Source: a virus | Lineage: Duplodnaviria > Caudoviricetes | IMG/VR virus record: IMGVR_UViG_3300044617_002031 | Span: 1-62,493 of that record | Reading direction: 5' to 3' (one strand) | Length of the DNA: 62,493 nucleotides | Shown: piece by piece, positions 1-62,493 of the stretch | Numbering within the stretch: the stretch's first letter is position 1 | How the letters are laid out: each line of letters begins with the position of its first letter | The notes under the pieces: generated by a model | The model's input: the letters and a program-made list of their open reading frames with translations, nothing else | Database searches by the model: none | Told to the model about the DNA's origin: nothing | Made by a program: the position numbers and the translations under genes

Positions 1-1210
1 CTTTCTTTTCGCCTAACACTTCACACTTAACCCTTCCATGTCCTGCGGATACCATACCAATTGCTTCTGCTGCGGCTTTACTTAAATCTATGATGCGATC
101 GCCCGCATAAGGGCCTCTATCATTGATCGTGACAACAACCGATTTCCCACTGGTGATATAGGTTACTCGAACCCTTGTTCCAAAAGCCAATTCTTTGTGG
201 GCGGCAGTCATTTTAGTCGCATCAAAAATTTCCCCGTTGGCGGTTTGCCCACCGTCGAACCCATCCCCTCCCCCATAAAAAGAAGCCTCACCCTCAAAGG
301 TTTGAACAACGGTTTCCCCGTCTGCGGTTTGGGGGTTGGCATTTACTACCCCCGTTTGTTGGACAGTTTGAGTCGGGGCTGCCATTTTTGCGGCATTATC
401 TACACACAGAACAATAGTGCCATCGGGAAGCTTTCGCCCGACATCATAGATTACGCCCTTGAACTTATTAACCTTAAATCCATTATTGAAACCGCACTCA
501 ATCTCAATGGATTGGTGTTTTAGGATTCGCTTAAACAATTCCCCATCGGGGTCGGAAACAATAAATTCAGCTTGATTGTGTTGGTAACTATCAAAGGAAA
601 TCCAGGGGTATCCCAGAATATCCCCGTTATTAGAGTCAAGCAACAATTCCCCAACGGGTTCCCCTGGGCTGTCAGTAGTTTTATTTGCAATCTGGCTCCA
701 ATCCTTGTTAGGCTTGGCTTTTTTATCCTTTGGGCTGTCAGTAGTTTTATTTGCAATCTGGCTCCAATCCTTGTTAGGCTTGGCTTTTTTATCCTTGGGT
801 TTGATTTCCCCATCCTTGGCATCGACTTCTTCTTTATGATCCTTCTCCGGTTCCTTTTTCTTCTCGTCAGCAATTATCGTTTTACCAGACTCCACTAATT
901 TTTTCTTTTCAGGATCAACGGTCTGAGCTAATACTGAGGCAGAACTCCCCCCTAACTTCTGACCAAGTTTGGTGATATCTTCCCATTGTTCCTGGGTCGC
1001 TGCATCTGCCTCGGCAACCGTCTTTTCCTGTTTAGTTCCCGAAACCCCTCCAATTTTGACCCTGAAAAACCAATTCAATCGCTCATCGGGTTCCTGTTTA
1101 TCTTTACCCGATTTACTCTCATCCATCGGGGGGAGGGTACTCCAATCCTTATTAGCCTTGGGTTTGTCCTTACCAGGTTTAGTTAGTTCCTTGGGTTTCT
1201 TGTCTATCAT
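1..1210 (-). CDS. Baseplate-hub-like protein with RlpA (DPBB lytic transglycosylase) domain; runs off the window start
   Basis: Not in the ORF track. Manual translation from ATG 1210 (MIDKKPKE...) gives a K/D-rich N-terminus, a gpD/hub-like segment (IEIECGF...FKGVIYYVGRKLPDGTIVLCVD), then the RlpA signature GEASFYG...TANGEIFD...TAAHKELAFGTRVRVT...VVVTINDRGPY...RIIDLSKAAA. Confidence 0.8.
   Translation of the reverse strand, partial: MIDKKPKELTKPGKDKPKANKDWSTLPPMDESKSGKDKQEPDERLNWFFRVKIGGVSGTKQEKTVAEADAATQEQWEDITKLGQKLGGSSASVLAQTVDPEKKKLVESGKTIIADEKKKEPEKDHKEEVDAKDGEIKPKDKKAKPNKDWSQIANKTTDSPKDKKAKPNKDWSQIANKTTDSPGEPVGELLLDSNNGDILGYPWISFDSYQHNQAEFIVSDPDGELFKRILKHQSIEIECGFNNGFKVNKFKGVIYDVGRKLPDGTIVLCVDNAAKMAAPTQTVQQTGVVNANPQTADGETVVQTFEGEASFYGGGDGFDGGQTANGEIFDATKMTAAHKELAFGTRVRVTYITSGKSVVVTINDRGPYAGDRIIDLSKAAAEAIGMVSAGHGRVKCEVLGEKK
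665..796. repeat. 66-bp tandem duplication (22 aa, KDKKAKPNKDWSQIANKTTDSP)
   Basis: 665-730 equals 731-796; a diverged partial copy lies near 1140-1170. Confidence 0.95.
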
Positions 1211-1219
1211 AAAAAATAT

Positions 1220-1233
1220 TCCGTACCTACGGA
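1220..1233. promoter_or_regulatory. Palindrome TCCGTA-CC-TACGGA, copy 1
   Basis: Identical 14-mer at 36441-36454 and 53787-53800. Confidence 0.6.
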
Positions 1234-1358
1234 GCGAAAGTTGGTTAGCGATCGCAAAATCTCTATCTGGGAATGCGATCGCATTTACCCATATTAACAA
1301 TCTTGACTCATGGGGTTAATTGGGGTAAGATAATCTTGTACTATTTGATAACGAAAAA

Positions 1359-1718
1359 ATGAGTGGTATTTTTTCAGATTATTTAACTGTCAAACCTGGT
1401 GACATTCTGTGGTTAGTACCCGAATCCCGCGATTCAACTGATTCTTGTGCAGGAATAAATAAATCAGAATTTGCGGTTTTAATAAAATCAGTCCACTTTT
1501 CTCCGTGCAAAAAAAAAGCTGAGAACATTACGCTAAATTTTGACGAAACCGAGATCGAAACACCAGGCGATGATGACGATATTTTTATTAGCAGTGTTTC
1601 TATATACGAATACCAAAGCACTTTAAGGGTTAATTCTTCGACGAGAATAGAGTCCCGTAACGAACCAACGTATTACGGGGATTTAAAATATTCTTCTGTT
1701 GTTGTAGAAAAAAGATAG
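1359..1718 (+). CDS. Hypothetical acidic protein
   Basis: 119-aa ORF with TTGACT upstream and a terminator downstream. Confidence 0.65.
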   Translation: MSGIFSDYLTVKPGDILWLVPESRDSTDSCAGINKSEFAVLIKSVHFSPCKKKAENITLNFDETEIETPGDDDDIFISSVSIYEYQSTLRVNSSTRIESRNEPTYYGDLKYSSVVVEKR

Positions 1719-1744
1719 ATTGCTAATGCGATCGCAACCAACCC

Positions 1745-1778
1745 AAAAGCATCTATTATTTCTAGTAGGTGCTTTTTT
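1745..1778 (+). terminator. Intrinsic terminator
   Basis: aaaagcatcta...taggtgctttttt hairpin plus T tract; repeated at 2285-2318. Confidence 0.8.
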
Positions 1779-1779
1779 A

Positions 1780-1820
1780 TTTACATTAATTCAAAAATAA
1801 GGTAAAATACCTGTGTTGAG
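1780..1820 (+). promoter_or_regulatory. Sigma70-type promoter with GTTGAG at predicted +1
   Basis: TTTACA-17-TAAAAT-6-GTTGAG. Confidence 0.8.
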
Positions 1821-1832
1821 TAAAGTAAAACT

Positions 1833-2249
1833 ATGGCAAAATTGACACTCGAATTAACCAAGACAACATTCTATCCCGACATGGGAACATACATTGGCGG
1901 AGATAAGTTAACTTCTACGACGATTCTTATTTTCTTTGACATCGAGAAAGAAGAATTTCATGAAGTATTGGAGATGCAATTCTATCGTATAAGCTCCAAA
2001 CGGGTAGCTTGTGCAGTGTGGGTACGGTTCGGAGAATATGATCTTCGAGGAGAAGGTTTTTGTGAATCAATCCAACATTCTAACAGGCTAAGAATAGTTC
2101 AAAAAGCATTCGACGAAATGGGTATAAAAACCTCTTTTGATTTATCGAGTTCATCTTTGTCTAATCTTGGATTTGAGGAGACTGTTGCAAACGCGATCGC
2201 GGACACATTCAAACTCAATCTCAAACATTGTAAAGTAATTACAACTTAG
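1833..2249 (+). CDS. Hypothetical protein, paralog family A (1 of 3)
   Basis: 138 aa; aligns by eye with 2385-2810 and 3228-3644 (C.V.V..GEY.L..G.C...IQ.A...I...AIA..L.L). Confidence 0.8.
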   Translation: MAKLTLELTKTTFYPDMGTYIGGDKLTSTTILIFFDIEKEEFHEVLEMQFYRISSKRVACAVWVRFGEYDLRGEGFCESIQHSNRLRIVQKAFDEMGIKTSFDLSSSSLSNLGFEETVANAIADTFKLNLKHCKVITT

Positions 2250-2284
2250 TTTGATTAATGCGATCGCGCGATCGCAATCAACCC

Positions 2285-2318
2285 AAAAGCATCTACTAGA
2301 AATAATAGGTGCTTTTTT
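2285..2318 (+). terminator. Intrinsic terminator
   Basis: Same stem as 1745-1778. Confidence 0.8.
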
Positions 2319-2328
2319 ATTTTAAACA

Positions 2329-2369
2329 TTGACTAATAGATGTTGATAAGTTAAAATAGTTTCGTTGAG
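2329..2369 (+). promoter_or_regulatory. Sigma70-type promoter with GTTGAG at predicted +1
   Basis: TTGACT-17-TAAAAT-6-GTTGAG. Confidence 0.8.
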
Positions 2370-2384
2370 CTAATTAAAAAAAAC

Positions 2385-2810
2385 ATGAGTTATTTCACAG
2401 CAACACTCAAGCAAACAAATGTCCACATGGATAAAAGAAAAATCATAAAAGGTTCTTTCTTTTCCGAGACAACTTTGGTATATCTTGATGAATTTGGGAA
2501 ATTTCATAACCCAATCTCAATTAAATTAAGTAAAACAAAAAATGGAATTTATTGTGTCTTAAAAGTTGTGTATGGAGAATATAATCTTCTGTCTGGAGGC
2601 TGTCGCTCACTGGAATGCTCTTTAGCAAAACAAGTTGCGATACAAGAAGCACTGGATAATGCAAAGATAGAAATATCTCCTGATTTATCCTCTGGCTTGC
2701 CGGGAATCAATTTTGGTTCTGAATGCGAGGAAAAGATTGCGATCGCGATCGCTCACGCTTTGGGATTAAACTCTGAACGATGGACATTCGTTAACTCCAG
2801 TTGGGAATAA
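2385..2810 (+). CDS. Hypothetical protein, paralog family A (2 of 3)
   Basis: 141 aa; similar to 1833-2249 and 3228-3644. Confidence 0.8.
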   Translation: MSYFTATLKQTNVHMDKRKIIKGSFFSETTLVYLDEFGKFHNPISIKLSKTKNGIYCVLKVVYGEYNLLSGGCRSLECSLAKQVAIQEALDNAKIEISPDLSSGLPGINFGSECEEKIAIAIAHALGLNSERWTFVNSSWE

Positions 2811-2828
2811 ATTCTACTTTTAACCATG

Positions 2829-2858
2829 AAGTCACTAAATAATTTTAGTGACTTTTTT
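2829..2858 (+). terminator. Intrinsic terminator
   Basis: aagtcactaaa-taa-tttagtgactttttt type hairpin; covarying copy at 3133-3162. Confidence 0.8.
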
Positions 2859-2859
2859 G

Positions 2860-2900
2860 TTTACATTAATCCAAAAATACGGTAAAATACCTATGTTGAG
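2860..2900 (+). promoter_or_regulatory. Sigma70-type promoter with GTTGAG at predicted +1
   Basis: TTTACA-17-TAAAAT-6-GTTGAG, near-identical to 1780-1820. Confidence 0.8.
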
Positions 2901-2913
2901 TCAATAGGAAACT

Positions 2914-3114
2914 ATGGAAAAATTAATTGAGAGCATTCGCACTTTTGATTCTGATACATTTTCTGCATCTAGTCAGAATTGGACAGAGGAGCAGGTAAAA
3001 GCGATCGCGGACAAACTAATAGAGACTTGGATTGTCAATAAAATTGACGGTCACGATCTATCGGAAGTCAGTGGAGAGTTAGGATTCCTTAATTCCGACG
3101 ACAATGATGAATAG
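2914..3114 (+). CDS. Small acidic hypothetical protein
   Basis: 66 aa with its own promoter, AGGA RBS and terminator. Confidence 0.75.
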   Translation: MEKLIESIRTFDSDTFSASSQNWTEEQVKAIADKLIETWIVNKIDGHDLSEVSGELGFLNSDDNDE

Positions 3115-3132
3115 TCTCTAAATATCTTAATG

Positions 3133-3162
3133 AAGCCACTAAATAATTTTAGTGGCTTTTTT
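3133..3162 (+). terminator. Intrinsic terminator
   Basis: aagccactaaa...tttagtggctttttt. Confidence 0.8.
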
Positions 3163-3172
3163 GTTTCAAATC

Positions 3173-3213
3173 TTGCTATTTTCTCTGAAAAGGTTTACAA
3201 TAAACAGGTTGAG
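3173..3213 (+). promoter_or_regulatory. Sigma70-type promoter with GTTGAG at predicted +1
   Basis: TTGCTA-17-TACAAT-6-GTTGAG. Confidence 0.75.
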
Positions 3214-3227
3214 TTTCACTTAGAATT

Positions 3228-3644
3228 ATGATACTACAGTTTACGCAGACTTATCACCAACAAACAGGTTTTGACAAATTCTGCAAAGAAAAAGATTTTG
3301 CGAGAGCTACAATTCTTGTAAATTACAGCAATGGAAAAATTTCGTATCCCGCTAAAGTAAAAGGATATATAACCAACAAAATGTTCTATTGTTTGGTTTC
3401 TGTTTCGGCGGCTTCTGAATTACATGGAGAAATTTCTTTGATATCGGGAGGTAAGTGTGAGGTTTCTGAAGAAAACTTTAAGCATTGGGCAATTCAAGAT
3501 GCCCTAACCAAAGCAGGAATTACATTATCTTGTTCGTTGCCAGATAGCAACATCGACATGAGTGATATTGAGCGAGATGTATTGAAAGCGATCGCGCGAT
3601 CGCTAAACCTAGAGAACTACGATATTCTCACCGTTCTCCCCTAA
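3228..3644 (+). CDS. Hypothetical protein, paralog family A (3 of 3)
   Basis: 138 aa; similar to 2385-2810 (YC.V.V...L.SGG.C...AIQ.AL..A.I). Confidence 0.8.
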   Translation: MILQFTQTYHQQTGFDKFCKEKDFARATILVNYSNGKISYPAKVKGYITNKMFYCLVSVSAASELHGEISLISGGKCEVSEENFKHWAIQDALTKAGITLSCSLPDSNIDMSDIERDVLKAIARSLNLENYDILTVLP

Positions 3645-3653
3645 ATTAATTTA

Positions 3654-3679
3654 GCGCACCTTTCATGGGTGCGTTTTTT
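3654..3679 (+). terminator. Intrinsic terminator
   Basis: gcgcacc...ggtgcgtttttt. Confidence 0.7.
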
Positions 3680-3699
3680 GTTTTTGGGGTAAAATATTT

Positions 3700-4110
3700 A
3701 TGTCAAATATCAACAAGAAGGAAGCGACAATGTTAAAACAAAAAGCAATTGAGATTTTAGAATTAAAAGGCTTTGAACAATATTACGGTGAAAACCAATT
3801 CACCGTTGATTACATCAAATGTAACAGTGAGGATATTTCTGACGATTACAATATCAAAATATCTTTAATCGAATGCCAAGTTTCGAGTAGCCTTATTGTT
3901 GAAATAATTATGGATAATGAAGGTATCGGAGCCGTAACCTTAAAAACTCTTGATGAAGTTCAGTCTCTGATTCCTTTATTTGCTGAAATAGCAATCCGAC
4001 ATCACCGACAAATTGTAGCAATAGAATCAGAAAACGAGGTAGATGAGTTCGCGGAATCAATGAGAGCGCATTATCTCGACAAAGCCAAAAAACATCTATC
4101 AACACATTAA
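3700..4110 (+). CDS. Hypothetical acidic protein
   Basis: 136-aa ORF; start may be the second Met (MLKQK) after an AAGGAAG RBS. Confidence 0.7.
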   Translation: MSNINKKEATMLKQKAIEILELKGFEQYYGENQFTVDYIKCNSEDISDDYNIKISLIECQVSSSLIVEIIMDNEGIGAVTLKTLDEVQSLIPLFAEIAIRHHRQIVAIESENEVDEFAESMRAHYLDKAKKHLSTH

Positions 4111-4138
4111 GAGCGATCGCACCTGCTAAAATAAAATC

Positions 4139-4184
4139 AATCCCCAACTCAGGGCAAACAGTACACCGAGTTGGGGATTTTTTT
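4139..4184 (+). terminator. Terminator-like hairpin directly before ATG 4185
   Basis: aatccccaactc...gagttggggattttttt. Confidence 0.7.
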
Positions 4185-6704
4185 ATGTCTGATCTCACTA
4201 TTCCGGCATTGGTTTTAGAATTTCAAATGCGATCGCTCTATGTACAACAGCTTCTCCAAGCAGAAGCCGGAATTAAAGAATATGATGCAAGTTGGCTAAA
4301 GAACACTGGGGAAGTAATGCGGGACGCGACCGGGAAGTTTGCTAAGAAGGGAGCAACCGTTGATACCCCACAACCGCAGGCGGGAGTTATGCCCGGAACG
4401 ATGCAGATGCCAGGTTTAGGTCAGGCGCAACAAATGACCTGGACGGCAATGGATATGTTGGAAAATGGTTCTGAGATTACTGGTGATTTAATTCAAGGAT
4501 TAGTTCAAGATCCTGGTTTCCGACAACGGGCGGGACTTGTTGCGGGATTGGCGGGGGCAAAGGCATTAGAGAAAATTTTAGAGAAAAGCAAAATTGATCC
4601 TCGGCTTGAAGCTAAATTAAATGATTTTATTGCGGAAGCGACTCAAAAATTAGCGGATGAATATGGGGACGATAAAGACCCGTTTGCTCAAGCTATTCGG
4701 ACTGCGGGAACAGATGAGCCACCGCAGGGAGTTCCCTTTCAACAACGGATGGAGTATGACCTCGCTAAATACCAGGCTTATACTGAAGCGTTAAAAAATC
4801 CCAAGAAATATGACAAGAAGAAGGAATTGATGGGGAAAGCGGTTAAAGCATCAATCCCCGTTGTGGCTTATTTGGGATTAACATTGGGGCCAGAGGTCAT
4901 AATTGGTTTGGTTATGAAGGAATCGCTTGAGGCTATTTTAGTCTCGGCTGCGGTCGGGCAGGCGGTTTCCTTTGGCGCGAACAAGGCAATGGATAAAGCC
5001 AATATTGAAAATCAATGGGTTCGCGCAGGGGTTGATCTGGCTGTGGGGATTGCTGCGGGTGGTTTGTTGGCTTCTAACAAGCATTTCAAGGTTCTGAGTA
5101 AAGCTGATCAAGCATCTCGGACGGGTAAAAAAGTTGCGGAAACCGCGATTAAGGCTACTGAGCAAGGGACTTTTTACGACAAACTTTCTAAACCCGTTAA
5201 AGAGTTCATGGATGCCCGTTCTAAGGATATTCTGGATTCTGTTAAACCGTTACAGGATATCAAACCCACTGGAATTAAACTTCCAGAGATGAAGGATATA
5301 GGATGGATTTCTAAGGGTAAATTCTTTCCAGATAGTGTGCTGTCTATTCCTAAAGAATTGCGATCGCTTCCCCCGAATTTCAGCAAGAATTTATTACTTA
5401 AAGGAACCGATTGGAATAACTTAAAAAGCGCATCTCCTAATTTTATTGATAACATCTTATTTGACGGGGCGGAAATCCTTCAATCCATCAGCAAAGGAAA
5501 AAATCAAGTCATGTCAGCCGTAGTTGACGGTGTTAAACGGAACATTCTAGTCGCCAAGGGTAAGGCTTCTAGGGGAATTAATGCTGCGGGTGAAGCAATT
5601 GAAGATGCTTTTTTGTGGTTGTTACCGAAAGGGATGGATGCTTTGGATGCGTCAGCTACTTGGGTTGATGATGTGGCTAGAAGAATGGATGATATTTATG
5701 AAAATAAAATAAAAACTTTTCGACCCAAGGTTGAACAGGATATTGATAATTTACAACGATCTATATCCGATGGGATTGAGAATCTTAAAATTGATGTCAG
5801 CATGAAAGTTGGCGAGATTGGTCAATCTTTTAATGATGGTTTGGATAGTGCTAAAAAAGCAGGGCAAAAATGGGTTGACGATACAGTTGAAACTCTTGAG
5901 AAGAAAACACAGGTAAACAAGCAATTTGTAAAAGAAGCTGAAGAAAAGGCAGAAAAACGTATTGAGGATATGTTCGATTCGTTAGAAGATTTGTACAAAA
6001 ACAAAATCCAAACTATTAAACCCCGTATCAAGCAAGAGATGGATGACTTAGCAGAACATCTTTCTCAAGAAATTGATAAGTTGAAAATGCCTGATTTGAC
6101 TGCTAAGTTTAAGGGTAAAAAGGCGATCGCGGATCAATGGGCTAAGGATGTTTCCGAGTCTATGGAAACTTTCTATAATAATGAAATTAACAACCTCAAG
6201 TCGAATATCAAGAAGCAAGTCGAGGATTTACAAAAAATTGCTTCCGAGGGAGTTGGTAGTGCAAAAACCAAGGTGCAAGATTACCAAAAGGTTACTAAAC
6301 AATGGTCTGATGATGCTTCTAAAGCTCTTAAAGAGTTATATGAAAATGAAGTTAAGAATTTTCAACCCAATCTTCAAAAAGAAATGGCGGAGTTGAAGTC
6401 TTTGGTGTCTAAACAGGTTGGGAAATTAAAAAAATCAACTTCTTTGACTGCCGAGAATGTCGGTAAATGGGTTGACGATGTTTCGGGTACTCTCAAGAAG
6501 TTGTATAAAGAAAAATCTGCATCCTTAATGCAAGAAGTTAATACAAAAGCCGAGAAATTTAAAAAGGATTTCTCTGACAAATTGAACAAATTCAATACTG
6601 AATTAAATCAAAAAATCGAATCGGTAAAAGATTTAAGTTCACAAGCTCAAGATAAGATATTGTCTGAGTTCGTAAATACCTATATCAATTCGCTTATATT
6701 CTAG
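4185..6704 (+). CDS. Modular virion cargo family member 1; C-terminal apolipoprotein-like amphipathic helical repeats
   Basis: Leader ...QQLLQAEAGIKEYDASWL...RDATGKFAKKG; core EYGDD..AQAIR plus hydrophobic helices; repeats of WVDDV...LYENxIK. Confidence 0.8.
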   Translation: MSDLTIPALVLEFQMRSLYVQQLLQAEAGIKEYDASWLKNTGEVMRDATGKFAKKGATVDTPQPQAGVMPGTMQMPGLGQAQQMTWTAMDMLENGSEITGDLIQGLVQDPGFRQRAGLVAGLAGAKALEKILEKSKIDPRLEAKLNDFIAEATQKLADEYGDDKDPFAQAIRTAGTDEPPQGVPFQQRMEYDLAKYQAYTEALKNPKKYDKKKELMGKAVKASIPVVAYLGLTLGPEVIIGLVMKESLEAILVSAAVGQAVSFGANKAMDKANIENQWVRAGVDLAVGIAAGGLLASNKHFKVLSKADQASRTGKKVAETAIKATEQGTFYDKLSKPVKEFMDARSKDILDSVKPLQDIKPTGIKLPEMKDIGWISKGKFFPDSVLSIPKELRSLPPNFSKNLLLKGTDWNNLKSASPNFIDNILFDGAEILQSISKGKNQVMSAVVDGVKRNILVAKGKASRGINAAGEAIEDAFLWLLPKGMDALDASATWVDDVARRMDDIYENKIKTFRPKVEQDIDNLQRSISDGIENLKIDVSMKVGEIGQSFNDGLDSAKKAGQKWVDDTVETLEKKTQVNKQFVKEAEEKAEKRIEDMFDSLEDLYKNKIQTIKPRIKQEMDDLAEHLSQEIDKLKMPDLTAKFKGKKAIADQWAKDVSESMETFYNNEINNLKSNIKKQVEDLQKIASEGVGSAKTKVQDYQKVTKQWSDDASKALKELYENEVKNFQPNLQKEMAELKSLVSKQVGKLKKSTSLTAENVGKWVDDVSGTLKKLYKEKSASLMQEVNTKAEKFKKDFSDKLNKFNTELNQKIESVKDLSSQAQDKILSEFVNTYINSLIF

Positions 6705-6733
6705 TTTGAACTAACTTTTTGCATTATGATTTT

Positions 6734-9184
6734 CTATTTTCTCTTGATCTTGCTCTCTGCGTTCTTTATAGCAAGATCAAGATTATACTCCTTGATCGCC
6801 AAACTCTTTTTAAGTTTATTTTTCGTATAGGTCGCAAAACTCAAAGAAGATTCTTCTCCTTGATCGGATATGATATCTTCTATTTTTTTAAGATAATCCT
6901 TTATTGATTGTATTTCTTGTTTGTGATTGTCAATATTCTGTTTTCCCAATACTGAGTCTAAATCAACCTCTTTAATATTGTTTTTTAATAATACTTGAAT
7001 ATCTAATCCGAGATATCTTTCTCTGTATATATTCGCCAAAAAAGTATCTATACCTTCTTCATAATTCTTTCTTAGTTTTAAAAATAAAGATAACACTTCT
7101 TTGTCGGATTCTTGGTTTTTCATTAGTTCGTATTCCATTTCGTTTAAACCTATTTTTACCTGCTCTCTTTTTTTGTAAATATCAACAGATTCTCCGTCCA
7201 TTTTTTTAACTATTTCAATGTAATCATCGGAATTGATTTTCCTTTGTTTTTTAAAGAAATTCAATCCAACTTCTTTTAAGTCATCAAACGCTAGGTTGAA
7301 TTTTTTATAGATATATCCTGTACTCATTTCTTCTGTGATTTTTGTAAATTCATTGTATAATTTAAGATCTTTTGTTTCTACATTTTGATCACCCAATATT
7401 CTTGCTAACATCTTTTTTAAAAATGGATCTTCAAAATATTCCATGTGATCTGTAACAGTGTTTAAATACAAATTATTTCTTGGTCTAAGGAAGTTTAGGT
7501 AAACATCATTTTCGGAAAGTATATTCGTAAAATCTTGGGCGGATGTCATTCCAGCAAAAGGACTCGCAATGGTTATATTATTTTTTGTTTTCACTCCCAT
7601 TATTTTTAATATTTCACTGGCTTCTCTTGCTATTAATCCTCCGCCACAATACCCCATTAATGTCACTTCTTTTTCTGGATATTTTTTCTTTAAAGCAGCA
7701 ACTTGAACGGCAAGCGAAATAGCATCCTCGTTATGGAAGTTCTTCATGGTTGCTTTAAAATATTCCCTTCCGGCTTTACCTAGTGCTATCAATTCTGTAT
7801 CTTCTTTGGTTAAATCAGGTGCGAAAATTTTTCTATCGACAAAAGGAAAGAATACCGTCTTTTCAATTTCTTGGTCTTTGCTTCTATTTAATGTTAAAGC
7901 AATTAACTTGGACTGAGCTTTGTCTGTGTCTCCTGCCCCGCCAAGTGTAAATACAATATGATTGGATTCATCTAAATCTCTTAATACGTTGTTTTTTTTC
8001 AACTCTATTTTTTCAATTGCTTTACCACTAACAATATTTTCTCTCACATAATTATCAAAATTCGCAATAAAATCATCAACCCGTGATTCAGCTATTTTCG
8101 CAGATCTGTGAAATCCCAGTCTATAAATACCCCGAACATCCAAAGCTCCCGAAGTTGCTGCGGTTCCCACCAATAAATCAACTCCAATTCTTGCAATTGG
8201 ATTATCAACTTCCGCTTTATCCATTACCTTATTTGCTGCAAAACTCCAGAATTGTCCTACCGCAGCATTGGTTAAAATAATTGCTAAATTATCACCCATA
8301 AACATCCCTATCCCAATTTCCGGTGCTAAAGTTGCCCCCAAAAACATAGCAATGGGAATCGTCATTGCCGCAGCTTTTCCCATCACCTGAACGAACGGAG
8401 GTTTGTCGGGCATATTATTCAGGTCATCTAACATTTTGTTATAATCGTACCCAACTTTATTAAATGCCCGAAGCAAATCCTTCCCTAATTCCTTGGGATC
8501 TCCCCCTCGCAAATTCATTAAATCTTCAGCCAGTTCCTTGTAAGGGTCTGGCTTAATTGCGTTAGGTAGTTCGGGGTGAAGTTCTTCCCACATATCGGCA
8601 AGCCTATCCCTAGCTTCTTGAGCATCAACCCCAAACATCAAATCAAGAAGTTTGTCGGTAAATTCGGGATTTGTTTCAACCAATTTATCCAATCCTTTAG
8701 AAGCCAATTCAACTAATTCACTAGAAACCTCAAGTTTCTTCTCGGCAATATCAGTTTTAACGTCCTCAACCTTTTGCTCAACCGCTTTTTGAACATTTTC
8801 CTTAACCTGTTCAGGATTCTGTGCTTGCTCCCTAATCGCCAATAACTTATTGACAATTTCCCGCTTCAAATCCTGAGCTTCCTGATCAACATTCTGGGTT
8901 ACATTTTGAACCTGTTGTTGAATTTGCTGCGGTTGAGGAATAGAAACTTGAGGAACTTGTAATTGTGGCATTTGCATCCCTGGCTGTACAGGAACAGGCT
9001 GTTGCGGAACATCTACCGTTGTCCCTTTCTTGGCAAACTTCCCGGTCGCGTCCCGCATCACCTGTTTGGCTTCCGGCAACCAATCCGCCTCGTATTCCTT
9101 AATTCCGGCTTCTGCTGCAATTCGGACTCGCAGTAATTGAGCTTGGGCTTGTAATAATTCGCATAATCTAGCTGTGTCTGACAT
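6734..9184 (-). CDS. Cargo family member 2; alpha/beta hydrolase (lipase-like) domain
   Basis: Family leader; VFTLGGAG, VTLMGYCGGG nucleophile elbow, ITIASPF, SEND, TDHMEY. Confidence 0.75.
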   Translation of the reverse strand: MSDTARLCELLQAQAQLLRVRIAAEAGIKEYEADWLPEAKQVMRDATGKFAKKGTTVDVPQQPVPVQPGMQMPQLQVPQVSIPQPQQIQQQVQNVTQNVDQEAQDLKREIVNKLLAIREQAQNPEQVKENVQKAVEQKVEDVKTDIAEKKLEVSSELVELASKGLDKLVETNPEFTDKLLDLMFGVDAQEARDRLADMWEELHPELPNAIKPDPYKELAEDLMNLRGGDPKELGKDLLRAFNKVGYDYNKMLDDLNNMPDKPPFVQVMGKAAAMTIPIAMFLGATLAPEIGIGMFMGDNLAIILTNAAVGQFWSFAANKVMDKAEVDNPIARIGVDLLVGTAATSGALDVRGIYRLGFHRSAKIAESRVDDFIANFDNYVRENIVSGKAIEKIELKKNNVLRDLDESNHIVFTLGGAGDTDKAQSKLIALTLNRSKDQEIEKTVFFPFVDRKIFAPDLTKEDTELIALGKAGREYFKATMKNFHNEDAISLAVQVAALKKKYPEKEVTLMGYCGGGLIAREASEILKIMGVKTKNNITIASPFAGMTSAQDFTNILSENDVYLNFLRPRNNLYLNTVTDHMEYFEDPFLKKMLARILGDQNVETKDLKLYNEFTKITEEMSTGYIYKKFNLAFDDLKEVGLNFFKKQRKINSDDYIEIVKKMDGESVDIYKKREQVKIGLNEMEYELMKNQESDKEVLSLFLKLRKNYEEGIDTFLANIYRERYLGLDIQVLLKNNIKEVDLDSVLGKQNIDNHKQEIQSIKDYLKKIEDIISDQGEESSLSFATYTKNKLKKSLAIKEYNLDLAIKNAESKIKRK

Positions 9185-9217
9185 TGATTTTAATCCTTGT
9201 TTTGGAAATACAAATTA

Positions 9218-10972
9218 TTATTTATGATTTTTCTTTTTCAAATCTTCCTTCATTTGTTTTTCTGTTTGTTTGAGTGACTTTAGAATTTCTTCTTGTTCTT
9301 TTTTCTCCTGAATTTCAAATTCTTTTTTGCGTATTCTGGATTTTTGAATGTTATCGGGCGTTACATCGTCAACATATTTAATCGTTTTAGAATCAATATC
9401 CAAATGATATCTATTCATTAACATTGCGGCTTCACGATAGGATTCTTCTATACCGTCAAAAATTTCCCCCCATCCTTTGCTGTAAAAATCAGAGAGACTT
9501 TGACTAACCTCGTCAAATATTTTATCTCTCTCACTGGTTATCTGTGACAATTCTTTTTTTTCTAAATCCTTTAAGTAATTCAACCCTTTTTTTCTTGACT
9601 TCATTTTCCCTAGTCTTTCTATAGACTCTTTTTTTGCCACCTCTCGTAAGCTAGTGTCCACATCATCCATACTTTTCTTGAATTTTTTAAACTGATCGCC
9701 ATGAGTTAGATTTTGTATGTGTTTTTCTTTTGCCTCTAGTTTTTTGTAAACTGAATTAATTTTTTCCACTACAGGATTAAATTCGGTTTTAGGATCACGT
9801 TCTATAGCTCTAATTACATTACGAAGTTCTTCTTTTGCTAAGGAAATGTGAGATATAGCCATCTGTCCAGTACCTTCGGTCAACTTATAATACAGAAGAC
9901 TCATTTTATTGGTATCAGAGGCAGCTTCAAATGTTTGCCCTATAACTGTTGATATCGACATAGGGCCTAACTTCTCTTGTTCTTTTAATACATCAGGATT
10001 AACGAAACGTAACCATCCATCTTTTACTTCTTCGACACTTACAGAAGCAAGATCCTTGGCTTTTTTAGCTCGAACAGTCTTGAATCCCATTACAGCCGTT
10101 CCGCCCGTTAAAGCACCAACAGCAAGCCCAATTCCCAGTCTAGCAACAGGATTATCAACTTCTAATTTATCCATTGCTTTATCCGCAGCAAATACCCCCG
10201 CTTCACCCGCAGCAAAGGCAATCAATGATTCCGTCAAAGAAAAAGCCGCACCTGCAAAAATCGCTTCTGGAATAATCGTAATACCGAGTCCTATAGCAAT
10301 TGGAACGGATGCAGCAATAACCTTCTGAGCAAGTGACTCAACTGACGCAGGTTCTTCTTTTTCATAAACTTCGGGACTACCTAAAGCATCTTCATAAGCC
10401 TTGTATTTAGCAACCTGTAGCTCCAAACGTTGTTGCAAATTATCACCAGGGGGAAGATTACCGTGCTTACGAATAGCCTGAGCCATTGCACCCCCGTCAT
10501 CCCCATATTCCTTAATTAAATCCTGATTAAATTTATTAATGTAGCTATCTAGTTTCTTAGTAAATTCAGGATTAACCTTTGCGGCTTCAGCTAATCGTTT
10601 AATTGCTTGCGCTCCGGTTTGACCCACTTCTAATCCCGCCCGTCTACGGAAATCCTTGTCTGTCAGCAATTTCTTCAGCATCTCAACAGAAACTTCACCC
10701 CCTTCCAATAACAGGGAAGTGACTTTTTTTGTATCTGAAATTGCTTGACCTACTTTTTCCTGCACCGTTGGGGGTTGCCCTGGTGTTGAGGTTTCTGATG
10801 TTGCTGATGAAGTCCCTTTCTTGGCAAACTTCCCACTTCCATCCCGAACTACGGTATCGGTATTCTTTAGCCAATCCGCCTTATATTCTTTCGTCCCTTC
10901 TGCTGCAATTCGGATTCGCAACAGTTGAGCATGGGCTTGTAGCAATTCACATAATCTAGCTGTGTCTGACAT
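9218..10972 (-). CDS. Cargo family member 3; helical/coiled-coil C-terminus
   Basis: Family leader and core; first ~175 aa nearly identical to member 5. Confidence 0.8.
   Translation of the reverse strand: MSDTARLCELLQAHAQLLRIRIAAEGTKEYKADWLKNTDTVVRDGSGKFAKKGTSSATSETSTPGQPPTVQEKVGQAISDTKKVTSLLLEGGEVSVEMLKKLLTDKDFRRRAGLEVGQTGAQAIKRLAEAAKVNPEFTKKLDSYINKFNQDLIKEYGDDGGAMAQAIRKHGNLPPGDNLQQRLELQVAKYKAYEDALGSPEVYEKEEPASVESLAQKVIAASVPIAIGLGITIIPEAIFAGAAFSLTESLIAFAAGEAGVFAADKAMDKLEVDNPVARLGIGLAVGALTGGTAVMGFKTVRAKKAKDLASVSVEEVKDGWLRFVNPDVLKEQEKLGPMSISTVIGQTFEAASDTNKMSLLYYKLTEGTGQMAISHISLAKEELRNVIRAIERDPKTEFNPVVEKINSVYKKLEAKEKHIQNLTHGDQFKKFKKSMDDVDTSLREVAKKESIERLGKMKSRKKGLNYLKDLEKKELSQITSERDKIFDEVSQSLSDFYSKGWGEIFDGIEESYREAAMLMNRYHLDIDSKTIKYVDDVTPDNIQKSRIRKKEFEIQEKKEQEEILKSLKQTEKQMKEDLKKKNHK
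10445..10972. repeat. ~530-bp direct repeat shared with 14376-14903
   Basis: Near-identical DNA at constant offset 3931. Confidence 0.95.
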
Positions 10973-10976
10973 TTGT

Positions 10977-13304
10977 TTAAACCTTTGTTTTGGAAATAAA
11001 ATTTAACTTGCTTTGTTCAGTCGAGATTCGCTGAACATTACCCTCCTCCTTAACCATCTTCTCCTCAGATTGGGAGAGGATTTTTTTATAGTTATTGGGT
11101 AACTCGACCTCAGACCGAAACACCATAACTTTACTAACAAAATCAAATTGGTTTTCTGCCCCGATCGCACTCCTAATCTTCGGCATCAACCATCCCAACT
11201 TATCCCTCAATTGAGGATACTTAACTTGATAAGGTTTAGGCGCAACATCAATCACCGTCCCAAAAGCCCGATTCTGAACACAGGTTTTACCCCGATTCAA
11301 AATAATAATTGTATTGTCTTGGGGAACCGCGATCGCATCATAACCCAACAAACTAGCCAACCGACCCGGATCTTCCAACACTAACTTAATATCTTTAGGA
11401 ATATCTTTTTCCTTAAAGTGCTTCATCAACGACTCATGGTAAGTCGTCAACTTCTCAAGAGTAATATTTTTAGCATCCTGAGCTAAACTCATTCGCATCA
11501 CACAAGACCCTAAAAACACTCGGTCTACCGCTAAAAAGATGCTTCTCTCTTTGTAGTAATTGATAGATGCTCCCGCCGATGCAGCAACTTCCGGTTTCCC
11601 TTTCCCTACTACCCCATAACAACCATTCCCAAATATTCCAGCATCCGTAATAAAGAAGCCATTTTTATATTGTTCAAACAATTCAATTCCCGTATATTCG
11701 GTTTGACTCCGTTTTCTGGGATTGAACCAATTCTTAAACCCTTTTAATATTTCAGTTTCCTTAGACTTTATCCTTTGATCTAATTCTTCCTGAGAAACAA
11801 TCGTTGGCAACTCATTGAGTCCCATGATCCGATTCATGGCATCCTGCAAGTAATCACTCTGCTTGAAAAACTTAGAGTCAACGTTTTCATCTTCCTTGGA
11901 TAGAAGTTGGGAAAATTCGTTAATCTCTTTGCTGAATTTTAATAATTTATTCTGGTCTAACTTTTCAAAGAAAGGAACAATTTTATCTTTTTCTGGATTA
12001 AAGGACTTAAATTGATCTAATAAATCTTTGTATTTTTTAGCGACATCCTTAGCAAACAAATTCAGGGTTTCATTTAATCCGAATACCTGTGACTTGTATT
12101 CATCAATTTTCTCGTAAATCTCCAATTCCAAATCACTCAAAAATTCCTCGAACTGCTTAACTTGCTTCTCCTGACGGGATACCTGTTGGTTAACCCGCTC
12201 CCGCATCTTTTGGTTAGCTTGAGCGATCGCAATTCTTTTCTCTGTCTCCTCAGATTCCTTCTGATCCTGTTCAGTAATAATCCGTTGAGCTTCCTTTTTT
12301 AAGTCCTCATGGGATTGTTTGGCTACCTTTTTGGCATTGGCGGGAACAGGAATGGGGGCTTCTACCTGAGTGAGACTGGAAATATCATTACGAATTTGAC
12401 CAAATAAGGAAGGGTCTAACCCTAGTATTTTCCCCATCTTTTGATCGGACAAAGTTTTATCTTTATCGGTAAAATCCTTACTCAATTTGACATTGCCAAC
12501 ATGGGCAACAATTCCCCCCGCCAGAAATCCCACCACTAATTTAGAAGCATCCCGTACTGTTGGGTCTGATACCTGCACTACTTCACTGGACTCATGTTCG
12601 AGGGTATCAACTGCTTCCGCAATTACAGACGAGTCCACAATCCCATCCCACCGAACCCCCTTTTCATAAATCAAGGGAATTAGGGTTTCGGGGGGAAGTG
12701 CGATCGCTAATCCAACACCAACAGGAACAGCAGAAGCCATTGTTTGACCAAGTAGCCGTTGCTTGTTTTCATAAAATTCAGATTGTTGAATTGCTTGGCA
12801 ATAGGCGTAATAACGTGCGATCGCAAATTCAAGTTTTTGGTCTAACGGTGCGGTAGTAGGTAATACGACAACTCCCTTACGAATAGCTTGAGCAATAGGA
12901 TTAGTAGTATCCCCGTATTGGTCAGACAATTCCTTAGTTTCTATATCCAACCAATCATCAAACGCTTGAGTTAGCTCAGGGTTATCGCCTACCGACAACA
13001 TAACCCGTTTGATTAATTTCGCCATCGGTTGATTTTCTTCTAATTTGCAGCGATCGCAGAACATCGGGTCAGCAACCAATTTCCGCAACGATTCAGTAGT
13101 AATTTCTTCCCCTTGTTGAATCAGGGTATCGAAATCGTTAACCTGTTGCATCTGGGCTTGTTGCTGTTGTTGTATCTGCGCTTGCTGCGGGTCAACAGGT
13201 GGCATTCCTGGTTGTGGGGGTGCGGGGGGTGGTGGCATCATCGCGTTCGCCAGTATTAACAGGTGCGATTGGAATTTAGCGATTAATAGGAGTTGTTCGT
13301 TCAT
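10977..13304 (-). CDS. Cargo family member 4 (divergent leader); C-terminal ADP-ribosyltransferase-like domain
   Basis: Core QYGDTTNPIAQAIRK...KLEF...ASAVPVG; C-terminal LPTIVS, GIFGNGCY, DPGRLASLLGYDAI, IIILNR, as recalled from phage-head-associated ART-like domains. Confidence 0.65.
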   Translation of the reverse strand: MNEQLLLIAKFQSHLLILANAMMPPPPAPPQPGMPPVDPQQAQIQQQQQAQMQQVNDFDTLIQQGEEITTESLRKLVADPMFCDRCKLEENQPMAKLIKRVMLSVGDNPELTQAFDDWLDIETKELSDQYGDTTNPIAQAIRKGVVVLPTTAPLDQKLEFAIARYYAYCQAIQQSEFYENKQRLLGQTMASAVPVGVGLAIALPPETLIPLIYEKGVRWDGIVDSSVIAEAVDTLEHESSEVVQVSDPTVRDASKLVVGFLAGGIVAHVGNVKLSKDFTDKDKTLSDQKMGKILGLDPSLFGQIRNDISSLTQVEAPIPVPANAKKVAKQSHEDLKKEAQRIITEQDQKESEETEKRIAIAQANQKMRERVNQQVSRQEKQVKQFEEFLSDLELEIYEKIDEYKSQVFGLNETLNLFAKDVAKKYKDLLDQFKSFNPEKDKIVPFFEKLDQNKLLKFSKEINEFSQLLSKEDENVDSKFFKQSDYLQDAMNRIMGLNELPTIVSQEELDQRIKSKETEILKGFKNWFNPRKRSQTEYTGIELFEQYKNGFFITDAGIFGNGCYGVVGKGKPEVAASAGASINYYKERSIFLAVDRVFLGSCVMRMSLAQDAKNITLEKLTTYHESLMKHFKEKDIPKDIKLVLEDPGRLASLLGYDAIAVPQDNTIIILNRGKTCVQNRAFGTVIDVAPKPYQVKYPQLRDKLGWLMPKIRSAIGAENQFDFVSKVMVFRSEVELPNNYKKILSQSEEKMVKEEGNVQRISTEQSKLNFISKTKV

Positions 13305-13307
13305 AAT

Positions 13308-14903
13308 TTAAAGTCCCAAGGTTTTATTAAATGCTTCATTAAGTTGTTCGTTAAATTGCTGATTTCGTTTTGTGCGTTCTAACCCCACAACTTCATCGCT
13401 ATATTTTATAGATTTAGAGTCAATATCTAAGTGATATCTATTTAAAGTCATTGCTGATTCACGGTAAGTATCTTCTAATTCTTTATATAAATCACCCCAT
13501 CCTTTATAATATTCTGATATTTCACTTTTTGCTTTCTTCGCAAACTCATTATCTATTTCTCCCAAAGAAATAGCTTTATTTAATTTTTCTAAATCTTTTG
13601 TATCTGAACTCCAACTATTAAATGCGTCAATCCAATCATCGTTAGTTTTTTTAGCTCCCTGATAAAGATCGGTTGTAATATTAGTTAGCCTATCTTTTTT
13701 TTCGGTTAGTTTTTTTATAGTTGCTTCAATTTTGGGTGCAGCAGAGCTAAAGCGGAGAGAATATTCACCCGGATTCTTTGATAAAGTTTTGATTTCATTA
13801 AGATTGGATTCTAATCCCTTTATCGTATTCTCAATATCTTCTATTTGCCTGGAATAAGCTGCCATACCATTCTCTATCTCGTAAGATAATTTTCTGGCGC
13901 TATGTATGCTTTTTCTGTCAAGGTTGTAAAAATCACTATCTATATCCACAAAAGCCTTGAAAAACTTAGTATTTTCGGTGGCAATATCTTTAGCTTTTTT
14001 AATCCGTTTAAATTGAAAAATTGCAGCAGGAGTTCCCCCCGCCAAAGCTCCTACAGCGAGACTTATACCCAATTTAGCCATAGGATCGATATCTAATTTG
14101 TCTACCGCTTTACTAGCAGCCCAACTAGCAGCTTCACCCGTAGCAGCAGCAATTAGGCATTCTGTCAAAGAAAACGCTGCACCTGCAAAAATTATTTCCG
14201 GTGCGATCGCAGCACCAATACTAATAGCTAAAGGAATAGCCGCAGATATAAGTTGTTGTTGTACTGACTGAACGGGTTTAGGATCTTCCTTTTCGTAAAC
14301 TTCAGGACTTTCTAGGGCATCTTCTAAAGCCTTGTATTTAGCGACATGAAGTTCCAATCTTTCTTTGAGATCCTTACCAGGGGGAAGATTACCGTGCTTA
14401 CGAATAGCCTGAGCCATTGCGCCCCCGTCATCCCCATATTCCTTAATTAAATCCTGATTAAATTTATTAATATAACTATCTAATTTTTTAGTAAATTCAG
14501 GATTAACTTTTGCGGCTTCAGCTAATCGTTTAATTGCTTGCGCTCCGGTTTGACCCACTTCTAATCCCGCCCGTCTACGGAAATCCTTGTCTGTCAGCAA
14601 TTTCTTCAGCATCTCAACAGAAACTTCACCCCCTTCCAATAACAGGGAAGTGACTTTTTTTGTATCTGAAATTGCTTGACCTACTTTTTCCTGCACCGTT
14701 GGGGGTTGCCCTGGTGTTGGGGTTTCTGATGTTGCTGATGAAGTCCCTTTCTTGGCAAACTTCCCACTCCCATCCCGAACTACGGTATCGGTATTCTTTA
14801 GCCAATCCGCCTTATATTCTTTCGTCCCTTCTGCTGCAATTCGGACTCGCAGTAATTGAGCTTGGGCTTGTAATAATTCACATAATCTGGCTGTATCTGA
14901 CAT
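13308..14903 (-). CDS. Cargo family member 5; paralog of member 3
   Basis: Same leader and core; shared distal motif Y.KGWG...YRE.AM..NRYHLDIDSK.IKY. Confidence 0.8.
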   Translation of the reverse strand: MSDTARLCELLQAQAQLLRVRIAAEGTKEYKADWLKNTDTVVRDGSGKFAKKGTSSATSETPTPGQPPTVQEKVGQAISDTKKVTSLLLEGGEVSVEMLKKLLTDKDFRRRAGLEVGQTGAQAIKRLAEAAKVNPEFTKKLDSYINKFNQDLIKEYGDDGGAMAQAIRKHGNLPPGKDLKERLELHVAKYKALEDALESPEVYEKEDPKPVQSVQQQLISAAIPLAISIGAAIAPEIIFAGAAFSLTECLIAAATGEAASWAASKAVDKLDIDPMAKLGISLAVGALAGGTPAAIFQFKRIKKAKDIATENTKFFKAFVDIDSDFYNLDRKSIHSARKLSYEIENGMAAYSRQIEDIENTIKGLESNLNEIKTLSKNPGEYSLRFSSAAPKIEATIKKLTEKKDRLTNITTDLYQGAKKTNDDWIDAFNSWSSDTKDLEKLNKAISLGEIDNEFAKKAKSEISEYYKGWGDLYKELEDTYRESAMTLNRYHLDIDSKSIKYSDEVVGLERTKRNQQFNEQLNEAFNKTLGL

Positions 14904-14905
14904 TT

Positions 14906-15784
14906 TTATACTCCATGATTGATTCGAGAAATTTCTTTTAACATTTCCTGTATAGTTTTTACCGAGTCATTCCACGCTGCGGTGATTAGTTGTTGTTTTT
15001 GGAGTTGATTTGGAGTTAGAGTTGTTTTTAATTCATCGGCTAACGATAAATACATTTTATCAAACTCTCGAATAACATCATCTAGCTCAGCTTTAGACAG
15101 TTTGTTTAAATCAGAAGGCAACTGCTGAACGAGATGTCCAAAACTATCGGAAAACATTTTGTTGTATTTCAGCGCAGGAACCGCAACTTCCTCAACAACC
15201 CCACTGCTATATCGAGCATAAACAACAGTTTTTGCTAAATTTGCTGATATAGCTGCGATCGCAATTTCCGACAACAAATAAGTTAACAATGCCCAAAACA
15301 GAAATTCTGCAACCTCACCCGGATGGGATTTAACGTAATCCGTTGCAACCTTAGCGGTATTAGCAATATTTCCAACTGGATCTTTAATAAAATCAGTAAA
15401 CAGGTTAACCATGTCATCAGTGAACTTTCCGCTATCTGGGCCAAATACCTTACGGATCATATCCCCTAACGCGGTCTTTTTGGGTTCAACCTGTAACCAA
15501 AATTGATTGTTGAGTTTCTTCTTTTCTGTTGGGGTTAAATTATCAACCCAGGATTGAATTGTCGCAAAAGCATTAGTAGTAATTGATTGTCGAGGAGTTG
15601 ATTCAGTAGGAGTTTCCGCCCCTTTTTTAGCAAACTTCCCCGTCGCATCCCTCATCACCTTTTTGGCTTCCGACAACCAATCTGCTTCGTACTCTTTTAC
15701 CCCTGATTCCGCAAGAATTTGAATCCTCAATATTTGGGATTGCGCTTGCATGATTCGACATAAATAGGGAAGGTTTGTAGGCAT
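14906..15784 (-). CDS. Cargo family member 6 (short)
   Basis: MPTNLPYLCRIMQAQSQILRIQILAESGVKEYEADWL...RDATGKFAKKG; start moved from 15817 to match family leader length; one hydrophobic helix. Confidence 0.75.
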   Translation of the reverse strand: MPTNLPYLCRIMQAQSQILRIQILAESGVKEYEADWLSEAKKVMRDATGKFAKKGAETPTESTPRQSITTNAFATIQSWVDNLTPTEKKKLNNQFWLQVEPKKTALGDMIRKVFGPDSGKFTDDMVNLFTDFIKDPVGNIANTAKVATDYVKSHPGEVAEFLFWALLTYLLSEIAIAAISANLAKTVVYARYSSGVVEEVAVPALKYNKMFSDSFGHLVQQLPSDLNKLSKAELDDVIREFDKMYLSLADELKTTLTPNQLQKQQLITAAWNDSVKTIQEMLKEISRINHGV

Positions 15785-15823
15785 ATTAAAATTACTAACG
15801 CCAGGTTTCCCTGGCATTAGATT

Positions 15824-16288
15824 TTACTTTCCCGTCCACTTAATCAATGCTTCCAGTTGCTTATCACTCAACGATCTTTGAACAACAGACCAATCAAGAG
15901 GGCGCATCGCCTTTAATTCTTCAGCTAATTTAATTGGAATTAACCGAATTTGATTGTTGATTTCCTTGGGTTCAGAATCATTCAGCAACTTTAAAATAAT
16001 CTCTTGCTGTTCTGGTGTCGCAGTTAATATGCTTAAAGCAGGTTCCAATTCCAGAACATTTCCAGAGACAACCGCTTTACGTTCTACAACTGGATTCTCA
16101 GCTTGAGGAACATTGGGACTGTAGTATTCACAATAACCATTTGAAATCAACCAATCTGCAACGGATTGAGAATTAACAACGAGCATTCCAGTAACTCGCT
16201 GTACCCAACCGTAGTTCGGGATATAAACAGTAGTCTCATCAGAATTTCTCCATCGATCCGTGATGGATAAACCAAGAGTTTTAGGCAT
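15824..16288 (-). CDS. Capsid-operon protein (possible decoration or packaging helper)
   Basis: Follows the capsid gene; N-terminal 55 aa paralogous to the adjacent small ORF (RWR...YGWVQR...A.WL...GYC). Confidence 0.7.
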   Translation of the reverse strand: MPKTLGLSITDRWRNSDETTVYIPNYGWVQRVTGMLVVNSQSVADWLISNGYCEYYSPNVPQAENPVVERKAVVSGNVLELEPALSILTATPEQQEIILKLLNDSEPKEINNQIRLIPIKLAEELKAMRPLDWSVVQRSLSDKQLEALIKWTGK

Positions 16289-16297
16289 TTTTTTAAC

Positions 16298-16465
16298 TTA
16301 AATTGATCGACAGTATCCGTGCGATCGCAACCAATTTGCTGCACGGGAAGAATAGACAACAACTTTATTTCCACTTCTTTGTACCCAGCCGTAGCCAGGT
16401 ACAGGAAGATAGAACGGCCCAGCTTGTCGCCAACGGGGAGTTACAGCTAAAGAAATAGGAACCAT
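16298..16465 (-). CDS. 55-aa capsid-operon protein
   Basis: MVPISLAVTPRWR...; AAGGA RBS; paralog of the N-terminus of 15824-16288. Confidence 0.7.
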   Translation of the reverse strand: MVPISLAVTPRWRQAGPFYLPVPGYGWVQRSGNKVVVYSSRAANWLRSHGYCRSI

Positions 16466-16476
16466 AAAAATCCTTA

Positions 16477-17556
16477 TTAGATCATGGTCGGCGGTACAAT
16501 TGCTGTTCCAGGGGGTGCGGTGACACGCAAGCGGTAAACACACTGACCTCGGTTACGAATCCAAGGTGTACCATAAAGCAAGATCATCCGCTTGGCTAAT
16601 CCGGGTAAGCCATTGATAACGTAGGACAAGTCAAAGATTTGTGGGTCAAAAGTTCTTGCACCACCATGAGGATAAACCCCACGCCATTCAATCTTGGACA
16701 TATCGCAAATCCAATATTCAATCACGTCATTCGATGTCCCACCACCATACTGATCCTCAAGGAAAGGAGTAGGAACAATATCAACTTGATCGTTATTGGT
16801 CGTCAGAATCGACGGGACAATTACCCCCGGTGTAATCCGAGAAGTATTTTGCCACATCTGTAATCGGCGCATCTCATTCCCTAACAACCTCGCCCCAGCG
16901 CCAGAACAGAAAATCACGTTCGGCATAGAGATGAAGTTGGGGTTCATGGAAGCCCGAACACAAATTCTATCAATCTCATCGTGGAGAATGTCGGGCGGAT
17001 CAGTTGTTACATCTGCCGTAAATACATTTTCCGCAGGAATTTGAGCGCCCAAACCATTGAAAGACAGAGGATCAAGAGCAGCTTGACCTTGAAACAATTG
17101 GCGTTCGAGGAAGATCAAGGTTGCCTTGATCATGTCATCTGTTAGAGCAGCCTCTTGTTCCCCATAAATCCGTCCCTGTTGTTGGTACATGGACATCGCA
17201 AAGTGATCGATGTCAAAACTTGCCACGATCGCTTTAACTTCTTGCCCAGGGTCACTCAAGTCGGGAGCATAGGAACCGGGCGGGTTACTGGGGTTAGTAG
17301 TTAAGTTACCCCGGTTCGCAAAAGACACGGTTGGCCAGTTTAACCGACGAATCTCTTGGACAACGGGAGATTCCGCAGGATAACGATTATTTTTTAATCG
17401 ATCCCAAAATTTGGTTAACTTTTGGCGATAGTCATTAATTACAGGTAGGAAATCTTGGCGGATGATCATCCCCCCATTTAGCCCCGCACCCGCTTGTAAC
17501 AAATCCTTTTGGATAGTATCAATATCCTGAAACGAAAGCGAAAATTGATTAGACAT
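16477..17556 (-). CDS. Major capsid protein (HK97 fold)
   Basis: 359 aa after portal and protease; motifs LERQLFQG...DPLSFNGL and IVPTPFL typical of capsid proteins. Confidence 0.85.
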   Translation of the reverse strand: MSNQFSLSFQDIDTIQKDLLQAGAGLNGGMIIRQDFLPVINDYRQKLTKFWDRLKNNRYPAESPVVQEIRRLNWPTVSFANRGNLTTNPSNPPGSYAPDLSDPGQEVKAIVASFDIDHFAMSMYQQQGRIYGEQEAALTDDMIKATLIFLERQLFQGQAALDPLSFNGLGAQIPAENVFTADVTTDPPDILHDEIDRICVRASMNPNFISMPNVIFCSGAGARLLGNEMRRLQMWQNTSRITPGVIVPSILTTNNDQVDIVPTPFLEDQYGGGTSNDVIEYWICDMSKIEWRGVYPHGGARTFDPQIFDLSYVINGLPGLAKRMILLYGTPWIRNRGQCVYRLRVTAPPGTAIVPPTMI

Positions 17557-19226
17557 TAGTAAACACCTAGTTGATTTTTCAGGAAGGAAACCTCATCGGT
17601 CAAAGCAATTCGACCTGGGCCAGTAATGCCTTGTTCTTCCATTAAGGACAGTCTGGCTTCTGCTGCAATCAATTTCTTCTGAAGATCGTTGGGGCCAGGA
17701 GTTTGACCTTGAGCAGCGATCGCGGTTGGAGCCATAGAAATCGGGGGAACTGCGCGACGAGGATTGATTGCATCCTTAACTTTGGTGTCAATCACTTGGC
17801 CAATCTTTTCGAGGAACTCTTTTTGTGACATTTCTTCGTTTTCACGACGACGACTCGCTTCAATCTCAGCATCCTTTTCTCGCCGTTCGGCTTGAATCGT
17901 TTGCATAACTTGAGTCAATTCATCGATCCGCGAAGAATCGCGCTGAGAAGTTGCCGCGATCTGATTCAGGATCGTGTTCATCGTATTCAGTTGTGCTTCC
18001 ATTTCGGTGTTGCCCATAACCATAGCCTGTTCCTCGTTAGTGGATGAAGAAGCTGCAATTTGCGCTTCAAAATTAGTTTTTTGATAAGTGGCTCGATCTT
18101 TAAATAGAACGTTTGCACCCAATAATTCGAGGTCACGGATCTCGAAGACTTTGCGCCCACCTCTGTCAATTACTGCCCCGTTTGCCAAAGCGTTCATAGA
18201 CATTCCCAGATGTCTTTGATTCGCTAAAATCAAGCCCACCTTTTCTTTCTGACTCCACGGGAATAAGTGGCCGTGAACAACAAAGTTACTGCCTTGAATT
18301 TCCGCATTGGTCATCACCCCAGCAATATTGGGGTTGGAATGTTTAGAGAGGGTGTCATCAACATCAATAGGTAGTCCGCCCGATGATGCGATCGCTTGTA
18401 TTAAAGGTTCAGCAACAGTTCGGGAAATAAATAGGGGATAGTCCGACCCTTTAGATGGGGATGATTCAGAGGGTTCATCCATTCTGAACAGAATCCCAGT
18501 AAACGGGATTTTATTTGCCCTGCGTTCGGCTTCAACCTCAACCAAAGATTCATCTTCTTCTAAGGAGGCAGCGATCAGGCTTTCACAATCAATTCCCCAG
18601 TCAAAACTAAGATCAATTAATTGCTCCTGAGATTCCGCTTCAACTTGAACTGTCTCGGTTGAATCAAATTCAAACTCAGGAATTTCTATTGGGTCGGAGA
18701 TTGCGATCGCTTCTTCTGGTTCTTCGCTAGAAGATAAGTAATAAGGATCTACTGCGTAAGGCTCTAAGACGTGATCGGGATTATAAGCTCCGGGTTTTTC
18801 TGGTTTTGGAACAGTTGACATCTCTTGAGCTAGTCCCAACAGAATTTCATGCAAAGAACGAACTTCTGTTTGAATTTGCTCAGAGGGACTTTCGCTGTCG
18901 TCACAACACTGGATACACCAATGCGCTCGTTGCTTGAACAACGCCAAAGCACTATGCAAGCGCAACTTCCAACTTTCAGTGGCATACACATCTAAAAGTG
19001 GAGCCATCCCTCGCATTCCCGATGCCTCAACTTCCTCTACTTCTTCCTCCTCCAGAGCTTCCTGTAAGTCATCTTGAATCGACTCAGGAATTAACTTTTT
19101 TAAATCCTGAGCAGTGATGACATTAGAATCGGTCAAAATCGATCCAATCTCAGAAAATAGGGATTTCAGTCGGCTGGCATTGCGTTGAGAAAGAATCTTT
19201 CCTTCCGCTTGTAAAGTTTTTGACAT
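17556..19226 (-). CDS. Prohead protease-scaffold fusion
   Basis: Lies between portal and capsid; central domain with candidate His (LSKH) and Ser (LGMS); acidic N-terminus and coiled-coil C-terminus; ATG 19226 preferred because 19250 is inside a hairpin. Confidence 0.75.
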   Translation of the reverse strand: MSKTLQAEGKILSQRNASRLKSLFSEIGSILTDSNVITAQDLKKLIPESIQDDLQEALEEEEVEEVEASGMRGMAPLLDVYATESWKLRLHSALALFKQRAHWCIQCCDDSESPSEQIQTEVRSLHEILLGLAQEMSTVPKPEKPGAYNPDHVLEPYAVDPYYLSSSEEPEEAIAISDPIEIPEFEFDSTETVQVEAESQEQLIDLSFDWGIDCESLIAASLEEDESLVEVEAERRANKIPFTGILFRMDEPSESSPSKGSDYPLFISRTVAEPLIQAIASSGGLPIDVDDTLSKHSNPNIAGVMTNAEIQGSNFVVHGHLFPWSQKEKVGLILANQRHLGMSMNALANGAVIDRGGRKVFEIRDLELLGANVLFKDRATYQKTNFEAQIAASSSTNEEQAMVMGNTEMEAQLNTMNTILNQIAATSQRDSSRIDELTQVMQTIQAERREKDAEIEASRRRENEEMSQKEFLEKIGQVIDTKVKDAINPRRAVPPISMAPTAIAAQGQTPGPNDLQKKLIAAEARLSLMEEQGITGPGRIALTDEVSFLKNQLGVY

Positions 19227-19236
19227 ATTCAATGCA

Positions 19237-19277
19237 AAAAGCGGGGCCACTAAGATTAATTAGTAGCCCCGCTTTTT
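19237..19277. terminator. Hairpin between portal and protease genes
   Basis: aaaagcgggg.c.actaa...ttagt.g.ccccgctttt. Confidence 0.65.
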
Positions 19278-19311
19278 GGGATAAAGTTATTTGTGTTTAT
19301 TATATATCATT

Positions 19312-20637
19312 TTAAGTTGGTTGTTGCGGATCGTTTTTTCCATCCATTGACTTACCATCAGCAAATTTATTCCCAACTTCAGGTGGTAATGGATTTTCTT
19401 TAACCCTGCGTCTAGCCTCATCCTTGGTAATAATATTTTCTTTAAATAGGTCACGGGCAACAGAAGCCTCCTCGGATTCTTTGCGGGGTTCGGTGTCACT
19501 GATTTTAATAGCATATCCTGGTTGGTAATAGTTAACCAGGTTTGTACTCAATGCCTTGAGGTAAAGAGTGCTGACAGGGAGAATGGATTCTTGGAAAGTG
19601 CGATCGCTTGCCGTATCTAGTGTTGCCCGATTATCGTGAGGATCAACCCCAAAATCTCGCTTGTCAATATTGAAACACAGGGCAATGATATTGGCTAGAT
19701 AATTCGTAAACTCTAACATCAAATCATCAACGGTTTTTGCCCCTAATTTTTTAATATCAATATCACCCGAAACAATTTCATGCTTGCCTGTTCCCGTAAC
19801 ATTGTTTCTCCAGTGAGATCTAAATAATTCAAGTTCTTCTTGAGTCCCATCTTTTAAACAAATCAAATAATCCCTAACAGGGTTAGAAGCCACTCGATTC
19901 TGATAATTCCTGGCTTCAGACCACTCGCACATTTCCTTGTAAGCCAACTTAGCAGGAGACATCGCTGACAGACTACCGTTACTTACCCTGTGCTGAATCA
20001 TGAAAATATTTTCCGAGAAATAAGCACGGGATTTTTCGTAAATCACTTTCCCCCACTGATTTTGGGGATAATAATAAAACTGTGGGATTAACCCTTCGAT
20101 ATGTGGCTCCCACTCAGGATTAAAGACTAAATCTTCTGCGGGCAGAGAATACCAACTAAATGAATTGGCTTTAGGATCATTACTTATACCAGGCTGACGT
20201 TCAATAAAAGTTGTCCCAAAAATCAACAAATCCTTAATAGCTTTTTTAGTCGTTTCAAAATAAGTTCCTTGAGGAAAAAAGTTTGGACTTTCAATTGATG
20301 CCTCAATTCGGATGATTTTCTCGTCAACCACATCCGAATCATCTTTATTCTTGTGATCGTAAACCGTCCAAGGCAACAAAGCTACGCCGTCACTAACTTT
20401 CTCTAATGCCTTTGCAAACAAAGGTTGCTGCTCACACCATTGTCGAAACTGCTTAGGGGTAAAATCCTCAACTCGCTCTGGGTTCCTTTTTCTTGCAAAA
20501 CTCGCGTTAAAATTATCGTTATAAATATCAATCTTATTAGGGCGATCCCACCCAACTAAATTTGTAAGTCGGTAATCGGGAAGTCCTGGGGTTGTTTCTT
20601 CGGGTAAATTATAATCGTAATTGGATGGGTATGTCAT
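19312..20637 (-). CDS. Portal protein
   Basis: 441 aa; DLLIFGTTFIER, SP..LA, IIALCFNID...G, ITKDEARR...PLP are HK97-like portal motifs. Confidence 0.9.
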   Translation of the reverse strand: MTYPSNYDYNLPEETTPGLPDYRLTNLVGWDRPNKIDIYNDNFNASFARKRNPERVEDFTPKQFRQWCEQQPLFAKALEKVSDGVALLPWTVYDHKNKDDSDVVDEKIIRIEASIESPNFFPQGTYFETTKKAIKDLLIFGTTFIERQPGISNDPKANSFSWYSLPAEDLVFNPEWEPHIEGLIPQFYYYPQNQWGKVIYEKSRAYFSENIFMIQHRVSNGSLSAMSPAKLAYKEMCEWSEARNYQNRVASNPVRDYLICLKDGTQEELELFRSHWRNNVTGTGKHEIVSGDIDIKKLGAKTVDDLMLEFTNYLANIIALCFNIDKRDFGVDPHDNRATLDTASDRTFQESILPVSTLYLKALSTNLVNYYQPGYAIKISDTEPRKESEEASVARDLFKENIITKDEARRRVKENPLPPEVGNKFADGKSMDGKNDPQQPT

Positions 20638-20908
20638 GAGTTTAGAAGAATTGCAGAAACGCAGAATGAATCGACCATCCGCCCCTGTGATTTATGGGAG
20701 GGATATTTCAAGGATACCTCATGAAACTACAGTTTATGACGGTAGACCCCTCCCAGTTTTCCTTTTGGACAATGACGGAAACCCTGACAAATTCCGCCAA
20801 TTCCTTTGGAATAACCGAGTGGGGTCTGTTTACGACGATCTAAAGGCAGGTCAAGAAGTGAAAATATTAAATCAATCCAATTCCTTCTCGAAATATATAG
20901 AAAATTAA
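20636..20908 (+). CDS. LysM/P2 gpX-like baseplate protein
   Basis: L...DGNPDKFRQFLWNN...DLKAGQEVKI fits the LysM/gpX pattern. Confidence 0.55.
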   Translation: MSLEELQKRRMNRPSAPVIYGRDISRIPHETTVYDGRPLPVFLLDNDGNPDKFRQFLWNNRVGSVYDDLKAGQEVKILNQSNSFSKYIEN

Positions 20909-21373
20909 TTATTTTGACTTCGGCTGATTATTTTCAATCAGTGTAATAATTGAAGTCAGTTGATTTTTGATTTGTTCCAGATTGTCTTCTCTCAAAGAAA
21001 TTTGAATTATTGTTGAGATATGGCTAAAAAGTAAGTTGCGATTACTGATTTCGGATTTTAAGTCAATAATTTGTTCCTTGAGAACTGCTATTGTATCGTT
21101 CGCCGATATAATCCTAATTTCATTTTCTGAGATTTTTTGATCTTTTTGCTGATTTTGAAGACTAATTTCTTCTAGTCGCATTTTGTTGTTTACAATAGCG
21201 GTTTTGGTTGTATCTTGATTTAATCTTACAAACTGAGCAATAATCAACGGAATTGTTGAAATAAAAATAGATGCTAAAGCTATTAGTTCATTGTTGAAAT
21301 CACGATTATAAATATCTACCGGAGCGCGATCGCCTGTAGAAGAAGGTGTTACTTGACTCAACGTAAAAGGCAT
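20909..21373 (-). CDS. Membrane protein with coiled coil (holin/lysis-like)
   Basis: Start reassigned to MPFTLS (TAATG overlap with upstream stop); one TM helix plus coiled coil. Confidence 0.6.
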   Translation of the reverse strand: MPFTLSQVTPSSTGDRAPVDIYNRDFNNELIALASIFISTIPLIIAQFVRLNQDTTKTAIVNNKMRLEEISLQNQQKDQKISENEIRIISANDTIAVLKEQIIDLKSEISNRNLLFSHISTIIQISLREDNLEQIKNQLTSIITLIENNQPKSK

Positions 21374-21897
21374 TAATAATATTCCTTGAGATATTTTACC
21401 CACCGATGGCGAAAAGTATAACCAGAGATTAAGCAAAAAGTTATCAAAAGCATCTGCAACTTTGATCCAAGAATAATTGCTATTGGCAATCTTACGAATA
21501 AAAGAAATAAAGTGCAAACGAAAGAAAATAATAGATACCATCTCATTTTATCTCCATCAGGGGGAATAATATACAAACCAATAGCACCTCCTCCTAGCCC
21601 TAACATAAAGCCCCTGAAAAGACTAACATTCTGACTCAAGAAAACAAAAACCCCTACAAATATTTGGTGGTTTTGAATGGATTCATTGGTTTTGATATAC
21701 GCAAAAATTTCATCTCCCATACTAAAAGAGTTCCAAAACAATGCTGTAACAAACATTAAAAATGCTTCAGGATTGTTGGCAATATGCTTAACCACAGTGG
21801 AGACGCAAACAAAAATCGTTGCGTATTCTTTTCCCAGAAGAACCCTTCTGGTTGTATTCCATCTTGACATACCAGTTTCCTTAATCATTTTTTCCAT
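21373..21897 (-). CDS. Multi-pass membrane protein (holin candidate)
   Basis: Several hydrophobic helices. Confidence 0.6.
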   Translation of the reverse strand: MEKMIKETGMSRWNTTRRVLLGKEYATIFVCVSTVVKHIANNPEAFLMFVTALFWNSFSMGDEIFAYIKTNESIQNHQIFVGVFVFLSQNVSLFRGFMLGLGGGAIGLYIIPPDGDKMRWYLLFSFVCTLFLLFVRLPIAIILGSKLQMLLITFCLISGYTFRHRWVKYLKEYY

Positions 21898-22147
21898 AGA
21901 TAATCGCTTTCAATTCGGCAATAAGCTGAATACAGAAGAATAAATTAAAAAACGTTGTTGCCACTAAAATAATCTCAAAAATATCCCGATTTACAGTAGA
22001 TATAATTGCATCGCAAGACTGAATACCTAAACCAATCAGCAAGGGGCTGAGTTGCCTAGACAACGTTCGTTTATCTTGCTTCAGTATAACTCCAATAGAT
22101 ATTACGAGTAAGCCGTGAATCAATAGGAGAAAAAAGATGATAATCAT
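21881..22147 (-). CDS. Small 3-TM membrane protein (holin candidate)
   Basis: 88 aa, highly hydrophobic. Confidence 0.6.
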   Translation of the reverse strand: MIIIFFLLLIHGLLVISIGVILKQDKRTLSRQLSPLLIGLGIQSCDAIISTVNRDIFEIILVATTFFNLFFCIQLIAELKAIIYGKND

Positions 22148-22149
22148 GT

Positions 22150-22452
22150 TTATTTCTTTATAAGTATTAACTTATATTTGCCAACGGTAGGTGGTACAGA
22201 AAAAATGATTGTCAACTGTTCTTTCTCTGGGTAAAAGTCCGCTTCCACTTGTTCACCTGATTCGTTATCAATAACCCACCAATTTATAATCTCAAATCCG
22301 GTTTTAACTACAAAAGTCTTGCTTGAACCGTTGCCTAGATTTAATCTTACGATCTCAGATTCGCGCTCACAGTGCAAATCAAATAAATGATTTGCACAAT
22401 TTTGATGTAAAGGCAAGTTAGATATCGGAGCAACAGATACAGATATTGCCAT
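22150..22452 (-). CDS. Small fibre-associated beta protein
   Basis: LGNG...F.V...I.FS.PP....Y matches the C-termini of 25389-26294 and 26310-27170. Confidence 0.65.
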   Translation of the reverse strand: MAISVSVAPISNLPLHQNCANHLFDLHCERESEIVRLNLGNGSSKTFVVKTGFEIINWWVIDNESGEQVEADFYPEKEQLTIIFSVPPTVGKYKLILIKK

Positions 22453-22453
22453 A

Positions 22454-23416
22454 TTAAACTCCTAAGATTCCGAGTGATATCAAGTCATCAATCAAGGCTT
22501 TTAGCCTTTCTGCGACTTGAGTTGTTGTGGCAGTTGATGTTGCGATCGCTGATCTTGTAGCAGTTCCAGTTGAAGCTGTCCATCCAGTTCTTGATGGATT
22601 AGAACCTGCGATCGCTCGACCATAGGCATCAACCTGAACCGAACGATAGGTTCCTGCAACAACTCCTGTTGTTGCTAAGTCAATACTGTCAGGATTAACT
22701 ACAATCCGAGAACTGGAAGCAGTCACAACATCTACTACATCACCAGTGCGAGTCAATCCGGCTCCCCCAGCAACTTGTCCTGCTGCGGTAACTTGGGTAA
22801 ACGTCAAGGCAGTGGTATCTAAAGTAATAGGATTAGCTGTAATTAATACAAATCCTCGATTTGCATTAACAGTCCCTTCCGACACAAAAGCATAAATTCC
22901 ATTAACAACCTCTGCACTTGTATCAGCATCCGTTGTGCGAGTTAAAACCCATGCGACCGATCCCGAACCCACCGTTGTTACGGTATAAATCCCATTTTGG
23001 GTTCCAGTTGTTTGATTTTTAACTAATACTCGATTACCAACAGCTAAAGCCACTCCATCAATTGATAAAGCCGACAAGGCTCCTGTATTGGTTAGGGTTT
23101 TGTTTGTACCATTATAGGAAGAAGTTAAGTTGGCAGTTGTCGCAACTCGAACTGACACTAAAACCTTTAACCCTGAAATTAAGGTGTCAACGGTATTTTC
23201 TAACTCAAAGATTCGGCTTTGGAGGGCAATGATTGCACTTGAATTTGATAGTACGGTTTCAGTGACTTCCTCTTTAGCTAAGGAAAATCCTCCCAATTGA
23301 ATACCATCATGTATTCTGGCTGTTTTTCTTTCTAAATCAATAGTTAATTCACCCTCCGATCCCATATATACGTTGTTTTTGGCTGTCGTCCCCCTTTTGT
23401 GTTTTACAGTTGGCAT
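22454..23416 (-). CDS. Fibre protein with Mtd-N-like N-terminus
   Basis: KRGTT...GE.T.D...IHDG...GG; VRVATTANL...RVLVKNQT..QNGIY domain. Confidence 0.8.
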   Translation of the reverse strand: MPTVKHKRGTTAKNNVYMGSEGELTIDLERKTARIHDGIQLGGFSLAKEEVTETVLSNSSAIIALQSRIFELENTVDTLISGLKVLVSVRVATTANLTSSYNGTNKTLTNTGALSALSIDGVALAVGNRVLVKNQTTGTQNGIYTVTTVGSGSVAWVLTRTTDADTSAEVVNGIYAFVSEGTVNANRGFVLITANPITLDTTALTFTQVTAAGQVAGGAGLTRTGDVVDVVTASSSRIVVNPDSIDLATTGVVAGTYRSVQVDAYGRAIAGSNPSRTGWTASTGTATRSAIATSTATTTQVAERLKALIDDLISLGILGV

Positions 23417-25095
23417 TACAACATCACACCCCCATCAATAACAGCCAAAGCAGTCATCACAAAAGCTGTTGTTGCTAATTGAGTCGTACTTGTCTCGGCA
23501 GCAGCAGTAGGGGCAGTTGGAGTTCCTGTTAATGCGGGGGATGCTAATGGTGCGGCATCCGTAATCCCATATCCAGCTAATGTTGTGGGGTTGGTTCCTG
23601 CCGTTGCTCGACCATAGGTATCAATAGTTAAAGAGCGATAGGTTCCTCCTGCAATCCCAGTTGTTGCTAAATCAATATTGTCAGCATTAATTACAATTCG
23701 GCCCGTGGAAGCCGTACCAACATCAATTGAGTTTCCGGTCTTAGTTAAACCCGTACCCGCAGTGATTTGTCCTACTGCTGATTGAACAAAAGCCGTTGTT
23801 GCTAATTGAGTCGTATTTGTCGCTACAGTGGCAGTAGGGGCGGTTGGAGTTCCTGTTAATGCGGGGGATGCCAATGGTGCGGCATCGGTAATCCCGTATC
23901 CGGCTAATGTCGTGGGGTTGGTTCCTGCTGTCGCTCGACCATAGGTATCAATAGTTAAAGAGCGATAGGTTCCTCCTACAATCCCAGTTGTAGCTAGATC
24001 GATATTATCAGGATTAACTACAATTCGGCCCGTGGAAGCTGTACCAACATCAATTGAGTTTCCGGTCTTAGTTAAACCTGTACCCGCAGTGATTTGTCCG
24101 GCCCCACTAAATTGAGTCCAAGCTAAAGCGGTGGTATCAAGAGTAATTGGAGCATTTGTCGCTAAAACAAATCCCGCATCTGCATTAGTAGTCCCTTCTG
24201 AGACAAAAACAAAAGTTCCCGTAGGTAATTCACTGCTTAAATTCGCGTCAGTAGCGCGAGTCAAAGTCCAAGCAACCGCTCCTGAACCCACTGCTGTTAC
24301 AGTATAAATTCCATTCTGACTAGCAGTGGTTTGATCTTTAACTAAAACTCGATCATTAAGAGCTAAAGTTACACCATCCAAAACGAGAGCAACTAAGGTT
24401 CCCGTATTCGTAAGAATCTGAGAAGCGTAAGATGCAGTTAAATTAGCAGTTGTAGCAACTCTAGTCGCATCTTTTACATTCAATCCCTGTCGAGCAGCGT
24501 CAGTCGCGGCTTGGACAAAAGCCGTTGTTGCTAATTGAGTTGTATTTGTCCCGGCAGTAGCAGTAGGGGCAGTTGGAGTTCCTGTTAATGCGGGGGATGC
24601 TAAGGGTGCAGCATTCGTAATACCATATCCAGCTAATGTCGTGGGCTTACTTGCTACTTCCGCAAATGCAACATCTCCCCAGGTAATTGATCCTGCTGTT
24701 GCGCCAGCCTTTAGAACCTTGAGGTTATTACCTGTTCCTGTCGCTGGGACATGGAGACTACCATCTGCTGTTGGGTGAATGTAATTGTTAGCATTCGCTT
24801 CAATTCCATCAATTTTTGATTTATCGGAAGCAGATAAAAATCCTGACAATCCCGTTGTTGCATCACTGTGAGAGTGAATTGCATCAGCCTTACCAGCTAA
24901 AGAAACTGTCAAGTTAGAAACATCTGCGATCGCGTGAACGTGGGTGGCTTTTGCTAAAGCTGTCCCACCTGGAGTTGTCCCATCGTGTACGCGAACATTT
25001 TTAACATCTGTGTCAACAGTAATTTCTCCCGATTGACCCGTGTAAACATCATTTTTTGCGGTCGTACCACGCTTCAAAAGAATTGTATTCGGCAT
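23416..25095 (-). CDS. Fibre protein with Mtd-N-like N-terminus and internal repeats
   Basis: HxH motifs, three copies of APLASPALTGTPTAPTA..TTQLATTAFV, RVATTANL domain. Confidence 0.85.
   Translation of the reverse strand: MPNTILLKRGTTAKNDVYTGQSGEITVDTDVKNVRVHDGTTPGGTALAKATHVHAIADVSNLTVSLAGKADAIHSHSDATTGLSGFLSASDKSKIDGIEANANNYIHPTADGSLHVPATGTGNNLKVLKAGATAGSITWGDVAFAEVASKPTTLAGYGITNAAPLASPALTGTPTAPTATAGTNTTQLATTAFVQAATDAARQGLNVKDATRVATTANLTASYASQILTNTGTLVALVLDGVTLALNDRVLVKDQTTASQNGIYTVTAVGSGAVAWTLTRATDANLSSELPTGTFVFVSEGTTNADAGFVLATNAPITLDTTALAWTQFSGAGQITAGTGLTKTGNSIDVGTASTGRIVVNPDNIDLATTGIVGGTYRSLTIDTYGRATAGTNPTTLAGYGITDAAPLASPALTGTPTAPTATVATNTTQLATTAFVQSAVGQITAGTGLTKTGNSIDVGTASTGRIVINADNIDLATTGIAGGTYRSLTIDTYGRATAGTNPTTLAGYGITDAAPLASPALTGTPTAPTAAAETSTTQLATTAFVMTALAVIDGGVML
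23461..24098. repeat. ~327-bp (109 aa) tandem duplication within the fibre gene
   Basis: GQITAGTGLTKTGNSIDV...TTAFV occurs twice. Confidence 0.9.
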
Positions 25096-25097
25096 GA

Positions 25098-25310
25098 CTA
25101 AAGTAATCCTCCATCTAGTGTTTGGTGTGTTAAATAAAACTCAATATTATTTATGTCTCCAATTTCATGATCGTGAATAATATCAGCTTTTTTGTTCAAT
25201 TCTTCCTGCAATTTAGCGATTATTACTACGTTGCTTGGATCATTCCCTTGGGAGACGTTGAGAATTGTATTTTGACTTAAATCTAGGTTCGATAAAACTC
25301 TAATTGACAT
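25098..25310 (-). CDS. Small fibre-related protein
   Basis: NLDLSQN.I.NV, KAD..HDH, LDGG motifs shared with neighbours. Confidence 0.65.
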   Translation of the reverse strand: MSIRVLSNLDLSQNTILNVSQGNDPSNVVIIAKLQEELNKKADIIHDHEIGDINNIEFYLTHQTLDGGLL

Positions 25311-25388
25311 AAGATTACTACCTGTTTACAAAAAAATATGGCTAAATGATTAGCACAGTTAACCATATTTTTCAAACCTTAATCTTAA

Positions 25389-26294
25389 TTACGCTGCTTT
25401 GTTAACAGCGACCATCACAAGTTTGTATGCGTTAGAGGTAGGAGCAGAACCAAAGGTTACTGAAACTGCATTAGCAGACACTCGTTTGATTTGTGCTTGA
25501 GCAAACTCACCGTCAGACACGCGAATCAGGGCTGGCATAGCAGCTAAATCGGTGTTTAAGTTGTGAGTGACTGTATAAGTAGTGTCCACGCCATTACCAA
25601 CTAAAGCGGTAAATTCTTCCGCAGCACCCAAGGTTTTACGAGCTTGAGCAACACTGGCGTACTGAAGAACTCCTCCTCCAGTTAATTCCAGTCCCGTCGA
25701 ACTAGCAACGGATAAATCGTGGATCGAACGAAACTTCTGAAAGGTTAATGCAGTGGTTCCAAGGGAAATTGCATCTGCTGTGATCAGCATCCAAATAACT
25801 TGGTTTAACAGATCGCCACCCGTAACACCAACCAACATCCCGTTGGTCATTTCGGCATCGGCATTGGCATCTGCGGAACGTTGTAAACCAACCCCGGCCA
25901 CAACCTCATAAATACCATTCTGAGATGCGTCAGTTTGGGCAGTTAACAGAACCCGAATTCCAGCACTCAAGGTAACACCTTGAATAGCAGTTCCGATCAG
26001 TGCCACGCCGGAAGCTAAGTTCACGTCAGTAGTCGCAGCAACTTGAACAGAGTCTTTGAAGTCGCGGTTATTAACAGCAGCTTGAACTTGTGCTTCTAAG
26101 GTTGCGATCGCGCTAGACAGGTTGGTTTCAACGGTATCAACACGACCATCAACAGTGTCAATACCAGTTTGAAGGATACCAGTTTCAGTGTCTAATTTTG
26201 TTTTGGTGATCGCAGAAGTAGGATCGATGGAATCAACAACCCCCACAATGGGGTTACTAGACATATCAACACTGTTCTGAAATAAAATAGCCAT
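25389..26294 (-). CDS. Fibre/collar protein
   Basis: Coiled coil; KDSVQVAATT...RVLL..QT..QNGIY; C-terminal GNG...THNLNT domain. Confidence 0.8.
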   Translation of the reverse strand: MAILFQNSVDMSSNPIVGVVDSIDPTSAITKTKLDTETGILQTGIDTVDGRVDTVETNLSSAIATLEAQVQAAVNNRDFKDSVQVAATTDVNLASGVALIGTAIQGVTLSAGIRVLLTAQTDASQNGIYEVVAGVGLQRSADANADAEMTNGMLVGVTGGDLLNQVIWMLITADAISLGTTALTFQKFRSIHDLSVASSTGLELTGGGVLQYASVAQARKTLGAAEEFTALVGNGVDTTYTVTHNLNTDLAAMPALIRVSDGEFAQAQIKRVSANAVSVTFGSAPTSNAYKLVMVAVNKAA

Positions 26295-26309
26295 ATATCT
26301 TCCTTAAAC

Positions 26310-27170
26310 TTAGGTAAAACAATTGTTGTAGGATGGACTTACTGCTCCTAAAATCGAAACTGCAATTGAGTTAAGAGCAGGAGGAGCAGAAAATTCAACT
26401 CGGATAGTATTTTCATCAACCGGATACTCCTCAGCAAAAATTGTTGACTGGGGATGAGTCCGATCAAAGACCTTAACGAATGGATATAATTGACCGAGAT
26501 TGTGTTGAAAAAGGAAAGATGTTTCGATCCCGTCCCCAACATAATCAAAAGAAATTTGTTCCACACATCCGAGATTTTTACGAGCAGTTCTTGGGTTGTC
26601 AGCGCCCGTCCCACCCTTACAAATCGGAAGAATTGCAAAGGTGCTGCTCACTCGTTCATAGGTGAGAATACTCTCCCCTAAAACAATCGGGTTGGGCGCA
26701 CTGATTAGTTTCCAGATACCGGGATAATCGCCTTCTAAAACCTCAATTTCCATCCCTGGAAATTCAGATGCTTCATTAGCGTCAATAGATCGTTGCCAAG
26801 CTCCGCTTCCTACGACAAAGATGCCATTATTAACTCCATTTGCTGTCAATAAAACGCGATCGCCTGCCACCAATCCCACACCTTGAACAGCGATTTGCCC
26901 ACCTGTTTGAATGTTGACGGGTTCTGTTATCGCCAGAGCAACAGGGACTTTCTTGTTCTGTGAGGAAATAGTTGCTTTTAAAGCCTGGAGTTCCTGGTTA
27001 ACAGCGTTTAAAAGTTGGGCGTAATTCAAGAGTTGAATTTGTGCCGATTCCAAACGAGATTCTATGGCTGTTATGTAATCTAATCGGACTGCATCGGCAG
27101 GAGCAGATGCGATCGCAAGATTAGAAATCCGGTTACTGTTGGCATCTAAGTCAGAAGCGAGACGTGGCAT
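26310..27170 (-). CDS. Fibre/collar protein
   Basis: GDRVLL...NGIF...WQRS.DA; LPI.KGGTGA...ARKNLG; QHNLG domain. Confidence 0.8.
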   Translation of the reverse strand: MPRLASDLDANSNRISNLAIASAPADAVRLDYITAIESRLESAQIQLLNYAQLLNAVNQELQALKATISSQNKKVPVALAITEPVNIQTGGQIAVQGVGLVAGDRVLLTANGVNNGIFVVGSGAWQRSIDANEASEFPGMEIEVLEGDYPGIWKLISAPNPIVLGESILTYERVSSTFAILPICKGGTGADNPRTARKNLGCVEQISFDYVGDGIETSFLFQHNLGQLYPFVKVFDRTHPQSTIFAEEYPVDENTIRVEFSAPPALNSIAVSILGAVSPSYNNCFT

Positions 27171-27182
27171 TATTCATTACCT

Positions 27183-27446
27183 CTAAGATGTAATTGGCAA
27201 CAGATCCAGAACATCTGAAGATAAAAGACCTTCATCAATATGAGCCTGTAAGCTATTGCGAACGTCAATTATCGGAGTTTCTTCTGGTAACTCACTCAAA
27301 GGAGGGTAATAACACAAAAGGTCATCACGCAAACACAATACAAGGGGACTTGTAGCATCTAAAACTCCAACACTGGTGTTGTAGGATGCTTTTTCGATAA
27401 TAGCTACATACCCACGATCATTGATGGTATAAATCAGTTTTCCCAT
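27183..27446 (-). CDS. Hypothetical protein (fibre chaperone candidate)
   Basis: 87 aa directly after the beta-helix fibre gene. Confidence 0.6.
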   Translation of the reverse strand: MGKLIYTINDRGYVAIIEKASYNTSVGVLDATSPLVLCLRDDLLCYYPPLSELPEETPIIDVRNSLQAHIDEGLLSSDVLDLLPITS

Positions 27447-27482
27447 GACTTTATTGTTAATAAAATAAACAGCAATTAAAAG

Positions 27483-28637
27483 CTAAACAGAGACACCAAC
27501 AACAAAACCTTGTTGATTATTGTTTTCTAGTTTCTTACCCAAAATGTTGCCTGTAGTTGCTGCATCTGAACCAACAACTTTGATTAATCCTCCGTCAGAC
27601 CTGTAACCATACTGACTATTATTTTGAGAGACACAATTGGGTGCTGTAATTTCCCCGTATACGCTATAAAAACCACACCCCCCATTCGAGACAGCAATCA
27701 ACGCAATTGAGCTTATTAAATTACCCGCATATAAATACAAACCATGCCCACTATTACCATAAGAACGTATGGATGCCAATGAATAAATAGAACCCATTAC
27801 GGAATACAGTCCATAACTTACGTTCCCAGATAAATAAACAACAGAACCAGTGGATGTATTGATTACAGACCCGTAATTAAGTAGCCCCTGATTGCTTGCA
27901 GAAAGCAAAACAATTCCGTCCAACAATAAGTGATTGGTGTATGCCGAGATAGCATTATTGAAGTACATAAATGCACTGTCTCGGATAACGCATCTAGCCC
28001 CTCTAAACAGTGCTATACCATCTTTATTTAACGAGGTTTTGTTTTGAGCATAAACTAAACAATAAAATAAGCAAAAATTAGTATTGTCAAGGATAATGGA
28101 ACCTCCATCCGCAATAACAATACTACTTTGAAATATTGATTGTAGGTGATTAAATAGATTGGCGTTACTCCCCGTAGTGGAACTACTACTCGATCTATTT
28201 GAGCTTGTCGTTTGAGATACGATACTTGCAACCCCGCTAAAATCGGGGGCTGAAGCCCCCTCAATTTTTATGTCACAAGAATGTTTTATATTTATAGTGC
28301 CACTAACTATATGATCTCCAGCACTTAGCTTGATGGTTGTATAATCACCAGCCCAATAATAATTAGAAAGAAATGCAACTGCATTTGCGATCGTATTAAA
28401 TGGGGCTGAAATGTTGTCAATAGGATTCGTTGGGTTACTCGATCCACTACTGGGATTGACATAAACAGTAAACCCCGAACTCCTTACTTTTGTAGTTACA
28501 ATTGTTTCAAGAGATGCTAAGGTTGATGTTTTGAAAGTCGTATTTTCCGATCTAACCAACCCTAATTCTCCGTTAACAACATCAGTTAACTCTGTTGTTG
28601 CAGACACTAAATTTGCAACTTGTTGCTCTAAAGTCAT
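27483..28637 (-). CDS. Tail spike/fibre with right-handed beta-helix (depolymerase-like)
   Basis: VYVNP..G...PF.TI..A...TIKL.AG followed by N..YG repeats. Confidence 0.75.
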   Translation of the reverse strand: MTLEQQVANLVSATTELTDVVNGELGLVRSENTTFKTSTLASLETIVTTKVRSSGFTVYVNPSSGSSNPTNPIDNISAPFNTIANAVAFLSNYYWAGDYTTIKLSAGDHIVSGTINIKHSCDIKIEGASAPDFSGVASIVSQTTSSNRSSSSSTTGSNANLFNHLQSIFQSSIVIADGGSIILDNTNFCLFYCLVYAQNKTSLNKDGIALFRGARCVIRDSAFMYFNNAISAYTNHLLLDGIVLLSASNQGLLNYGSVINTSTGSVVYLSGNVSYGLYSVMGSIYSLASIRSYGNSGHGLYLYAGNLISSIALIAVSNGGCGFYSVYGEITAPNCVSQNNSQYGYRSDGGLIKVVGSDAATTGNILGKKLENNNQQGFVVGVSV

Positions 28638-29008
28638 AGTAAATTTTGTGTATTATTTTGGACTTGCAATTCGATTCGATGTCTTGATAGTAATATTTGT
28701 GTTTGACTAGCAATAATTGAAGTGGCAAATTGGCAAATTATTTCTTGCCGCCTTGTGGCTTCAATATCAATCATTACTTGTTTGTCAAATAAATATTTAA
28801 CTTTTTGAGTTTGCTCCTTGATTAAAGAAGTTGCTAATTGAATTGCCAACCCGCGTACCTGAACAAATTCACACTTCAGTTCCCCAATTTCCTGTCGAAC
28901 TTCTAACAGGGTAGATGTGACCTGTGCTGAAAGAGCCGCGATCGCACCTGGTAAAGAAACTGGATTACTAGATGAGCCAGAAAGAGGTAATTCGCAAGGT
29001 AAAGGCAT
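28634..29008 (-). CDS. Tail-associated hypothetical protein
   Basis: GAGGAG RBS before MPLPCE; repeated QxATSxIxxQTQ. Confidence 0.65.
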   Translation of the reverse strand: MPLPCELPLSGSSSNPVSLPGAIAALSAQVTSTLLEVRQEIGELKCEFVQVRGLAIQLATSLIKEQTQKVKYLFDKQVMIDIEATRRQEIICQFATSIIASQTQILLSRHRIELQVQNNTQNLL

Positions 29009-29026
29009 AAATCTCCTCTTGAACAA

Positions 29027-29062
29027 CAAAACCCCTGGAAAATTGATTTTCCAGGGGTTTTG
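29027..29062. terminator. Hairpin
   Basis: aaaacccctggaaaa-ttga-ttttccaggggtttt. Confidence 0.7.
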
Positions 29063-29135
29063 GGTCAGGTATTAAAATACTTCAGTTGTCTAAATCATAG
29101 CACCTCAAAAATAAAATGACAAGTCCAGTTTTTTG

Positions 29136-29516
29136 TTAGTCGCTACAAGGCGCAACTACACTATTCGGGACTACAGGCTCTAACGTTGCCGACTGCCAAG
29201 ATTGAATGTGGGCAGCTAGGCAGGTCAGACTTGCTAGTAACTCATTGTATTGTGCCATTGTAACCAATTCCGTCCCAGACAGCAACTCGTCAACACTAAT
29301 CGCAGTTAGTGGGGATGGTAGTCGATCTAGTTTGATCAAATTGGTGTTAGCAGCCGCAATCAAGGCTTTTTCGGCTTTTTGTTGGGCTGCAAGGAATTGA
29401 AGCTGAGTATCCGACCAACGTTCCTCTAGGTGACTAAGAAGATCAGAAGGATCGGGAGCTAAATTTTCTTGGGGAAAATCTAAGGGATAATAAACCGGAT
29501 TAGAGTAAGAAGTCAT
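29136..29516 (-). CDS. Tail-associated hypothetical protein
   Basis: 126 aa; overlaps the upstream stop codon. Confidence 0.65.
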   Translation of the reverse strand: MTSYSNPVYYPLDFPQENLAPDPSDLLSHLEERWSDTQLQFLAAQQKAEKALIAAANTNLIKLDRLPSPLTAISVDELLSGTELVTMAQYNELLASLTCLAAHIQSWQSATLEPVVPNSVVAPCSD

Positions 29517-31192
29517 AAAACTACCACTAACATAGGGACAACAGTTACAGGATGGGGATTATTGTTTCTCAAGGCAATCCCATCCGTTGCAAGAAGGAAC
29601 ACCTTAACCCCAGGAACGGGGTGCAAAAATTCCACTCGATAATTATCAGTTGGAATCAGGGTTTCGCCAGAAGGTGTTGACTGGGCAATAATCATCCCGA
29701 CTTCCAGTAATTCCAGGGTGTTTAGGTAGATCAATTTGTTGACGGGGTTAATCCCTGCAACGCTAACTGTCCGAATATTTCTACCATCAGGCGATCGCAC
29801 ATAAGCACTCCCTTCAATGAAAGAAATGCTTGAGGTTACTCGAATCGCGTTACTTGCTGGGATTAATTCTTCGATGACAACTGGATCTATAGCACGGAAC
29901 GGAAATCGAACTTCTGCATACCCAGGGGCAACCATTCCCGTCACCGAATCTACTTGGGAGGCAGGAATTTTAACTGAATCTGTTACGAATTTTTGAGGAG
30001 CAGAAGTTAGGAGTTCGGGAGGGATAAAAAACTTGGTAAATATATCCCCGACTTCTCGTAGGGCAACTTGACCAACATCAATTAAGCCGTCTTCAAGGTA
30101 GGCATTGGTTGTGGCAATCAAGTTGTAAACCCTGACTCCCTTTGTAGTTAAGAGCATTGGCCCTGGAGCTAACCGATATGTTCCGGTTCCGAGCGATCGC
30201 TTCCAAACTAAAATCCCGTCAATATAAACATTGATTGACTGGGTTTCGGTGGCAATCTGAACAAAACAGGCGAATTTTTGAGGTAAGTCTTGTTCTATTA
30301 CATAACGCTCATTCCCTTTAGTAATGACCAATTGACTTGACTCAAGAGAAATTTTAATATCCCCAGACTGAACAATATTGCCATCACCTCGCCAATTAAC
30401 CAATCGAAAGAAAATCCCAAAACTCCCTAACCCTTCAATTGGAGATTGTTGGTAATAGAGAATTGATTCCGCTACCTTCTTGATCTCGTTATCTTGGTAG
30501 ACAAAGAGGCTTCTGAAATTGCGCTTTTCTAGTTGTAAACCAGTAATGTACACCGTGCAGGAATTCTCTATATACCATTCAAGGTGAATTTCAATAGGTT
30601 GCCCAGTCGATACCAAGTCGGTAGGTAAACTGAATTGAACGTCAACAGGATTATTTTGATTGAGAACCAATTTAGATTCCAGGTTACACGAAGCTAAAAT
30701 AGAGCCATCTGCTAGGGCAACTCGAAAAACGTCATTTGCACCCAACACCCCATCACCCAATCTCAGTAGAGTCCATGCGGTATAGGTTGAGTTATTGTGG
30801 GGGATGCTAATTACCCGCCGAAAGATTTGCCCTTTTTTATTTCCAGATTGTCGCGCACCCACAATAATTGCATCAGCTTCTTGACGTAGTTCTACTGAAC
30901 CCTTGTCAATATTGCTTCTTACAAAGACATTAGACCCTCTAACCCATCCCTCTGTATTTAAGCGATCGCTATTTGGGATTAAGTTTTCAATCTCAGGAGC
31001 AAGCGCAAAACTACCATCAGGGTAAATAGCGGGGTCGTTAGAAGATATGGGAATTAAATCTATTGAGTTGTTGTTGTCGCGCTCAATAAAAATTGGGGTT
31101 GGGCGGATAAATGTTGGGAACAAAGTTCCTGAACCCCGACTATAAAGGTTTCTGAGCGTTCCCTTTATTGCAAAGTTGATTTTGTTGCTCAT
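29513..31192 (-). CDS. Virion structural protein with carbohydrate-binding/LamG-like beta domains
   Basis: ENLIPNS...W...ITGLQLEK motif; INVYIDG. Confidence 0.65.
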   Translation of the reverse strand: MSNKINFAIKGTLRNLYSRGSGTLFPTFIRPTPIFIERDNNNSIDLIPISSNDPAIYPDGSFALAPEIENLIPNSDRLNTEGWVRGSNVFVRSNIDKGSVELRQEADAIIVGARQSGNKKGQIFRRVISIPHNNSTYTAWTLLRLGDGVLGANDVFRVALADGSILASCNLESKLVLNQNNPVDVQFSLPTDLVSTGQPIEIHLEWYIENSCTVYITGLQLEKRNFRSLFVYQDNEIKKVAESILYYQQSPIEGLGSFGIFFRLVNWRGDGNIVQSGDIKISLESSQLVITKGNERYVIEQDLPQKFACFVQIATETQSINVYIDGILVWKRSLGTGTYRLAPGPMLLTTKGVRVYNLIATTNAYLEDGLIDVGQVALREVGDIFTKFFIPPELLTSAPQKFVTDSVKIPASQVDSVTGMVAPGYAEVRFPFRAIDPVVIEELIPASNAIRVTSSISFIEGSAYVRSPDGRNIRTVSVAGINPVNKLIYLNTLELLEVGMIIAQSTPSGETLIPTDNYRVEFLHPVPGVKVFLLATDGIALRNNNPHPVTVVPMLVVVL

Positions 31193-33393
31193 GTTAAGTC
31201 AAAGAGATCGAATGCGGTGGATTTACTAGAATCGCAGGTAGCAATTGCGCCTCCGTGTGCGTTATGGGCGGCAATAAACAAGCGAATTTTATCTTCATGC
31301 TTAATCAGGAATGAAATTACTCCCTGACAAGGAGACTGGTGAGACAGGTGAGGAATACGCCAACCCAAGGGTTTATCGTTCACCATCACGGTTCCACGAA
31401 TAGAGCGATCGCTAAAGAAGTGATGTTCTACCCCAATAAATAGACTAAGTTTCTGTCCAACCATAGGTTGCACCATCATGGAAGCAGGGGAAACAGGGAC
31501 ACGCAACGCAGTAATAGGGCCTGGGTAGGGTTCATTAATTAAATGAATTGGCCCCTTTAGTTCCCAAGAAGGGATTTGAAACCGTCCGCCCAATGATGGC
31601 AGGTATTTGGCAATAGGAGAAAAACGTAATGATTCTTCCCCACGAAAAACTAGATTCCCACCCCCTTGTGTGTGAATAAAAAATATTGGGTCTGAGATGA
31701 TTTCGGCATCTGTGATCAAGTCCGCTTCACCCGTTCCTAAATATCTTGGGTAATTCAAAAGGAATTGCCAGTATTCTTCGGGAATTGGGGGGTGGTAACA
31801 AAGGGTTCGGTAACTGGTGTTGGGGCGTAACCCTGTAACTACAGGAGCATTGATTCGACCAGAAACACCCTCAATAAAAGCAAATACCCCGTTAGATTCG
31901 GTGGGGACTGCTAAAATCCCTTCAGAAGATGAAGTTAGGATAATTTCTTGGTAAATATAAAGAACCCCTGAGCGTTCCCGTGCTGTAATTACGATAAACG
32001 GAATATTGCCAGCAGGTGATTCATATTGTTGAATGTCATTCTGTCCCCCTTCCCGAATATTTACCTTGGGAAGTTCTTGACCACGAATGAAAATCTTCTC
32101 ACAGGATCTAAAAGGAATCTTGAATCCAGATCCACCGGGATAAACAATTGACGGTTGCAAGTAACATTCGTCGCCTGGTTTAATTGTTGAGCCTTCGGAA
32201 CCAACCCAAGCAATCACACTTCCCTGTAATCGAGTGAAACGACCTAAGTTAGTTTGGTTTTGACCTTTTAGATCAAAAATCCTGTGACCTCCTTCTGAGA
32301 ATTGGGTTCCAAATGGGAGGTTGGGGCGCAAGGTCAGGCTAACTAGAGGCCGATCGCCTTCTGTATTTTCGGCTCTAACTTTAAAAGCGGAAAAGGTATC
32401 TGCAATTTCCTGGTCAAAGAAAATCATCCGTTGACCGTTGGCAACCATGTTACTGTCATTGGTTGCGATCGCGGCTTCACCAGGCATTGCCGGATTAATT
32501 GAAAAACTTCCCAGTCCCAAATTCAGGGCTGCTTTTTTGTAGGCTTGATCAAAACCCGTAAAAATATCAATTAATTTCTTCCAAACAACCACATCTAAAT
32601 CATCTTTGGTTAGACTGCCTTGAAGGATTAAATCAACGATATCAACGCCTGTATCAATTATCCCTCCGCTATTTGAGTTAAGAGTTCGTCTAATCTTACA
32701 AATAGGGAGGGGATCGGTATATTCGGGATAAATTATATAAGACTTACCCTGCTTCCAATTAATGTCCATCGGCCAAAGATGGTATGACCCCAATGGGAAT
32801 CCATCAATACCTAATTTTGTAATTGTGATCCGATACTGTTCAGTGGTTGCAGGAATAGAAAAAATCGCATTAACATCTTCTTTTGTTAATGTCTCCGGTG
32901 TCAAAATCGCAAAAACGTAACTTCTCAGCCGACGAGAGTTTTCCCCCGTCATTTGTTTAATCTCAATTTCTTGAGTTGTTTCGTTGCGCTCCCTGTATTG
33001 AAAGGATAGTTGCCCCAATACCGGATCTTGTTCAGCACCGACCTCTACACCAACACCGATCAGGTACAAATAATCTTCCCGATCAATACTGCTACTTGAG
33101 CTTCCTTTTAGTAAAGGGATATTGACCTGAAAATCAAGCTGTAGATTATTAACGGGGAAAACAGGCAAGTAAGCCTGACCCCGAACGTCAAAAATATTGG
33201 TATCAGCTTGGCGAATTACTTCAGGGGGTTTCACCCAGGCGGGTTCCCCTCTGGAGATATAGGTGTAATAGGCGCTCGATTCCGTCTGGAGTCGTTGTTC
33301 TTCAGCCAACACAACGCTAATCTTTTCTGCGCCGTCAGGCGTTTGAGGTAAAACACCAAGATCGTTCATTGTTCGTTGCAAAGGATCTGTCAT
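31189..33393 (-). CDS. Baseplate/tail structural protein
   Basis: 734 aa, beta-rich; REDYLYL...DPVLG...ENSRRLR; tail operon context. Confidence 0.6.
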   Translation of the reverse strand: MTDPLQRTMNDLGVLPQTPDGAEKISVVLAEEQRLQTESSAYYTYISRGEPAWVKPPEVIRQADTNIFDVRGQAYLPVFPVNNLQLDFQVNIPLLKGSSSSSIDREDYLYLIGVGVEVGAEQDPVLGQLSFQYRERNETTQEIEIKQMTGENSRRLRSYVFAILTPETLTKEDVNAIFSIPATTEQYRITITKLGIDGFPLGSYHLWPMDINWKQGKSYIIYPEYTDPLPICKIRRTLNSNSGGIIDTGVDIVDLILQGSLTKDDLDVVVWKKLIDIFTGFDQAYKKAALNLGLGSFSINPAMPGEAAIATNDSNMVANGQRMIFFDQEIADTFSAFKVRAENTEGDRPLVSLTLRPNLPFGTQFSEGGHRIFDLKGQNQTNLGRFTRLQGSVIAWVGSEGSTIKPGDECYLQPSIVYPGGSGFKIPFRSCEKIFIRGQELPKVNIREGGQNDIQQYESPAGNIPFIVITARERSGVLYIYQEIILTSSSEGILAVPTESNGVFAFIEGVSGRINAPVVTGLRPNTSYRTLCYHPPIPEEYWQFLLNYPRYLGTGEADLITDAEIISDPIFFIHTQGGGNLVFRGEESLRFSPIAKYLPSLGGRFQIPSWELKGPIHLINEPYPGPITALRVPVSPASMMVQPMVGQKLSLFIGVEHHFFSDRSIRGTVMVNDKPLGWRIPHLSHQSPCQGVISFLIKHEDKIRLFIAAHNAHGGAIATCDSSKSTAFDLFDLT

Positions 33394-33408
33394 TTTTCTT
33401 TACAAAAA

Positions 33409-33451
33409 TAAACGGGACACAACACCCGTAGGTATTGCGTCCCGTTTTAGG
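33409..33451 (-). terminator. Hairpin starting CCTAAAACGGG
   Basis: aaacgggac.caa...ttg.gtcccgtttt; 11-mer shared with 44368-44378 and 45628-45638. Confidence 0.7.
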
Positions 33452-33483
33452 AATATTGTCTTTATACTATCACAGAGAATTTG

Positions 33484-33735
33484 TTAATCATCGCCATCTC
33501 CATCGTCATCATCTTCTTCTTTGGTGAAGTCACTTAATTTTAAACCGTTTAGACAATGATCAACTTCATTAATGGCGATAATTAAACAAACTTTTTGTGA
33601 ATCTTCACAAGTATCACCTTTATATGGAAGTGTACTTGTCATGGCCAGCATTTTATCTACCAATACCACCATTTGTTTTTTGTATTTTTCCATTTGTCTT
33701 GTGTATTTTTCTTGCTGTCTTTTTGTAAGTTTCAT
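33484..33735 (-). CDS. Small protein with acidic tail
   Basis: 83 aa ending EEDDDDGDGDD; has its own GTTGAG-type promoter. Confidence 0.75.
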   Translation of the reverse strand: MKLTKRQQEKYTRQMEKYKKQMVVLVDKMLAMTSTLPYKGDTCEDSQKVCLIIAINEVDHCLNGLKLSDFTKEEDDDDGDGDD

Positions 33736-33750
33736 TTTTGTTTTTAATTA

Positions 33751-33791
33751 CTCAACATTGATATTTAACCACTTTTAAACAATAAAGTCAA
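33751..33791 (-). promoter_or_regulatory. Sigma70-type promoter with GTTGAG at predicted +1
   Basis: TTGACT-17-TTAAAT-6-GTTGAG; the -10 is imperfect. Confidence 0.65.
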
Positions 33792-34111
33792 TCATTACTC
33801 CAAACTACACCAATATCTCTAGCCTTAACCCCTCTATCTTTTAGTCGCTCCCAAGTTCCTGCGTACCAAATAATAGGGTTGCCTAGGATAGAATTAGGAC
33901 GAAAAATACTATTCAAATAGTCATCCATCGCCGTCAAAGGAATACGGTGCTTGACACACAATTTTCCAAAATCATAAGCTGTAAAAAGCCCTGTTGTTTT
34001 CTTAACTTCTAGCACATCTTCCTTGATTACGTCTTTGAGTTCTTCATAGAGTTGTTTATATTTAACAACGTAGGCTTTTCCTCTTAATCCATATAATTGA
34101 TGTTGTGGCAT
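33788..34111 (-). CDS. Hypothetical protein
   Basis: 107-aa ORF with protein-like composition. Confidence 0.7.
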   Translation of the reverse strand: MPQHQLYGLRGKAYVVKYKQLYEELKDVIKEDVLEVKKTTGLFTAYDFGKLCVKHRIPLTAMDDYLNSIFRPNSILGNPIIWYAGTWERLKDRGVKARDIGVVWSND

Positions 34112-34221
34112 AAGATTATTTGCGATCGCTTTAAATTAAATAATACCACCAAAAAAGCACCCTGTAAAAAACAAGATGCTCAAAATCGCGTCAAGTTCAA
34201 AAAACAGTAGGTTCTGTAAGT

Positions 34222-35028
34222 TTACCCATTCAGTATATCAAAAATTGTTGGTTGTATCTGAGTATTTGGAGATATCCACAATATCTCGATAGAATTTGCC
34301 CCACCATTTTTCTTTGTAGCTACCTGTTTCTTTGTCCATCCTTTATATAATTCATTGTATAAAGGGTGTTCATATCCCGAAACAATGACCATGCCCTTGA
34401 TCGAGTTTAGATATTCTGCCAATTCAATATGATCTTCTTTTTTTAATTCAAAAGCATATAGAGTGTTTGAAGTTCGGGTTTCGTTAAGGTACGGGGGATC
34501 GACATAGAACAGTGTTTCTTTAGTATCAACTCGCTTGATTAATTCCAAAGCAGGGCGGTTCTCGATTTGGACTTGTTTTAATCGTTGCGCGATCGCATAC
34601 AAATGACTAATACTATTCCAATCCTGAGCAAAGGATTGAGAGCGATTACTTTTGAAAGAATTTCGCCAACCACTTAATCGGGATGGGTTGTGAGATTGCC
34701 AGGAACGAACGTAAAAGCGTCGAGCTTTTTCTAGTGGATCAATAGTTGGTTTGTAGGATAGTTCATATTCTTCCCGGCTGTATGGAGTTAGGTCTATTTT
34801 TTGGATTAGTTCAGATTCGTTTTCTCGCAAAACCCGAAAAAAGTTTACAACATCGGAATCCAGGTCATTGTAAAATTCGTGGGGAGACAAAGGTTTCTGT
34901 AACAGAACCGACGCTGCACCTCCAAATGGTTCGACGTAGCAGATGTGGTGTGGGAAGAAGCTAACAATCCAATTGGCTAGATTCCATTTGCCGCCGTAGT
35001 ATTTTAGTGCTGGGCGAGATACTTGCAT
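34222..35028 (-). CDS. D12-class N6-adenine DNA methyltransferase (Dam-like), orphan
   Basis: LKYYGGKW, YVEPFGG, YNDLD, YVDPPY; start set at MQVSRP with GGAG RBS. Confidence 0.93.
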   Translation of the reverse strand: MQVSRPALKYYGGKWNLANWIVSFFPHHICYVEPFGGAASVLLQKPLSPHEFYNDLDSDVVNFFRVLRENESELIQKIDLTPYSREEYELSYKPTIDPLEKARRFYVRSWQSHNPSRLSGWRNSFKSNRSQSFAQDWNSISHLYAIAQRLKQVQIENRPALELIKRVDTKETLFYVDPPYLNETRTSNTLYAFELKKEDHIELAEYLNSIKGMVIVSGYEHPLYNELYKGWTKKQVATKKNGGANSIEILWISPNTQIQPTIFDILNG

Positions 35029-35168
35029 TATATTTCTCCATCCGCTAAGATGAAGGAGTTGTTGGACAGCGTACATTGTTTTAGTTTGCTGATATCTCTC
35101 AACTCCTTCTTGTTTATTACTAATTGACGCGATCGCTATCTTCAAAAAAAAAGCGATCGCGTTTTTTG

Positions 35169-35330
35169 TTATGCCAAATAAATTGAGATTACCAACAAGA
35201 ATGACAAGCTGACGATAACCACAGGAGGCATTATGCTTGACAGGTAAGTTAGCAAGAGCAATGGACAAAAGAGTAGGAATCCAGACACAAATTGTCGGAA
35301 TTGCCGAGAAGCACCGTATTTCAGTTTCAT
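35169..35330 (-). CDS. Small 2-TM membrane protein
   Basis: MKLKYGASRQ... 53 aa, starting 4 bp after the upstream stop. Confidence 0.5.
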   Translation of the reverse strand: MKLKYGASRQFRQFVSGFLLFCPLLLLTYLSSIMPPVVIVSLSFLLVISIYLA

Positions 35331-35334
35331 AATT

Positions 35335-36381
35335 TTATGCTGCGAGGGATGAATTAAAGTTTTCGCTTTCGTAGACAGAACGTTGAGCATCAATCATTGT
35401 GATGATTTCCGATGACATACTGGGATCGTCATTCTCAAACATTTGGTTGATCTTTGATGCGATTTCCAGGTAATTTTCCCCCATCACCCCTTCAATAATT
35501 TCAAGGGATCTTAGAGTCTCTTTAATTTCCCCAACATCTTTCAGTATTTTTTTGCTTACCGAATGGAAGCTATTTTTTTCTTGAATTGTTTGCAAGTGAA
35601 TGTATATATTTTTGATGGCATTGTTTCTGATCTCCGAGATTTTCTCTAGGATTCCATCTTTCACTTGTTCAACTTGTCCGGCGACATCCCAATACTTATT
35701 GATTTGGGCGATCTTTACCTTTTCCAGTTGAGCCTCACGAATGACTGTTTTCAACCGAAAATCAAATGCTGCTGCATCGTGGATACTGGGCATTTGATAA
35801 GGCCCATCCATGACGGGGCCGAAACACTTCTCGATGTTTTGAAGTGATGGAAACTGTTTCTCGTATTGGCGCAGTTTTTGATCTGAAACTATAGATTTTT
35901 GTGACAAGATATCGTGAATATCTCTCAAGTATTCTTGTAGTCGTTTTTGATAGATTCCTTTGATTCGGTTTAATTCCCGTTGAGCCGTACCAACAACTTT
36001 TTCCTTGTATTCCGCCAGAAATACTTCTAAATTACTTCCTGGGATGACATTGGTATATACCCCGAAGTTAATTGCGTATTTGGTATATAAAGCCTCTTTT
36101 TGGGTGACAACTCTATTATATGAAATTTTTAAATCTCCAAAGACTTGCGCTTCTGGAGATTTGCGTTTTGGAAACTTTTCATTCCAAAGTTTTATACTTT
36201 TTTTGTCGAGAATATCTTCCAATTTGATAGTAACATCGGAACTTCCTCCCATCCGAATAGTAATCCGACAAGAGTAGAGCGTACTATCAAGGATCTTGAG
36301 GTCTTTGATTAATTTATTGGTTAATTCTTTCATAACTTGGTGATTTGGTAGTTGTGTTTTCTTGGTCGATTTTTTGCCCAT
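35335..36381 (-). CDS. DUF3150-like helical protein
   Basis: Pattern resembles DUF3150 from memory (...AINFG...IP...FL..Y...FPS...F); promoter TTGACA-17-TATTAT at 36403-36431. Confidence 0.5.
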   Translation of the reverse strand: MGKKSTKKTQLPNHQVMKELTNKLIKDLKILDSTLYSCRITIRMGGSSDVTIKLEDILDKKSIKLWNEKFPKRKSPEAQVFGDLKISYNRVVTQKEALYTKYAINFGVYTNVIPGSNLEVFLAEYKEKVVGTAQRELNRIKGIYQKRLQEYLRDIHDILSQKSIVSDQKLRQYEKQFPSLQNIEKCFGPVMDGPYQMPSIHDAAAFDFRLKTVIREAQLEKVKIAQINKYWDVAGQVEQVKDGILEKISEIRNNAIKNIYIHLQTIQEKNSFHSVSKKILKDVGEIKETLRSLEIIEGVMGENYLEIASKINQMFENDDPSMSSEIITMIDAQRSVYESENFNSSLAA

Positions 36382-36440
36382 GACAGCCAACCAATGAAAC
36401 CTATAATAAATCTCAGGAAAACAATTGTCAAGTATTTCGC

Positions 36441-36454
36441 TCCGTACCTACGGA
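36441..36454. promoter_or_regulatory. Palindrome TCCGTA-CC-TACGGA, copy 2
   Basis: 9 bp upstream of the -35 box of 35335-36381. Confidence 0.6.
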
Positions 36455-36461
36455 AGATTTT

Positions 36462-38396
36462 TTACAGGAAACTCAAGGGGATGATAGCGCGAACCCCGAA
36501 ATGACTGAATAATGGGACTTCCAAGGACTTAGCGTAACTGTCCTGAACAAATAATCGACTTTGGTTTTGTAACGAAATCGCAACAATCTTGGTATCGACA
36601 GGGAAACGGGAGACAAATTCAATCAGAAGGTATGGGTGCTTTTTGGATATCCGAGTTGAACGGGATGCCGATTTCCATTCAGGGGAAGATAAAGCCATGA
36701 TAGTCGTAGGGGGAAGTTTGACAATTCCCATACTGGAATAGATTAGAAGTTCCCAGTTTTGGCTATCTGCGATCGCATTCAATTCAGGATACTGCTTAAA
36801 CAGAGGAGGTTGACCAACTTCGACAACTTGCCTTTTTGTGACCGTGCGGGTACTGAATCGGTGTTGTAGATTGCAAAGCTGAACCTGCTTAACGGATTCA
36901 GATGAATTGGTTAATTTTCGTGAGAACAGGGCGAAGTATTGGGATGGGTAGCGAGAACCGTAAAATGGGTCTATTTTTTTTGTGTAAGGAATTTTGGTTG
37001 TGGGGTTGTTGATGCTAGGAGGGGGAGAAATAACGGGATAAGGAGATCCCCAGGAATTGTCTACAAAAGAAAACACAGGCTGTGAGACAAGATCCGCCGA
37101 GACATCCTCAACAACCTGTGAATTGACACCATAAGAGATTACATCAGCTATTGATTCTATCGTGTTTTGAGATTTTTGATAAAAGTCAAGTAATATTCCT
37201 GGTTGGCAAACGCCTGTTTGTGTAATTCTAATTTCTTTAGATAACAAAATCCCTGCCCCGTAGTATCTGTAACTAGGAGCAGGGCTATTTGTAGGAGAAA
37301 TGATCCACCCATGACTTGAACCGTATTCTACACCAAAAGAAGTAGTTGGCAATATTTTTTTTTCTTTTCTGATAAAACCTAGATCGGAAGCAGACCCATA
37401 CAAATCTCCATAATGGCAAAACAGGTCGGGATACATTGCCCAATTCTTTTTCTCTACAACGATCTCCTCTTTAATTGTTTTTGTTGTTCGGACGGGGTAG
37501 ACATCTCCATAATGGTGTCCATCCAGGTCGTAAATAGTCTTATAGGTTGGTTTCTGATCAGGAGCAGGAATTAAGTTGAATCCATCATTATTTAGTGGAA
37601 CCCACCCTACAACCGTAGGAATTACGCCGACTTCCCAAATTTCTTGATTTAATTCCATGACTTCGGGGAAGATACGATGCCATTCTTCTTCTGTTAAGTC
37701 ATGGAAGTGCATCCAGGGTCTTAAAACCCCCATTCGAGATAAGTCTCCTCGAATGGGGGGATCGGGTTGCGAATCGTAGGCTAAGTTGCGATCGCAATAT
37801 TTACTCCCATAAAAGCGATCGCTCAATGGAAGCAAGGTTTTCTGACGAGAGGGAAATCCCTGAAGACTAGGATAATCCCCAAATCCTACTTTTTGGATTT
37901 GAGTGAAGGGTTGAGTTCTATAGGAGTCATAGCGATCGCCGTAACCAATCCATCCAGGGAATTGTTCTCGAATTAAACGCCCAATAGGATATTTAATTTC
38001 AAAATATTGGCGATCGTAAGCCTTGTCAAATAGCAACCAAAGTAAAACCGCTTCCCTAACTCCAGTTTCAGTTCCTTTGAATTGCCAGTATTTCCAAACC
38101 CGTTTAATGATTTGACGCTTCGCCCACACAGGCCAATCAGGATTAATCCCAATTCCTAGATAGTGTCTCCCAACGATCCCTAAGCCAACAAATTGTCCCA
38201 GCCAATCTAAATTAGGAATTGCGATCGGGCTGTCTACGTCGAAGTAGCGCGATCGGGTGGCAACGGTGTTATGCAGTTCATCTAAGGGGGGTTGAACTCC
38301 AATATCACAGAAATGTTGCAGCAAACCAATTTCATCTGCCAAACGTGAATAGATTGGCAAATTATCGTAGAATCGGCGGAACAATTGTTGGGTCAT
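36462..38396 (-). CDS. Baseplate wedge protein (P2 gpI-like N-terminus)
   Basis: LP.Y...LDWLGQFVGL...WP...KRQII...KGTETGVREAV. Confidence 0.8.
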   Translation of the reverse strand: MTQQLFRRFYDNLPIYSRLADEIGLLQHFCDIGVQPPLDELHNTVATRSRYFDVDSPIAIPNLDWLGQFVGLGIVGRHYLGIGINPDWPVWAKRQIIKRVWKYWQFKGTETGVREAVLLWLLFDKAYDRQYFEIKYPIGRLIREQFPGWIGYGDRYDSYRTQPFTQIQKVGFGDYPSLQGFPSRQKTLLPLSDRFYGSKYCDRNLAYDSQPDPPIRGDLSRMGVLRPWMHFHDLTEEEWHRIFPEVMELNQEIWEVGVIPTVVGWVPLNNDGFNLIPAPDQKPTYKTIYDLDGHHYGDVYPVRTTKTIKEEIVVEKKNWAMYPDLFCHYGDLYGSASDLGFIRKEKKILPTTSFGVEYGSSHGWIISPTNSPAPSYRYYGAGILLSKEIRITQTGVCQPGILLDFYQKSQNTIESIADVISYGVNSQVVEDVSADLVSQPVFSFVDNSWGSPYPVISPPPSINNPTTKIPYTKKIDPFYGSRYPSQYFALFSRKLTNSSESVKQVQLCNLQHRFSTRTVTKRQVVEVGQPPLFKQYPELNAIADSQNWELLIYSSMGIVKLPPTTIMALSSPEWKSASRSTRISKKHPYLLIEFVSRFPVDTKIVAISLQNQSRLFVQDSYAKSLEVPLFSHFGVRAIIPLSFL

Positions 38397-38398
38397 TC

Positions 38399-38587
38399 TC
38401 AGGGTTTAGTTTCTTCTGGATTTTCGGTTATTTTTTGTTTTTGACTTTGCTTGTCAATTTGAGATCGATCTTTGAAGATTAATTTCCCAGAAGCATCCCT
38501 GTAAAATGCAAGATCTTCTTCTTGAGACAAACTACCATCTTCATTAAAAAATGCAGGGCTGTCACCGCGATCCGAAATACTACTCAT
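38399..38587 (-). CDS. 62-aa protein coupled to the ART gene (immunity/partner candidate)
   Basis: ATGA overlap with the stop of 38584-40650. Confidence 0.55.
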   Translation of the reverse strand: MSSISDRGDSPAFFNEDGSLSQEEDLAFYRDASGKLIFKDRSQIDKQSQKQKITENPEETKP

Positions 38588-40650
38588 GTTGCACTATGCT
38601 CCTTCAATTCAACGATAAGAGTTTCTTTCATTATATCTTTATTTGTTAAATGCTTTAATTTTTGGGTGTATATTTTTACCACTTCAAATTTTGTTGCAGG
38701 TCGAAATAAAACTTCCGTCTCTCTCATTTCATTAAATTGTGTAATATCCCTACCTAAAGATTTTTCCGAAGGATGAATTAAATATTTTAATTCTCTAGCT
38801 CCATCAGCAAATCCTCCCGTCCCCCATGATTCAGGAGTTGTCGATAAAAATCCTCTATTGCATATAATTTTTCCTTCTTGCAGCCTATCCAATGGATTTT
38901 GTTTGTGACCATAAGTAGATTCGTATCTAGCCAAAGGTCGATCAGGGGAGTATCGAGGTATTTTATTTAAGGCAGAAATTAATATATTAATGTACTCATC
39001 AACATCTTTTATATGTTCCATTCCTATGTTTAATTCAGGTTTAAAATTTTCATCAAGATAATCTTTTGTTATTAAACGCCTTAAATATTCGTTCGCAAAA
39101 CCACATATCCTTGAGTCGGTATAACGGGCAATTGCCGTTCTCTCAATATCGCTGATTTGTATTATTTGCTCTCTACCCAAGAAGTCTTTATATAGAAATT
39201 CTGCATTTTCATTTGTGTAAGTGTAACTAGGATAATCAGGAACAGCTATTGTTTTTGGTATAAAACGGAAAGAAGCATTCTCATTTTTTTTGTACATCAG
39301 GTGATGAAATTTCTCGAAGTATTGCTTTTCGTCTTCAATAATTTCTTGTAAAGGATAACCGGATTTCCCCGACCACTTACTAGCTAGTCGTTCAGTTTCT
39401 TCCTTGAAATCCTGCTTAACTTTTTCCCGTGCTTGGCGCTCGGCTTCGTTTTTGAGTTTTCCTACCGCTTGATTCTCGGCTTGCATTTTAGCCAACTGTT
39501 CTGTTTTTTCTTTAATTAGTTTCTCCGCTTTTTCCTTGGCTTCTTGTTTTGCTTTTTCCTTTGCCAATTGTGCTGCTTCTTGTTTTTTTATATATTTAGC
39601 TTCTTCTAGTGCTTCTTTTTTAGCTTTTTCATCGGCTAATTGTTTAGCCTTTTCCTTTGCTTGATACTCAGCTTCTTCTTTTGCTAACTTCTCTTTTGCT
39701 AACCGCTCAATTTCTTCCTTAGCTAATCGCTCGGCTTCTTCATCTGCTAACCGTTTAGCTTCTTCCTTGGCTAATCGTTCAACTTCCAACCGTTCAATAT
39801 TCTTGATTTTATTATTAACACCTGTCACCAATCCCCCCGCTAAAATCCCAGCAACTATACTGGCTCCAATACGAAGTGCCGGATTATTAATCTCAAGTTT
39901 ATCCATGCCCTTCTGAACCGCGAAATCCGCAGCTTCCCCAAGCGCAACAGAACTTAATACAGTAGCCCAATTTACGCTTTGCGCTAGAAAGAGGGGAATA
40001 GCAACTTCAAATCCCAGGGCAATTGCCAAACTGACACCAATAGGAATTGAAGCAGCAGCGGCTTTGCCGATTATTTCATCTCGTTTACTGAAATCTTCGG
40101 GATTTTTTAATGCTTCCTGATATGCAGTATATTGAGCAACCCTAAATTCCATCTTTTCGTTGAAACTAGCATCTTTGGGGGGTTGTGCTAATTTATTGTT
40201 ACGAATTGCCTGTGCCATCGGGTTTTTATCATCGCCGTATTGATCGGCAAATTCCTTGGTCGCGTTAGCAATCCATTCATCCAATTTCTCGGTTAATTTA
40301 GGATTCAATCTGGCTTGGGTTGCCAGATTACTAATTAATTTCGCCATCGGTAAACCCGCAGCAAGTCCCGCCCGTTTTCTGAACTCAGGATCTTTAATTA
40401 GGGATTGAATTGTATCGCCTGTTAAGTCAAATCCTTGTTTCAAGATAGCAGTTGTATCTTGAACAGATTGCTTAATAGACGAACCTTTTGATGCAAACCG
40501 TCCCGTCGTATCCCTGGTGACAACTTTGGCATTTTTTAACCAATCTGCTTCGTATTCCTTGGCAGCTTCCGCCTGTAACAATCTCTGGACAATTAAACTT
40601 CGGGACTGGAACTCTAGGATTAAACACAATAATTCGGTATTATTTTGCAT
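38584..40650 (-). CDS. Cargo family member 7; C-terminal R-S-E ADP-ribosyltransferase (VIP2/Alt-like)
   Basis: Family leader and core; EAK-rich linker; AIARYT...NEYLR, ALNKIP, LARY, GFLSTT, ETEVLF...KFEV. Confidence 0.88.
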   Translation of the reverse strand: MQNNTELLCLILEFQSRSLIVQRLLQAEAAKEYEADWLKNAKVVTRDTTGRFASKGSSIKQSVQDTTAILKQGFDLTGDTIQSLIKDPEFRKRAGLAAGLPMAKLISNLATQARLNPKLTEKLDEWIANATKEFADQYGDDKNPMAQAIRNNKLAQPPKDASFNEKMEFRVAQYTAYQEALKNPEDFSKRDEIIGKAAAASIPIGVSLAIALGFEVAIPLFLAQSVNWATVLSSVALGEAADFAVQKGMDKLEINNPALRIGASIVAGILAGGLVTGVNNKIKNIERLEVERLAKEEAKRLADEEAERLAKEEIERLAKEKLAKEEAEYQAKEKAKQLADEKAKKEALEEAKYIKKQEAAQLAKEKAKQEAKEKAEKLIKEKTEQLAKMQAENQAVGKLKNEAERQAREKVKQDFKEETERLASKWSGKSGYPLQEIIEDEKQYFEKFHHLMYKKNENASFRFIPKTIAVPDYPSYTYTNENAEFLYKDFLGREQIIQISDIERTAIARYTDSRICGFANEYLRRLITKDYLDENFKPELNIGMEHIKDVDEYINILISALNKIPRYSPDRPLARYESTYGHKQNPLDRLQEGKIICNRGFLSTTPESWGTGGFADGARELKYLIHPSEKSLGRDITQFNEMRETEVLFRPATKFEVVKIYTQKLKHLTNKDIMKETLIVELKEHSAT
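39730..40650. repeat. ~0.9-kb inverted repeat with 46363-47290
   Basis: N-terminal ~300 aa of members 7 and 8 nearly identical, on opposite strands; boundaries approximate. Confidence 0.9.
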
Positions 40651-40736
40651 GGATTTTTAAGTAATCAAAAAAACCCCGAAAAATTCGAGGTTTTGACAAT
40701 ATATAGGTGTACAAATCTAACCTCTACACTAACACA

Positions 40737-41318
40737 TTAGAAGCGATCTTGTATGTATGTAGTTATGGCAGTAGCCTGTACAATTTCAGCATCATCATAA
40801 CTGATCGACATCTCAAGAGTTGCCATGTCTTCCCCGTCCATGTCGAAGTCAGGTGCAGTTAGCGACTTAGGAAAACAGCCCGCTAATTTAAGTTTAACAG
40901 GTAGAACACCTATCTCTTGAAATAACCGATGGTACACGATTACTGCATTTTTTTTGTAATCGGGATCAATCCCTATGATTAGACCTGCGGTTGTTGCGTC
41001 ACCCTGTAAAACACCTGTCAAACCACCTTGGCCCGAGATTGCTGATACAGATGTTGTAGTTGCTCTGTCAATACATCTTTGAAACCAATTAATGTATTCA
41101 TAGCGAGTGTCGTTATCGGCAAAGTCAAGGGTGATATTAAATTCACCACTATTAACTCGACCAATCGGAATAACAGTTTTGTCGGGTCGCTCTGCGGTAT
41201 TGATCTCAATCGTAATATTATCGCGGGTGATAATATTTGCAGAATTTGTCATTCCTTCAACAATAAACCGTTGCTTATTTTGAGGGAAAGGATTTTTTGA
41301 AAGTGTTGCTTTTCTCAT
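40737..41318 (-). CDS. Tail tube protein (T4 gp19-like)
   Basis: Follows the sheath; GRV..GE..IT, W...C, GCFP..L..PDFD..E...LEM.ISYD. Confidence 0.85.
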   Translation of the reverse strand: MRKATLSKNPFPQNKQRFIVEGMTNSANIITRDNITIEINTAERPDKTVIPIGRVNSGEFNITLDFADNDTRYEYINWFQRCIDRATTTSVSAISGQGGLTGVLQGDATTAGLIIGIDPDYKKNAVIVYHRLFQEIGVLPVKLKLAGCFPKSLTAPDFDMDGEDMATLEMSISYDDAEIVQATAITTYIQDRF

Positions 41319-41331
41319 GTCAATAACCCAC

Positions 41332-44322
41332 CTAAGTTGTTACAGAAGAACCAAACCGAGAAACCAAAGATTCGGGGCCAATTTCTAATTCAAGCCTTTC
41401 TAAGATTCCAGTTGGGAACCAGGAATAAAAAAGCTTCAATTTTCCATTGACGATTTGAAGAAATACATCAACTCCCTCTTGGCCCACAGAAGGGACTGTG
41501 GCAAATCTTACAGCTTGATCAAATGTCAAATATCGACTGTAGACTCCTTTTTGGTATTCTTCCTTAGCAAATCCCTCTAACGCCAGCAATAACCGATCCG
41601 ACAACTCAGGTTGATTGGGTCGGAATAATTGTTGCAATAAAGGTTGGGCTTCCAAAAAAATTCTGACGTAGTTACTCTGCGTTCTTCGGACATGAAGAAA
41701 GGTATAAATTGAATTTAGAGCAGGGCAACGACTACCAAAAATAATCACTCGCCCACTAAAATATTTAATCGGTTGAATCCCTGCTAAATTCAAAATTCCT
41801 TCTTCCCTGGGATTGGGAGTGAAAGGTAATTTAGAAATTCGCCCTAATGTCGCGCTCAAACCAGCGGCAACATAATGATATCCCCGATATTGAGAAGCCA
41901 TGGCACTTTCCAATCCCATGATGTCTCCAGATATGGAGATCATGCGATCGCCTCTGGAACGAGGGTTGGGAATAAAGGCGTAGCTAGGGAAGGCAACGGA
42001 AAGGTGATCACTGCGCCCTAAATCTAAATTGATATAGGATTCAGCAACGGCGACATTATTAATCAAGGCAGGAATTTCAGCCCGGAACTCGAATGCAACG
42101 GATTCAGCATAAGCAATCCCCGCTTTCTGCACGGATAAATCATTAACGCCAGGAATTGCGAAGCGAACCAAGCCCACGTTCAACCCATAAACAGCTTGCT
42201 CAAGGAAATTGAGGTCTAAGTCAAGGTATCGCGTGAAGTTATAGGGCTGCATCATCGAGGAGTCGCCGTCGTATCCTCCTTCAAAATACTGAGGGAAAGA
42301 AACGATAAAGCGATCGCCTTGACTGGCATAACGAGTTAAATCAATCCCCGAATCAAAAGAAAGATAACCTGATTTGGTGAGCTTACTTCCAGCAGTTAGA
42401 TTGATAGAGAATCCTTGAGTCAAGGACAGTTCAGCATCACTGATGACCTGACGAACAGTTCGGATTTCACCAGCAGGAGAAACAACCAAATCCCCAGCAG
42501 CAACAACAGAACGAAAAGCAGTCCCCGATCCTGTTACAACAGACCCCGTGGTAGAAACGGTTCCCGCTAGAATAACAGGGGATTTAGCTTGCTTAACTCG
42601 GAAGGCGTTTCTGGCATAGCGATAGGGATTGGGATAGATGTAATTCCCAACACTGGCTTGATAATCAAAATCCCCAACGGTATAAATACGTTGTTGGGTT
42701 AAGGATAAAATAGTCCCACTGCCATTAGTAGGTCGGACATCATTTGACATCGCGGTTGTGTAGCTTGCCGTACTCCCATTCCACAATGATTTAGCTCGAA
42801 CCCAAGACAAGTAATTCTCGGTTCCCGTTCGGTAGGCAACATTGGTATTGTTAACCAGGGTTTCAACAAATAAAGAATCGCTGGGATCTAAAGAAGCATC
42901 TGCAATAGATACGACGAGAGAGTTATTGAACCGGATTTGTAGACTAAAATGGGTTTCGGGATAGGCCGTACCCTGCCCAATTTCTACACTTAACCCAGTC
43001 TTGTCGGGAGGAATCAGGGAAATTTTAGCTACTTGGCTTTGTTTGGCTAGTTCAGCATCAGCGAAACCACCATAAAAAGGTTTGGCAATTTTAAATTGAT
43101 CTGCCTGAACTTCGGTAACAATTGCCCCATCTCCACGACGATTGGGGTCAATAATTTTTTCCCCTGGCAAAAGTTCATCTAACAAATCACCGTCAACAAC
43201 ATCTACCCAGTAATTGTCTAAGTAAGCAACCGTTCCAACACTGATATCGGACTCAAACCCAGACTCCAGTAACAAGGAAGTGTCACTAACCACACTAGCT
43301 ACTGTTCGGACAACTTCGATTCCATTTACCAAACAGTAAAGTTTGTCACCTGGAGCAACTTCCACTAGGAAGGTAGTATTATTTCCAGCAACTTCTAAAT
43401 TATCTTTTTCCAGAATTGTTGCTGTAACACTATCAATGATAAATGGTGATTCAATCGTTAGAGATGTATTAGAAGTAATTGAGGTAACTCGCCGAGATTC
43501 ACCCGCGTAGTAGACTGGATCTCCAATTTTCAGTTCACTAGAAAATTGAGTTCCAACCCCAACAATTATAGTCCCGTTGATTGTTACAGTTCCCAATAAG
43601 GAAATCAATCTTTGGAATCCAATTGTCCCCGCCAGGTTTTTATGACGAGAATAAGTTGCCAATCCAGACAGGGTTAATGGCCCAGACACACCATCTGCGA
43701 ATAGATCGTATTGGGAACCAATCGTAAAAACAACTTCTCCGCTTATCGGGTTTGAAGCGGTGTTAGCGATCACCTGATAAGTTTTATTGCTTCCCGAAAA
43801 TTCGATATTTGCATCGACTAATTCGTTGGCAAAAATACCTGGTGCAACAATCGTAAAAGTTTTCGCTGTCGCAACAACAACAGTCGAAAAAGGCACGATT
43901 TTACGATACCCACCCCATCGACCTTGGTTCGCGGCTTCCAACTCTAAAATTTCCGTCCCTAACCGATTTTTGACAACGATTTTAGCAGGACGAGCATTTT
44001 CTAGCTCAACCCGCGTAATCCATGTCATAGCACCGCTTCCAGCACTATTAAAAAATCCATCAATTGCATCAGGACAAAGATGACTGGCATCAGGATATAA
44101 ATGCCACGATGAATCTTTTGGATCTCCCGCAATTTGTAAATACTGCTCTTTAGAAAGATAGGGAATTGCGACCCCCATAGGGCCACGCTTCTGAACTCCA
44201 AAAAAAGCTGTTGTGCCGTATCTCGAATCAATTACGATTTGATTCCCTGAACGTTCGATAACAGCCAGGCCTGCCGCACCAGCAGGAGGGCCAAATACAC
44301 GCACAGATTGTAAATCTGCCAT
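41332..44322 (-). CDS. Contractile tail sheath protein with inserted beta domains
   Basis: TAFFG...RGP, A.N.G.WG, FEGGYDG, AFP, LN..GI.PI, IFG.R, LHVRR, FRPN. Confidence 0.9.
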   Translation of the reverse strand: MADLQSVRVFGPPAGAAGLAVIERSGNQIVIDSRYGTTAFFGVQKRGPMGVAIPYLSKEQYLQIAGDPKDSSWHLYPDASHLCPDAIDGFFNSAGSGAMTWITRVELENARPAKIVVKNRLGTEILELEAANQGRWGGYRKIVPFSTVVVATAKTFTIVAPGIFANELVDANIEFSGSNKTYQVIANTASNPISGEVVFTIGSQYDLFADGVSGPLTLSGLATYSRHKNLAGTIGFQRLISLLGTVTINGTIIVGVGTQFSSELKIGDPVYYAGESRRVTSITSNTSLTIESPFIIDSVTATILEKDNLEVAGNNTTFLVEVAPGDKLYCLVNGIEVVRTVASVVSDTSLLLESGFESDISVGTVAYLDNYWVDVVDGDLLDELLPGEKIIDPNRRGDGAIVTEVQADQFKIAKPFYGGFADAELAKQSQVAKISLIPPDKTGLSVEIGQGTAYPETHFSLQIRFNNSLVVSIADASLDPSDSLFVETLVNNTNVAYRTGTENYLSWVRAKSLWNGSTASYTTAMSNDVRPTNGSGTILSLTQQRIYTVGDFDYQASVGNYIYPNPYRYARNAFRVKQAKSPVILAGTVSTTGSVVTGSGTAFRSVVAAGDLVVSPAGEIRTVRQVISDAELSLTQGFSINLTAGSKLTKSGYLSFDSGIDLTRYASQGDRFIVSFPQYFEGGYDGDSSMMQPYNFTRYLDLDLNFLEQAVYGLNVGLVRFAIPGVNDLSVQKAGIAYAESVAFEFRAEIPALINNVAVAESYINLDLGRSDHLSVAFPSYAFIPNPRSRGDRMISISGDIMGLESAMASQYRGYHYVAAGLSATLGRISKLPFTPNPREEGILNLAGIQPIKYFSGRVIIFGSRCPALNSIYTFLHVRRTQSNYVRIFLEAQPLLQQLFRPNQPELSDRLLLALEGFAKEEYQKGVYSRYLTFDQAVRFATVPSVGQEGVDVFLQIVNGKLKLFYSWFPTGILERLELEIGPESLVSRFGSSVTT

Positions 44323-44337
44323 TGATATCTCCTAAGT

Positions 44338-44378
44338 AAAAAAACGGGTTCCCCGAAATAAAGGAAACCCGTTTTAGG
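44338..44378 (-). terminator. Hairpin starting CCTAAAACGGG upstream of the sheath gene
   Basis: aaaacgggtt.cc...gg.aacccgtttt. Confidence 0.7.
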
Positions 44379-44405
44379 TTTGAATTAAATTAATGGAATT
44401 AAGAT

Positions 44406-44813
44406 TTATGCGGAATGAAGTCGTGGCACTCCAGTCCCAAAATATCCCCGTTCTCGAATCAACAAAACACGCTGTTGAATTGAGGGTCTACCTCCCTTTG
44501 TCGGAATTTTAGCTGTTGAAAACAAGTAGTTTTCCGACTCAATTTTGTCCAGTTGTTCGTGGGTACATTTCAAGAGTGGATCATCGGAGTCAATTATTAC
44601 ACATCCGGTCAGAACCAAGGATTGATCGTAGTTCAATCCTTTGACATACTCCTGAATTAATTTAACCTCATCATCGCTCAAAAAACGAGGCTCGGTCGAA
44701 ATAAAAATAGAAGTATCATCGGGATTGTTCGATGACTTAATCCCCAGAAAATCATGGGGGTAGGGAACCTGTAAAGGCTCTCTCGCATTTTTGAGTTGAG
44801 CTTGTCTAAGCAT
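44406..44813 (-). CDS. Hypothetical protein
   Basis: 135 aa; overlaps the upstream stop. Confidence 0.65.
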   Translation of the reverse strand: MLRQAQLKNAREPLQVPYPHDFLGIKSSNNPDDTSIFISTEPRFLSDDEVKLIQEYVKGLNYDQSLVLTGCVIIDSDDPLLKCTHEQLDKIESENYLFSTAKIPTKGGRPSIQQRVLLIRERGYFGTGVPRLHSA

Positions 44814-45135
44814 AGGATAGGGTGACTAGATTTTCGGGAGTCATGAATTTAGCAGTTGCCGCAGCATAAACCCATAATCCGGGTGCTTTCAAAGCCAAAA
44901 AGGGTTCTTGCTGGGTTTGATATAACAATTTACAAAATTGACGATGCTGTTCTTCTGCACCACTAATAAAGAATAGGTAATGACCTGTGGTATAGCCGTC
45001 AATCGGGGCTGTAGCATTGATCGCATGGTTATCCACACGATGAATCAACGTAACCGCCAAGTCAACCCCAATTTGCAGAAAGTTATCTTTGTGATCCTGG
45101 GACAAGGTGATCTGGACTGGTGCTACTGCTGGCAT
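44806..45135 (-). CDS. Hypothetical protein, paralog family B (1 of 2)
   Basis: IDGY..GH..FFI.G...H..F.K.L...GL..YA..T.KF..PEN.VT shared with the next gene. Confidence 0.8.
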   Translation of the reverse strand: MPAVAPVQITLSQDHKDNFLQIGVDLAVTLIHRVDNHAINATAPIDGYTTGHYLFFISGAEEQHRQFCKLLYQTQQEPFLALKAPGLWVYAAATAKFMTPENLVTLSYA

Positions 45136-45234
45136 AGCTGGTTATCTCCCATCAATAATAATGTTTTCAAATTCTGAACTGGTGCTACTGCTGGCATAGC
45201 TGGTTATCTCCTATCAATAATAATGTTTTCAAAT
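45116..45234. repeat. 57-bp direct repeat (period 62) duplicating RBS and start of 44806-45135
   Basis: 45116-45172 vs 45178-45234, one mismatch. Confidence 0.9.
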
Positions 45235-45579
45235 GTAGTCTATCGGTGCTGAAGCCAATATCGCTTCAATGGTGACTTTGTTTTCAGGCTTCACGAATTT
45301 TCCGGTTGGACTCGCGTAAATCGTTAACCCCCTGAATCGAGAGGGAATAACTGCGCTATAGCCGTCACCAAACAAATATTTCAGAAAGATCAGATGTTCG
45401 CTCATAGTTCCTTCGATAAAGAAAACGAAGTGACCATTACTATATCCATCAATCCGACAAGCTGTATGGTGTAGTGTGTCCCCGGAAATCCTGTAAACAT
45501 CGTCAGAACGAATACCTTGTTCTGACAATACTTCTAACTGCTTCTCATTTAGTCGCAAACGACTATCAATGCTGGGCAT
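45229..45579 (-). CDS. Hypothetical protein, paralog family B (2 of 2)
   Basis: Start MPSIDS with AGGGG RBS; paralog of 44806-45135. Confidence 0.8.
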   Translation of the reverse strand: MPSIDSRLRLNEKQLEVLSEQGIRSDDVYRISGDTLHHTACRIDGYSNGHFVFFIEGTMSEHLIFLKYLFGDGYSAVIPSRFRGLTIYASPTGKFVKPENKVTIEAILASAPIDYI

Positions 45580-45681
45580 TTGGTTGTCCCCTAGACGCAA
45601 AAAACGGAGCAGAGAATAAATCTCCGCCCCGTTTTAGGATTTCTTTTTGTTATGCTCTATTGTACACGATATTAAAGTCAA

Positions 45682-46302
45682 ATGTCATACATCACCCCCG
45701 AAGCTGTTCAAAAACGATTAATCTCTCTAGGCGATCGCACTCCCGAAACAGTCCCATCATTCGACGCGATCCAAATTATGATTGATGATATCGAATATCG
45801 GATCGATACCTGGCTGGGTTATTCGCCGTTACCTAGAGAGTACCTCAGTACGATCATTCCGAACCATATAGGATATTTGAATATCAATAGCCAAGCCCCT
45901 CCTATAAAGGTTTTGGAGGTTAAACGGATTCATCCTGTATTTGGGGGAACGATTTTAACCAATGCCTACTGGACTTGGGATGGTAAGCGCACCATTGAGG
46001 TAATTTATGTAATGGGAATAAGTTCATCGGGATTAAACTACGAAGTCCGTTACATCGCGGGATTGAAAGAAATCCCCCCTATTTTTGAGAATGTCGCATT
46101 TCACCTATTACGTTATTCTGTTAAGAATGATTGCGATACTTTCTCTTTGGAAGAACCGACACGGGATTTAACCAGTGTAAATTTACCGGGAGGCATGAGT
46201 CAGCAATTTAAACTAGGGGAAAATAAAAATGCTTCACTGGGAACTTGGTTTGAGCGTTTTGTTCAGCCATTGAGTCGTTATAAACACAGGATTAAGGTTT
46301 AG
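45682..46302 (+). CDS. Head-tail adaptor (gp6/gp15-like)
   Basis: MSYIT.E.V, IDTWLG, V.Y.AG...IP, ...L..Y. Confidence 0.75.
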   Translation: MSYITPEAVQKRLISLGDRTPETVPSFDAIQIMIDDIEYRIDTWLGYSPLPREYLSTIIPNHIGYLNINSQAPPIKVLEVKRIHPVFGGTILTNAYWTWDGKRTIEVIYVMGISSSGLNYEVRYIAGLKEIPPIFENVAFHLLRYSVKNDCDTFSLEEPTRDLTSVNLPGGMSQQFKLGENKNASLGTWFERFVQPLSRYKHRIKV

Positions 46303-46362
46303 AATTAAACCAACTCGAACCAGAGGCATAAATTTATGTCTCTGGTTTTTATGCAAAAATCT

Positions 46363-48684
46363 ATGCAAAATAATACCGAACTGTTGTGTTTGATTTTGGA
46401 ATTTCAGTCTCGAAGCTTGATTGTACAAGGATTGTTACAAGCGGAAGCTGCTAAAGAGTACAAGGCGGATTGGCTAAAAAATGCTGATACCGTTGTCAGG
46501 GACAGGGGTGGGAAGTTCGCTAAAAAAGGAATGTCCATCGCTCAACCAATTCAAGATGCAACTGCTATTTTAAAGCAAGGGTTTGATCTAACGGGTGATA
46601 CGATTCAATCTCTAGTCAAAGATCCTGAGTTCAGAAAGAGGGCGGGACTTGCTGCGGGTTTGCCTATGGCGAAACTGATTTCTAATTTGGCAACCCAAGC
46701 CAGATTGAATCCTAAATTAACCGAGAAATTGGATGAATGGATTGCCAATGCCACCAAAGAATTTGCCGATCAATATGGCGATGATAAAAACCCGATGGCA
46801 CAGGCAATTCGTAACAATAAGTTAGCACAACCCCCCAAAGATGCTAGTTTCAACGAAAAGATGGAATTTAGGGTTGCTCAATATACTGCATATCAGGAGG
46901 CATTAAAAAATCCCGAAGATTTCAGTAAGCGCGATGAAATTATAGGGAAAGCCGCTGCTGCTGCGATTCCTATTGGTGTCAGTTTGGCAATTGCATTAGG
47001 GTTTGAAGTTGCTATTCCCCTGTTTTTAGCGCAAAGTGTGAACTGGGCCACTGTATTAAGTTCTGTTGCACTTGGGGAAGCTGCTGATTTTGCTGTACAA
47101 AAGGGCATGGATAAATTAGAAATTAATAATCCGGCACTTCGTATTGGAGCCAGTATGGTTGCTGGGATTTTAGCGGGGGGACTGGTTACAGGTGTTAATA
47201 ATAAAATCAAGAATATTGAACGACTGGAAGTTGAGCGATTAGCAAATGAAGAAGCTAAACGGTTGGCCGATGAAGAAGCCGAGCGATTAACTAAAGAGAG
47301 GGTGGAGAAACTAGCTAAAGAGAAAATTGAACATGAATCCAAAAAAGAATATGAGAGATTGATCAAAGAAGAATCCGATCGAATAGAAAAAGAGTATGAA
47401 GAATTGTTCAAGAAAAAAGTACCTACTCCAAAAAGCACTCAAGAATTACTTGAGGATAAAGCCGAGCGATTAGCTAAATTACAAAAACCATCATTATCGG
47501 TTCAAAAGGTATTGAATGATATGGGTTTAGATTTTCCAGAAATCTTAAAGGCTATTCACAACATTAATCACTCTCAAGATGCACGGAATACTTTACTTGT
47601 AGATATAGAAAAAACTCTTGAAAACATACATCAATTACAAAAAGATATAGAATCATTAGATATTTCCGCAGACATTCACAACATACAAAAAGAAAGGTAC
47701 AGAGAATTAATGAAGAATAAAGAGAAATTGTTAGAAAAAAAAGCGCAACTAAGAATTGCAGAAGGAAAAGGGTACTCTCCAGAGAAAAGATTACTCGAAG
47801 CGTCTGAAATCATGGAAAAAGAGGGGATAGATTCACCGCGATACCTGTGGCGTAAAGCTGTGTTACAAGCAGAAGTGAAATATGGTAAGTATTTGGACGA
47901 AATTCAAAATGGAGTAGAAAATGGGTACGCTAAATTAATGAAATCCTTAAAAAAAGATCATAACTATAATGCTGAATGTATTTTTGTTGAAAACGATCCC
48001 GGTACACAAAATATCATGGCTCTTGAATTATCTATAGATGTAAAAAACAGTATTAATGATATAGTGAGTGATTTTCAGGATATAGTTAGTATTCCATTGA
48101 AAATCCATATTGGATCGCGTGATCTTGGTATATATGCGATACAGGGTAAAAGAGCTACGTCAAACATCACCAATCATTATTTTGATAATATAAATATATT
48201 AAAAGATTTTCCTTTTTTAGAAGAAGAAAGTAATGGTTTTGTTCATGTAGGTGGTGTTTTTCGTCGCAATCCTAATGAAGTGTATTATAGTAGTGGTTAC
48301 AATGTCCTCTGCGATCCAGATACCCAGATCAAAGAATCGTTATGGCATGAGATGGGGCATCTTGTTGAGGCAAGTATTTTAAAATCCCAAAAAACAGCGC
48401 AATCTTTTTTGAAAGATAGAGAATCAGAATCTTGGTTAATTGGTGATATAGATGAACTAGAAGAATCTACTTTTTTTAGTGGTAACATCATAAAAGCAAT
48501 TGATCATTTCTTTGATGGTTACATGGGGACTCAGTATATGGATAATGGAAGTAATACAGTATTATTGACGGAGTTGATATCTAGTGGTTTTGAAGGTTTA
48601 TCTTCTCCTTGGATGGCAAAATCTATGACGATTCGAGATAGAGAAAGTTTATTATATGCAATAGCCGTATCGGAGATGAAATAA
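46363..48684 (+). CDS. Cargo family member 8; C-terminal zincin-like metallopeptidase
   Basis: MQNNTELL leader as in member 7; LWHEMGHLVE; downstream Y.G..Y...TELISSGFE supplies a candidate third ligand. Confidence 0.8.
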   Translation: MQNNTELLCLILEFQSRSLIVQGLLQAEAAKEYKADWLKNADTVVRDRGGKFAKKGMSIAQPIQDATAILKQGFDLTGDTIQSLVKDPEFRKRAGLAAGLPMAKLISNLATQARLNPKLTEKLDEWIANATKEFADQYGDDKNPMAQAIRNNKLAQPPKDASFNEKMEFRVAQYTAYQEALKNPEDFSKRDEIIGKAAAAAIPIGVSLAIALGFEVAIPLFLAQSVNWATVLSSVALGEAADFAVQKGMDKLEINNPALRIGASMVAGILAGGLVTGVNNKIKNIERLEVERLANEEAKRLADEEAERLTKERVEKLAKEKIEHESKKEYERLIKEESDRIEKEYEELFKKKVPTPKSTQELLEDKAERLAKLQKPSLSVQKVLNDMGLDFPEILKAIHNINHSQDARNTLLVDIEKTLENIHQLQKDIESLDISADIHNIQKERYRELMKNKEKLLEKKAQLRIAEGKGYSPEKRLLEASEIMEKEGIDSPRYLWRKAVLQAEVKYGKYLDEIQNGVENGYAKLMKSLKKDHNYNAECIFVENDPGTQNIMALELSIDVKNSINDIVSDFQDIVSIPLKIHIGSRDLGIYAIQGKRATSNITNHYFDNINILKDFPFLEEESNGFVHVGGVFRRNPNEVYYSSGYNVLCDPDTQIKESLWHEMGHLVEASILKSQKTAQSFLKDRESESWLIGDIDELEESTFFSGNIIKAIDHFFDGYMGTQYMDNGSNTVLLTELISSGFEGLSSPWMAKSMTIRDRESLLYAIAVSEMK

Positions 48685-48685
48685 C

Positions 48686-49003
48686 ATGGGAATTATTGAA
48701 CTTTATTTTTCTAGTAATTTAATGGCGACGATCAAGTTGTCTGTTATAACTAAAAGTGAACGGAGAGCCATAGAAGTTAAAGTCGAAGAAAATTATAAAT
48801 CAATATTTGAGGTGTTTAAAGAACAATTCCTAAGAACAAATGGATTGTATTTTACTCCATTAGCGGGTGGTATAGGAAGTTGGGATGAATTAATCTATGT
48901 TTTAGATCGATGTTGTGATGATTTTTCACCCGTATCCTATAAGGTTATTGAAGCACCTGTCATACAAGGAAAATCTAGTATTCCAGAAGGGGGGATAAAT
49001 TAA
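48686..49003 (+). CDS. 105-aa protein coupled to the peptidase gene (immunity/partner candidate)
   Basis: Starts 1 bp after the stop; AT-rich like the peptidase domain. Confidence 0.65.
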   Translation: MGIIELYFSSNLMATIKLSVITKSERRAIEVKVEENYKSIFEVFKEQFLRTNGLYFTPLAGGIGSWDELIYVLDRCCDDFSPVSYKVIEAPVIQGKSSIPEGGIN

Positions 49004-49408
49004 ATGACAAGTGCTTGGTTTGATATTGAGGCAATGCGACAAGTTTGCAAAGAACAAGGTAATCTATTAAAACTTTGTCACCGCAAAGTTGTTCAACCTG
49101 CTCAACCGCAATACAATCTACCCGAACAAGTTAATTGGGTCTGTACTCCGGTGACGGGTTATGCTTATCAACAGAAGTTTACCGCGATCGCAACCTCAGT
49201 CGGAAGTGTAGAAAACAACAATTGGAATATCTGCTTAATTCCTGGCCCTGACTTCAATGAGTCAATGATTACCCCTGAAACCATGATTGAATTTCAGGGG
49301 GTAAAGTATTATCTGGAAATGAAGGATATTATTATCAGTCGAGGTCAGAAAATTTTGTACAAATACCTTATCAAAAATGAGGCTCCGACAATTGTTTCGT
49401 TGAAATAA
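49004..49408 (+). CDS. Head-closure/stopper-like protein
   Basis: 134 aa, beta-rich; IEFQGVKY; same operon as the adaptor. Confidence 0.6.
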   Translation: MTSAWFDIEAMRQVCKEQGNLLKLCHRKVVQPAQPQYNLPEQVNWVCTPVTGYAYQQKFTAIATSVGSVENNNWNICLIPGPDFNESMITPETMIEFQGVKYYLEMKDIIISRGQKILYKYLIKNEAPTIVSLK

Positions 49409-49808
49409 AAAAGCGATCGCACTCAATTCAAGAATGCGATCGCTTAATTAACAGTCGAGGTGTGGACAAATTTTATCTTCCGAACAAATTAGGTAAATAT
49501 CTCAAATTCCATGTTATACTTTCCTTGGATTTGGTTCGTGAAGAAAATTTGGTGGAAATAATAGTAGGGGCGATCGCACATTTTAGATATGCGATCGCTT
49601 TTTGTTTTAAAGTCGAGAGAAATTCGTCATTCTTTTTTTGCTGTATGCGATAATAAAAAGAGAGAAGAAACATTAAGTCACCCCAAGACAACTTGGGGTT
49701 TTGTCAATATTCGCTATAAATCAAAACCAAAAAAGGGGTCACTAGGACTCCTTTTTTGGTTATTGAATTGGATCGTGTGGCCGACTCGTTCATTTTACTG
49801 CAAAAACT

Positions 49809-51272
49809 ATGGTTGACAACCCTATAAAGCCAACAAATACTACAACAACTCCTACGCCAAATCAAGCAACGGATGGTAAAAAAGCAGAGGATAAACAACA
49901 AAGTTCTGGGTTGAATGTTGTTCAACAAGTTGCGGAAGTATTTCCTGAATTTAAAGACAATATTGTTAAATATTTTCCTTATATCGCAAAAGAAGCCGCT
50001 CAGAATCAGATGACCAGTGTTAACCATTTGATTGCTATATGTGCAACATTGGTCGCAGAATGTGGGTTCTTCCCCAAAAAAGAAGAAGGGGTAATAGATA
50101 ATGTAACTTACGGCCCAGGTGAGATTGCAGGGAGAGGATTCATTCAGTTAACTTGGACATCAGCTTTTGAAATAGCTAGAGATCAGTTCAAAGTTGATTG
50201 TGTCAATAATCCCGATTTGCTTTTAGAACCTACATTATCAGCCAAAGTCTTTTGCTGGTATTGGTGTGCGTCTCCTAAACCTTCTGCAAGTACCTACGAT
50301 ATGCGCCCTTACGCAGAGAAAGGGGATTGGAATAATGTTAGAAGTATTGTTAACGCTGGGCATCCTGATTTAATTCATGAAGCTACACCTAGTCCTCAAT
50401 TTTTTGAAGCAATCGAACGAGGGAAGGCGGGGTTTAAGTTTGGAATTGACCCTAGTGCTATTCCCCTTCCTGGTACTTATGGTGCTAGTGATTTTGATAC
50501 GGGTGGTGCTGCTCACAAGACGATGATTCAGCAAAATCCGACTTCCCAATTGTCTGCTTTGGAATATGCGTTGGGATTGTATGCGGCAGAAGCTCATAAG
50601 TCGATTCGGGCTGATTTGGTTTTGGATTTGGCGGGGCAACCGGATATCTTGAATTTAGATGCTCAAACTACTTTTAAGATGAAGGGTTTGGGTCAGGATT
50701 TAGATGATACCTATACAGTGGAATCGGTATTATTCATCTTTGGATATACTGCGGAGGCTCATGTAAAGGCTTATAAACCCGATCCTAAAATGGGAACTCC
50801 TCAGATTTTAAAAGGGGATGCCAATAAACCTGATGTTTCACAGGGAACTAATCAAAGACCTGATTTAACGGGGTTGAATCAGAAGATTTATGATGCTGCC
50901 ATTGCAGCCAAGGGACGTTCTTCTGCTGAGGGGCCAAGAGGGATGAATGTTGCCTGTGCTTGGGCTGTTAATTTATTCGTGATTCAAGTTATTGGGCTAC
51001 CTATGTTGGGGGGAGAAGCGGGGATGGCTTCTGTGGTTTCCTGTGTTCAGGATATGGAGGGGGGTCGGGCGCAGAAGGTTCCTAGAGATCAGGCGATCGC
51101 GGGTGATATTTGGGTTGGTTTTGATATGGCACATATTGGAATAATGATGGACAAAACTACTGTTCTATCTAATTCTTCATCGAAAGCATCCTTCACTTGG
51201 GAGGATAATATTGATTCAGTTAATGGTTTTTACGGTGGTTCTGAGCATGGAATTTACCGTTTGAATAAATAA
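49809..51272 (+). CDS. Tail-associated lysin: GH19/lysozyme-like domain, hub-like segment and NlpC/P60-CHAP-like amidase
   Basis: AT..AE...GRGFIQLTW...NPDLLL...A..F.WYW...VN; MKGLG..LDDTYTVESV; ACAWAV...GDI...HIGI. Confidence 0.8.
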   Translation: MVDNPIKPTNTTTTPTPNQATDGKKAEDKQQSSGLNVVQQVAEVFPEFKDNIVKYFPYIAKEAAQNQMTSVNHLIAICATLVAECGFFPKKEEGVIDNVTYGPGEIAGRGFIQLTWTSAFEIARDQFKVDCVNNPDLLLEPTLSAKVFCWYWCASPKPSASTYDMRPYAEKGDWNNVRSIVNAGHPDLIHEATPSPQFFEAIERGKAGFKFGIDPSAIPLPGTYGASDFDTGGAAHKTMIQQNPTSQLSALEYALGLYAAEAHKSIRADLVLDLAGQPDILNLDAQTTFKMKGLGQDLDDTYTVESVLFIFGYTAEAHVKAYKPDPKMGTPQILKGDANKPDVSQGTNQRPDLTGLNQKIYDAAIAAKGRSSAEGPRGMNVACAWAVNLFVIQVIGLPMLGGEAGMASVVSCVQDMEGGRAQKVPRDQAIAGDIWVGFDMAHIGIMMDKTTVLSNSSSKASFTWEDNIDSVNGFYGGSEHGIYRLNK

Positions 51273-51307
51273 AAAAAGACCCGCTAAATTATAGCGGGTC
51301 TGTCTTT
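51272..51307. terminator. Bidirectional terminator
   Basis: agacccgcta-aat-tagcgggtct type hairpin between convergent genes. Confidence 0.8.
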
Positions 51308-51322
51308 TCGATCTCTTTTTAT

Positions 51323-51628
51323 TTACTCATTTTCTTCAGCAAAATTTTCTTCGACAATATCGACCATATAGTCAATATCACCATTAAGTTCGTTTAGCGA
51401 ACAACAAATATCATACGCCAAACGAAACGTTCTGGAAAAATGTTTTCGGAGATCGTCATCATCATCGTCATCATCATCGTCATCATCATCATCATCATTC
51501 AACCCTGAAAATACTATGCAGTCTTCAATACTCTCTTGAATTTTTCGTACCTGGGAAATAATATCAGGTATACTTTTCTGTAGTTTTAGAATTTCAGAAA
51601 TGTCTTCTTGATAGACTTTTTTTGTCAT
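51323..51628 (-). CDS. Small highly acidic protein with poly-Asp tract
   Basis: 101 aa; about 15 consecutive Asp codons at 51452-51496. Confidence 0.75.
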   Translation of the reverse strand: MTKKVYQEDISEILKLQKSIPDIISQVRKIQESIEDCIVFSGLNDDDDDDDDDDDDDDDLRKHFSRTFRLAYDICCSLNELNGDIDYMVDIVEENFAEENE

Positions 51629-51642
51629 TTGATTTGTTTTAA

Positions 51643-51683
51643 CTCAACTATAGAATTTTACTATTAATAACATTAAAAGTCAA
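51643..51683 (-). promoter_or_regulatory. Sigma70-type promoter with GTTGAG at predicted +1
   Basis: TTGACT-17-TAAAAT-6-GTTGAG. Confidence 0.8.
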
Positions 51684-51720
51684 CAGTTTTTAATCAATAA
51701 ATAATTAGCATTAAAAAACA

Positions 51721-51781
51721 TTGATTTATTTAATAAAAATGTGATAAAATACTTGACTTTTATGTGAGAATTTGATATATT
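51721..51781 (+). promoter_or_regulatory. Tandem sigma70 promoters
   Basis: TTGATT-18-TAAAAT and TTGACT-17-TATATT with extended TG. Confidence 0.65.
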
Positions 51782-51865
51782 AATGATATAGGAAAAGGAT
51801 AAATCCCTACAAAAATTTATTACTTCCTAATCAACAAATAATTAACAATAAGGAGAAATCCACAA

Positions 51866-52987
51866 ATGTTTAAATCAATTATCTCGAAGTTTCAAGACTT
51901 CGGTAAAGCAGTTGTCACCAAAATCGTTGGATTCATCGGTGGCGTGTTTGGAATCAAACCACAAATCGTGGAAATCCCAGCACCCCCTGAAATCTCTGAC
52001 GTACAAGCTAACAACAGCCCCGAAGTTTCTGAACCCAAAGAAGGCTTAATCAAAAAAGCCTGTACGACCGTCAAAAAAGCCGCATCTGCGGCAATAAAAA
52101 CGGCGCAAACCATCTTAAAAGTGATGGCACAAACTACTTATGTAGTGGTTCGCTACGGAACCCCGATCATTGCCTATTCCGCAGCATGGAATTACGTCCA
52201 AGCACAAGGAATTACCGCAATTTTCATGGGCTTATGGAATATGGGAACCCTCCCATACTTCATTCTCTGTATGGCAATTGTGATTGGGATTTTTGCAACG
52301 ATGACCATAGCAGAAATGCTGTGGAGCGCACTGCTTAACCCAATCCGTCGCTTCTTATTCCGTCCCGCACAAAAAACACAACCTGCAAAACAACCTGTAG
52401 AACAAAAAAAAGAAAGCATCACCACAAATGAAGCAATCACCATTATCTCTACGGTTGTCGCGCAACAATTCTCACAAGAGATTAAAAGTGTGAGTGATCG
52501 TTTAACCAACTTAGAAGCGATCGCAACACCTGAAGCGATTGTTGCCCCCGCAGCGATCGCAATCCCTACACCAGTTACAACAACTGAAATAGAAGTAGTT
52601 GTACCAACTGCGGTTGATTCTAGTCCCGCAGCGATCACAACACCCACATCAGTTACAACAACTGAAACAGAAGTTGTAACAGTCGAAATCAAAGAAGTTT
52701 TAGAAGTGGTTGAAAAAGCAGTTGATTCTAGTCCTGCTATAGATCACCCATTAACAAAACTCTTTGTCTTAGACGAAGAAAAGCTAATTGAAGAATTAGC
52801 AAAAACCAACATGGAAGATTTAAAGAAAATCATTGCATTTTTAAATTCCCATGTTAAAGCTCCTAAAAAAATCGGGAGCCACGTTCCCCAAAAGACCCCG
52901 AAAGGGGAAGGGAAAAACATCTTAATCAGCCGAATCAAACGGCAGATTCAAGAGATTCGGGCTAAAAACCAAGTGGTTACAGCCTAA
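51866..52987 (+). CDS. Membrane protein with Pro/Thr-rich repeats
   Basis: AAGGAG RBS; 1-2 TM helices; PAAI..PT.VTTTE.EVV occurs twice. Confidence 0.75.
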   Translation: MFKSIISKFQDFGKAVVTKIVGFIGGVFGIKPQIVEIPAPPEISDVQANNSPEVSEPKEGLIKKACTTVKKAASAAIKTAQTILKVMAQTTYVVVRYGTPIIAYSAAWNYVQAQGITAIFMGLWNMGTLPYFILCMAIVIGIFATMTIAEMLWSALLNPIRRFLFRPAQKTQPAKQPVEQKKESITTNEAITIISTVVAQQFSQEIKSVSDRLTNLEAIATPEAIVAPAAIAIPTPVTTTEIEVVVPTAVDSSPAAITTPTSVTTTETEVVTVEIKEVLEVVEKAVDSSPAIDHPLTKLFVLDEEKLIEELAKTNMEDLKKIIAFLNSHVKAPKKIGSHVPQKTPKGEGKNILISRIKRQIQEIRAKNQVVTA

Positions 52988-53055
52988 AACAAATCCTGGT
53001 AATCCCTCGATTGCCAGGTACACCGCAAAATGCAAACCAATCAGGAGAAAAAACA

Positions 53056-53205
53056 ATGTTTTTAGCAGCAATGTTTGGAGCTATCGTAGCTGTGGCTTTC
53101 GAGCCAGAAATCAAGATCATCAAAATGATCTGTGTATTTACGATAGAAAAAATCGCTGAAAAAATATTCAACAAGAAACAAAAACGTTGGGCTATTGATA
53201 TCTAA
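53056..53205 (+). CDS. 49-aa hydrophobic peptide
   Basis: AGGAG RBS; MFLAAMFGAIVAVAF... Confidence 0.65.
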   Translation: MFLAAMFGAIVAVAFEPEIKIIKMICVFTIEKIAEKIFNKKQKRWAIDI

Positions 53206-53220
53206 CATTGATATCTAACG

Positions 53221-53307
53221 ATGCAAGCCCTGATGTTTCTTGGTAACATCCTCGCCTTCGTAGGCTTGGTTGTTATCGGAGCGATCGCATACAACGCGAC
53301 TCGCTAA
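53221..53307 (+). CDS. 28-aa single-TM peptide
   Basis: MQALMFLGNILAFVGLVVIGAIAYNATR; no clear RBS. Confidence 0.45.
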   Translation: MQALMFLGNILAFVGLVVIGAIAYNATR

Positions 53308-53370
53308 ATCAAAAAAATCCTGGTAGCCCCTCGGTTGCCAGGTACATCACAAATCAAGAAGGAGAAAACA

Positions 53371-53499
53371 ATGTTCTGGACAATCGTTGGAGCAACAATT
53401 CTAAGCCTACTAATCACAGACATCGTGATAGGCTTCACGGAAGGTTTCATAGAAGGTTTTACAAAAACCATTAAAGAGGCAAAAACAAAATGTTTCTAA
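53371..53499 (+). CDS. 42-aa hydrophobic peptide
   Basis: AAGGAG RBS; MFWTIVGATILSLLITDIVIGFTEGFIEGF... Confidence 0.65.
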   Translation: MFWTIVGATILSLLITDIVIGFTEGFIEGFTKTIKEAKTKCF

Positions 53500-53579
53500 C
53501 AGCACTTTTCGGAATAACGGTTGGCGTAGTCATTTACCGCGCAATCAACATAATTCTCACTCTGATATTCACCAAATAA
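53490..53579 (+). CDS. 29-aa single-TM peptide
   Basis: GAGG RBS; MFLTALFGITVGVVIYRAINIILTLIFTK. Confidence 0.6.
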   Translation: MFLTALFGITVGVVIYRAINIILTLIFTK

Positions 53580-53590
53580 GGACAAACATC

Positions 53591-53716
53591 ATGTTAACAG
53601 TAGCATTCATTTTTGCATTATCAGTTTTACAGGGAGTAGGGTTCGCTATCGGAATGATAGCAGGAGCATATAGCTTACTCGCAACCGCGTCTCTGTTCGT
53701 CAAGAAAAGCAAATAA
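53591..53716 (+). CDS. 41-aa hydrophobic peptide
   Basis: AAGGA RBS; MLTVAFIFALSVLQGVGFAIGMIAGAYSLLATASLFVKKSK. Confidence 0.65.
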   Translation: MLTVAFIFALSVLQGVGFAIGMIAGAYSLLATASLFVKKSK

Positions 53717-53721
53717 ACCTT

Positions 53722-53768
53722 AAAAAACCCCACTTAGCCAAAGCGCAACCCGGCTAGGTGGGGTTTTT
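53722..53768. terminator. Bidirectional terminator
   Basis: aaaaaccccac.tagcc...ggcta.gtggggttttt between convergent units. Confidence 0.8.
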
Positions 53769-53786
53769 GTTTGTCTAAAATTTCCC

Positions 53787-53800
53787 TCCGTACCTACGGA
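53787..53800. promoter_or_regulatory. Palindrome TCCGTA-CC-TACGGA, copy 3
   Basis: 6 bp past the tape measure stop codon. Confidence 0.6.
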
Positions 53801-53806
53801 ATATTT

Positions 53807-56800
53807 TTATCTCATGCGTTCCACAAACTCCCGCATAATTTGACGGATCTCCATTTTCACTTGAGGCGATCGCAATTTATCAATAAAATCTCTCGCCAAA
53901 TCATCTCCACTATCACCATTAACGATAATATCCCCAAAGCTCAGATTAATATTAATTTCCTGTTCCCCCGCAGATTCAGATTGAGTGGGAGGGAAGAAAG
54001 GAATCGGAGCAAAGGCTGGTGATGTCACAATCTGAGGCGTTGGCATCATTCCTGCTCTGGCTGCATTAATTGAATGGAGTAGGGGAAGGTTTGCTTTAGT
54101 TGAGGAGGCATTTATTACATATTCTCCGTGTGAGAGTTTGGCATGAATGCGATCGCCTGTTCCCGTACCCGGCCCTTTAACTAGACCCCCAGTTGCATAA
54201 CCTGGGGGTTTTTCTGTTTTAGGTTGTCCTCCAAAGAAACTACCAACAAAAGGAATAGATGAAATCGAGTTAACAACAGAAGAAATTACCCACCAAATTC
54301 CTTCAAATATTTTCTTGATAACAAAAGCAACTCCAATAATTGCAGCACAAACACCTGAGATTAAGAGAATTATGGGAAGAACTGGAGCTAATGAGATAGC
54401 AACACCAACAACGGCACTTCCGATCATTGTTAGTACCGATGCAACCCCTGTAATCAAAAGGGGTGTAATAAGCATAACCCCCGAAACAATCCCACCAAAA
54501 ATTACACCAATAGAACCAACCAACCCAGCTATTGTTGCAAAGGCAGAAACAATCCCTGCCAAAACAACACCAAAATTCAGAACAGCAAAAATCCCGCCGA
54601 CAGTTGCACCAATGATTAAAATTGATTTTACGAGTTCCCAGACAAAAGGTAAAATCACCTTAATAATATCAACAGTAATAACCAACGATTTAACAAAAAT
54701 ATCCCAGATAACTTTAACGATAGGGGAAAATATCTGCCAAACCGCTTCAAAAATTTCTATAACTGAACTGATGTTACTCAAGGTTAAAAAGCCAAGCATG
54801 AAACCAGTTCTAGCCAGTAGTATCGCCGGATTAAATATCGAGATAATATCAACAACTAATTTAACCACCGAGAATATCTGCCAAAAAATAGTACCAACAC
54901 TTTCTACAACCCCAATAAATCCTAAAGCGGTATTTAAAATACCTGAAAATACATCTTGAATAAATGTCCCTATATTAGCTAATGCTTGCATAGGATTAGT
55001 AATGATATCCCAAATACCTTTGCCAATCGAAGAAATCACTTGGGAAATTCCTTCAAATATTTTCTCAACTTCAAAAGCAATTCCATTAACCTCAGCAGGG
55101 ATTGGGGTGTTATCAGTTATTTTTGTAACTTGAGGAGTTGATATCACACTTGCTTTATCTGTATTAATTGCGTCAAGTAAAGGAAGATTGGCTTTAGTTG
55201 AGGAGGCATTAATTACATACTCTCCAGGTGAGAGTTTTGCGTGAATACGATCTCCTGTACTTGTTCCCGATCCTTCTACTAACCCCCCAGTCGCATAACC
55301 TGGGGGTTTTTCTGTTTTAGGTTGTCCTCCAAATAAACCACCAATAATCGGAATATTAGATAGGAAGCCCAGTGGGTTACTGAGAAGGTTAAACAGGGAT
55401 GAAATTGAATAAACCAGAAGATTGACGGGAGCCATGATCCAACCAACAACTGTATTAATTCCCTGACCAATTTTGGAGAACAAATTCCCAATAAACGAAC
55501 CTGCTACCTTTAAACCGTCAACCAAACCTGTAATAGCATTTGAAATCCCTGAGAATACATCCTGAACAAATGTCACTATATCAGAAGTAATGATATACAA
55601 AATCCCCTTAGCAATAGAAGAAATTACCCACCAAATCCCTTCAAAGATTTTCTTGATTACAAAAGCAATTCCTAAAACTACAGCAATCCCCGCAATAATT
55701 GGAGCAAAAGCCACCGCAGCAGAAGCGATCGCACCTCCAATAACAGTTGCTATCCCTCCTAATCCCACAGCTAAAAATGGAACAATAAAAGTAATTCCGG
55801 TAATAATCCCACTAATAATCCCGCCGATAGTACCAATCAGACCTGCTACTGAAGCAGCAGCAGAAACAATCCCCGCCAGTAATGCCCCAAAATTCAGGAC
55901 TGCTACAATCCCGCCGATAGTTGCGCCGATAATTAGAATTGATTTTATGACTTCCCAGGTAAAGGATAAAATCGTTTTAATCACGTTGACAGTAAAAATC
56001 AACGATTTAACTATTAATTGGATTCCCCAGGAAATACTTGTAATTAAGAAGTTAAGGGATTTTACTAGAATCCGAATCGGGAACAGCAAGGCATTGACAA
56101 CTGCCGATAAAACATTAGATAGGCTTAAAACACTATTGTTGACATCAACATTAAACAGTTTCAGGATTGGGTCAAATATTGAAATAACAGTAGAAACCAA
56201 TTCCCCAAAGATAGAAGCGATCGCTCTTACTTCCCTGTCAATCGTAGTAAAAATACTACCAATCGCAGCAAAGAAGCCCCCAAACAAATCCCCAAAGAAT
56301 TTCTTAAATGCCCAACCTACGCCGTAAATTAAATCACGGATTCCTAAGAAGTTGGATTTAAAGGCTAAGTAGAATAATCCGACCGCAGCAATAACCCCTA
56401 AGATTATGGGCAAAAAGGGAAGTATGGGAACAAGTAAGGTTTTATAGGCTTTTAAAGCAGCAGCTTTGAGGATAGTAAAGGTTCCCGCAACGAATGAGTT
56501 AGAAGCCGCGATCGCATTTCCCCAAGCCAACATTCCCGCTTGTAGAGTTGGGAGCAAGGCTTTAATATCTACAAACGCATCAATAAAATCATTTAAGACA
56601 AACAAGGGAGTTGCCAACTGAGGAGCGAAGTTAGACAGCAGGGAACCGATGGAAATTAAACTTCCCCGCAATCCTCCCATCATGTTCTGTTGACCAGGTT
56701 GAACTTGTTGTGCCGATTGAATCTCCTGAAGTAATGCTGATTGTCGTTCAAGGGCTTGAATTTGCTGACGGTCTAATTTTGCTTGTCTTCCCTGAGCATT

Positions 56801-59800
56801 TCCCCTGGAAATATTACCCGCTTCAACTCTTTGATTTAGATTTTGTTGGGCTAAGGCAATCTCATTCAGTCTTGCTTGCTGTTTATCAAGTTGACTCAAG
56901 TGACGTGGAGAGACTAAATCCGATTGTTTTAGGCTTTCTATTAAAGTGGATTGTTCCTGTAATATTTGAGTCCGAGCGCGATCTAATTTCACCGTAGCTC
57001 GATTAGCAGCCCGACTAAATGGTTCAGATGAATCCGTTTTGCGACGTTGATTTATTTCATTTTGGAGACGGGCTACTTTACTAAGTTTTTCAGTAAGTTG
57101 ACTGTATTGCGAGATTTGATTAGCTAACGACAATTGCGGTGAGGCTGTCATCGCAGATTGGATTTGTTGACCCTGTTGTCTAGTAAAAGCCGTGAAGCCA
57201 CTTACTCGACCCTCAATCATATCCAACATCTCAAACCATTTCTTACGAATCATGTAAGTAGGGCCAGGAGGATCATTAGATAAGTGTTGTTCTTCTTTTT
57301 TTCCTTCGACTTTAGTTTTTCCAGTAAACCTTTCTAAACGGCTTGTAATCCCATCAAACATCCCTCTCCATTTACTTAAAATACCTTCAGTAACAGAACT
57401 TATTTTTTCAGATACCCAATCAAATGCCCCACCCATCAATAATCGAATTTCTTCTCCCGCCGATCTTGTTGCCTCAACAACAACCTTCCAGGCTTCTGAC
57501 GGTACAGATTTGATTACATCTCCTAATTTTTCAACCGTCTGGATTGGGTGAGCGATCGCATCTAATAAATCAGCAAAAACCGTAATAGCATTTTTAACAC
57601 CTCCAACAGCTAAATTAAGCGAATCAGCAAATATCGCACCTAATCCTTGACCTATCTTTTCCGTAAGAGTTATTCCACTAACAAATTCATCCACAGATGA
57701 AAGAATAGGGCGAAATACATCTAAAATCGCAGAAAAGGCTTGAGGAATATTATCTTTGGCAGACAAGAATATCTCTTTAAAACTTTTCGATATTCTCTCC
57801 AATGGTTCGTTAAACTCAGAGAAAGTTTGATTTATTTTTTCTAACTTAGTAGCGAATCCTTCTAGGAATCCAAAACTAAAGTCAAAGGATATTTTTGTTG
57901 AAACCGTAACCAAACTCTGTATTGCTTCTTTTGCAAGATCTATAATATCCAAAAATGGCTTCAAGCCTGGGACGGCATCCCTAATAGAATTTAACACCGA
58001 CAAAAATACTTGATCTAATTGTTTAAATGCAGAAACCAGATTCTCTCCAATAACAACAAATAAACTTCTCCAAATTGGAATTTGTTCGGGGATACTAAGC
58101 GACATGATCCCCATCGCATAATTCAAGGTTCCAATTACATCATTAAACAATTTCATTGGATTCAATAACTTCGGAAGTGTCTCGGCGATTAAATTAAAAA
58201 CAGAGACTATTCCTTGCCCTAACCCCTCAAGGATTTTAATTGGATTTACCAAATCAAAGATATTATCTTTAATTTCTTTGAAATTTCCAAAAAACTTATC
58301 GACATTCTCTTTCCCGACCAAGGCAGAGATTAACTGCTTACCAATATCTTTAGCGAAGTCTAGTAATCCCGATAATTTACCTTGGATAAACTCAACCGCT
58401 TTACGCCACGCTTCGGGGATTCTCTCAGTCGGATTATGGTTTAAGGCGTTAATTAATTTCTGAGCAATATCCAGGGCAAAATCAACAATTGGTTTGAGGA
58501 TGGTTTTGAAACTTGTCGTGAATCCTTCCCACGCTTGTTTAATTCGTTTAACCGTTGTCTCATTGGTTTCCAAGAAGGTATTCCAGCGTTGTTTTAAATT
58601 ACTGATAGTAGTAGACAGGTTATCAACAAATTCAATCAACAGAACAATACCATTACCTAAATGCACCAGTAATTGAGTTGAACGCAGGAAGTCAACTAAT
58701 GTATTCCAATGTCTACTGATGAATCCCGTGACCGCACTGAAGGCGTAGGATAAATTTTTCAACCCACCCAGAATATAACTAAACAATTCAGTTGTTCCAA
58801 GCCAAGTCGCAAATCCCTCCCATCGGGTTTCAATTCCTGTTAACACGCCTTGAAAGCGTTCCGAGAAAGCGAATAATTCAGTAAACAATCCTTGTAGCGT
58901 AGGGAGATGGAATCGGGTGGCGAAGTTCTCCCATTTCTCGGATAAGTTAACGACGCGATCGCTAAACCCTTTTAATCCATTCCTGAATGCTTCAAATACA
59001 GGTGCAAGGAATTGTGGCGAAGTCAGAATATAGGATTGAAACTCGCGCCATTTATTCTCGGCAAAATCTAGGGATGTTCCAAACAAACCAAATAATTTGC
59101 TAAAACCTTCCCAGACATGGGTTAAGGTTTTCCAGTTCAAGGTAGATATTTCATTCGCCAGCCAAGTCCAACTGGTTTCAATTTGAATTACCCCGGCTTT
59201 AAACAGCTTGGGAATTGCATTGATAAATTCAAATAACCGATAGAACATCGGTAGCGGGAGGTTAAACGCTAAAACCAACTTCACCCACTGCAATTCCATG
59301 TTGAATAAAAATTCACTGACTTTATCAGCCCCAAGTTTTAACTGATTAAAGAAGGGAGCTAACATTTCGGGGGTACGTCCAAACCAATCGGTAATGGTGC
59401 GGAACTGCGATCGCAACCATCCATAACCATCTAACAATCCTTGCCAAGTTTGTCGCGCAGTCGGCCATTTAGGATTCTCGAAGAATTTAACTAATTGATT
59501 CCATTTACCTTGAACGTTATCAATTAAATTATTGGCTTTAGTTTCTAGGGATGCGGTATCAATATCAAGTTTTAGTTTAGGGGCTTTATCGGTGACTTGA
59601 TTCCAAGTTCCAATTAAATTAGATAACCAGGAAGTAACTTGACCGACTTTTTCCCTGAGTTTGTCAAATGCGATCGCAACATCATCAACATAATTCAGAA
59701 TACTTAAAAAGGAGAAGTTAGACATAAAAGCGTCTACTTTTCCTTTTAATGTTGGTGCTTCTAAAACCGTTGACCAGAACTGATTCCAAAGTTGACCAAT

Positions 59801-62493
59801 GGAAGTAGCTAGAGATTTAAACCCTGACTTGAGAGTATTTCCAATATCTTCGGTAATCTGATTCCATTCTAGTTTCCCTGCATTAACAAAGAATTTTAAC
59901 CAGGCTTTTTCAATGGTTACAACAGTTGACTGGAAGCGTTGTACTAGACTATCTAAAAATTCAAAGAAAGGATATCCGATTGGTAGATCAAATCCCAGTG
60001 CTAATTTTACCCACTGCGCTCCTAGATTTACAATTGCATCTCGTAAACCCTGCGCTCCGTTCGAGAGTGTGTCAAATAAAGGGATTATGGATTGCCCCAA
60101 AGATTTCATCCATCCAGGGAATACCAGTTGGAGTTCTTCATTAATACGATCGCTAAACCCTTTAACAAATTGCGCGATCGCATTAAATCCATCTCGAATC
60201 GGGTTCAGTATCCGACTGAGGATTCCGTCCCCTGTACCTTGGAATAAAGTAGGAATTTTTTCTGCAACCCACTTAAATCCGTTTAACAAAGCGTTGGGAA
60301 TATCTTGGAGGAAACTAAAATCCAATCTGGCAATCTTGCGGAATACCTCAACAATCCAATCCTTAGCTTCCCAAAGCTGTAACTTGAACCAGACCATCAT
60401 CTTCTGCCAAGTGCTAATAACAGAAAGACGTAGGTTATTAAATGCTCGGAAGATATTTTTAACAAAGTCAATCAAAGCTTCAGCAGCCATCCGTCCTGCC
60501 CATTCGGGACTGAGGGCAAAGACTGACCAGAACTCATCAAACCATTGTTTTAAATCTTGAAGCGGTTGTTTTAGGAACGGGAAGATTTGAACTAAAGCAA
60601 TTTTCAATCCCTCTCCAATAGACAGGAATCCTTGCGCGATCGCTTTAAACTCTAATTTGAGTTGTTGACCCAGAACTTGAAACGCATCTTTAATTTCGGC
60701 AATCCCTTGTTTGATCAATTCGCTATCACCAAACAATCCTCTCAGGATTAAACTAAATCCTTTCAGGACTCGTCCGGCAGCCATAAATGTAAAGAATACT
60801 ATTTTCCCTGTGGCAACCAGAATTTGAATAATACCCTTCAGGATTGAACGAATCCCCAGGAAGTTCGCCAGAATTACCGCAGCCCCAAATGCGATCGCAC
60901 CAATTGTAATAATTGCCGGAGCCATGCCAGTGAGAACGGCTGCACCTGCTGCGATCGCGCTTAATCCCATACTATTAAATCCGGCAGTCAATCCTTTCAG
61001 GGCAAAGGCTAAGTTCCCACCAAAGTCTTTAGAAGCCTGAGCTAGTTCCCCAAAGTTCAAAGTTAATAAGGCATTGACTGATCGCTTGGCAAAATCAGCG
61101 ATATCTCCTCCCAGAAGTTGCAGGGCATCGGTAACTTGCGCTGCACCAGGTTCAAATAGTACCCCCAGATTTCCAAATCCTTGAGCTTCTAGGTAATCGT
61201 ATCGATCTTGAATTGAGATTATCCCCGCCTCAATGCTTTGAATAGCTTCGTTTTTAGTTGCTTCTGAGACAAAGGGGGTGATAGCGATCGCGGTTTCAAC
61301 AGTTCCCACTCCCATAGATTGAGCTAGGGAAATTCCGGTTTTAGCAGCACTATCCGCCAAGTCACCCATCCAATCGGTGACTTGATTAATGGTTTTCTTC
61401 CAATATTTACGAATATAGAAAGTAGGCCCTGGAGAACCTTCGGCTAATCCTTTTTGTAATTCATATCCCTGGTCGGGAGCCTGGGCAACTAATTTACCAA
61501 TCCCTTTTGAGACAGTGGAAGATGTAAGACCCCAAGATTTTCGGATAGATTTAAAGTTTTTCTCCCACCAAGATTCCTTGTTATCCCACTCGGTTTCTGC
61601 ATTAGTCATCAAGTCATCGACAACAGGTTTACTCTTGCGATGTTGTTGCCAACGCTGCGCCAATCCGCCAATAGCCTGTTGAGCCGCAGGAATTATTTGA
61701 CTTGCTTTTTGTTGGACGACGGGAATTAATTTACTGGTTTTTTCTTTGATAATCGGGTTAACAACATCGCCAACACTCTTGGGGCGATAAGGAACAATAT
61801 TATTTTTTAAATCTGGAATACTGGGTTCAGTAAGTTTTTGTGGGATTTTGTATGGAACCTTTGTTTTGGCATAATATCCATCAAAATAACTTGTAACTTT
61901 ACCCCATAAATCAGCTACAAAATTAGTTGAATTATCCCACCAACTTTGTTTGGGTTGGGGTTGAGATTGAGGCATGGATTGAATTGGTATTTCTACCAAA
62001 GGCTTGATTTCGTCAGGAATCTTAAATTCATTTAAGATATCGCTAAGTATTTTAGAGGTTTGGTCTATTGATTGAACAACACGGTCAATCTGAGGAGCTA
62101 TTTTTTCAGCTAAACTTTTTTCTTTTTCTGGTAATGCTTTGATTGCTTCTCGAATAATTGGCTGTCCCTGTAAGCCAATACCATAAACTTGATCTGCTGT
62201 TTTACCGGATTTCCCTGCGATTTGCTGTAGGTTTTCATTCGAGAAAGTTCCTTTGCGATCGCGGTATTCTGTGGCTAATTTTTTTTCTAGGTAAGTCTGA
62301 CCTTCTTGTGTTAGCTCCATTTTTCCATACTGCCCCCTGGTAATATATTTAGAAAATTCAGAACGCAAAGCCGAACTTTCAGAAATACTATTATTAGCCA
62401 TTTCATAAATTAACTGATTTTGACGTGCTGATACCTGTTGTGTTACCTTATCTCGAATTGATGCTTCACCCCCCTGGAATAAATCAAGTGTGC
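53807..62493 (-). CDS. Tape measure protein (5'-truncated, >2890 aa)
   Basis: Frame stays open to the window edge; W/F-periodic amphipathic repeats, hydrophobic segments, two copies of YATGGLV.G.GT..GD.I.A.LS.GEYVIN. Confidence 0.9.
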   Translation of the reverse strand, partial: TLDLFQGGEASIRDKVTQQVSARQNQLIYEMANNSISESSALRSEFSKYITRGQYGKMELTQEGQTYLEKKLATEYRDRKGTFSNENLQQIAGKSGKTADQVYGIGLQGQPIIREAIKALPEKEKSLAEKIAPQIDRVVQSIDQTSKILSDILNEFKIPDEIKPLVEIPIQSMPQSQPQPKQSWWDNSTNFVADLWGKVTSYFDGYYAKTKVPYKIPQKLTEPSIPDLKNNIVPYRPKSVGDVVNPIIKEKTSKLIPVVQQKASQIIPAAQQAIGGLAQRWQQHRKSKPVVDDLMTNAETEWDNKESWWEKNFKSIRKSWGLTSSTVSKGIGKLVAQAPDQGYELQKGLAEGSPGPTFYIRKYWKKTINQVTDWMGDLADSAAKTGISLAQSMGVGTVETAIAITPFVSEATKNEAIQSIEAGIISIQDRYDYLEAQGFGNLGVLFEPGAAQVTDALQLLGGDIADFAKRSVNALLTLNFGELAQASKDFGGNLAFALKGLTAGFNSMGLSAIAAGAAVLTGMAPAIITIGAIAFGAAVILANFLGIRSILKGIIQILVATGKIVFFTFMAAGRVLKGFSLILRGLFGDSELIKQGIAEIKDAFQVLGQQLKLEFKAIAQGFLSIGEGLKIALVQIFPFLKQPLQDLKQWFDEFWSVFALSPEWAGRMAAEALIDFVKNIFRAFNNLRLSVISTWQKMMVWFKLQLWEAKDWIVEVFRKIARLDFSFLQDIPNALLNGFKWVAEKIPTLFQGTGDGILSRILNPIRDGFNAIAQFVKGFSDRINEELQLVFPGWMKSLGQSIIPLFDTLSNGAQGLRDAIVNLGAQWVKLALGFDLPIGYPFFEFLDSLVQRFQSTVVTIEKAWLKFFVNAGKLEWNQITEDIGNTLKSGFKSLATSIGQLWNQFWSTVLEAPTLKGKVDAFMSNFSFLSILNYVDDVAIAFDKLREKVGQVTSWLSNLIGTWNQVTDKAPKLKLDIDTASLETKANNLIDNVQGKWNQLVKFFENPKWPTARQTWQGLLDGYGWLRSQFRTITDWFGRTPEMLAPFFNQLKLGADKVSEFLFNMELQWVKLVLAFNLPLPMFYRLFEFINAIPKLFKAGVIQIETSWTWLANEISTLNWKTLTHVWEGFSKLFGLFGTSLDFAENKWREFQSYILTSPQFLAPVFEAFRNGLKGFSDRVVNLSEKWENFATRFHLPTLQGLFTELFAFSERFQGVLTGIETRWEGFATWLGTTELFSYILGGLKNLSYAFSAVTGFISRHWNTLVDFLRSTQLLVHLGNGIVLLIEFVDNLSTTISNLKQRWNTFLETNETTVKRIKQAWEGFTTSFKTILKPIVDFALDIAQKLINALNHNPTERIPEAWRKAVEFIQGKLSGLLDFAKDIGKQLISALVGKENVDKFFGNFKEIKDNIFDLVNPIKILEGLGQGIVSVFNLIAETLPKLLNPMKLFNDVIGTLNYAMGIMSLSIPEQIPIWRSLFVVIGENLVSAFKQLDQVFLSVLNSIRDAVPGLKPFLDIIDLAKEAIQSLVTVSTKISFDFSFGFLEGFATKLEKINQTFSEFNEPLERISKSFKEIFLSAKDNIPQAFSAILDVFRPILSSVDEFVSGITLTEKIGQGLGAIFADSLNLAVGGVKNAITVFADLLDAIAHPIQTVEKLGDVIKSVPSEAWKVVVEATRSAGEEIRLLMGGAFDWVSEKISSVTEGILSKWRGMFDGITSRLERFTGKTKVEGKKEEQHLSNDPPGPTYMIRKKWFEMLDMIEGRVSGFTAFTRQQGQQIQSAMTASPQLSLANQISQYSQLTEKLSKVARLQNEINQRRKTDSSEPFSRAANRATVKLDRARTQILQEQSTLIESLKQSDLVSPRHLSQLDKQQARLNEIALAQQNLNQRVEAGNISRGNAQGRQAKLDRQQIQALERQSALLQEIQSAQQVQPGQQNMMGGLRGSLISIGSLLSNFAPQLATPLFVLNDFIDAFVDIKALLPTLQAGMLAWGNAIAASNSFVAGTFTILKAAALKAYKTLLVPILPFLPIILGVIAAVGLFYLAFKSNFLGIRDLIYGVGWAFKKFFGDLFGGFFAAIGSIFTTIDREVRAIASIFGELVSTVISIFDPILKLFNVDVNNSVLSLSNVLSAVVNALLFPIRILVKSLNFLITSISWGIQLIVKSLIFTVNVIKTILSFTWEVIKSILIIGATIGGIVAVLNFGALLAGIVSAAASVAGLIGTIGGIISGIITGITFIVPFLAVGLGGIATVIGGAIASAAVAFAPIIAGIAVVLGIAFVIKKIFEGIWWVISSIAKGILYIITSDIVTFVQDVFSGISNAITGLVDGLKVAGSFIGNLFSKIGQGINTVVGWIMAPVNLLVYSISSLFNLLSNPLGFLSNIPIIGGLFGGQPKTEKPPGYATGGLVEGSGTSTGDRIHAKLSPGEYVINASSTKANLPLLDAINTDKASVISTPQVTKITDNTPIPAEVNGIAFEVEKIFEGISQVISSIGKGIWDIITNPMQALANIGTFIQDVFSGILNTALGFIGVVESVGTIFWQIFSVVKLVVDIISIFNPAILLARTGFMLGFLTLSNISSVIEIFEAVWQIFSPIVKVIWDIFVKSLVITVDIIKVILPFVWELVKSILIIGATVGGIFAVLNFGVVLAGIVSAFATIAGLVGSIGVIFGGIVSGVMLITPLLITGVASVLTMIGSAVVGVAISLAPVLPIILLISGVCAAIIGVAFVIKKIFEGIWWVISSVVNSISSIPFVGSFFGGQPKTEKPPGYATGGLVKGPGTGTGDRIHAKLSHGEYVINASSTKANLPLLHSINAARAGMMPTPQIVTSPAFAPIPFFPPTQSESAGEQEININLSFGDIIVNGDSGDDLARDFIDKLRSPQVKMEIRQIMREFVERMR

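Follow-up and report, generated by a model that had tools for sequence, protein, structure and literature searches.

What are eight proteins that begin alike and mostly end differently doing among the head and tail genes of a phage? The window, i.e., the whole stretch of 62,493 nucleotides that was analysed, is a 62.5-kb viral record (46% complete) from an uncultured freshwater phage with a contractile tail, a myovirus. It encodes a portal, a capsid, a sheath and a tube protein as well as a 2864-aa tape measure, and among these head and tail genes are eight paralogs of a tag-bearing family, here M1 to M8, of 292-839 aa (32-93 kDa). All eight open reading frames named in a preliminary description of this DNA exist, and their coordinates sum to 15,918 nt, in line with the 16 kb estimated there and about a quarter of the record. 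The start codon is ambiguous in M6 (15817 or 15784) and in M8 (46336 or 46363); the leader alignment favours 15784 and 46363, the starts chosen earlier.

The common part is an N-module of about 300 aa, present in seven of the eight proteins, while M6 has the leader alone. It consists, in order, of an amphipathic helix, a hairpin with the motif KEYxAxWL...VxRDxxG(K/R)FA, a helical core and two to three hydrophobic helices; the leader is about 55-65 residues long. Searched with a profile of these seven N-modules, the record yields exactly eight matches, seven of them at E 1e-112 to 1e-150. The full module is seen in M1 (4185-6704, plus strand; aa 1-330, E 1.1e-149), M3 (9218-10972, minus strand; E 1.4e-150) and M5 (13308-14903, minus strand; E 1.4e-145). 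M2 (6734-9184, minus strand; E 2.7e-124) combines leader and hydrophobic helices with a divergent core that has an insertion of about 50 aa. M4 (10977-13304, minus strand) has a core and a helix-only leader that lacks the KEY...KFAKKG hairpin, and its profile match is limited to positions 57-329. In M6 (14906-15784, minus strand; profile positions 3-69, E 1.7e-25), a leader of about 65 aa is followed by an unrelated region.

In M7 (38584-40650, minus strand), the leader lies at 40483-40650 and the core with the hydrophobic helices at 39814-40479, and M8 (46363-48684, plus strand) carries a near-copy of this N-module. The two are 94% identical at the protein level and form a 983-nt inverted repeat with 86% nucleotide identity. 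Over most of the N-module, to about residue 300, 29-30 of every 30 residues are identical, and then the number drops to 3 of 30. The N-module is under strong purifying selection (M7 versus M8: dN 0.042, dS 0.654, dN/dS 0.06). The core motif YGD...AQAIR is found in six members, is divergent in M2 and is absent from M6. Using a Kyte-Doolittle 19-residue mean of >=1.4 as the criterion, hydrophobic segments are present in all eight members, with peaks of 1.6-2.2; the single segment of M6 is unrelated to the others. The preliminary description had assigned the leader with KEYxAxWL...FAxKG to seven members (with a divergent fourth), the core motif to six and the hydrophobic helices to seven, and its picture of the N-terminal half is reproduced here.

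Is this a family beyond the single record? When 1.84 billion representatives were searched by profile, 165 clusters came up. Their members have many different C-termini, as had been expected, and in the window and the fetched loci the genes lie inside head and tail operons. Among 181 proteins, some of them fragments, 100 contain both leader and core, 46 only the leader and 35 only the core. The leader starts within the first 10 residues in 114 of 118 representative leaders, and W36, R45, G49 and F51 are invariant in all 118. Invariant C-termini would have spoken against the claim of swappable ends; instead, the 55 distinct C-termini in the fetched loci fall into 19 clusters. Pfam searches of 93 representatives identified Pkinase (4), ADPrib_exo_Tox (3), Apolipoprotein (2), GNAT (1), HipA_2 (1), PI3_PI4_kinase (1) and TPR (1), and those of a further 54 ADPrib_exo_Tox, Apolipoprotein, DnaJ, HipA_2 and Lipase_3 (1 each). 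Shuffling can be seen directly: the same HExxH C-terminus is attached to a full N-module and to a leader-only protein, and the same ADP-ribosyltransferase (ART)-fold C-terminus to N-modules of both the M4 and the M7 type. It is clear that the family is real and modular, with leader, core and payload as separable units.

Each protein of the window has at most one recognisable C-terminal domain. Judged by its sequence, the C-terminus of M7 is an R-S-E ART, located after a KE-rich coiled-coil linker at about 38668-39006, with Arg, Ser-Thr-Ser/Thr and Glu-x-Glu in order. In an alignment to the ART Vis (PDB 4xzj, E 5e-4), its R, S-T-T and E-x-E elements fall in register (ARY/AYR, LSTT/TSTS and ETEVLF/EAEVLF), so the R-S-E ART proposed before is borne out. 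M7 itself has no PF03496 match at E<=0.1, and four homologs have one. An ART fold is predicted, with moderate confidence, for the C-terminal domain of M4 (about 11238-11801), which has LKG where homologs show YRG. The top rows of a VIA comparison of its model (pLDDT 61.6) are mostly ART-superfamily chains at Z 6-7.5, a range that is common according to the tool. For the ART-like domain described earlier, only ART-superfamily folds came up, at moderate scores and with no Foldseek match at E<=1e-3; PDB sequence and profile searches gave chance-level rows only. The top row of the Foldseek and VIA comparisons, a pre-ejectosome chain of cyanophage A4 (9k3a_B; E 5.7e-3, Z 7.5, rmsd 5.5), was rejected as too weak and without sequence relation, and the available part of the paper on that structure mentions no ART domain. 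The tail behind this domain (about 11037-11228; about 64-95 aa) is a separate small open reading frame in relatives.

The other enzyme assignments rest on motifs. M8 contains WHExGHxxE, i.e., an HExxH motif, at about 48343-48369, and it is invariant in all four aligned homologs; no family was matched and PDB searches gave chance-level rows only, so of the suggested peptidase the motif holds but not a fold or family. Similarly, the alpha/beta hydrolase proposed for M2 keeps an invariant Cys (in GYCGGG), Asp and His at 7445-7648, but all its Pfam matches are sub-threshold (DUF676/Thioesterase/DLH, E 0.018-0.068), and the PDB sequence search returned chance-level rows only. The long apolipoprotein-like and coiled-coil C-terminus of M1 matches Apolipoprotein (PF01442) at 1.1e-11, but this lies below the cut-off of Pfam. 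M1 also weakly matches two tape-measure PHROGs (9e-5 and 1.6e-3), and the other seven match none. In several proteins, the C-terminus is a coiled coil that shows no enzyme signature, for example in M3 and M5, whose C-termini are partly common to both (C-terminal cluster 0).

The genomic positions of the family follow the structural genes. M6 to M2 lie downstream of the capsid gene, separated by 2-33 nt; M7 comes directly after the tail tube gene. This agrees with the arrangement of five and one described before. For M8, which had been placed between neck genes, the neighbours gave no family match. The major capsid protein (16477-17556, minus strand) is assigned by a weak family match (phrog_752, 2.3e-4) and by its position between a scaffold-like gene and the effector array. 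The scaffold-like gene encodes a 564-aa acidic and coiled-coil protein (17556-19250, minus strand) between portal and capsid, a position that suggests a scaffold and/or protease; family searches gave no match and PDB sequence and profile searches only chance-level rows. The portal gene (19312-20637, minus strand; phrog_2662 1.2e-20, PF04860 1.6e-20) adjoins none of the eight. Further along are the tail tube gene (40737-41318, minus strand; phrog_4542 2e-4 and, below the cut-off, PF06841 2e-4), a gene for a sheath-like protein of 996 aa (41332-44322, minus strand), of which the C-terminal 22% matches the putative tail sheath of Bacillus phage BCD7 (E 5e-6), and the tape measure gene (53807-62401, minus strand; phrog_1272 1.7e-34, with most of 18 matched families annotated as tape measure).

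The same slots are occupied in relatives. In all five distinct tube-bearing loci, the gene directly after that for the tube belongs to the family, with three different C-termini, and an M6-like member follows a 154-aa post-capsid gene in four of four loci. In locus L012, a member starts 3 nt after the portal gene, and in the distant relative L047 three members come directly after a baseplate-like gene. A tRNA scan of the window found none, and a scan of 4000-21000 gave promoter and terminator counts at or below the shuffled expectation. Contigs of RNA libraries cover the family genes; such coverage is no proof of transcription and its depth is unfit for ranking genes.

Two of the eight window members, and several members in relatives, are followed by small open reading frames that co-vary with the C-terminus, while the tandem array M2-M6 has none. 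A 62-aa frame (38399-38587, minus strand) has a 4-nt overlap with the stop of M7. It accompanies the ART C-terminus in the window and in L007 and is absent from L001, where the gene in this slot has another C-terminus. A 105-aa frame (48686-49003, plus strand) starts 1 nt after M8 and matches no family; homologs come directly behind HExxH-type members in L008, L010 and L036, where the genomic slots differ, whereas the homolog in L030 is found after an M2-type member and is encoded on the opposite strand. Both are candidate cognate inhibitors or immunity proteins.

The N-module matches no described sequence family: Pfam, PHROGs and the deposited phages gave no match, and in the PDB, sequence and profile searches yielded chance-level rows only. 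In the deposited phages, the structural-region DNA, M7, the capsid protein and the leader all lack a match. The statement that this family was not recognised as described thus holds for the sequence family. An AlphaFold2 model of the N-module is poor (pLDDT 43.7), and the best look-alike in a protein atlas scores 0.81, inside the stated noise of the tool. The leader matches no known packaging signal in Pfam, PHROGs or PDB sequences. A resemblance by eye between the N-terminus of the capsid protein (LLQAGAG) and the leader helix (LLQAEAG) is not significant, as the capsid protein ranks very low among the matches of the helix profile (E=13). We also considered a prohead-protease cut site in the leader. 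No prohead protease was identified in the window (of a record that is 46% complete) and the A-E-like position is not invariant (positions 26-28 are A, A or E, G or A); thus, leader cleavage is pure conjecture.

We suggest, with slightly better than even confidence, that the N-module is a hitherto undescribed combination, a loading tag joined to a membrane-insertion module, for polymorphic effectors that the virion delivers; it would be a variant of the theme known from MuF toxins, the T4 CTS and tape-measure-related effectors. It is gene position, architecture and analogy that point to presence in the virion, loading, translocation and injection. The proteins would be made late, at the same time as those of head and tail, as their operon positions suggest, and the leader, an amphipathic helix and beta-hairpin with invariant W, R, G and F, could serve as the address into the assembling particle, where the procapsid seems a likelier site than the tail lumen. 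The core and the two to three glycine- and glutamate-containing hydrophobic helices may keep the protein unfolded or elongated for passage, and upon ejection the core might insert into the host membrane like tape-measure and ejection proteins. The C-terminal domain would then act on host targets, in the window through the R-S-E ART, the ART-fold domain, the zincin-like motif or the Cys-Asp-His hydrolase-like region, and in relatives through kinases, HipA-like kinases, GNAT, lipase, J-domain or TPR payloads. C-terminal cassettes could be swapped by recombination at the coiled-coil linker, sometimes along with the small downstream gene, which probably neutralises the enzyme in the producing cell.

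A wider version can be held tentatively, at somewhat below even chance. Here the leader would be a portable, new virion-loading address and the core a self-contained membrane-translocation unit; a widespread lineage of uncultured freshwater phages would inject host-modifying enzymes with its DNA, and payload-plus-inhibitor cassettes would swap between genome slots as in bacterial polymorphic toxin systems.

How new would such a system be? Head-packaged ARTs and MuF fusions are known in myoviruses according to the available part of PMC9503650. The MuF polymorphic toxins of temperate phages (Jamet et al. 2017, PMC5576092), as far as the available text goes, likewise combine a conserved N-terminal unit, virion-associated in MuF, with C-terminal toxin or enzyme domains that vary and include ARTs; small downstream frames are frequent, and the genes belong to the head module. 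The member directly after the portal gene in L012 sits in the MuF slot. However, the window family is multi-copy (8 per genome fragment), has hydrophobic helices and lies mostly after capsid and tube genes, not after the portal gene. No MuF domain (Pfam PF04233/PF06152) was found in the eight proteins at E<=0.1 or in the 93 and 54 homologs at E<=1e-5, which upholds its reported absence.

The capsid targeting sequence (CTS) of T4, present on IPI-III and Alt, is about 10-20 residues long and is cut after Glu by gp21 at an L/I-x-E site. In contrast, the tag here is about 55 residues long with a hairpin that is conserved, its Glu-like position varies, and no protease of the T4 type turned up. What is alike is a short N-terminal address common to otherwise unrelated proteins, one of them an ART; those of T4 are loaded into the head and injected, as stated in the part of PMC9503650 at hand. 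In P1, DarA/Hdf is found on the inner capsid surface according to the accessible part of PMC12810830, and several head-internal proteins of this myovirus leave with the DNA, as the proteins here would; however, the Dar proteins are not known to have a common tag on swappable enzymes. There is also no sequence match in a phage collection that should include P1. In 2017, Iyer et al. reportedly described polyvalent proteins of phages and conjugative elements, with 2-15 effector domains per polypeptide, predicted to be virion-embedded and injected. The kinds of payload are the same (ART, metallopeptidase motif, hydrolase, kinase), but in the present family every effector is encoded by a gene of its own and bears the tag individually.

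Effectors of contractile injection systems (CIS) have a tape-measure-like modular build with swappable functional domains in the available portions of PMC11126660 and PMC13277306. Like the family described here, for which the loading role is a proposal, Tme (PMC11126660) and Sle1/Sle2 (PMC13277306) have an N-terminal loading-associated part, predicted transmembrane helices, a coiled coil and a swappable C-terminus. For Tme/Sle1, the same portions of these sources describe an effector that is packaged in the contractile particle and goes to membranes, a C-terminal type that forms a toxin-antitoxin pair, and a gene next to baseplate genes. Small frames paired with C-termini and genes beside a baseplate-like gene (L047) are also seen here, at the level of genes. 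Unlike our family, their effectors carry or associate with DUF4157 or the "CIS effector core" and show tape-measure homology (same portions of both sources). Neither domain gave a Pfam match in the eight proteins, the 93 and 54 homologs or the scanned neighbouring window frames; the particle here is that of a complete phage, which encodes a tape measure itself, and similarity to tape measures is confined to the weak matches of M1. Of the distinct loading-tag, translocation-core and payload system that had been proposed, the family, its modularity, the variety of payloads, the operon context, the non-MuF nature and the lack of a match to a described family all stand; the principle of an N-terminal virion-incorporation unit with a swappable effector is, however, already known.

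Packaging is not the only way to read these data. Counting against it, eight proteins of 32-93 kDa would make up a large cargo, and the hydrophobic helices equally fit proteins merely resident in the membrane of the infected cell. The family could consist of late-expressed, membrane-anchored host-manipulation proteins that are never packaged, with the helices anchored in the cytoplasmic or thylakoid membrane, the enzymes acting there and the leader used for folding, oligomerisation or targeting inside the cell. We regard this as rather unlikely. It would account for segments of transmembrane strength in all eight members and for a leader without a match to any known packaging signal, but in several divergent relatives the genes lie within blocks of structural head and tail genes and are tightly coupled to them, and leader-only members exist without any core. 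Moreover, ARTs and kinases would be most useful at the start of infection (see PMC9503650, available part), and if the genes are late, take-over enzymes needed at that point would have to be delivered with the DNA.

The role of tape measure is filled by the 2864-aa frame and not by the members themselves (292-839 aa). These could still be structural ejection or conduit proteins akin to tape measures, with the N-module as an envelope channel or tape-measure extension and the C-termini as accessory lytic or anchoring domains. The M7 slot lies between tube and baseplate genes, where a tape measure is classically encoded, and is always occupied; tape measures and the Tme/Sle1 effectors have a similar build of hydrophobic helices, coiled coil and C-terminal enzyme, and both the PHROG matches of M1 and the strong purifying selection on the N-module would fit. 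Against this, a bona fide tape measure is present and is not matched by the N-module profile at E<=1e-3, leader-only members lack the putative channel part, and kinases, GNAT, HipA-like proteins, J-domains and ARTs act in the cytoplasm, not the envelope. We find this reading quite improbable. Least probable of all, and in our view very unlikely, are prophage-encoded inter-bacterial polymorphic toxins with immunity genes, released at lysis or shown on particles to kill bacteria that compete with the lysogen, a role proposed for MuF toxins (PMC5576092, in the available text). Besides this precedent, the co-variation of small downstream frames with some C-terminal toxin cassettes and one related IMG/VR record classed as a provirus speak for it; however, five of the eight members lack a candidate immunity gene, many payloads are not toxins (TPR, coiled coils, J-domains), and no integrase or host flank was seen among the scanned window frames.

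Even if the leader does not load virions, the family is an unusually large expansion, occupying about a quarter of the record. If it does, as in the virion-delivery reading that we favour, it would be a second, sequence-unrelated route, besides MuF and the T4 CTS, by which enzymes reach the host ahead of transcription. The lineage is common in lakes, with the stretch from tube through sheath to M7 present in 20 runs from 13 studies, and the effectors may therefore matter for bloom-associated hosts. The leader would also be a sequence handle for injected effectors and their inhibitors in uncultured phages, marking 165 clusters whose payloads include kinases, ARTs, acetyltransferases, lipases and J-domains, and a candidate tag to load cargo into phage particles.

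All eight open reading frames of the proposed family are present, at 4185-6704 (M1, + strand), 6734-9184 (M2), 9218-10972 (M3), 10977-13304 (M4), 13308-14903 (M5), 14906-15784 (M6) and 38584-40650 (M7), the last six on the - strand, and at 46363-48684 (M8, +), together occupying 15.9 kb of 62.5 kb. That they form a single family, as the preliminary description claimed, is borne out by a profile of seven N-modules (the shared N-terminal part), which matches eight places in the record and none beyond. Seven members match it across about 270-330 positions with E-values from 1e-112 to 1e-150, and M6 matches only at positions 3-69. The shared unit begins with an amphipathic helix at the N-terminus, followed by the hairpin motif KEYxAxWL(5)VxRDxxG(K/R)FA(K/S)K and a variable P/Q/T-rich spacer; helix and motif (~55 residues) are referred to as the leader. 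Then follows a helical core, marked by DPxFRxRAGL and YGDD..P.AQAIR, together with two or three hydrophobic helices in which P-E, G-E and glycine-rich stretches are conserved. The hairpin motif is missing from M4, which retains helix and core, and the M2 core is divergent and expanded. The earlier account of the family is accurate, apart from two points that could not be confirmed: the "neck genes" near M8 and how strong two of the C-terminal assignments are.

M7 and M8 are 94% identical at the protein level across the N-module (dN 0.042, dS 0.654). In windows of 30 residues, 29-30 of 30 are identical for most of the N-module to about residue 300, beyond which the two are unrelated (3 of 30). 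They are old paralogs with a strongly conserved N-module and a sharp recombination boundary within the KE-rich linker.

A word-seeded search for relatives of the N-module gave 43 proteins. A profile search of 1,835,955,588 representatives gave 165 clusters at E<=1e-3, 98 at E<=1e-10 and 65 at E<=1e-30; the family is therefore rare. A strict DNA pattern for the hairpin motif is found in just three other IMG/VR contigs. With separate leader and core profiles, 181 family proteins divide into 100 with both parts, 46 with only the leader and 35 with only the core, some being fragments. The leader starts at most 10 residues from the N-terminus in 114 of 118 representative leaders, among which W36, R45, G49 and F51 are invariant and K30, E31, Y32, A34, L37, V43 and D46 are each conserved at 84-95%.

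The C-termini (payloads) of these homologs are diverse, as a profile search with leader and core had been expected to reveal. In 47 fetched loci and the window there are 90 module-bearing ORFs, whose 55 distinct complete C-termini fall into 19 clusters. Pfam scans of 93 homologs, and then of 54 more (the remaining 45 representatives and nine from the word-seeded search), identified protein kinases (4), ADPrib_exo_Tox (3+1), HipA-like kinases (1+1) and apolipoprotein-like domains (2+1), as well as single cases of GNAT, PI3/PI4-kinase-like, TPR, DnaJ and class-3 lipase domains. The same payload also occurs on different modules: an HExxH C-terminus is found on a full module (M8 and locus L010), on a leader alone (homolog P0043 in L036) and on a divergent leader (L039), and an ART-fold (ADP-ribosyltransferase) domain on both M4-type and M7-type modules.

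No match to the N-module was found in Pfam (at E<=0.1, covering it), in PHROGs, in a profile search of PDB sequences or in deposited phages, and it has no neighbour above noise in the protein atlas. The absence of a MuF domain from the window proteins, noted earlier, holds in the Pfam scans, also for the 93 and 54 homologs, and DUF4157 is absent as well. An AlphaFold2 model of the N-module is all-helical and of low confidence (pLDDT 43.7), and in it a small hairpin covers the KEY...RD motif; such a model would be expected of elongated ejection- or tape-measure-like proteins and proves nothing. The titles, abstracts and text passages surveyed in the literature do not describe the N-module motif. 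The claim that the system is not a described one thus stands for the sequence family and fails for the principle, which is already known from MuF toxins, the T4 capsid targeting sequence with Alt and the IPs, polyvalent proteins, P1 Dar and the effectors of contractile injection systems (CIS). New here, in that they are not described in Pfam, PHROGs, PDB, INPHARED or the surveyed literature, are the sequence family, the two-part N-terminal unit and the multi-copy expansion to eight genes.

The assignments of the C-termini in the window differ in strength. The M7 C-terminus aligns to the Vibrio ADP-ribosyltransferase Vis (4xzj; E 5e-4), and the alignment brings the Arg, S-T-T and E-x-E motifs of both into register. 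A model of the last 295 residues of M4, based on nine sequences, has a pLDDT of 61.6. Foldseek gave no match to this model at E<=1e-3, and in VIA-wide most top rows are chains of the ART superfamily: ParT (Z 7.3), RES (7.3), diphtheria toxin (6.9), MbcT (6.7) and exotoxin A (6.2), as well as PARPs, in a Z range that is common according to the tool. Judging from the model, the M4 C-terminus is probably an ART-fold; M4 has LKG where its homologs show YRG. W-H-E-x-G-H-x-x-E is conserved without exception in M8 and three homologs, and the M8 C-terminus has neither a family match nor a PDB sequence match. Alpha/beta hydrolases have their catalytic residues in the order nucleophile-acid-base. The invariant Cys (in GYCGGG), Asp and His common to M2 and three homologs follow this order, and the Pfam matches of M2 are sub-threshold. 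M1 is apolipoprotein-like with a score under Pfam's cut-off, and M3 and M5 have a coiled-coil tail in common.

[quoted passage not shown] A homologous ORF of ~105 residues starts within 1 nt after the HExxH C-terminus in the window (and L008), L010 and L036, although the member slots differ, and in L039 a 104-residue ORF follows the HExxH member. After M7, with its R-S-E ART C-terminus, comes a 62-residue ORF with a 4-nt overlap (window and L007); the gene in the M7 slot of L001 has another C-terminus and lacks this ORF. After ART-fold members there are ORFs of 56 (L011), 68 (L013) and 90 residues (L023). The latter two (L013:1916-2122 and L023:11739-12011) are homologous to the tail that follows the ART-fold domain in M4 (10977-11260, -), and the L011 ORF is absent from the matches of this tail. 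This homology makes the M4 tail a candidate inhibitor, encoded as a fusion in one lineage and as an ORF of its own in others. Members of the tandem array have no such small downstream ORFs. Toxin-plus-immunity cassettes are known from polymorphic toxin systems, as described in PMC5576092. The small ORFs show a pattern like that of such cassettes, which would fit a need to prevent some payloads from acting in the cell that makes them.

The window spans the whole of a linear IMG/VR virus record of 62,493 bases, with a CheckV completeness of 46%. Its genes include those for a portal protein (19312-20637, -; PF04860, 1.6e-20), a capsid protein (16477-17556, -) identified by a weak family match alone (phrog_752, 2.3e-4), a tube protein with family matches (40737-41318, -), a 996-residue sheath-like protein weakly matching a deposited phage sheath, and a 2864-residue tape measure (53807-62401, -; phrog_1272, 1.7e-34, with a tape measure annotation on most of the 18 PHROG families matched). 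Family searches also found fibre-like genes, a DNA methyltransferase and an endolysin-like gene, and gave no match for a 564-residue acidic coiled-coil protein between portal and capsid genes. With its portal, capsid, tube, sheath-like and tape measure genes, the phage is of myovirus type.

Apart from the weak sheath match, searches of 50,697 deposited phage records revealed no relative at the sensitivities used. Of the related viral records, the closest is L001 (58,751 bases), which IMG/VR classifies as a provirus. The tube-sheath-M7 stretch is present in 20 public runs, which belong to 13 metagenome studies of freshwater, lake, lagoon and "algae" samples. The contig of one leader-bearing relative lies in an uncultured cyanobacterium bin, and contigs of four others in an Acetobacteraceae MAG, where the binning is probably wrong.

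By eye, the tape measure contains an internal duplication of a long hydrophobic glycine-rich helix block, both copies ending in PPGYATGGLV.G.GT.TGDRIHAKLS.GEYVINASSTKANLPLL. The sheath gene is ~9.5 kb downstream of the tape measure gene, beyond a block of + strand genes. The ORF truncated by the left end (2-1300, -) has a full-length counterpart of 770 residues (L041:1684-3996), which carries a DPBB lytic-transglycosylase-type domain (PF03330, 4.7e-25) and whose C-terminus is endolysin-like. Direct repeats with a 327-nt period (23450-24663; identity 92% and 85-87%) lie within a fibre-like gene, and a tandem duplication of 62 nt (97%) at 45111-45234, upstream of putative tail-completion genes.

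M6, M5, M4, M3 and M2 come after the capsid gene and a 154-residue gene, all on one strand and separated by gaps of 2-33 nt. In 4/4 loci with the 154-residue gene, it is followed by an M6-like leader-only member. In 5/5 distinct loci with the tube gene (window, L001/L002, L010, L017 and L024), the gene directly after it is a family member, with an ART, triple-repeat or HExxH C-terminus. L012 has an extra member 3 nt past the portal gene. In L047, whose structural proteins are only 27-41% identical to those of the window, the counterpart of the baseplate-like gene 36462-38396 is immediately followed by three short members. The association of the family with virion modules is therefore conserved over considerable divergence. 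The leader-bearing genes of L006 and L039, which are more distant, have lysis-type or nucleotide-metabolism neighbours, which are non-structural.

Other features of these regions can be listed. The 154-residue gene (15824-16288, -) and an 81-residue ORF (16298-16543, -), which overlaps the 3' end of the capsid gene, share by eye the motif P.YGWVQR...V.S...A.WL.S.GYC. Between the 154-residue gene and the M6 start as assigned in the preliminary description, a stem-loop of 11 pairs with a T-rich run behind it (15795-15820, -) is a possible attenuator ahead of the array, in a scan that overall was not above chance. RNA-library contigs (four libraries, three studies) cover the head and family genes at 4000-20700, which is not proof of transcription; two of them (14896-16354 and 14896-16362) run from the capsid gene 3' end across the 154-residue gene and M6, at depths that cannot be ranked. 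Just upstream of M1, three paralogous ORFs of ~138-141 residues (1833-2249, 2385-2810 and 3228-3644, +) all match a single ORF of L026/L027. None has a Pfam match, and one has a weak PHROG match of unknown function. That they are chaperones or inhibitors of the family is pure speculation. In L047, a reverse transcriptase with an HNH domain (13821-15617; phrog_1423, 1.1e-95), similar to group II intron proteins, lies within the tail module right after the three family members.

If the family proteins are carried by the virion, the head is more likely than the tail lumen as their loading site, because the head operon has most members and the tube must already hold the 2864-residue tape measure. 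The tail may serve instead, given the conserved slot after the tube gene, the arrangement in L047 and the likeness to tape-measure-related CIS effectors. Of these, Tme and Sle1 are packaged in a contractile particle and moved to membranes, according to PMC11126660 and PMC13277306; like them, the present family has hydrophobic helices, a coiled coil and a swappable C-terminal domain. The leader as a mimic of the capsid N-arm was rejected (helix profile against the capsid protein, E=13). No protease was recognised among the window genes scanned, in a record that covers about half a genome.

The strictly N-terminal and highly conserved tag on otherwise unrelated proteins, the wiring of the genes into head and tail operons, the inhibitor-like partner ORFs and payloads that would act on cytoplasmic targets, and be most useful ahead of phage transcription, together suggest the known strategy of virion-delivered effectors. 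The interpretation of the family as a system for delivering effectors is plausible and partly supported, and its central claim, that the family proteins are packaged in the virion and injected, is a prediction.

Follow-up and report, generated by a model that had tools for sequence, protein, structure and literature searches.

Eight genes (m1 to m8) in a 62.5-kb fragment of an uncultured freshwater phage with a contractile tail very probably constitute an undescribed family of modular phage proteins, real mosaics that have been shuffled by recombination. The window, meaning the whole stretch of 62,493 nucleotides that was analysed, yielded all eight members and nothing else when the entire record was searched with m7 as the query, the match to m6 being limited to residues 2-69. 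The proteins are assembled from five modules: an amphipathic, charged leader helix of 22-31 residues, which is not a signal peptide; an almost invariant beta-hairpin motif, KEY-x-A-x-WL...RD..G(K/R)FA(K/S)K(G/A); a variable linker; a helical core of ~200 residues that ends in 2-3 hydrophobic Gly/Ala-rich helices; and a C-terminal payload that is unrelated between members. What is new is a protein family whose N-terminal module has neither a named family nor a known fold. Searches of Pfam, PHROG, NCBIfam and PDB gave no match to this module: at E<=0.1 Pfam placed no family in the N-terminal modules of the eight members, NCBIfam returned coiled-coil matches only, far under the cut-off, and a Foldseek comparison of the N-terminal model with PDB and BFVD found nothing at E<=1e-3. 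The best result of a VIA-wide fold search with the N-terminal model (Z 6.3) fell among helical bundles and within noise, and scans with P0042 and P0021 also returned no match. In the INPHARED phage collection, m7 and the capsid protein were without match and the portal and sheath had remote matches only. The module is rare (142 clusters among 1.84 billion representatives), and the phage is present in metagenomes from 12 studies, with 20 runs holding at least 70% of the words of positions 39000-48000.

Members m6 to m2 form a tandem array on one strand after the portal, a 564-aa ORF, the capsid protein and a 154-aa ORF, with gaps of 3-33 nt between members and neither immunity genes nor small ORFs among them. 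The first of these, m6 (14906-15817, minus strand), has just a leader and a motif before a short hydrophobic region of another kind, and lacks a core. A MSDTARLC leader, a KEYKADWLKN-DTVVRD motif, a core and an m3-like C-terminus make up m5 (13308-14903, minus), whose paralogue m3 (9218-10972, minus; 60% aa identity over the full length) has a MSDTARLC leader and the KEYKADWLKN motif type. Between them lies m4 (10977-13304, minus), with a leader-like helix, a P/Q-rich linker, a core and an unassigned payload, and without the KEY motif. The MSDTARLC leader of m2 (6734-9184, minus) is joined to a VMRDATGKF-type motif, a very divergent core and a possible alpha/beta-hydrolase payload, and m1 (4185-6704, plus) carries an L.LEFQ.RSL-type leader, a VMRDATGKF-type motif, a core and a long coiled-coil C-terminus. 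Directly downstream of the tube gene, m7 (38584-40650, minus) combines a 7-type leader and motif with a core, a coiled coil and an R-S-ExE ADP-ribosyltransferase-like payload. The last member, m8 (46363-48684, plus; ORF 46336-48684), has a 7/8-type leader, a 3/5-like motif, a core, a coiled coil and a WHExxH zinc-peptidase-like payload, and homology makes a start at 46363 more likely than one at 46336.

Leader and motif types read exactly as the original prediction had claimed: MSDTARLCELL leads m2, m3 and m5 and L.LEFQ.RSL leads m1, m7 and m8, while VMRDATGKF is found in m1, m2 and m6 and KEYKADWLKNxDTVVRD in m3, m5 and m8. The segment EAGIKEY...KKGxTVDxPQ is indeed common to m1 and m2 (repeat I5, 64 nt, 81%). 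The mosaics also change where they had been said to change, at the leader/motif boundary, after KFAKKG and after the core. The identity between m2 and m5 stops after ...AAE, at the first of these. A junction just after ...KFAKKG is seen in a 450-aa gene of the related phage L005 and at a loose end (14746) in run X1, with P0069 switching ~12 residues further on. Core gives way to payload directly after GLVTGVNNK in the 37 close relatives listed.

The ~530-bp direct repeat reported for m3 and m5 was recovered, with 17 mismatches in CDS nt 1-528 and only 8 in nt 59-528; the other 9 lie in nt 1-58, and mismatches are dense from nt 529 onward. The gene-conversion tract in m3 (CDS nt 59-528) occupies 10445-10914 on the minus strand and has its m5 partner at 14376-14845 (8 mismatches in 470 nt), and the longest run identical between the two genes measures 211 nt. 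Over three consecutive segments the m3-m5 dS is 0.90 before the tract, 0.066 inside it and 1.33 after it, and protein-level constraint therefore cannot account for the patchy identity. The leader of m2 holds a 52-nt stretch (CDS nt 25-76; 9109-9160, minus) that is identical to 14828-14879 in m5 and ends at the leader/motif boundary, and m2 equals m3 over nt 1-23 plus ~32 nt upstream. For codons 1-25, dS is 0.185 between m2 and m5, 0.425 between m2 and m3 and 0.527 between m3 and m5. An upstream segment, aatttxtatttccaaaacaa, had been described as duplicated before m2 and m3; copies do precede both, but the pattern as written occurs once only, before m2, the copy before m3 being one base shorter and lying inside the 3' coding end of m4. 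The non-coding copy upstream of m2 (9185-9217, minus) matches this coding end upstream of m3 at 10973-11005 (family D7), and in L005 an m4-like gene reads through the D7 segment straight into an m2-like gene.

Could these be ordinary diverged paralogues, in which differing selective constraint per segment produces the patchwork without recombination? The KEY...KKG motif is very strongly constrained, its invariant positions being kept in 46/46 motif-bearing representatives, and part of the high similarity there could thus be constraint or convergence. However, synonymous divergence is ~14- to 20-fold lower inside the m3/m5 tract, the identical runs of 211 nt and 52 nt are sharp-edged, it is only in the core that paralogues are nearer to each other than to their counterparts by position, and PHI and AU tests show incongruence, so that constraint on its own is a highly improbable explanation. 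In the PHI test, for which we used our own implementation, the observed value was reached in 0/1000, 0/300 and 0/500 permutations. The AU tests concerned groups named after the alignment had been seen: the leader tree groups {m2, m3, m5, L5b, L5c, L5e} at 96/100, a group that the core data reject (p-AU 0.0012), and the motif-type group is rejected by both the leader data (p-AU 8.5e-7) and the core data (4e-8). The grouping of the 450-aa gene of L005 with the 7/8-core set is not rejected by the short leader alignment (p-AU 0.129), and the incongruence of this gene accordingly rests on the core data and the identity values. Segment trees agree with the PHI and AU results, and the phylogenies of leader, motif and core, which would have had to be congruent for the proposed shuffling to fail, are not.

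Recombination is also evident in the pair m7 and m8, where the inverted repeat claimed at ~0.9 kb proved to have 983-nt arms that are 86% identical and 5696 nt apart (I1). One arm (39676-40658, minus) comprises the 5' 975 nt of m7 plus 8 nt upstream, its partner lies in m8 (46355-47337, plus), and the longest identical run between them is 77 nt. In the core, m7 pairs with m8 as its sister (100/100) at 88-98% identity, vs 76-88% to the positional counterparts of the two in the related phage L001, and core dS is 0.405 for m7-m8 vs 0.87 and 2.45 to the L001 counterparts. Because the two cores are nearer to each other than to the counterparts in a sister phage, gene conversion is indicated. Leader and motif, unlike the core, follow position: over nt 1-180, m7 is 94-97% identical to its L001 positional counterpart and only 61-82% identical to m8. 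The m8 gene is itself a composite, its leader (82%) and core (88-95%) being nearest to m7 and its motif having 75-76% nt identity to m3/m5 and 64% to m7. After the core, m7 and m8 had been thought to switch abruptly to an ADP-ribosyltransferase and a peptidase, respectively; the payloads are unrelated, but the switch is not quite abrupt because ~130-250 aa of unshared coiled coil or linker precede the catalytic parts.

In a second reading, the repeat is a programmed switch that flips the sheath-tube segment and so exchanges the payload behind the tube gene. Invertible switches are known from the G and C segments of Mu and P1, which are of the Gin/Cin type. The 5.7-kb segment between the arms (40659-46354) contains the tube (40737-41318, minus) and sheath (41332-44322, minus) genes, four small ORFs and a 206-aa ORF (45682-46302, plus). 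Identical runs of up to 77 nt within the 983-nt arms would favour such a switch, and the arms do pair, as the gene conversion between them shows. Nevertheless, an identity of 86% makes a poor substrate for frequent exchange, no recombinase family was recognised in the 206-aa ORF of the flank or in those small ORFs that were scanned, and no inverted relative exists among L001, L009 and L012, whose flanks are informative. The system departs from Gin/Cin-type switches in that no site-specific invertase was recognised in the adjoining ORFs and relatives show one orientation. The arrangement of the window is shared by L001 (= L002), L009 and L012, and by L010 for one flank, and the inversion that had been proposed for this segment was therefore not seen in any relative with informative flanks. 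We consider the chance of a programmed switch to be small.

Comparison with related phages revealed the same junctions, the gain and loss of whole members, and one payload at the other site, again with its small downstream ORF. L001 encodes two members that are 89-94% aa identical to those of the window over ~282 residues and then continue into unrelated payloads. Among 37 proteins that are at least ~80% identical to the N-terminal module of m7, there are 11 classes by the last 180 residues and 10 classes just after GLVTGVNNK; these classes come from the stricter clustering, a looser pass having merged nearly all of them via coiled-coil/TPR low-complexity similarity. The syntenic array of L005 lacks m3, retains orthologues of m1 (86% identical) and m4 (94% aa identical), and contains as an extra member the 450-aa gene, which has an m5-type leader and motif up to KKG and then a 7/8-type core. 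At the m7 site of L010, a 7-type N-terminus carries an m8-type payload and is followed by an 85%-identical homologue of the 105-aa ORF (48686-49003, plus), which accompanies the peptidase payload in the window and is a candidate partner of it. In L012, another leader and a 2/6-type motif sit on a 7/8-type core, and m8 and the 105-aa ORF are both absent. P0069 joins leader and motif directly to an m8-type payload, without a core. Many independent database clusters likewise contain mosaic proteins of these kinds.

It is also conceivable that the repeats and mosaics are assembly chimeras, created where an assembler crossed between paralogues or co-occurring strains. The window itself was assembled from a metagenome, there are clear signs of mixed strains (793 further variant places and many loose ends), and repeats that exceed the word size invite mis-joins. 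One such mis-join may be the contig joint 10902->14831, which was found in one of four runs (X2) and is the only sign of the deletion of m4 through the 3/5 repeat that had been suggested; as it could be a de Bruijn graph artefact, that suggestion gained no real support. Another joint in X2 (9193->13206) was disregarded, its shorter side being only 26 letters long. The evidence from public runs consists of assembled contigs, with four runs at the array. Contigs of runs X1 and X4, which come from different studies, span 9131-10474 with 0 differences and end at 10474, which is 30 nt beyond the edge mismatch at 10444; we read this stop as the branch expected from 31-letter words. Other loose ends recur at 4183, 9247, 13305, 10991 and 14746, and at the first of these an alternative gene begins at the m1 start codon itself in 3/4 runs. 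Since breaks at these repeat edges recur in contigs of other studies, the repeats are not an artefact of one assembly. In addition, the arrangement at the 7/8 site recurs in the separately assembled set L001, L005, L009 and L012, the array order recurs in separate records save for the differences in m3 and the 450-aa gene, and every junction is in frame with intact ORFs. Chimeric assembly is thus a very improbable source of the pattern.

Taken together, the tracts, dS values, PHI and AU tests and relatives strongly support the prediction that modules and payloads are shuffled, in the manner of polymorphic toxin loci, by homologous recombination or gene conversion. Modules have been copied between paralogues within one genome, as the conversion tracts and the concerted evolution of the m7/m8 cores show, and have also been exchanged between related phages by payload replacement after the core, leader/motif swaps and whole-member gain or loss. 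The conserved N-terminal modules would serve as portable arms of homology. Within the tandem array, a payload would be flanked on one side by the N-terminal module of its own gene and on the other by the upstream region and leader of the next member, so that a double crossover or conversion could exchange, add or remove a payload cassette without disturbing the reading frame. Recombinants would then be kept by selection where their junctions fall at module boundaries.

The payloads themselves vary in how well they can be named. The ADP-ribosyltransferase claimed for m7 found good support, its C-terminus matching the Vis arginine ADP-ribosyltransferase (4xzj_A; phmmer E 5e-4) with RY, STT and ETE aligned to the Vis motifs (the R, STT and ExE positions), although Pfam ADPrib_exo_Tox was not reached at E<=0.1. 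The peptidase claimed for m8 is a putative one. W-H-E-x-x-H and several downstream Glu residues are invariant in 7/7 aligned relatives, but the fold matches to zinc peptidases are weak (PPEP-3 Z 5.5, PPEP-2 Z 4.7, lethal-factor catalytic domain Z 4.6, from a poor model with pLDDT 60.5). Atlas leads for this payload score 0.90-0.92, and neither it nor the 564-aa ORF had a meaningful match in PDB sequence searches. Pfam hints for the m2 payload are DUF676 and Thioesterase only, both below the cut-off, and a NUDIX identity for the m4 payload, with an Atlas score of only 0.87 to NUDIX-labelled clusters, was taken as no result. Among 50 family members, Pfam recognised Pkinase in three, RIO1 in two and Kdo in two, and ADPrib_exo_Tox, HipA_2, PI3_PI4_kinase, Thioesterase and others in one each; TPR and coiled-coil payloads are common among close relatives.

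Where do these proteins act? We regard it as an evenly balanced matter whether the leader-hairpin is a shared signal that brings the proteins into the virion, with the payloads acting on the host early in infection. The hydrophobic core would help the proteins into the host envelope or hold them there, the action of the payloads would be early, as that of T4 Alt is, and shuffling would diversify the effector arsenal in an arms race with host defences. When residues 1-75 of m7 were modelled in complex with the capsid protein and with residues 230-564 of the 564-aa ORF, the prediction scored 0.00, which speaks neither for nor against binding. T4 internal proteins bear a capsid targeting sequence, a short N-terminal peptide that ends in a site for the Glu-specific prohead protease. 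The likeness to these proteins and to Alt lies in a short N-terminal amphipathic peptide on unrelated proteins, an ADP-ribosyltransferase, which Alt phages carry in the particle and inject, and genes near head genes. However, there is no sequence or fold similarity, and the signal here, a helix plus a hairpin, is longer and leads into a large conserved core. A Glu precedes the motif (position -3) in only 19/46 motif-bearing representatives, and the predicted cleavage at either N-terminal junction gained no support. No prohead protease was recognised, the 564-aa ORF included, and packaging and cleavage are only putative here.

The same shuffled proteins may instead be carried in the tail, in the tube lumen or baseplate, as is the cargo of extracellular contractile injection systems, which bears N-terminal loading signals. 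As in that cargo, unrelated payloads share an N-terminal leader and genes cluster by sheath, tube and baseplate genes; the portal, capsid protein and tape measure identify the element as a phage and not a contractile injection system. Gene position is mixed, with m7, the L004 member and the G002 members adjoining tail or baseplate genes and not head genes. Specifically, m7 has the tube gene on one side and a P2-gpI-like baseplate gene on the other, the L004 member adjoins the tape-measure gene, and in the distant relative G002 a gpI-like gene is flanked by six apparent members (three HExxH payloads recognised by eye from translations and three A2-profile matches). Additionally, m1 has weak matches to tape-measure PHROGs. 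Tail cargo is nonetheless unlikely: m6 to m2 stand at the end of the head operon, a set of 8-10 paralogues of 303-839 aa each is large for a tail lumen that a tape measure of at least 2864 aa would fill, and no homology to known tail components was found. The place of m7 after the tube gene had also led us to consider the family as tape measures, an identity that was rejected, since the tape measure is encoded at 53807-62401 by an ORF of at least 2864 aa. We hold it comparably doubtful that the proteins stay out of the virion and serve as late-expressed membrane proteins inside the infected cell, for superinfection exclusion, lysis control or envelope remodelling. The 2-3 hydrophobic helices of the core and the frequency of TPR/coiled-coil payloads among close relatives would suit such roles, but the leader is no signal peptide, being amphipathic and charged, and ART, protein kinase and HipA-like kinase payloads are of the kind that delivered effectors typically carry. 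That unrelated ends are joined to one shared, invariant N-terminal hairpin also suggests a common docking or trafficking step.

Bacterial polymorphic toxins (CDI, Rhs, T6SS/T7SS effectors) pair a trafficking N-terminus with polymorphic C-terminal toxins (Zhang et al., 2012, PMC3482391). The present family shares with them a fixed junction to unrelated C-terminal domains, recombination-driven diversification, and ART and peptidase payloads. A conserved N-terminus with a variable C-terminus, payloads from known enzyme families and diversification by recombination are all found here; a cognate immunity gene is not, only m8 having a small downstream ORF that moves with its payload. As the array has no immunity genes, the analogy is architectural only. 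It also differs in that no secretion-system gene is present, most members have no adjacent immunity gene, no orphan payload cassettes were noticed, and leader, motif and core upstream of the payload reassort too. MuF polymorphic toxins are temperate-phage genes whose products are proposed to be delivered into the host with the DNA (Jamet et al., 2017, PMC5576092). Like them, the present proteins are phage-encoded, combine a conserved N-terminal module with variable C-terminal domains and have genes in or beside the head-packaging module; MuF toxins belong to Firmicutes prophages, whereas the present proteins belong to uncultured freshwater myovirus-like phages. Here there are at least eight paralogues, the N-terminal module contains a hydrophobic core and the array has no immunity genes, unlike MuF toxins, and Pfam found the MuF domain neither in the N-terminal modules of the eight members nor among the 10 families listed for 50 relatives. 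PF06152 turned up solely in the Atlas neighbourhood of the m8 payload, as one row with a 14% share. Polyvalent proteins carry conflict domains with enzymatic activity, ART among them, that are believed to reach the host together with the DNA (Iyer et al., 2017, PMC5512222). They place many domains on one giant polypeptide, whereas here each paralogue bears one payload on a common chassis. Ejection proteins are also known from giant phages such as SPN3US, in an account that mentions polyvalent proteins too (PMC7824862).

One genome fragment with eight copies of a common chassis bearing different enzymes shows a repertoire in evolution, through conversion tracts, payload swaps at a fixed junction and whole-member gain and loss. 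Injected phage proteins, among them T4 Alt, P1 Dar, MuF toxins and polyvalent proteins, have to our knowledge been described for the most part as single genes. Somewhat short of an even chance, and offered tentatively, is the wider picture of a widespread freshwater phage lineage that arms each particle with 8-10 or more interchangeable effectors, using one loading signal, a membrane-active core that takes them across or into the host envelope, and enzymes (ART, kinases, zinc peptidase, hydrolase) as warheads re-dealt by gene conversion within the genome and by cassette exchange between co-infecting phages. If true, the lineage would parallel, on the viral side, the effector repertoires of T6SS or contractile injection systems, with a delivery domain of unknown fold as its basis. 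If the leader-hairpin is a loading signal, it would offer a compact natural tag for placing arbitrary proteins into a phage particle, and the payloads would amount to a collection of enzymes for host takeover or counter-defence from a phage-host system that has yet to be studied.

All eight ORFs of the original prediction are present, and a search of the whole record with m7 returned these paralogues, m1 to m8, as its sole matches. They comprise m1 and the m2 to m6 array (near 4185-15817), m7 (38584-40650, minus strand) and m8 (about 46336-48684, plus strand). For m8 the longest ORF has its start at 46336, versus the ATG at 46363 (MQNNTELL...) that m7, the repeat arm and the ORFs of relatives all indicate as the real start. 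Alignment reveals a common plan of leader helix, the motif KEY-x-A-x-WL...RD..G(K/R)FA(K/S)K, a variable linker and a conserved core of ~200 residues with hydrophobic helices at its end, beyond which similarity is absent in most members. The exceptions are m4, without the motif, and m6, without the core. Every leader and motif type previously assigned to these genes reads as claimed, and both repeats are real: the direct repeat of m3 and m5, and the inverted repeat of m7 and m8 (983 nt, 86% identity, arms 5696 nt apart). The upstream segment AAATTT...AAACAA is duplicated before m2 and m3 as proposed, the copies differing by one base. A GC-rich hairpin followed by a T run, resembling a terminator, stands directly before the start codon of both m1 (~4130-4184) and m7 (40651-40700), which suggests that these genes begin their own transcription units or are reached by readthrough from the preceding unit.

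Nucleotide identity among these genes is patchy. Leaders are 96% identical between m2 and m5, 89% between m2 and m3 and 88% between m3 and m5, and m3 and m5 are 97-99% identical across the motif, linker and first core segment before falling to 85% and then 64% in the following two core segments. Their coding sequences differ at nine positions in nt 1-58, at only eight in nt 59-528, a tract in which 211 consecutive nt are identical, and densely beyond it. Protein constraint is ruled out as the cause by synonymous divergence, the dS between m3 and m5 being 0.90 before the tract, 0.066 within it and 1.33 after it. The m2 gene is identical to m5 at nt 25-76 and diverges exactly past the leader; it matches m3 at nt 1-23 and for ~32 nt upstream. 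In segment-wise comparison m8 is closest to m7 in leader and core, but in its motif it shares 75-76% identity with m3 and m5 and 64% with m7.

Formal tests point the same way. In our own implementation of a PHI-type test, no permutation fell at or below the observed incompatibility for six window members (0/1000), 14 sequences (0/300) or the set sharing the m7/m8 sequence type (0/500). The leader, motif and core trees disagree. The leader tree groups m2, m3 and m5 with three genes of the related locus L005 (support 96/100). Among groups that were named for the AU test after the alignment had been seen, this one is rejected by the core data (p-AU 0.0012), and the motif-type group is rejected by both leader (8.5e-7) and core data (4e-8). 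The opposite outcome was obtained for the grouping of a 450-aa L005 gene with the 7/8-core set, which the leader alignment (81 columns) fails to reject (p-AU 0.129). Together with the dS contrast and the mosaics of relatives, the patchy identity and both kinds of test bear out recombination as the process shuffling these modules, both inside one genome and from genome to genome; the junctions lie at the leader/motif boundary, just past the motif and past the core.

The m7 and m8 pair can be compared with a sister phage, L001, in which the same layout is found (an 8-like gene, small ORFs, sheath, tube and a 7-like gene). Over nt 1-180, m7 shares 94-97% identity with its counterpart at the corresponding position in L001 and 61-82% with m8. 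Over nt 271-810, m7 and m8 share 88-98% identity and only 76-88% with their counterparts, and at nt 811-900 they remain 92% identical to each other while the counterparts are unrelated (47-49%). In the core tree m7 and m8 are sisters (100/100), whereas m7 pairs with its L001 counterpart in the motif tree (100/99). The core dS is 0.405 between m7 and m8 and 0.87 and 2.45 to the counterparts. As m7 and m8 are closer to each other than to their counterparts in the core, the two repeat arms have exchanged sequence within this lineage.

Could the repeats be assembly artefacts? At least 70% of sampled words of 39000-48000 are carried by 20 runs from 12 studies of freshwater, lake, lagoon and algae metagenomes, near-identical in sequence to the window, and the phage lineage is thus geographically widespread. 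Contigs from four of these runs (X1, X2, X4 and X5, of which X1 is possibly the window's own source) were placed on 3600-17600 at 90% identity. Those of X1 and X4 cover 9131-10474 with zero differences and both end at 10474, 30 nt past the mismatch at 10444 that closes the m3/m5 tract; we read this as the branch expected of 31-letter words at a repeat edge. Among the 24 of 81 loose contig ends listed, ends recur at module edges. Divergence is seen just within the 3' end of m3 (9247, all four runs), upstream of m3 (10991, X4) and at the m4 start (13305, X2). Translated by eye, the end at 4183 (X1, X2, X5) goes on at the m1 start codon as a different gene starting MSIALQCYIL, and that at 14746 (X1) diverges directly past KKG into an L005-type 7/8 core. 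An origin in a single assembly is contradicted by the contigs of other runs and by these recurring edges. The rearrangements that the repeats had been proposed to drive fared less well. The sheath-tube segment between the m7 and m8 arms is inverted in none of the relatives with informative flanks (L001, L009, L012). Deletion of m4 through the m3/m5 repeat was not confirmed; its sole trace is a joint of 10902 to 14831 in one of the four runs, skipping 3928 nt with 46 letters on its shorter side, which may be a graph artefact, and m4 is well covered in the same run.

Exchange between related phages is most visible in the payloads. The L001 members match m7 and m8 at 89-94% amino acid identity over ~282 residues and not at all beyond. 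Among 37 proteins sharing about 80% identity or more with the N-terminal module of m7 (counting m7, m8 and both L001 genes, some entries being fragments), divergence begins directly past GLVTGVNNK. The next 60 residues fall into 10 classes and the last 180 into 11; the large class with TPR repeats may have been merged too broadly. The array of L005 is syntenic save for two differences. Between its m6-like and m5-like genes it has the extra 450-aa member, which agrees with its neighbor in leader and motif up to ...KFAKKG and has a core of 7/8 type. L005 also lacks m3; its m4-like gene passes through AAATTT...AAACAA and is followed at once by the m2-like gene. The window has this segment ahead of m3 as the end of the m4 coding sequence and again, non-coding, ahead of m2, an arrangement that resembles the trace left when a whole member is inserted or deleted. 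The site 3' of the tube gene is likewise variable among relatives. In L010 the gene there combines leader, motif and core of 7 type with a payload of m8 type (51% aa); after it come a homologue of a window 105-aa ORF (85%) and then a gpI-like gene. In L012 the leader at this site is of another kind, the motif of 2/6 type and the core of 7/8 type, with another payload and a 145-aa ORF; m8 and the 105-aa ORF are both absent. In the database protein P0069, a 7/8-type leader and motif are fused directly to an m8-type payload without the core. In the window the 105-aa ORF (48686-49003, plus strand) comes after the peptidase payload of m8 type, and its L010 homologue (4913-5230) follows such a payload at the other site. 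No family match was found for it; it is possibly a cognate immunity, chaperone or adaptor partner that moves with the payload.

The record is linear, with a CheckV completeness of 46%, and the phage is remote from every isolate in the INPHARED collection. It encodes a portal (19312-20637; Pfam Phage_portal, 1.6e-20), a weakly recognized major head protein (16477-17556), a sheath of 996 aa with a C-terminal match to that of a Bacillus phage, the tube protein (40737-41318), a baseplate protein like P2 gpI, tail-fiber proteins, a 564-aa ORF in which no family was recognized and a tape measure of at least 2864 aa (ORF 53807-62401, minus strand; strong matches, phrog_1272, 1.7e-34). It is therefore a contractile-tailed phage, and its tape measure implies an unusually long tail. 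The tape-measure gene (53807-62491) runs past the window end and contains internal repeats (D6, D8); its homologue in L004 (at least 3079 aa) adjoins another family member. Other repeats include direct repeats of 158-300 nt (85-92%) at 23450-24663 within a 559-aa tail-fiber gene, which adjoins fiber genes at 22454-23416, 25389-26294 and 26310-27170 with PHROG families in common. A 62-nt tandem duplication (45111-45234, 97%) spans the starts of adjacent small paralogues (44806-45135 and 45229-45600) sharing the motif IDGY..GH..FFI.G, and a two-copy 66-nt tandem repeat (660-791, 97%) lies within a 433-aa ORF at the window start. Contigs L002-L005 of the closely related phage (~40% G+C) are filed within a metagenome-assembled genome titled Acetobacteraceae bacterium, probably a binning artefact rather than a host assignment, and L001, the same sequence as L002, is labelled a provirus in IMG/VR. 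In the distant relative G002, a 598-aa ORF near family members (L007 14713-16509) resembles by eye a reverse transcriptase of group II intron type, with an HNH-like motif at the C-terminus.

When 1.84 billion cluster representatives were searched with a profile built on the N-terminal module, 142 matched (E<=1e-3), nearly always at the N-terminus, in proteins of 63-1957 residues; some match over leader and motif only and others over the core only. The module had no match in Pfam, PHROG or NCBIfam. An AlphaFold model from a 50-sequence alignment (mean pLDDT 74) predicts a helix (3-28), a hairpin (31-34 and 43-46) and a confident helical core (78-211), with the hydrophobic helices poorly modelled, and fold searches found no convincing structural neighbor. 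The proteolytic cleavage predicted near the motif found no support: the motif itself is invariant in motif-bearing representatives, whereas a Glu precedes it in only 19 of 46, and no protease was recognized among the genes examined. The m7 payload matches an arginine ADP-ribosyltransferase with catalytic positions aligned, and that of m8 has an invariant WHExxH with weak zinc-peptidase fold matches. Pfam domains in 50 diverse members were Pkinase (3), RIO1 (2), Kdo (2) and one each of ADPrib_exo_Tox, HipA_2, PI3_PI4_kinase and Thioesterase, and many close relatives have TPR repeats.

Homology arms would be provided by the conserved N-terminal modules and, within the array, also by the upstream-plus-leader segment of the following member; through them payload cassettes could be replaced, inserted or lost in frame. 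As to function, we give roughly even chances to a role, by analogy with T4 Alt and the proposed MuF toxins, in which the leader-hairpin common to these proteins directs them into the virion and the payloads take effect once a new cell is infected. Consistent with this role are payload enzymes of kinds known from delivered effectors, the position of m6 to m2 downstream of head genes on the same strand with gaps of 3-33 nt between members, and a charged amphipathic leader common to otherwise unrelated proteins. A location of the proteins in the tail also fits gene position, with m7, an L004 member and the G002 members adjoining tail or baseplate genes. In architecture and mode of diversification the window family resembles polymorphic toxins (PMC3482391) and phage MuF toxins (PMC5576092; see also PMC5512222), and the accessible literature on cyanophage and phage polymorphic toxins and injected paralogous effectors yielded only these analogues. 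The family differs from them in that its N-terminal module belongs to a different, unnamed family, its array is without immunity genes, eight members occur on one fragment (and at least nine over four contigs of the sister phage), and the modules upstream of the payload reassort too.
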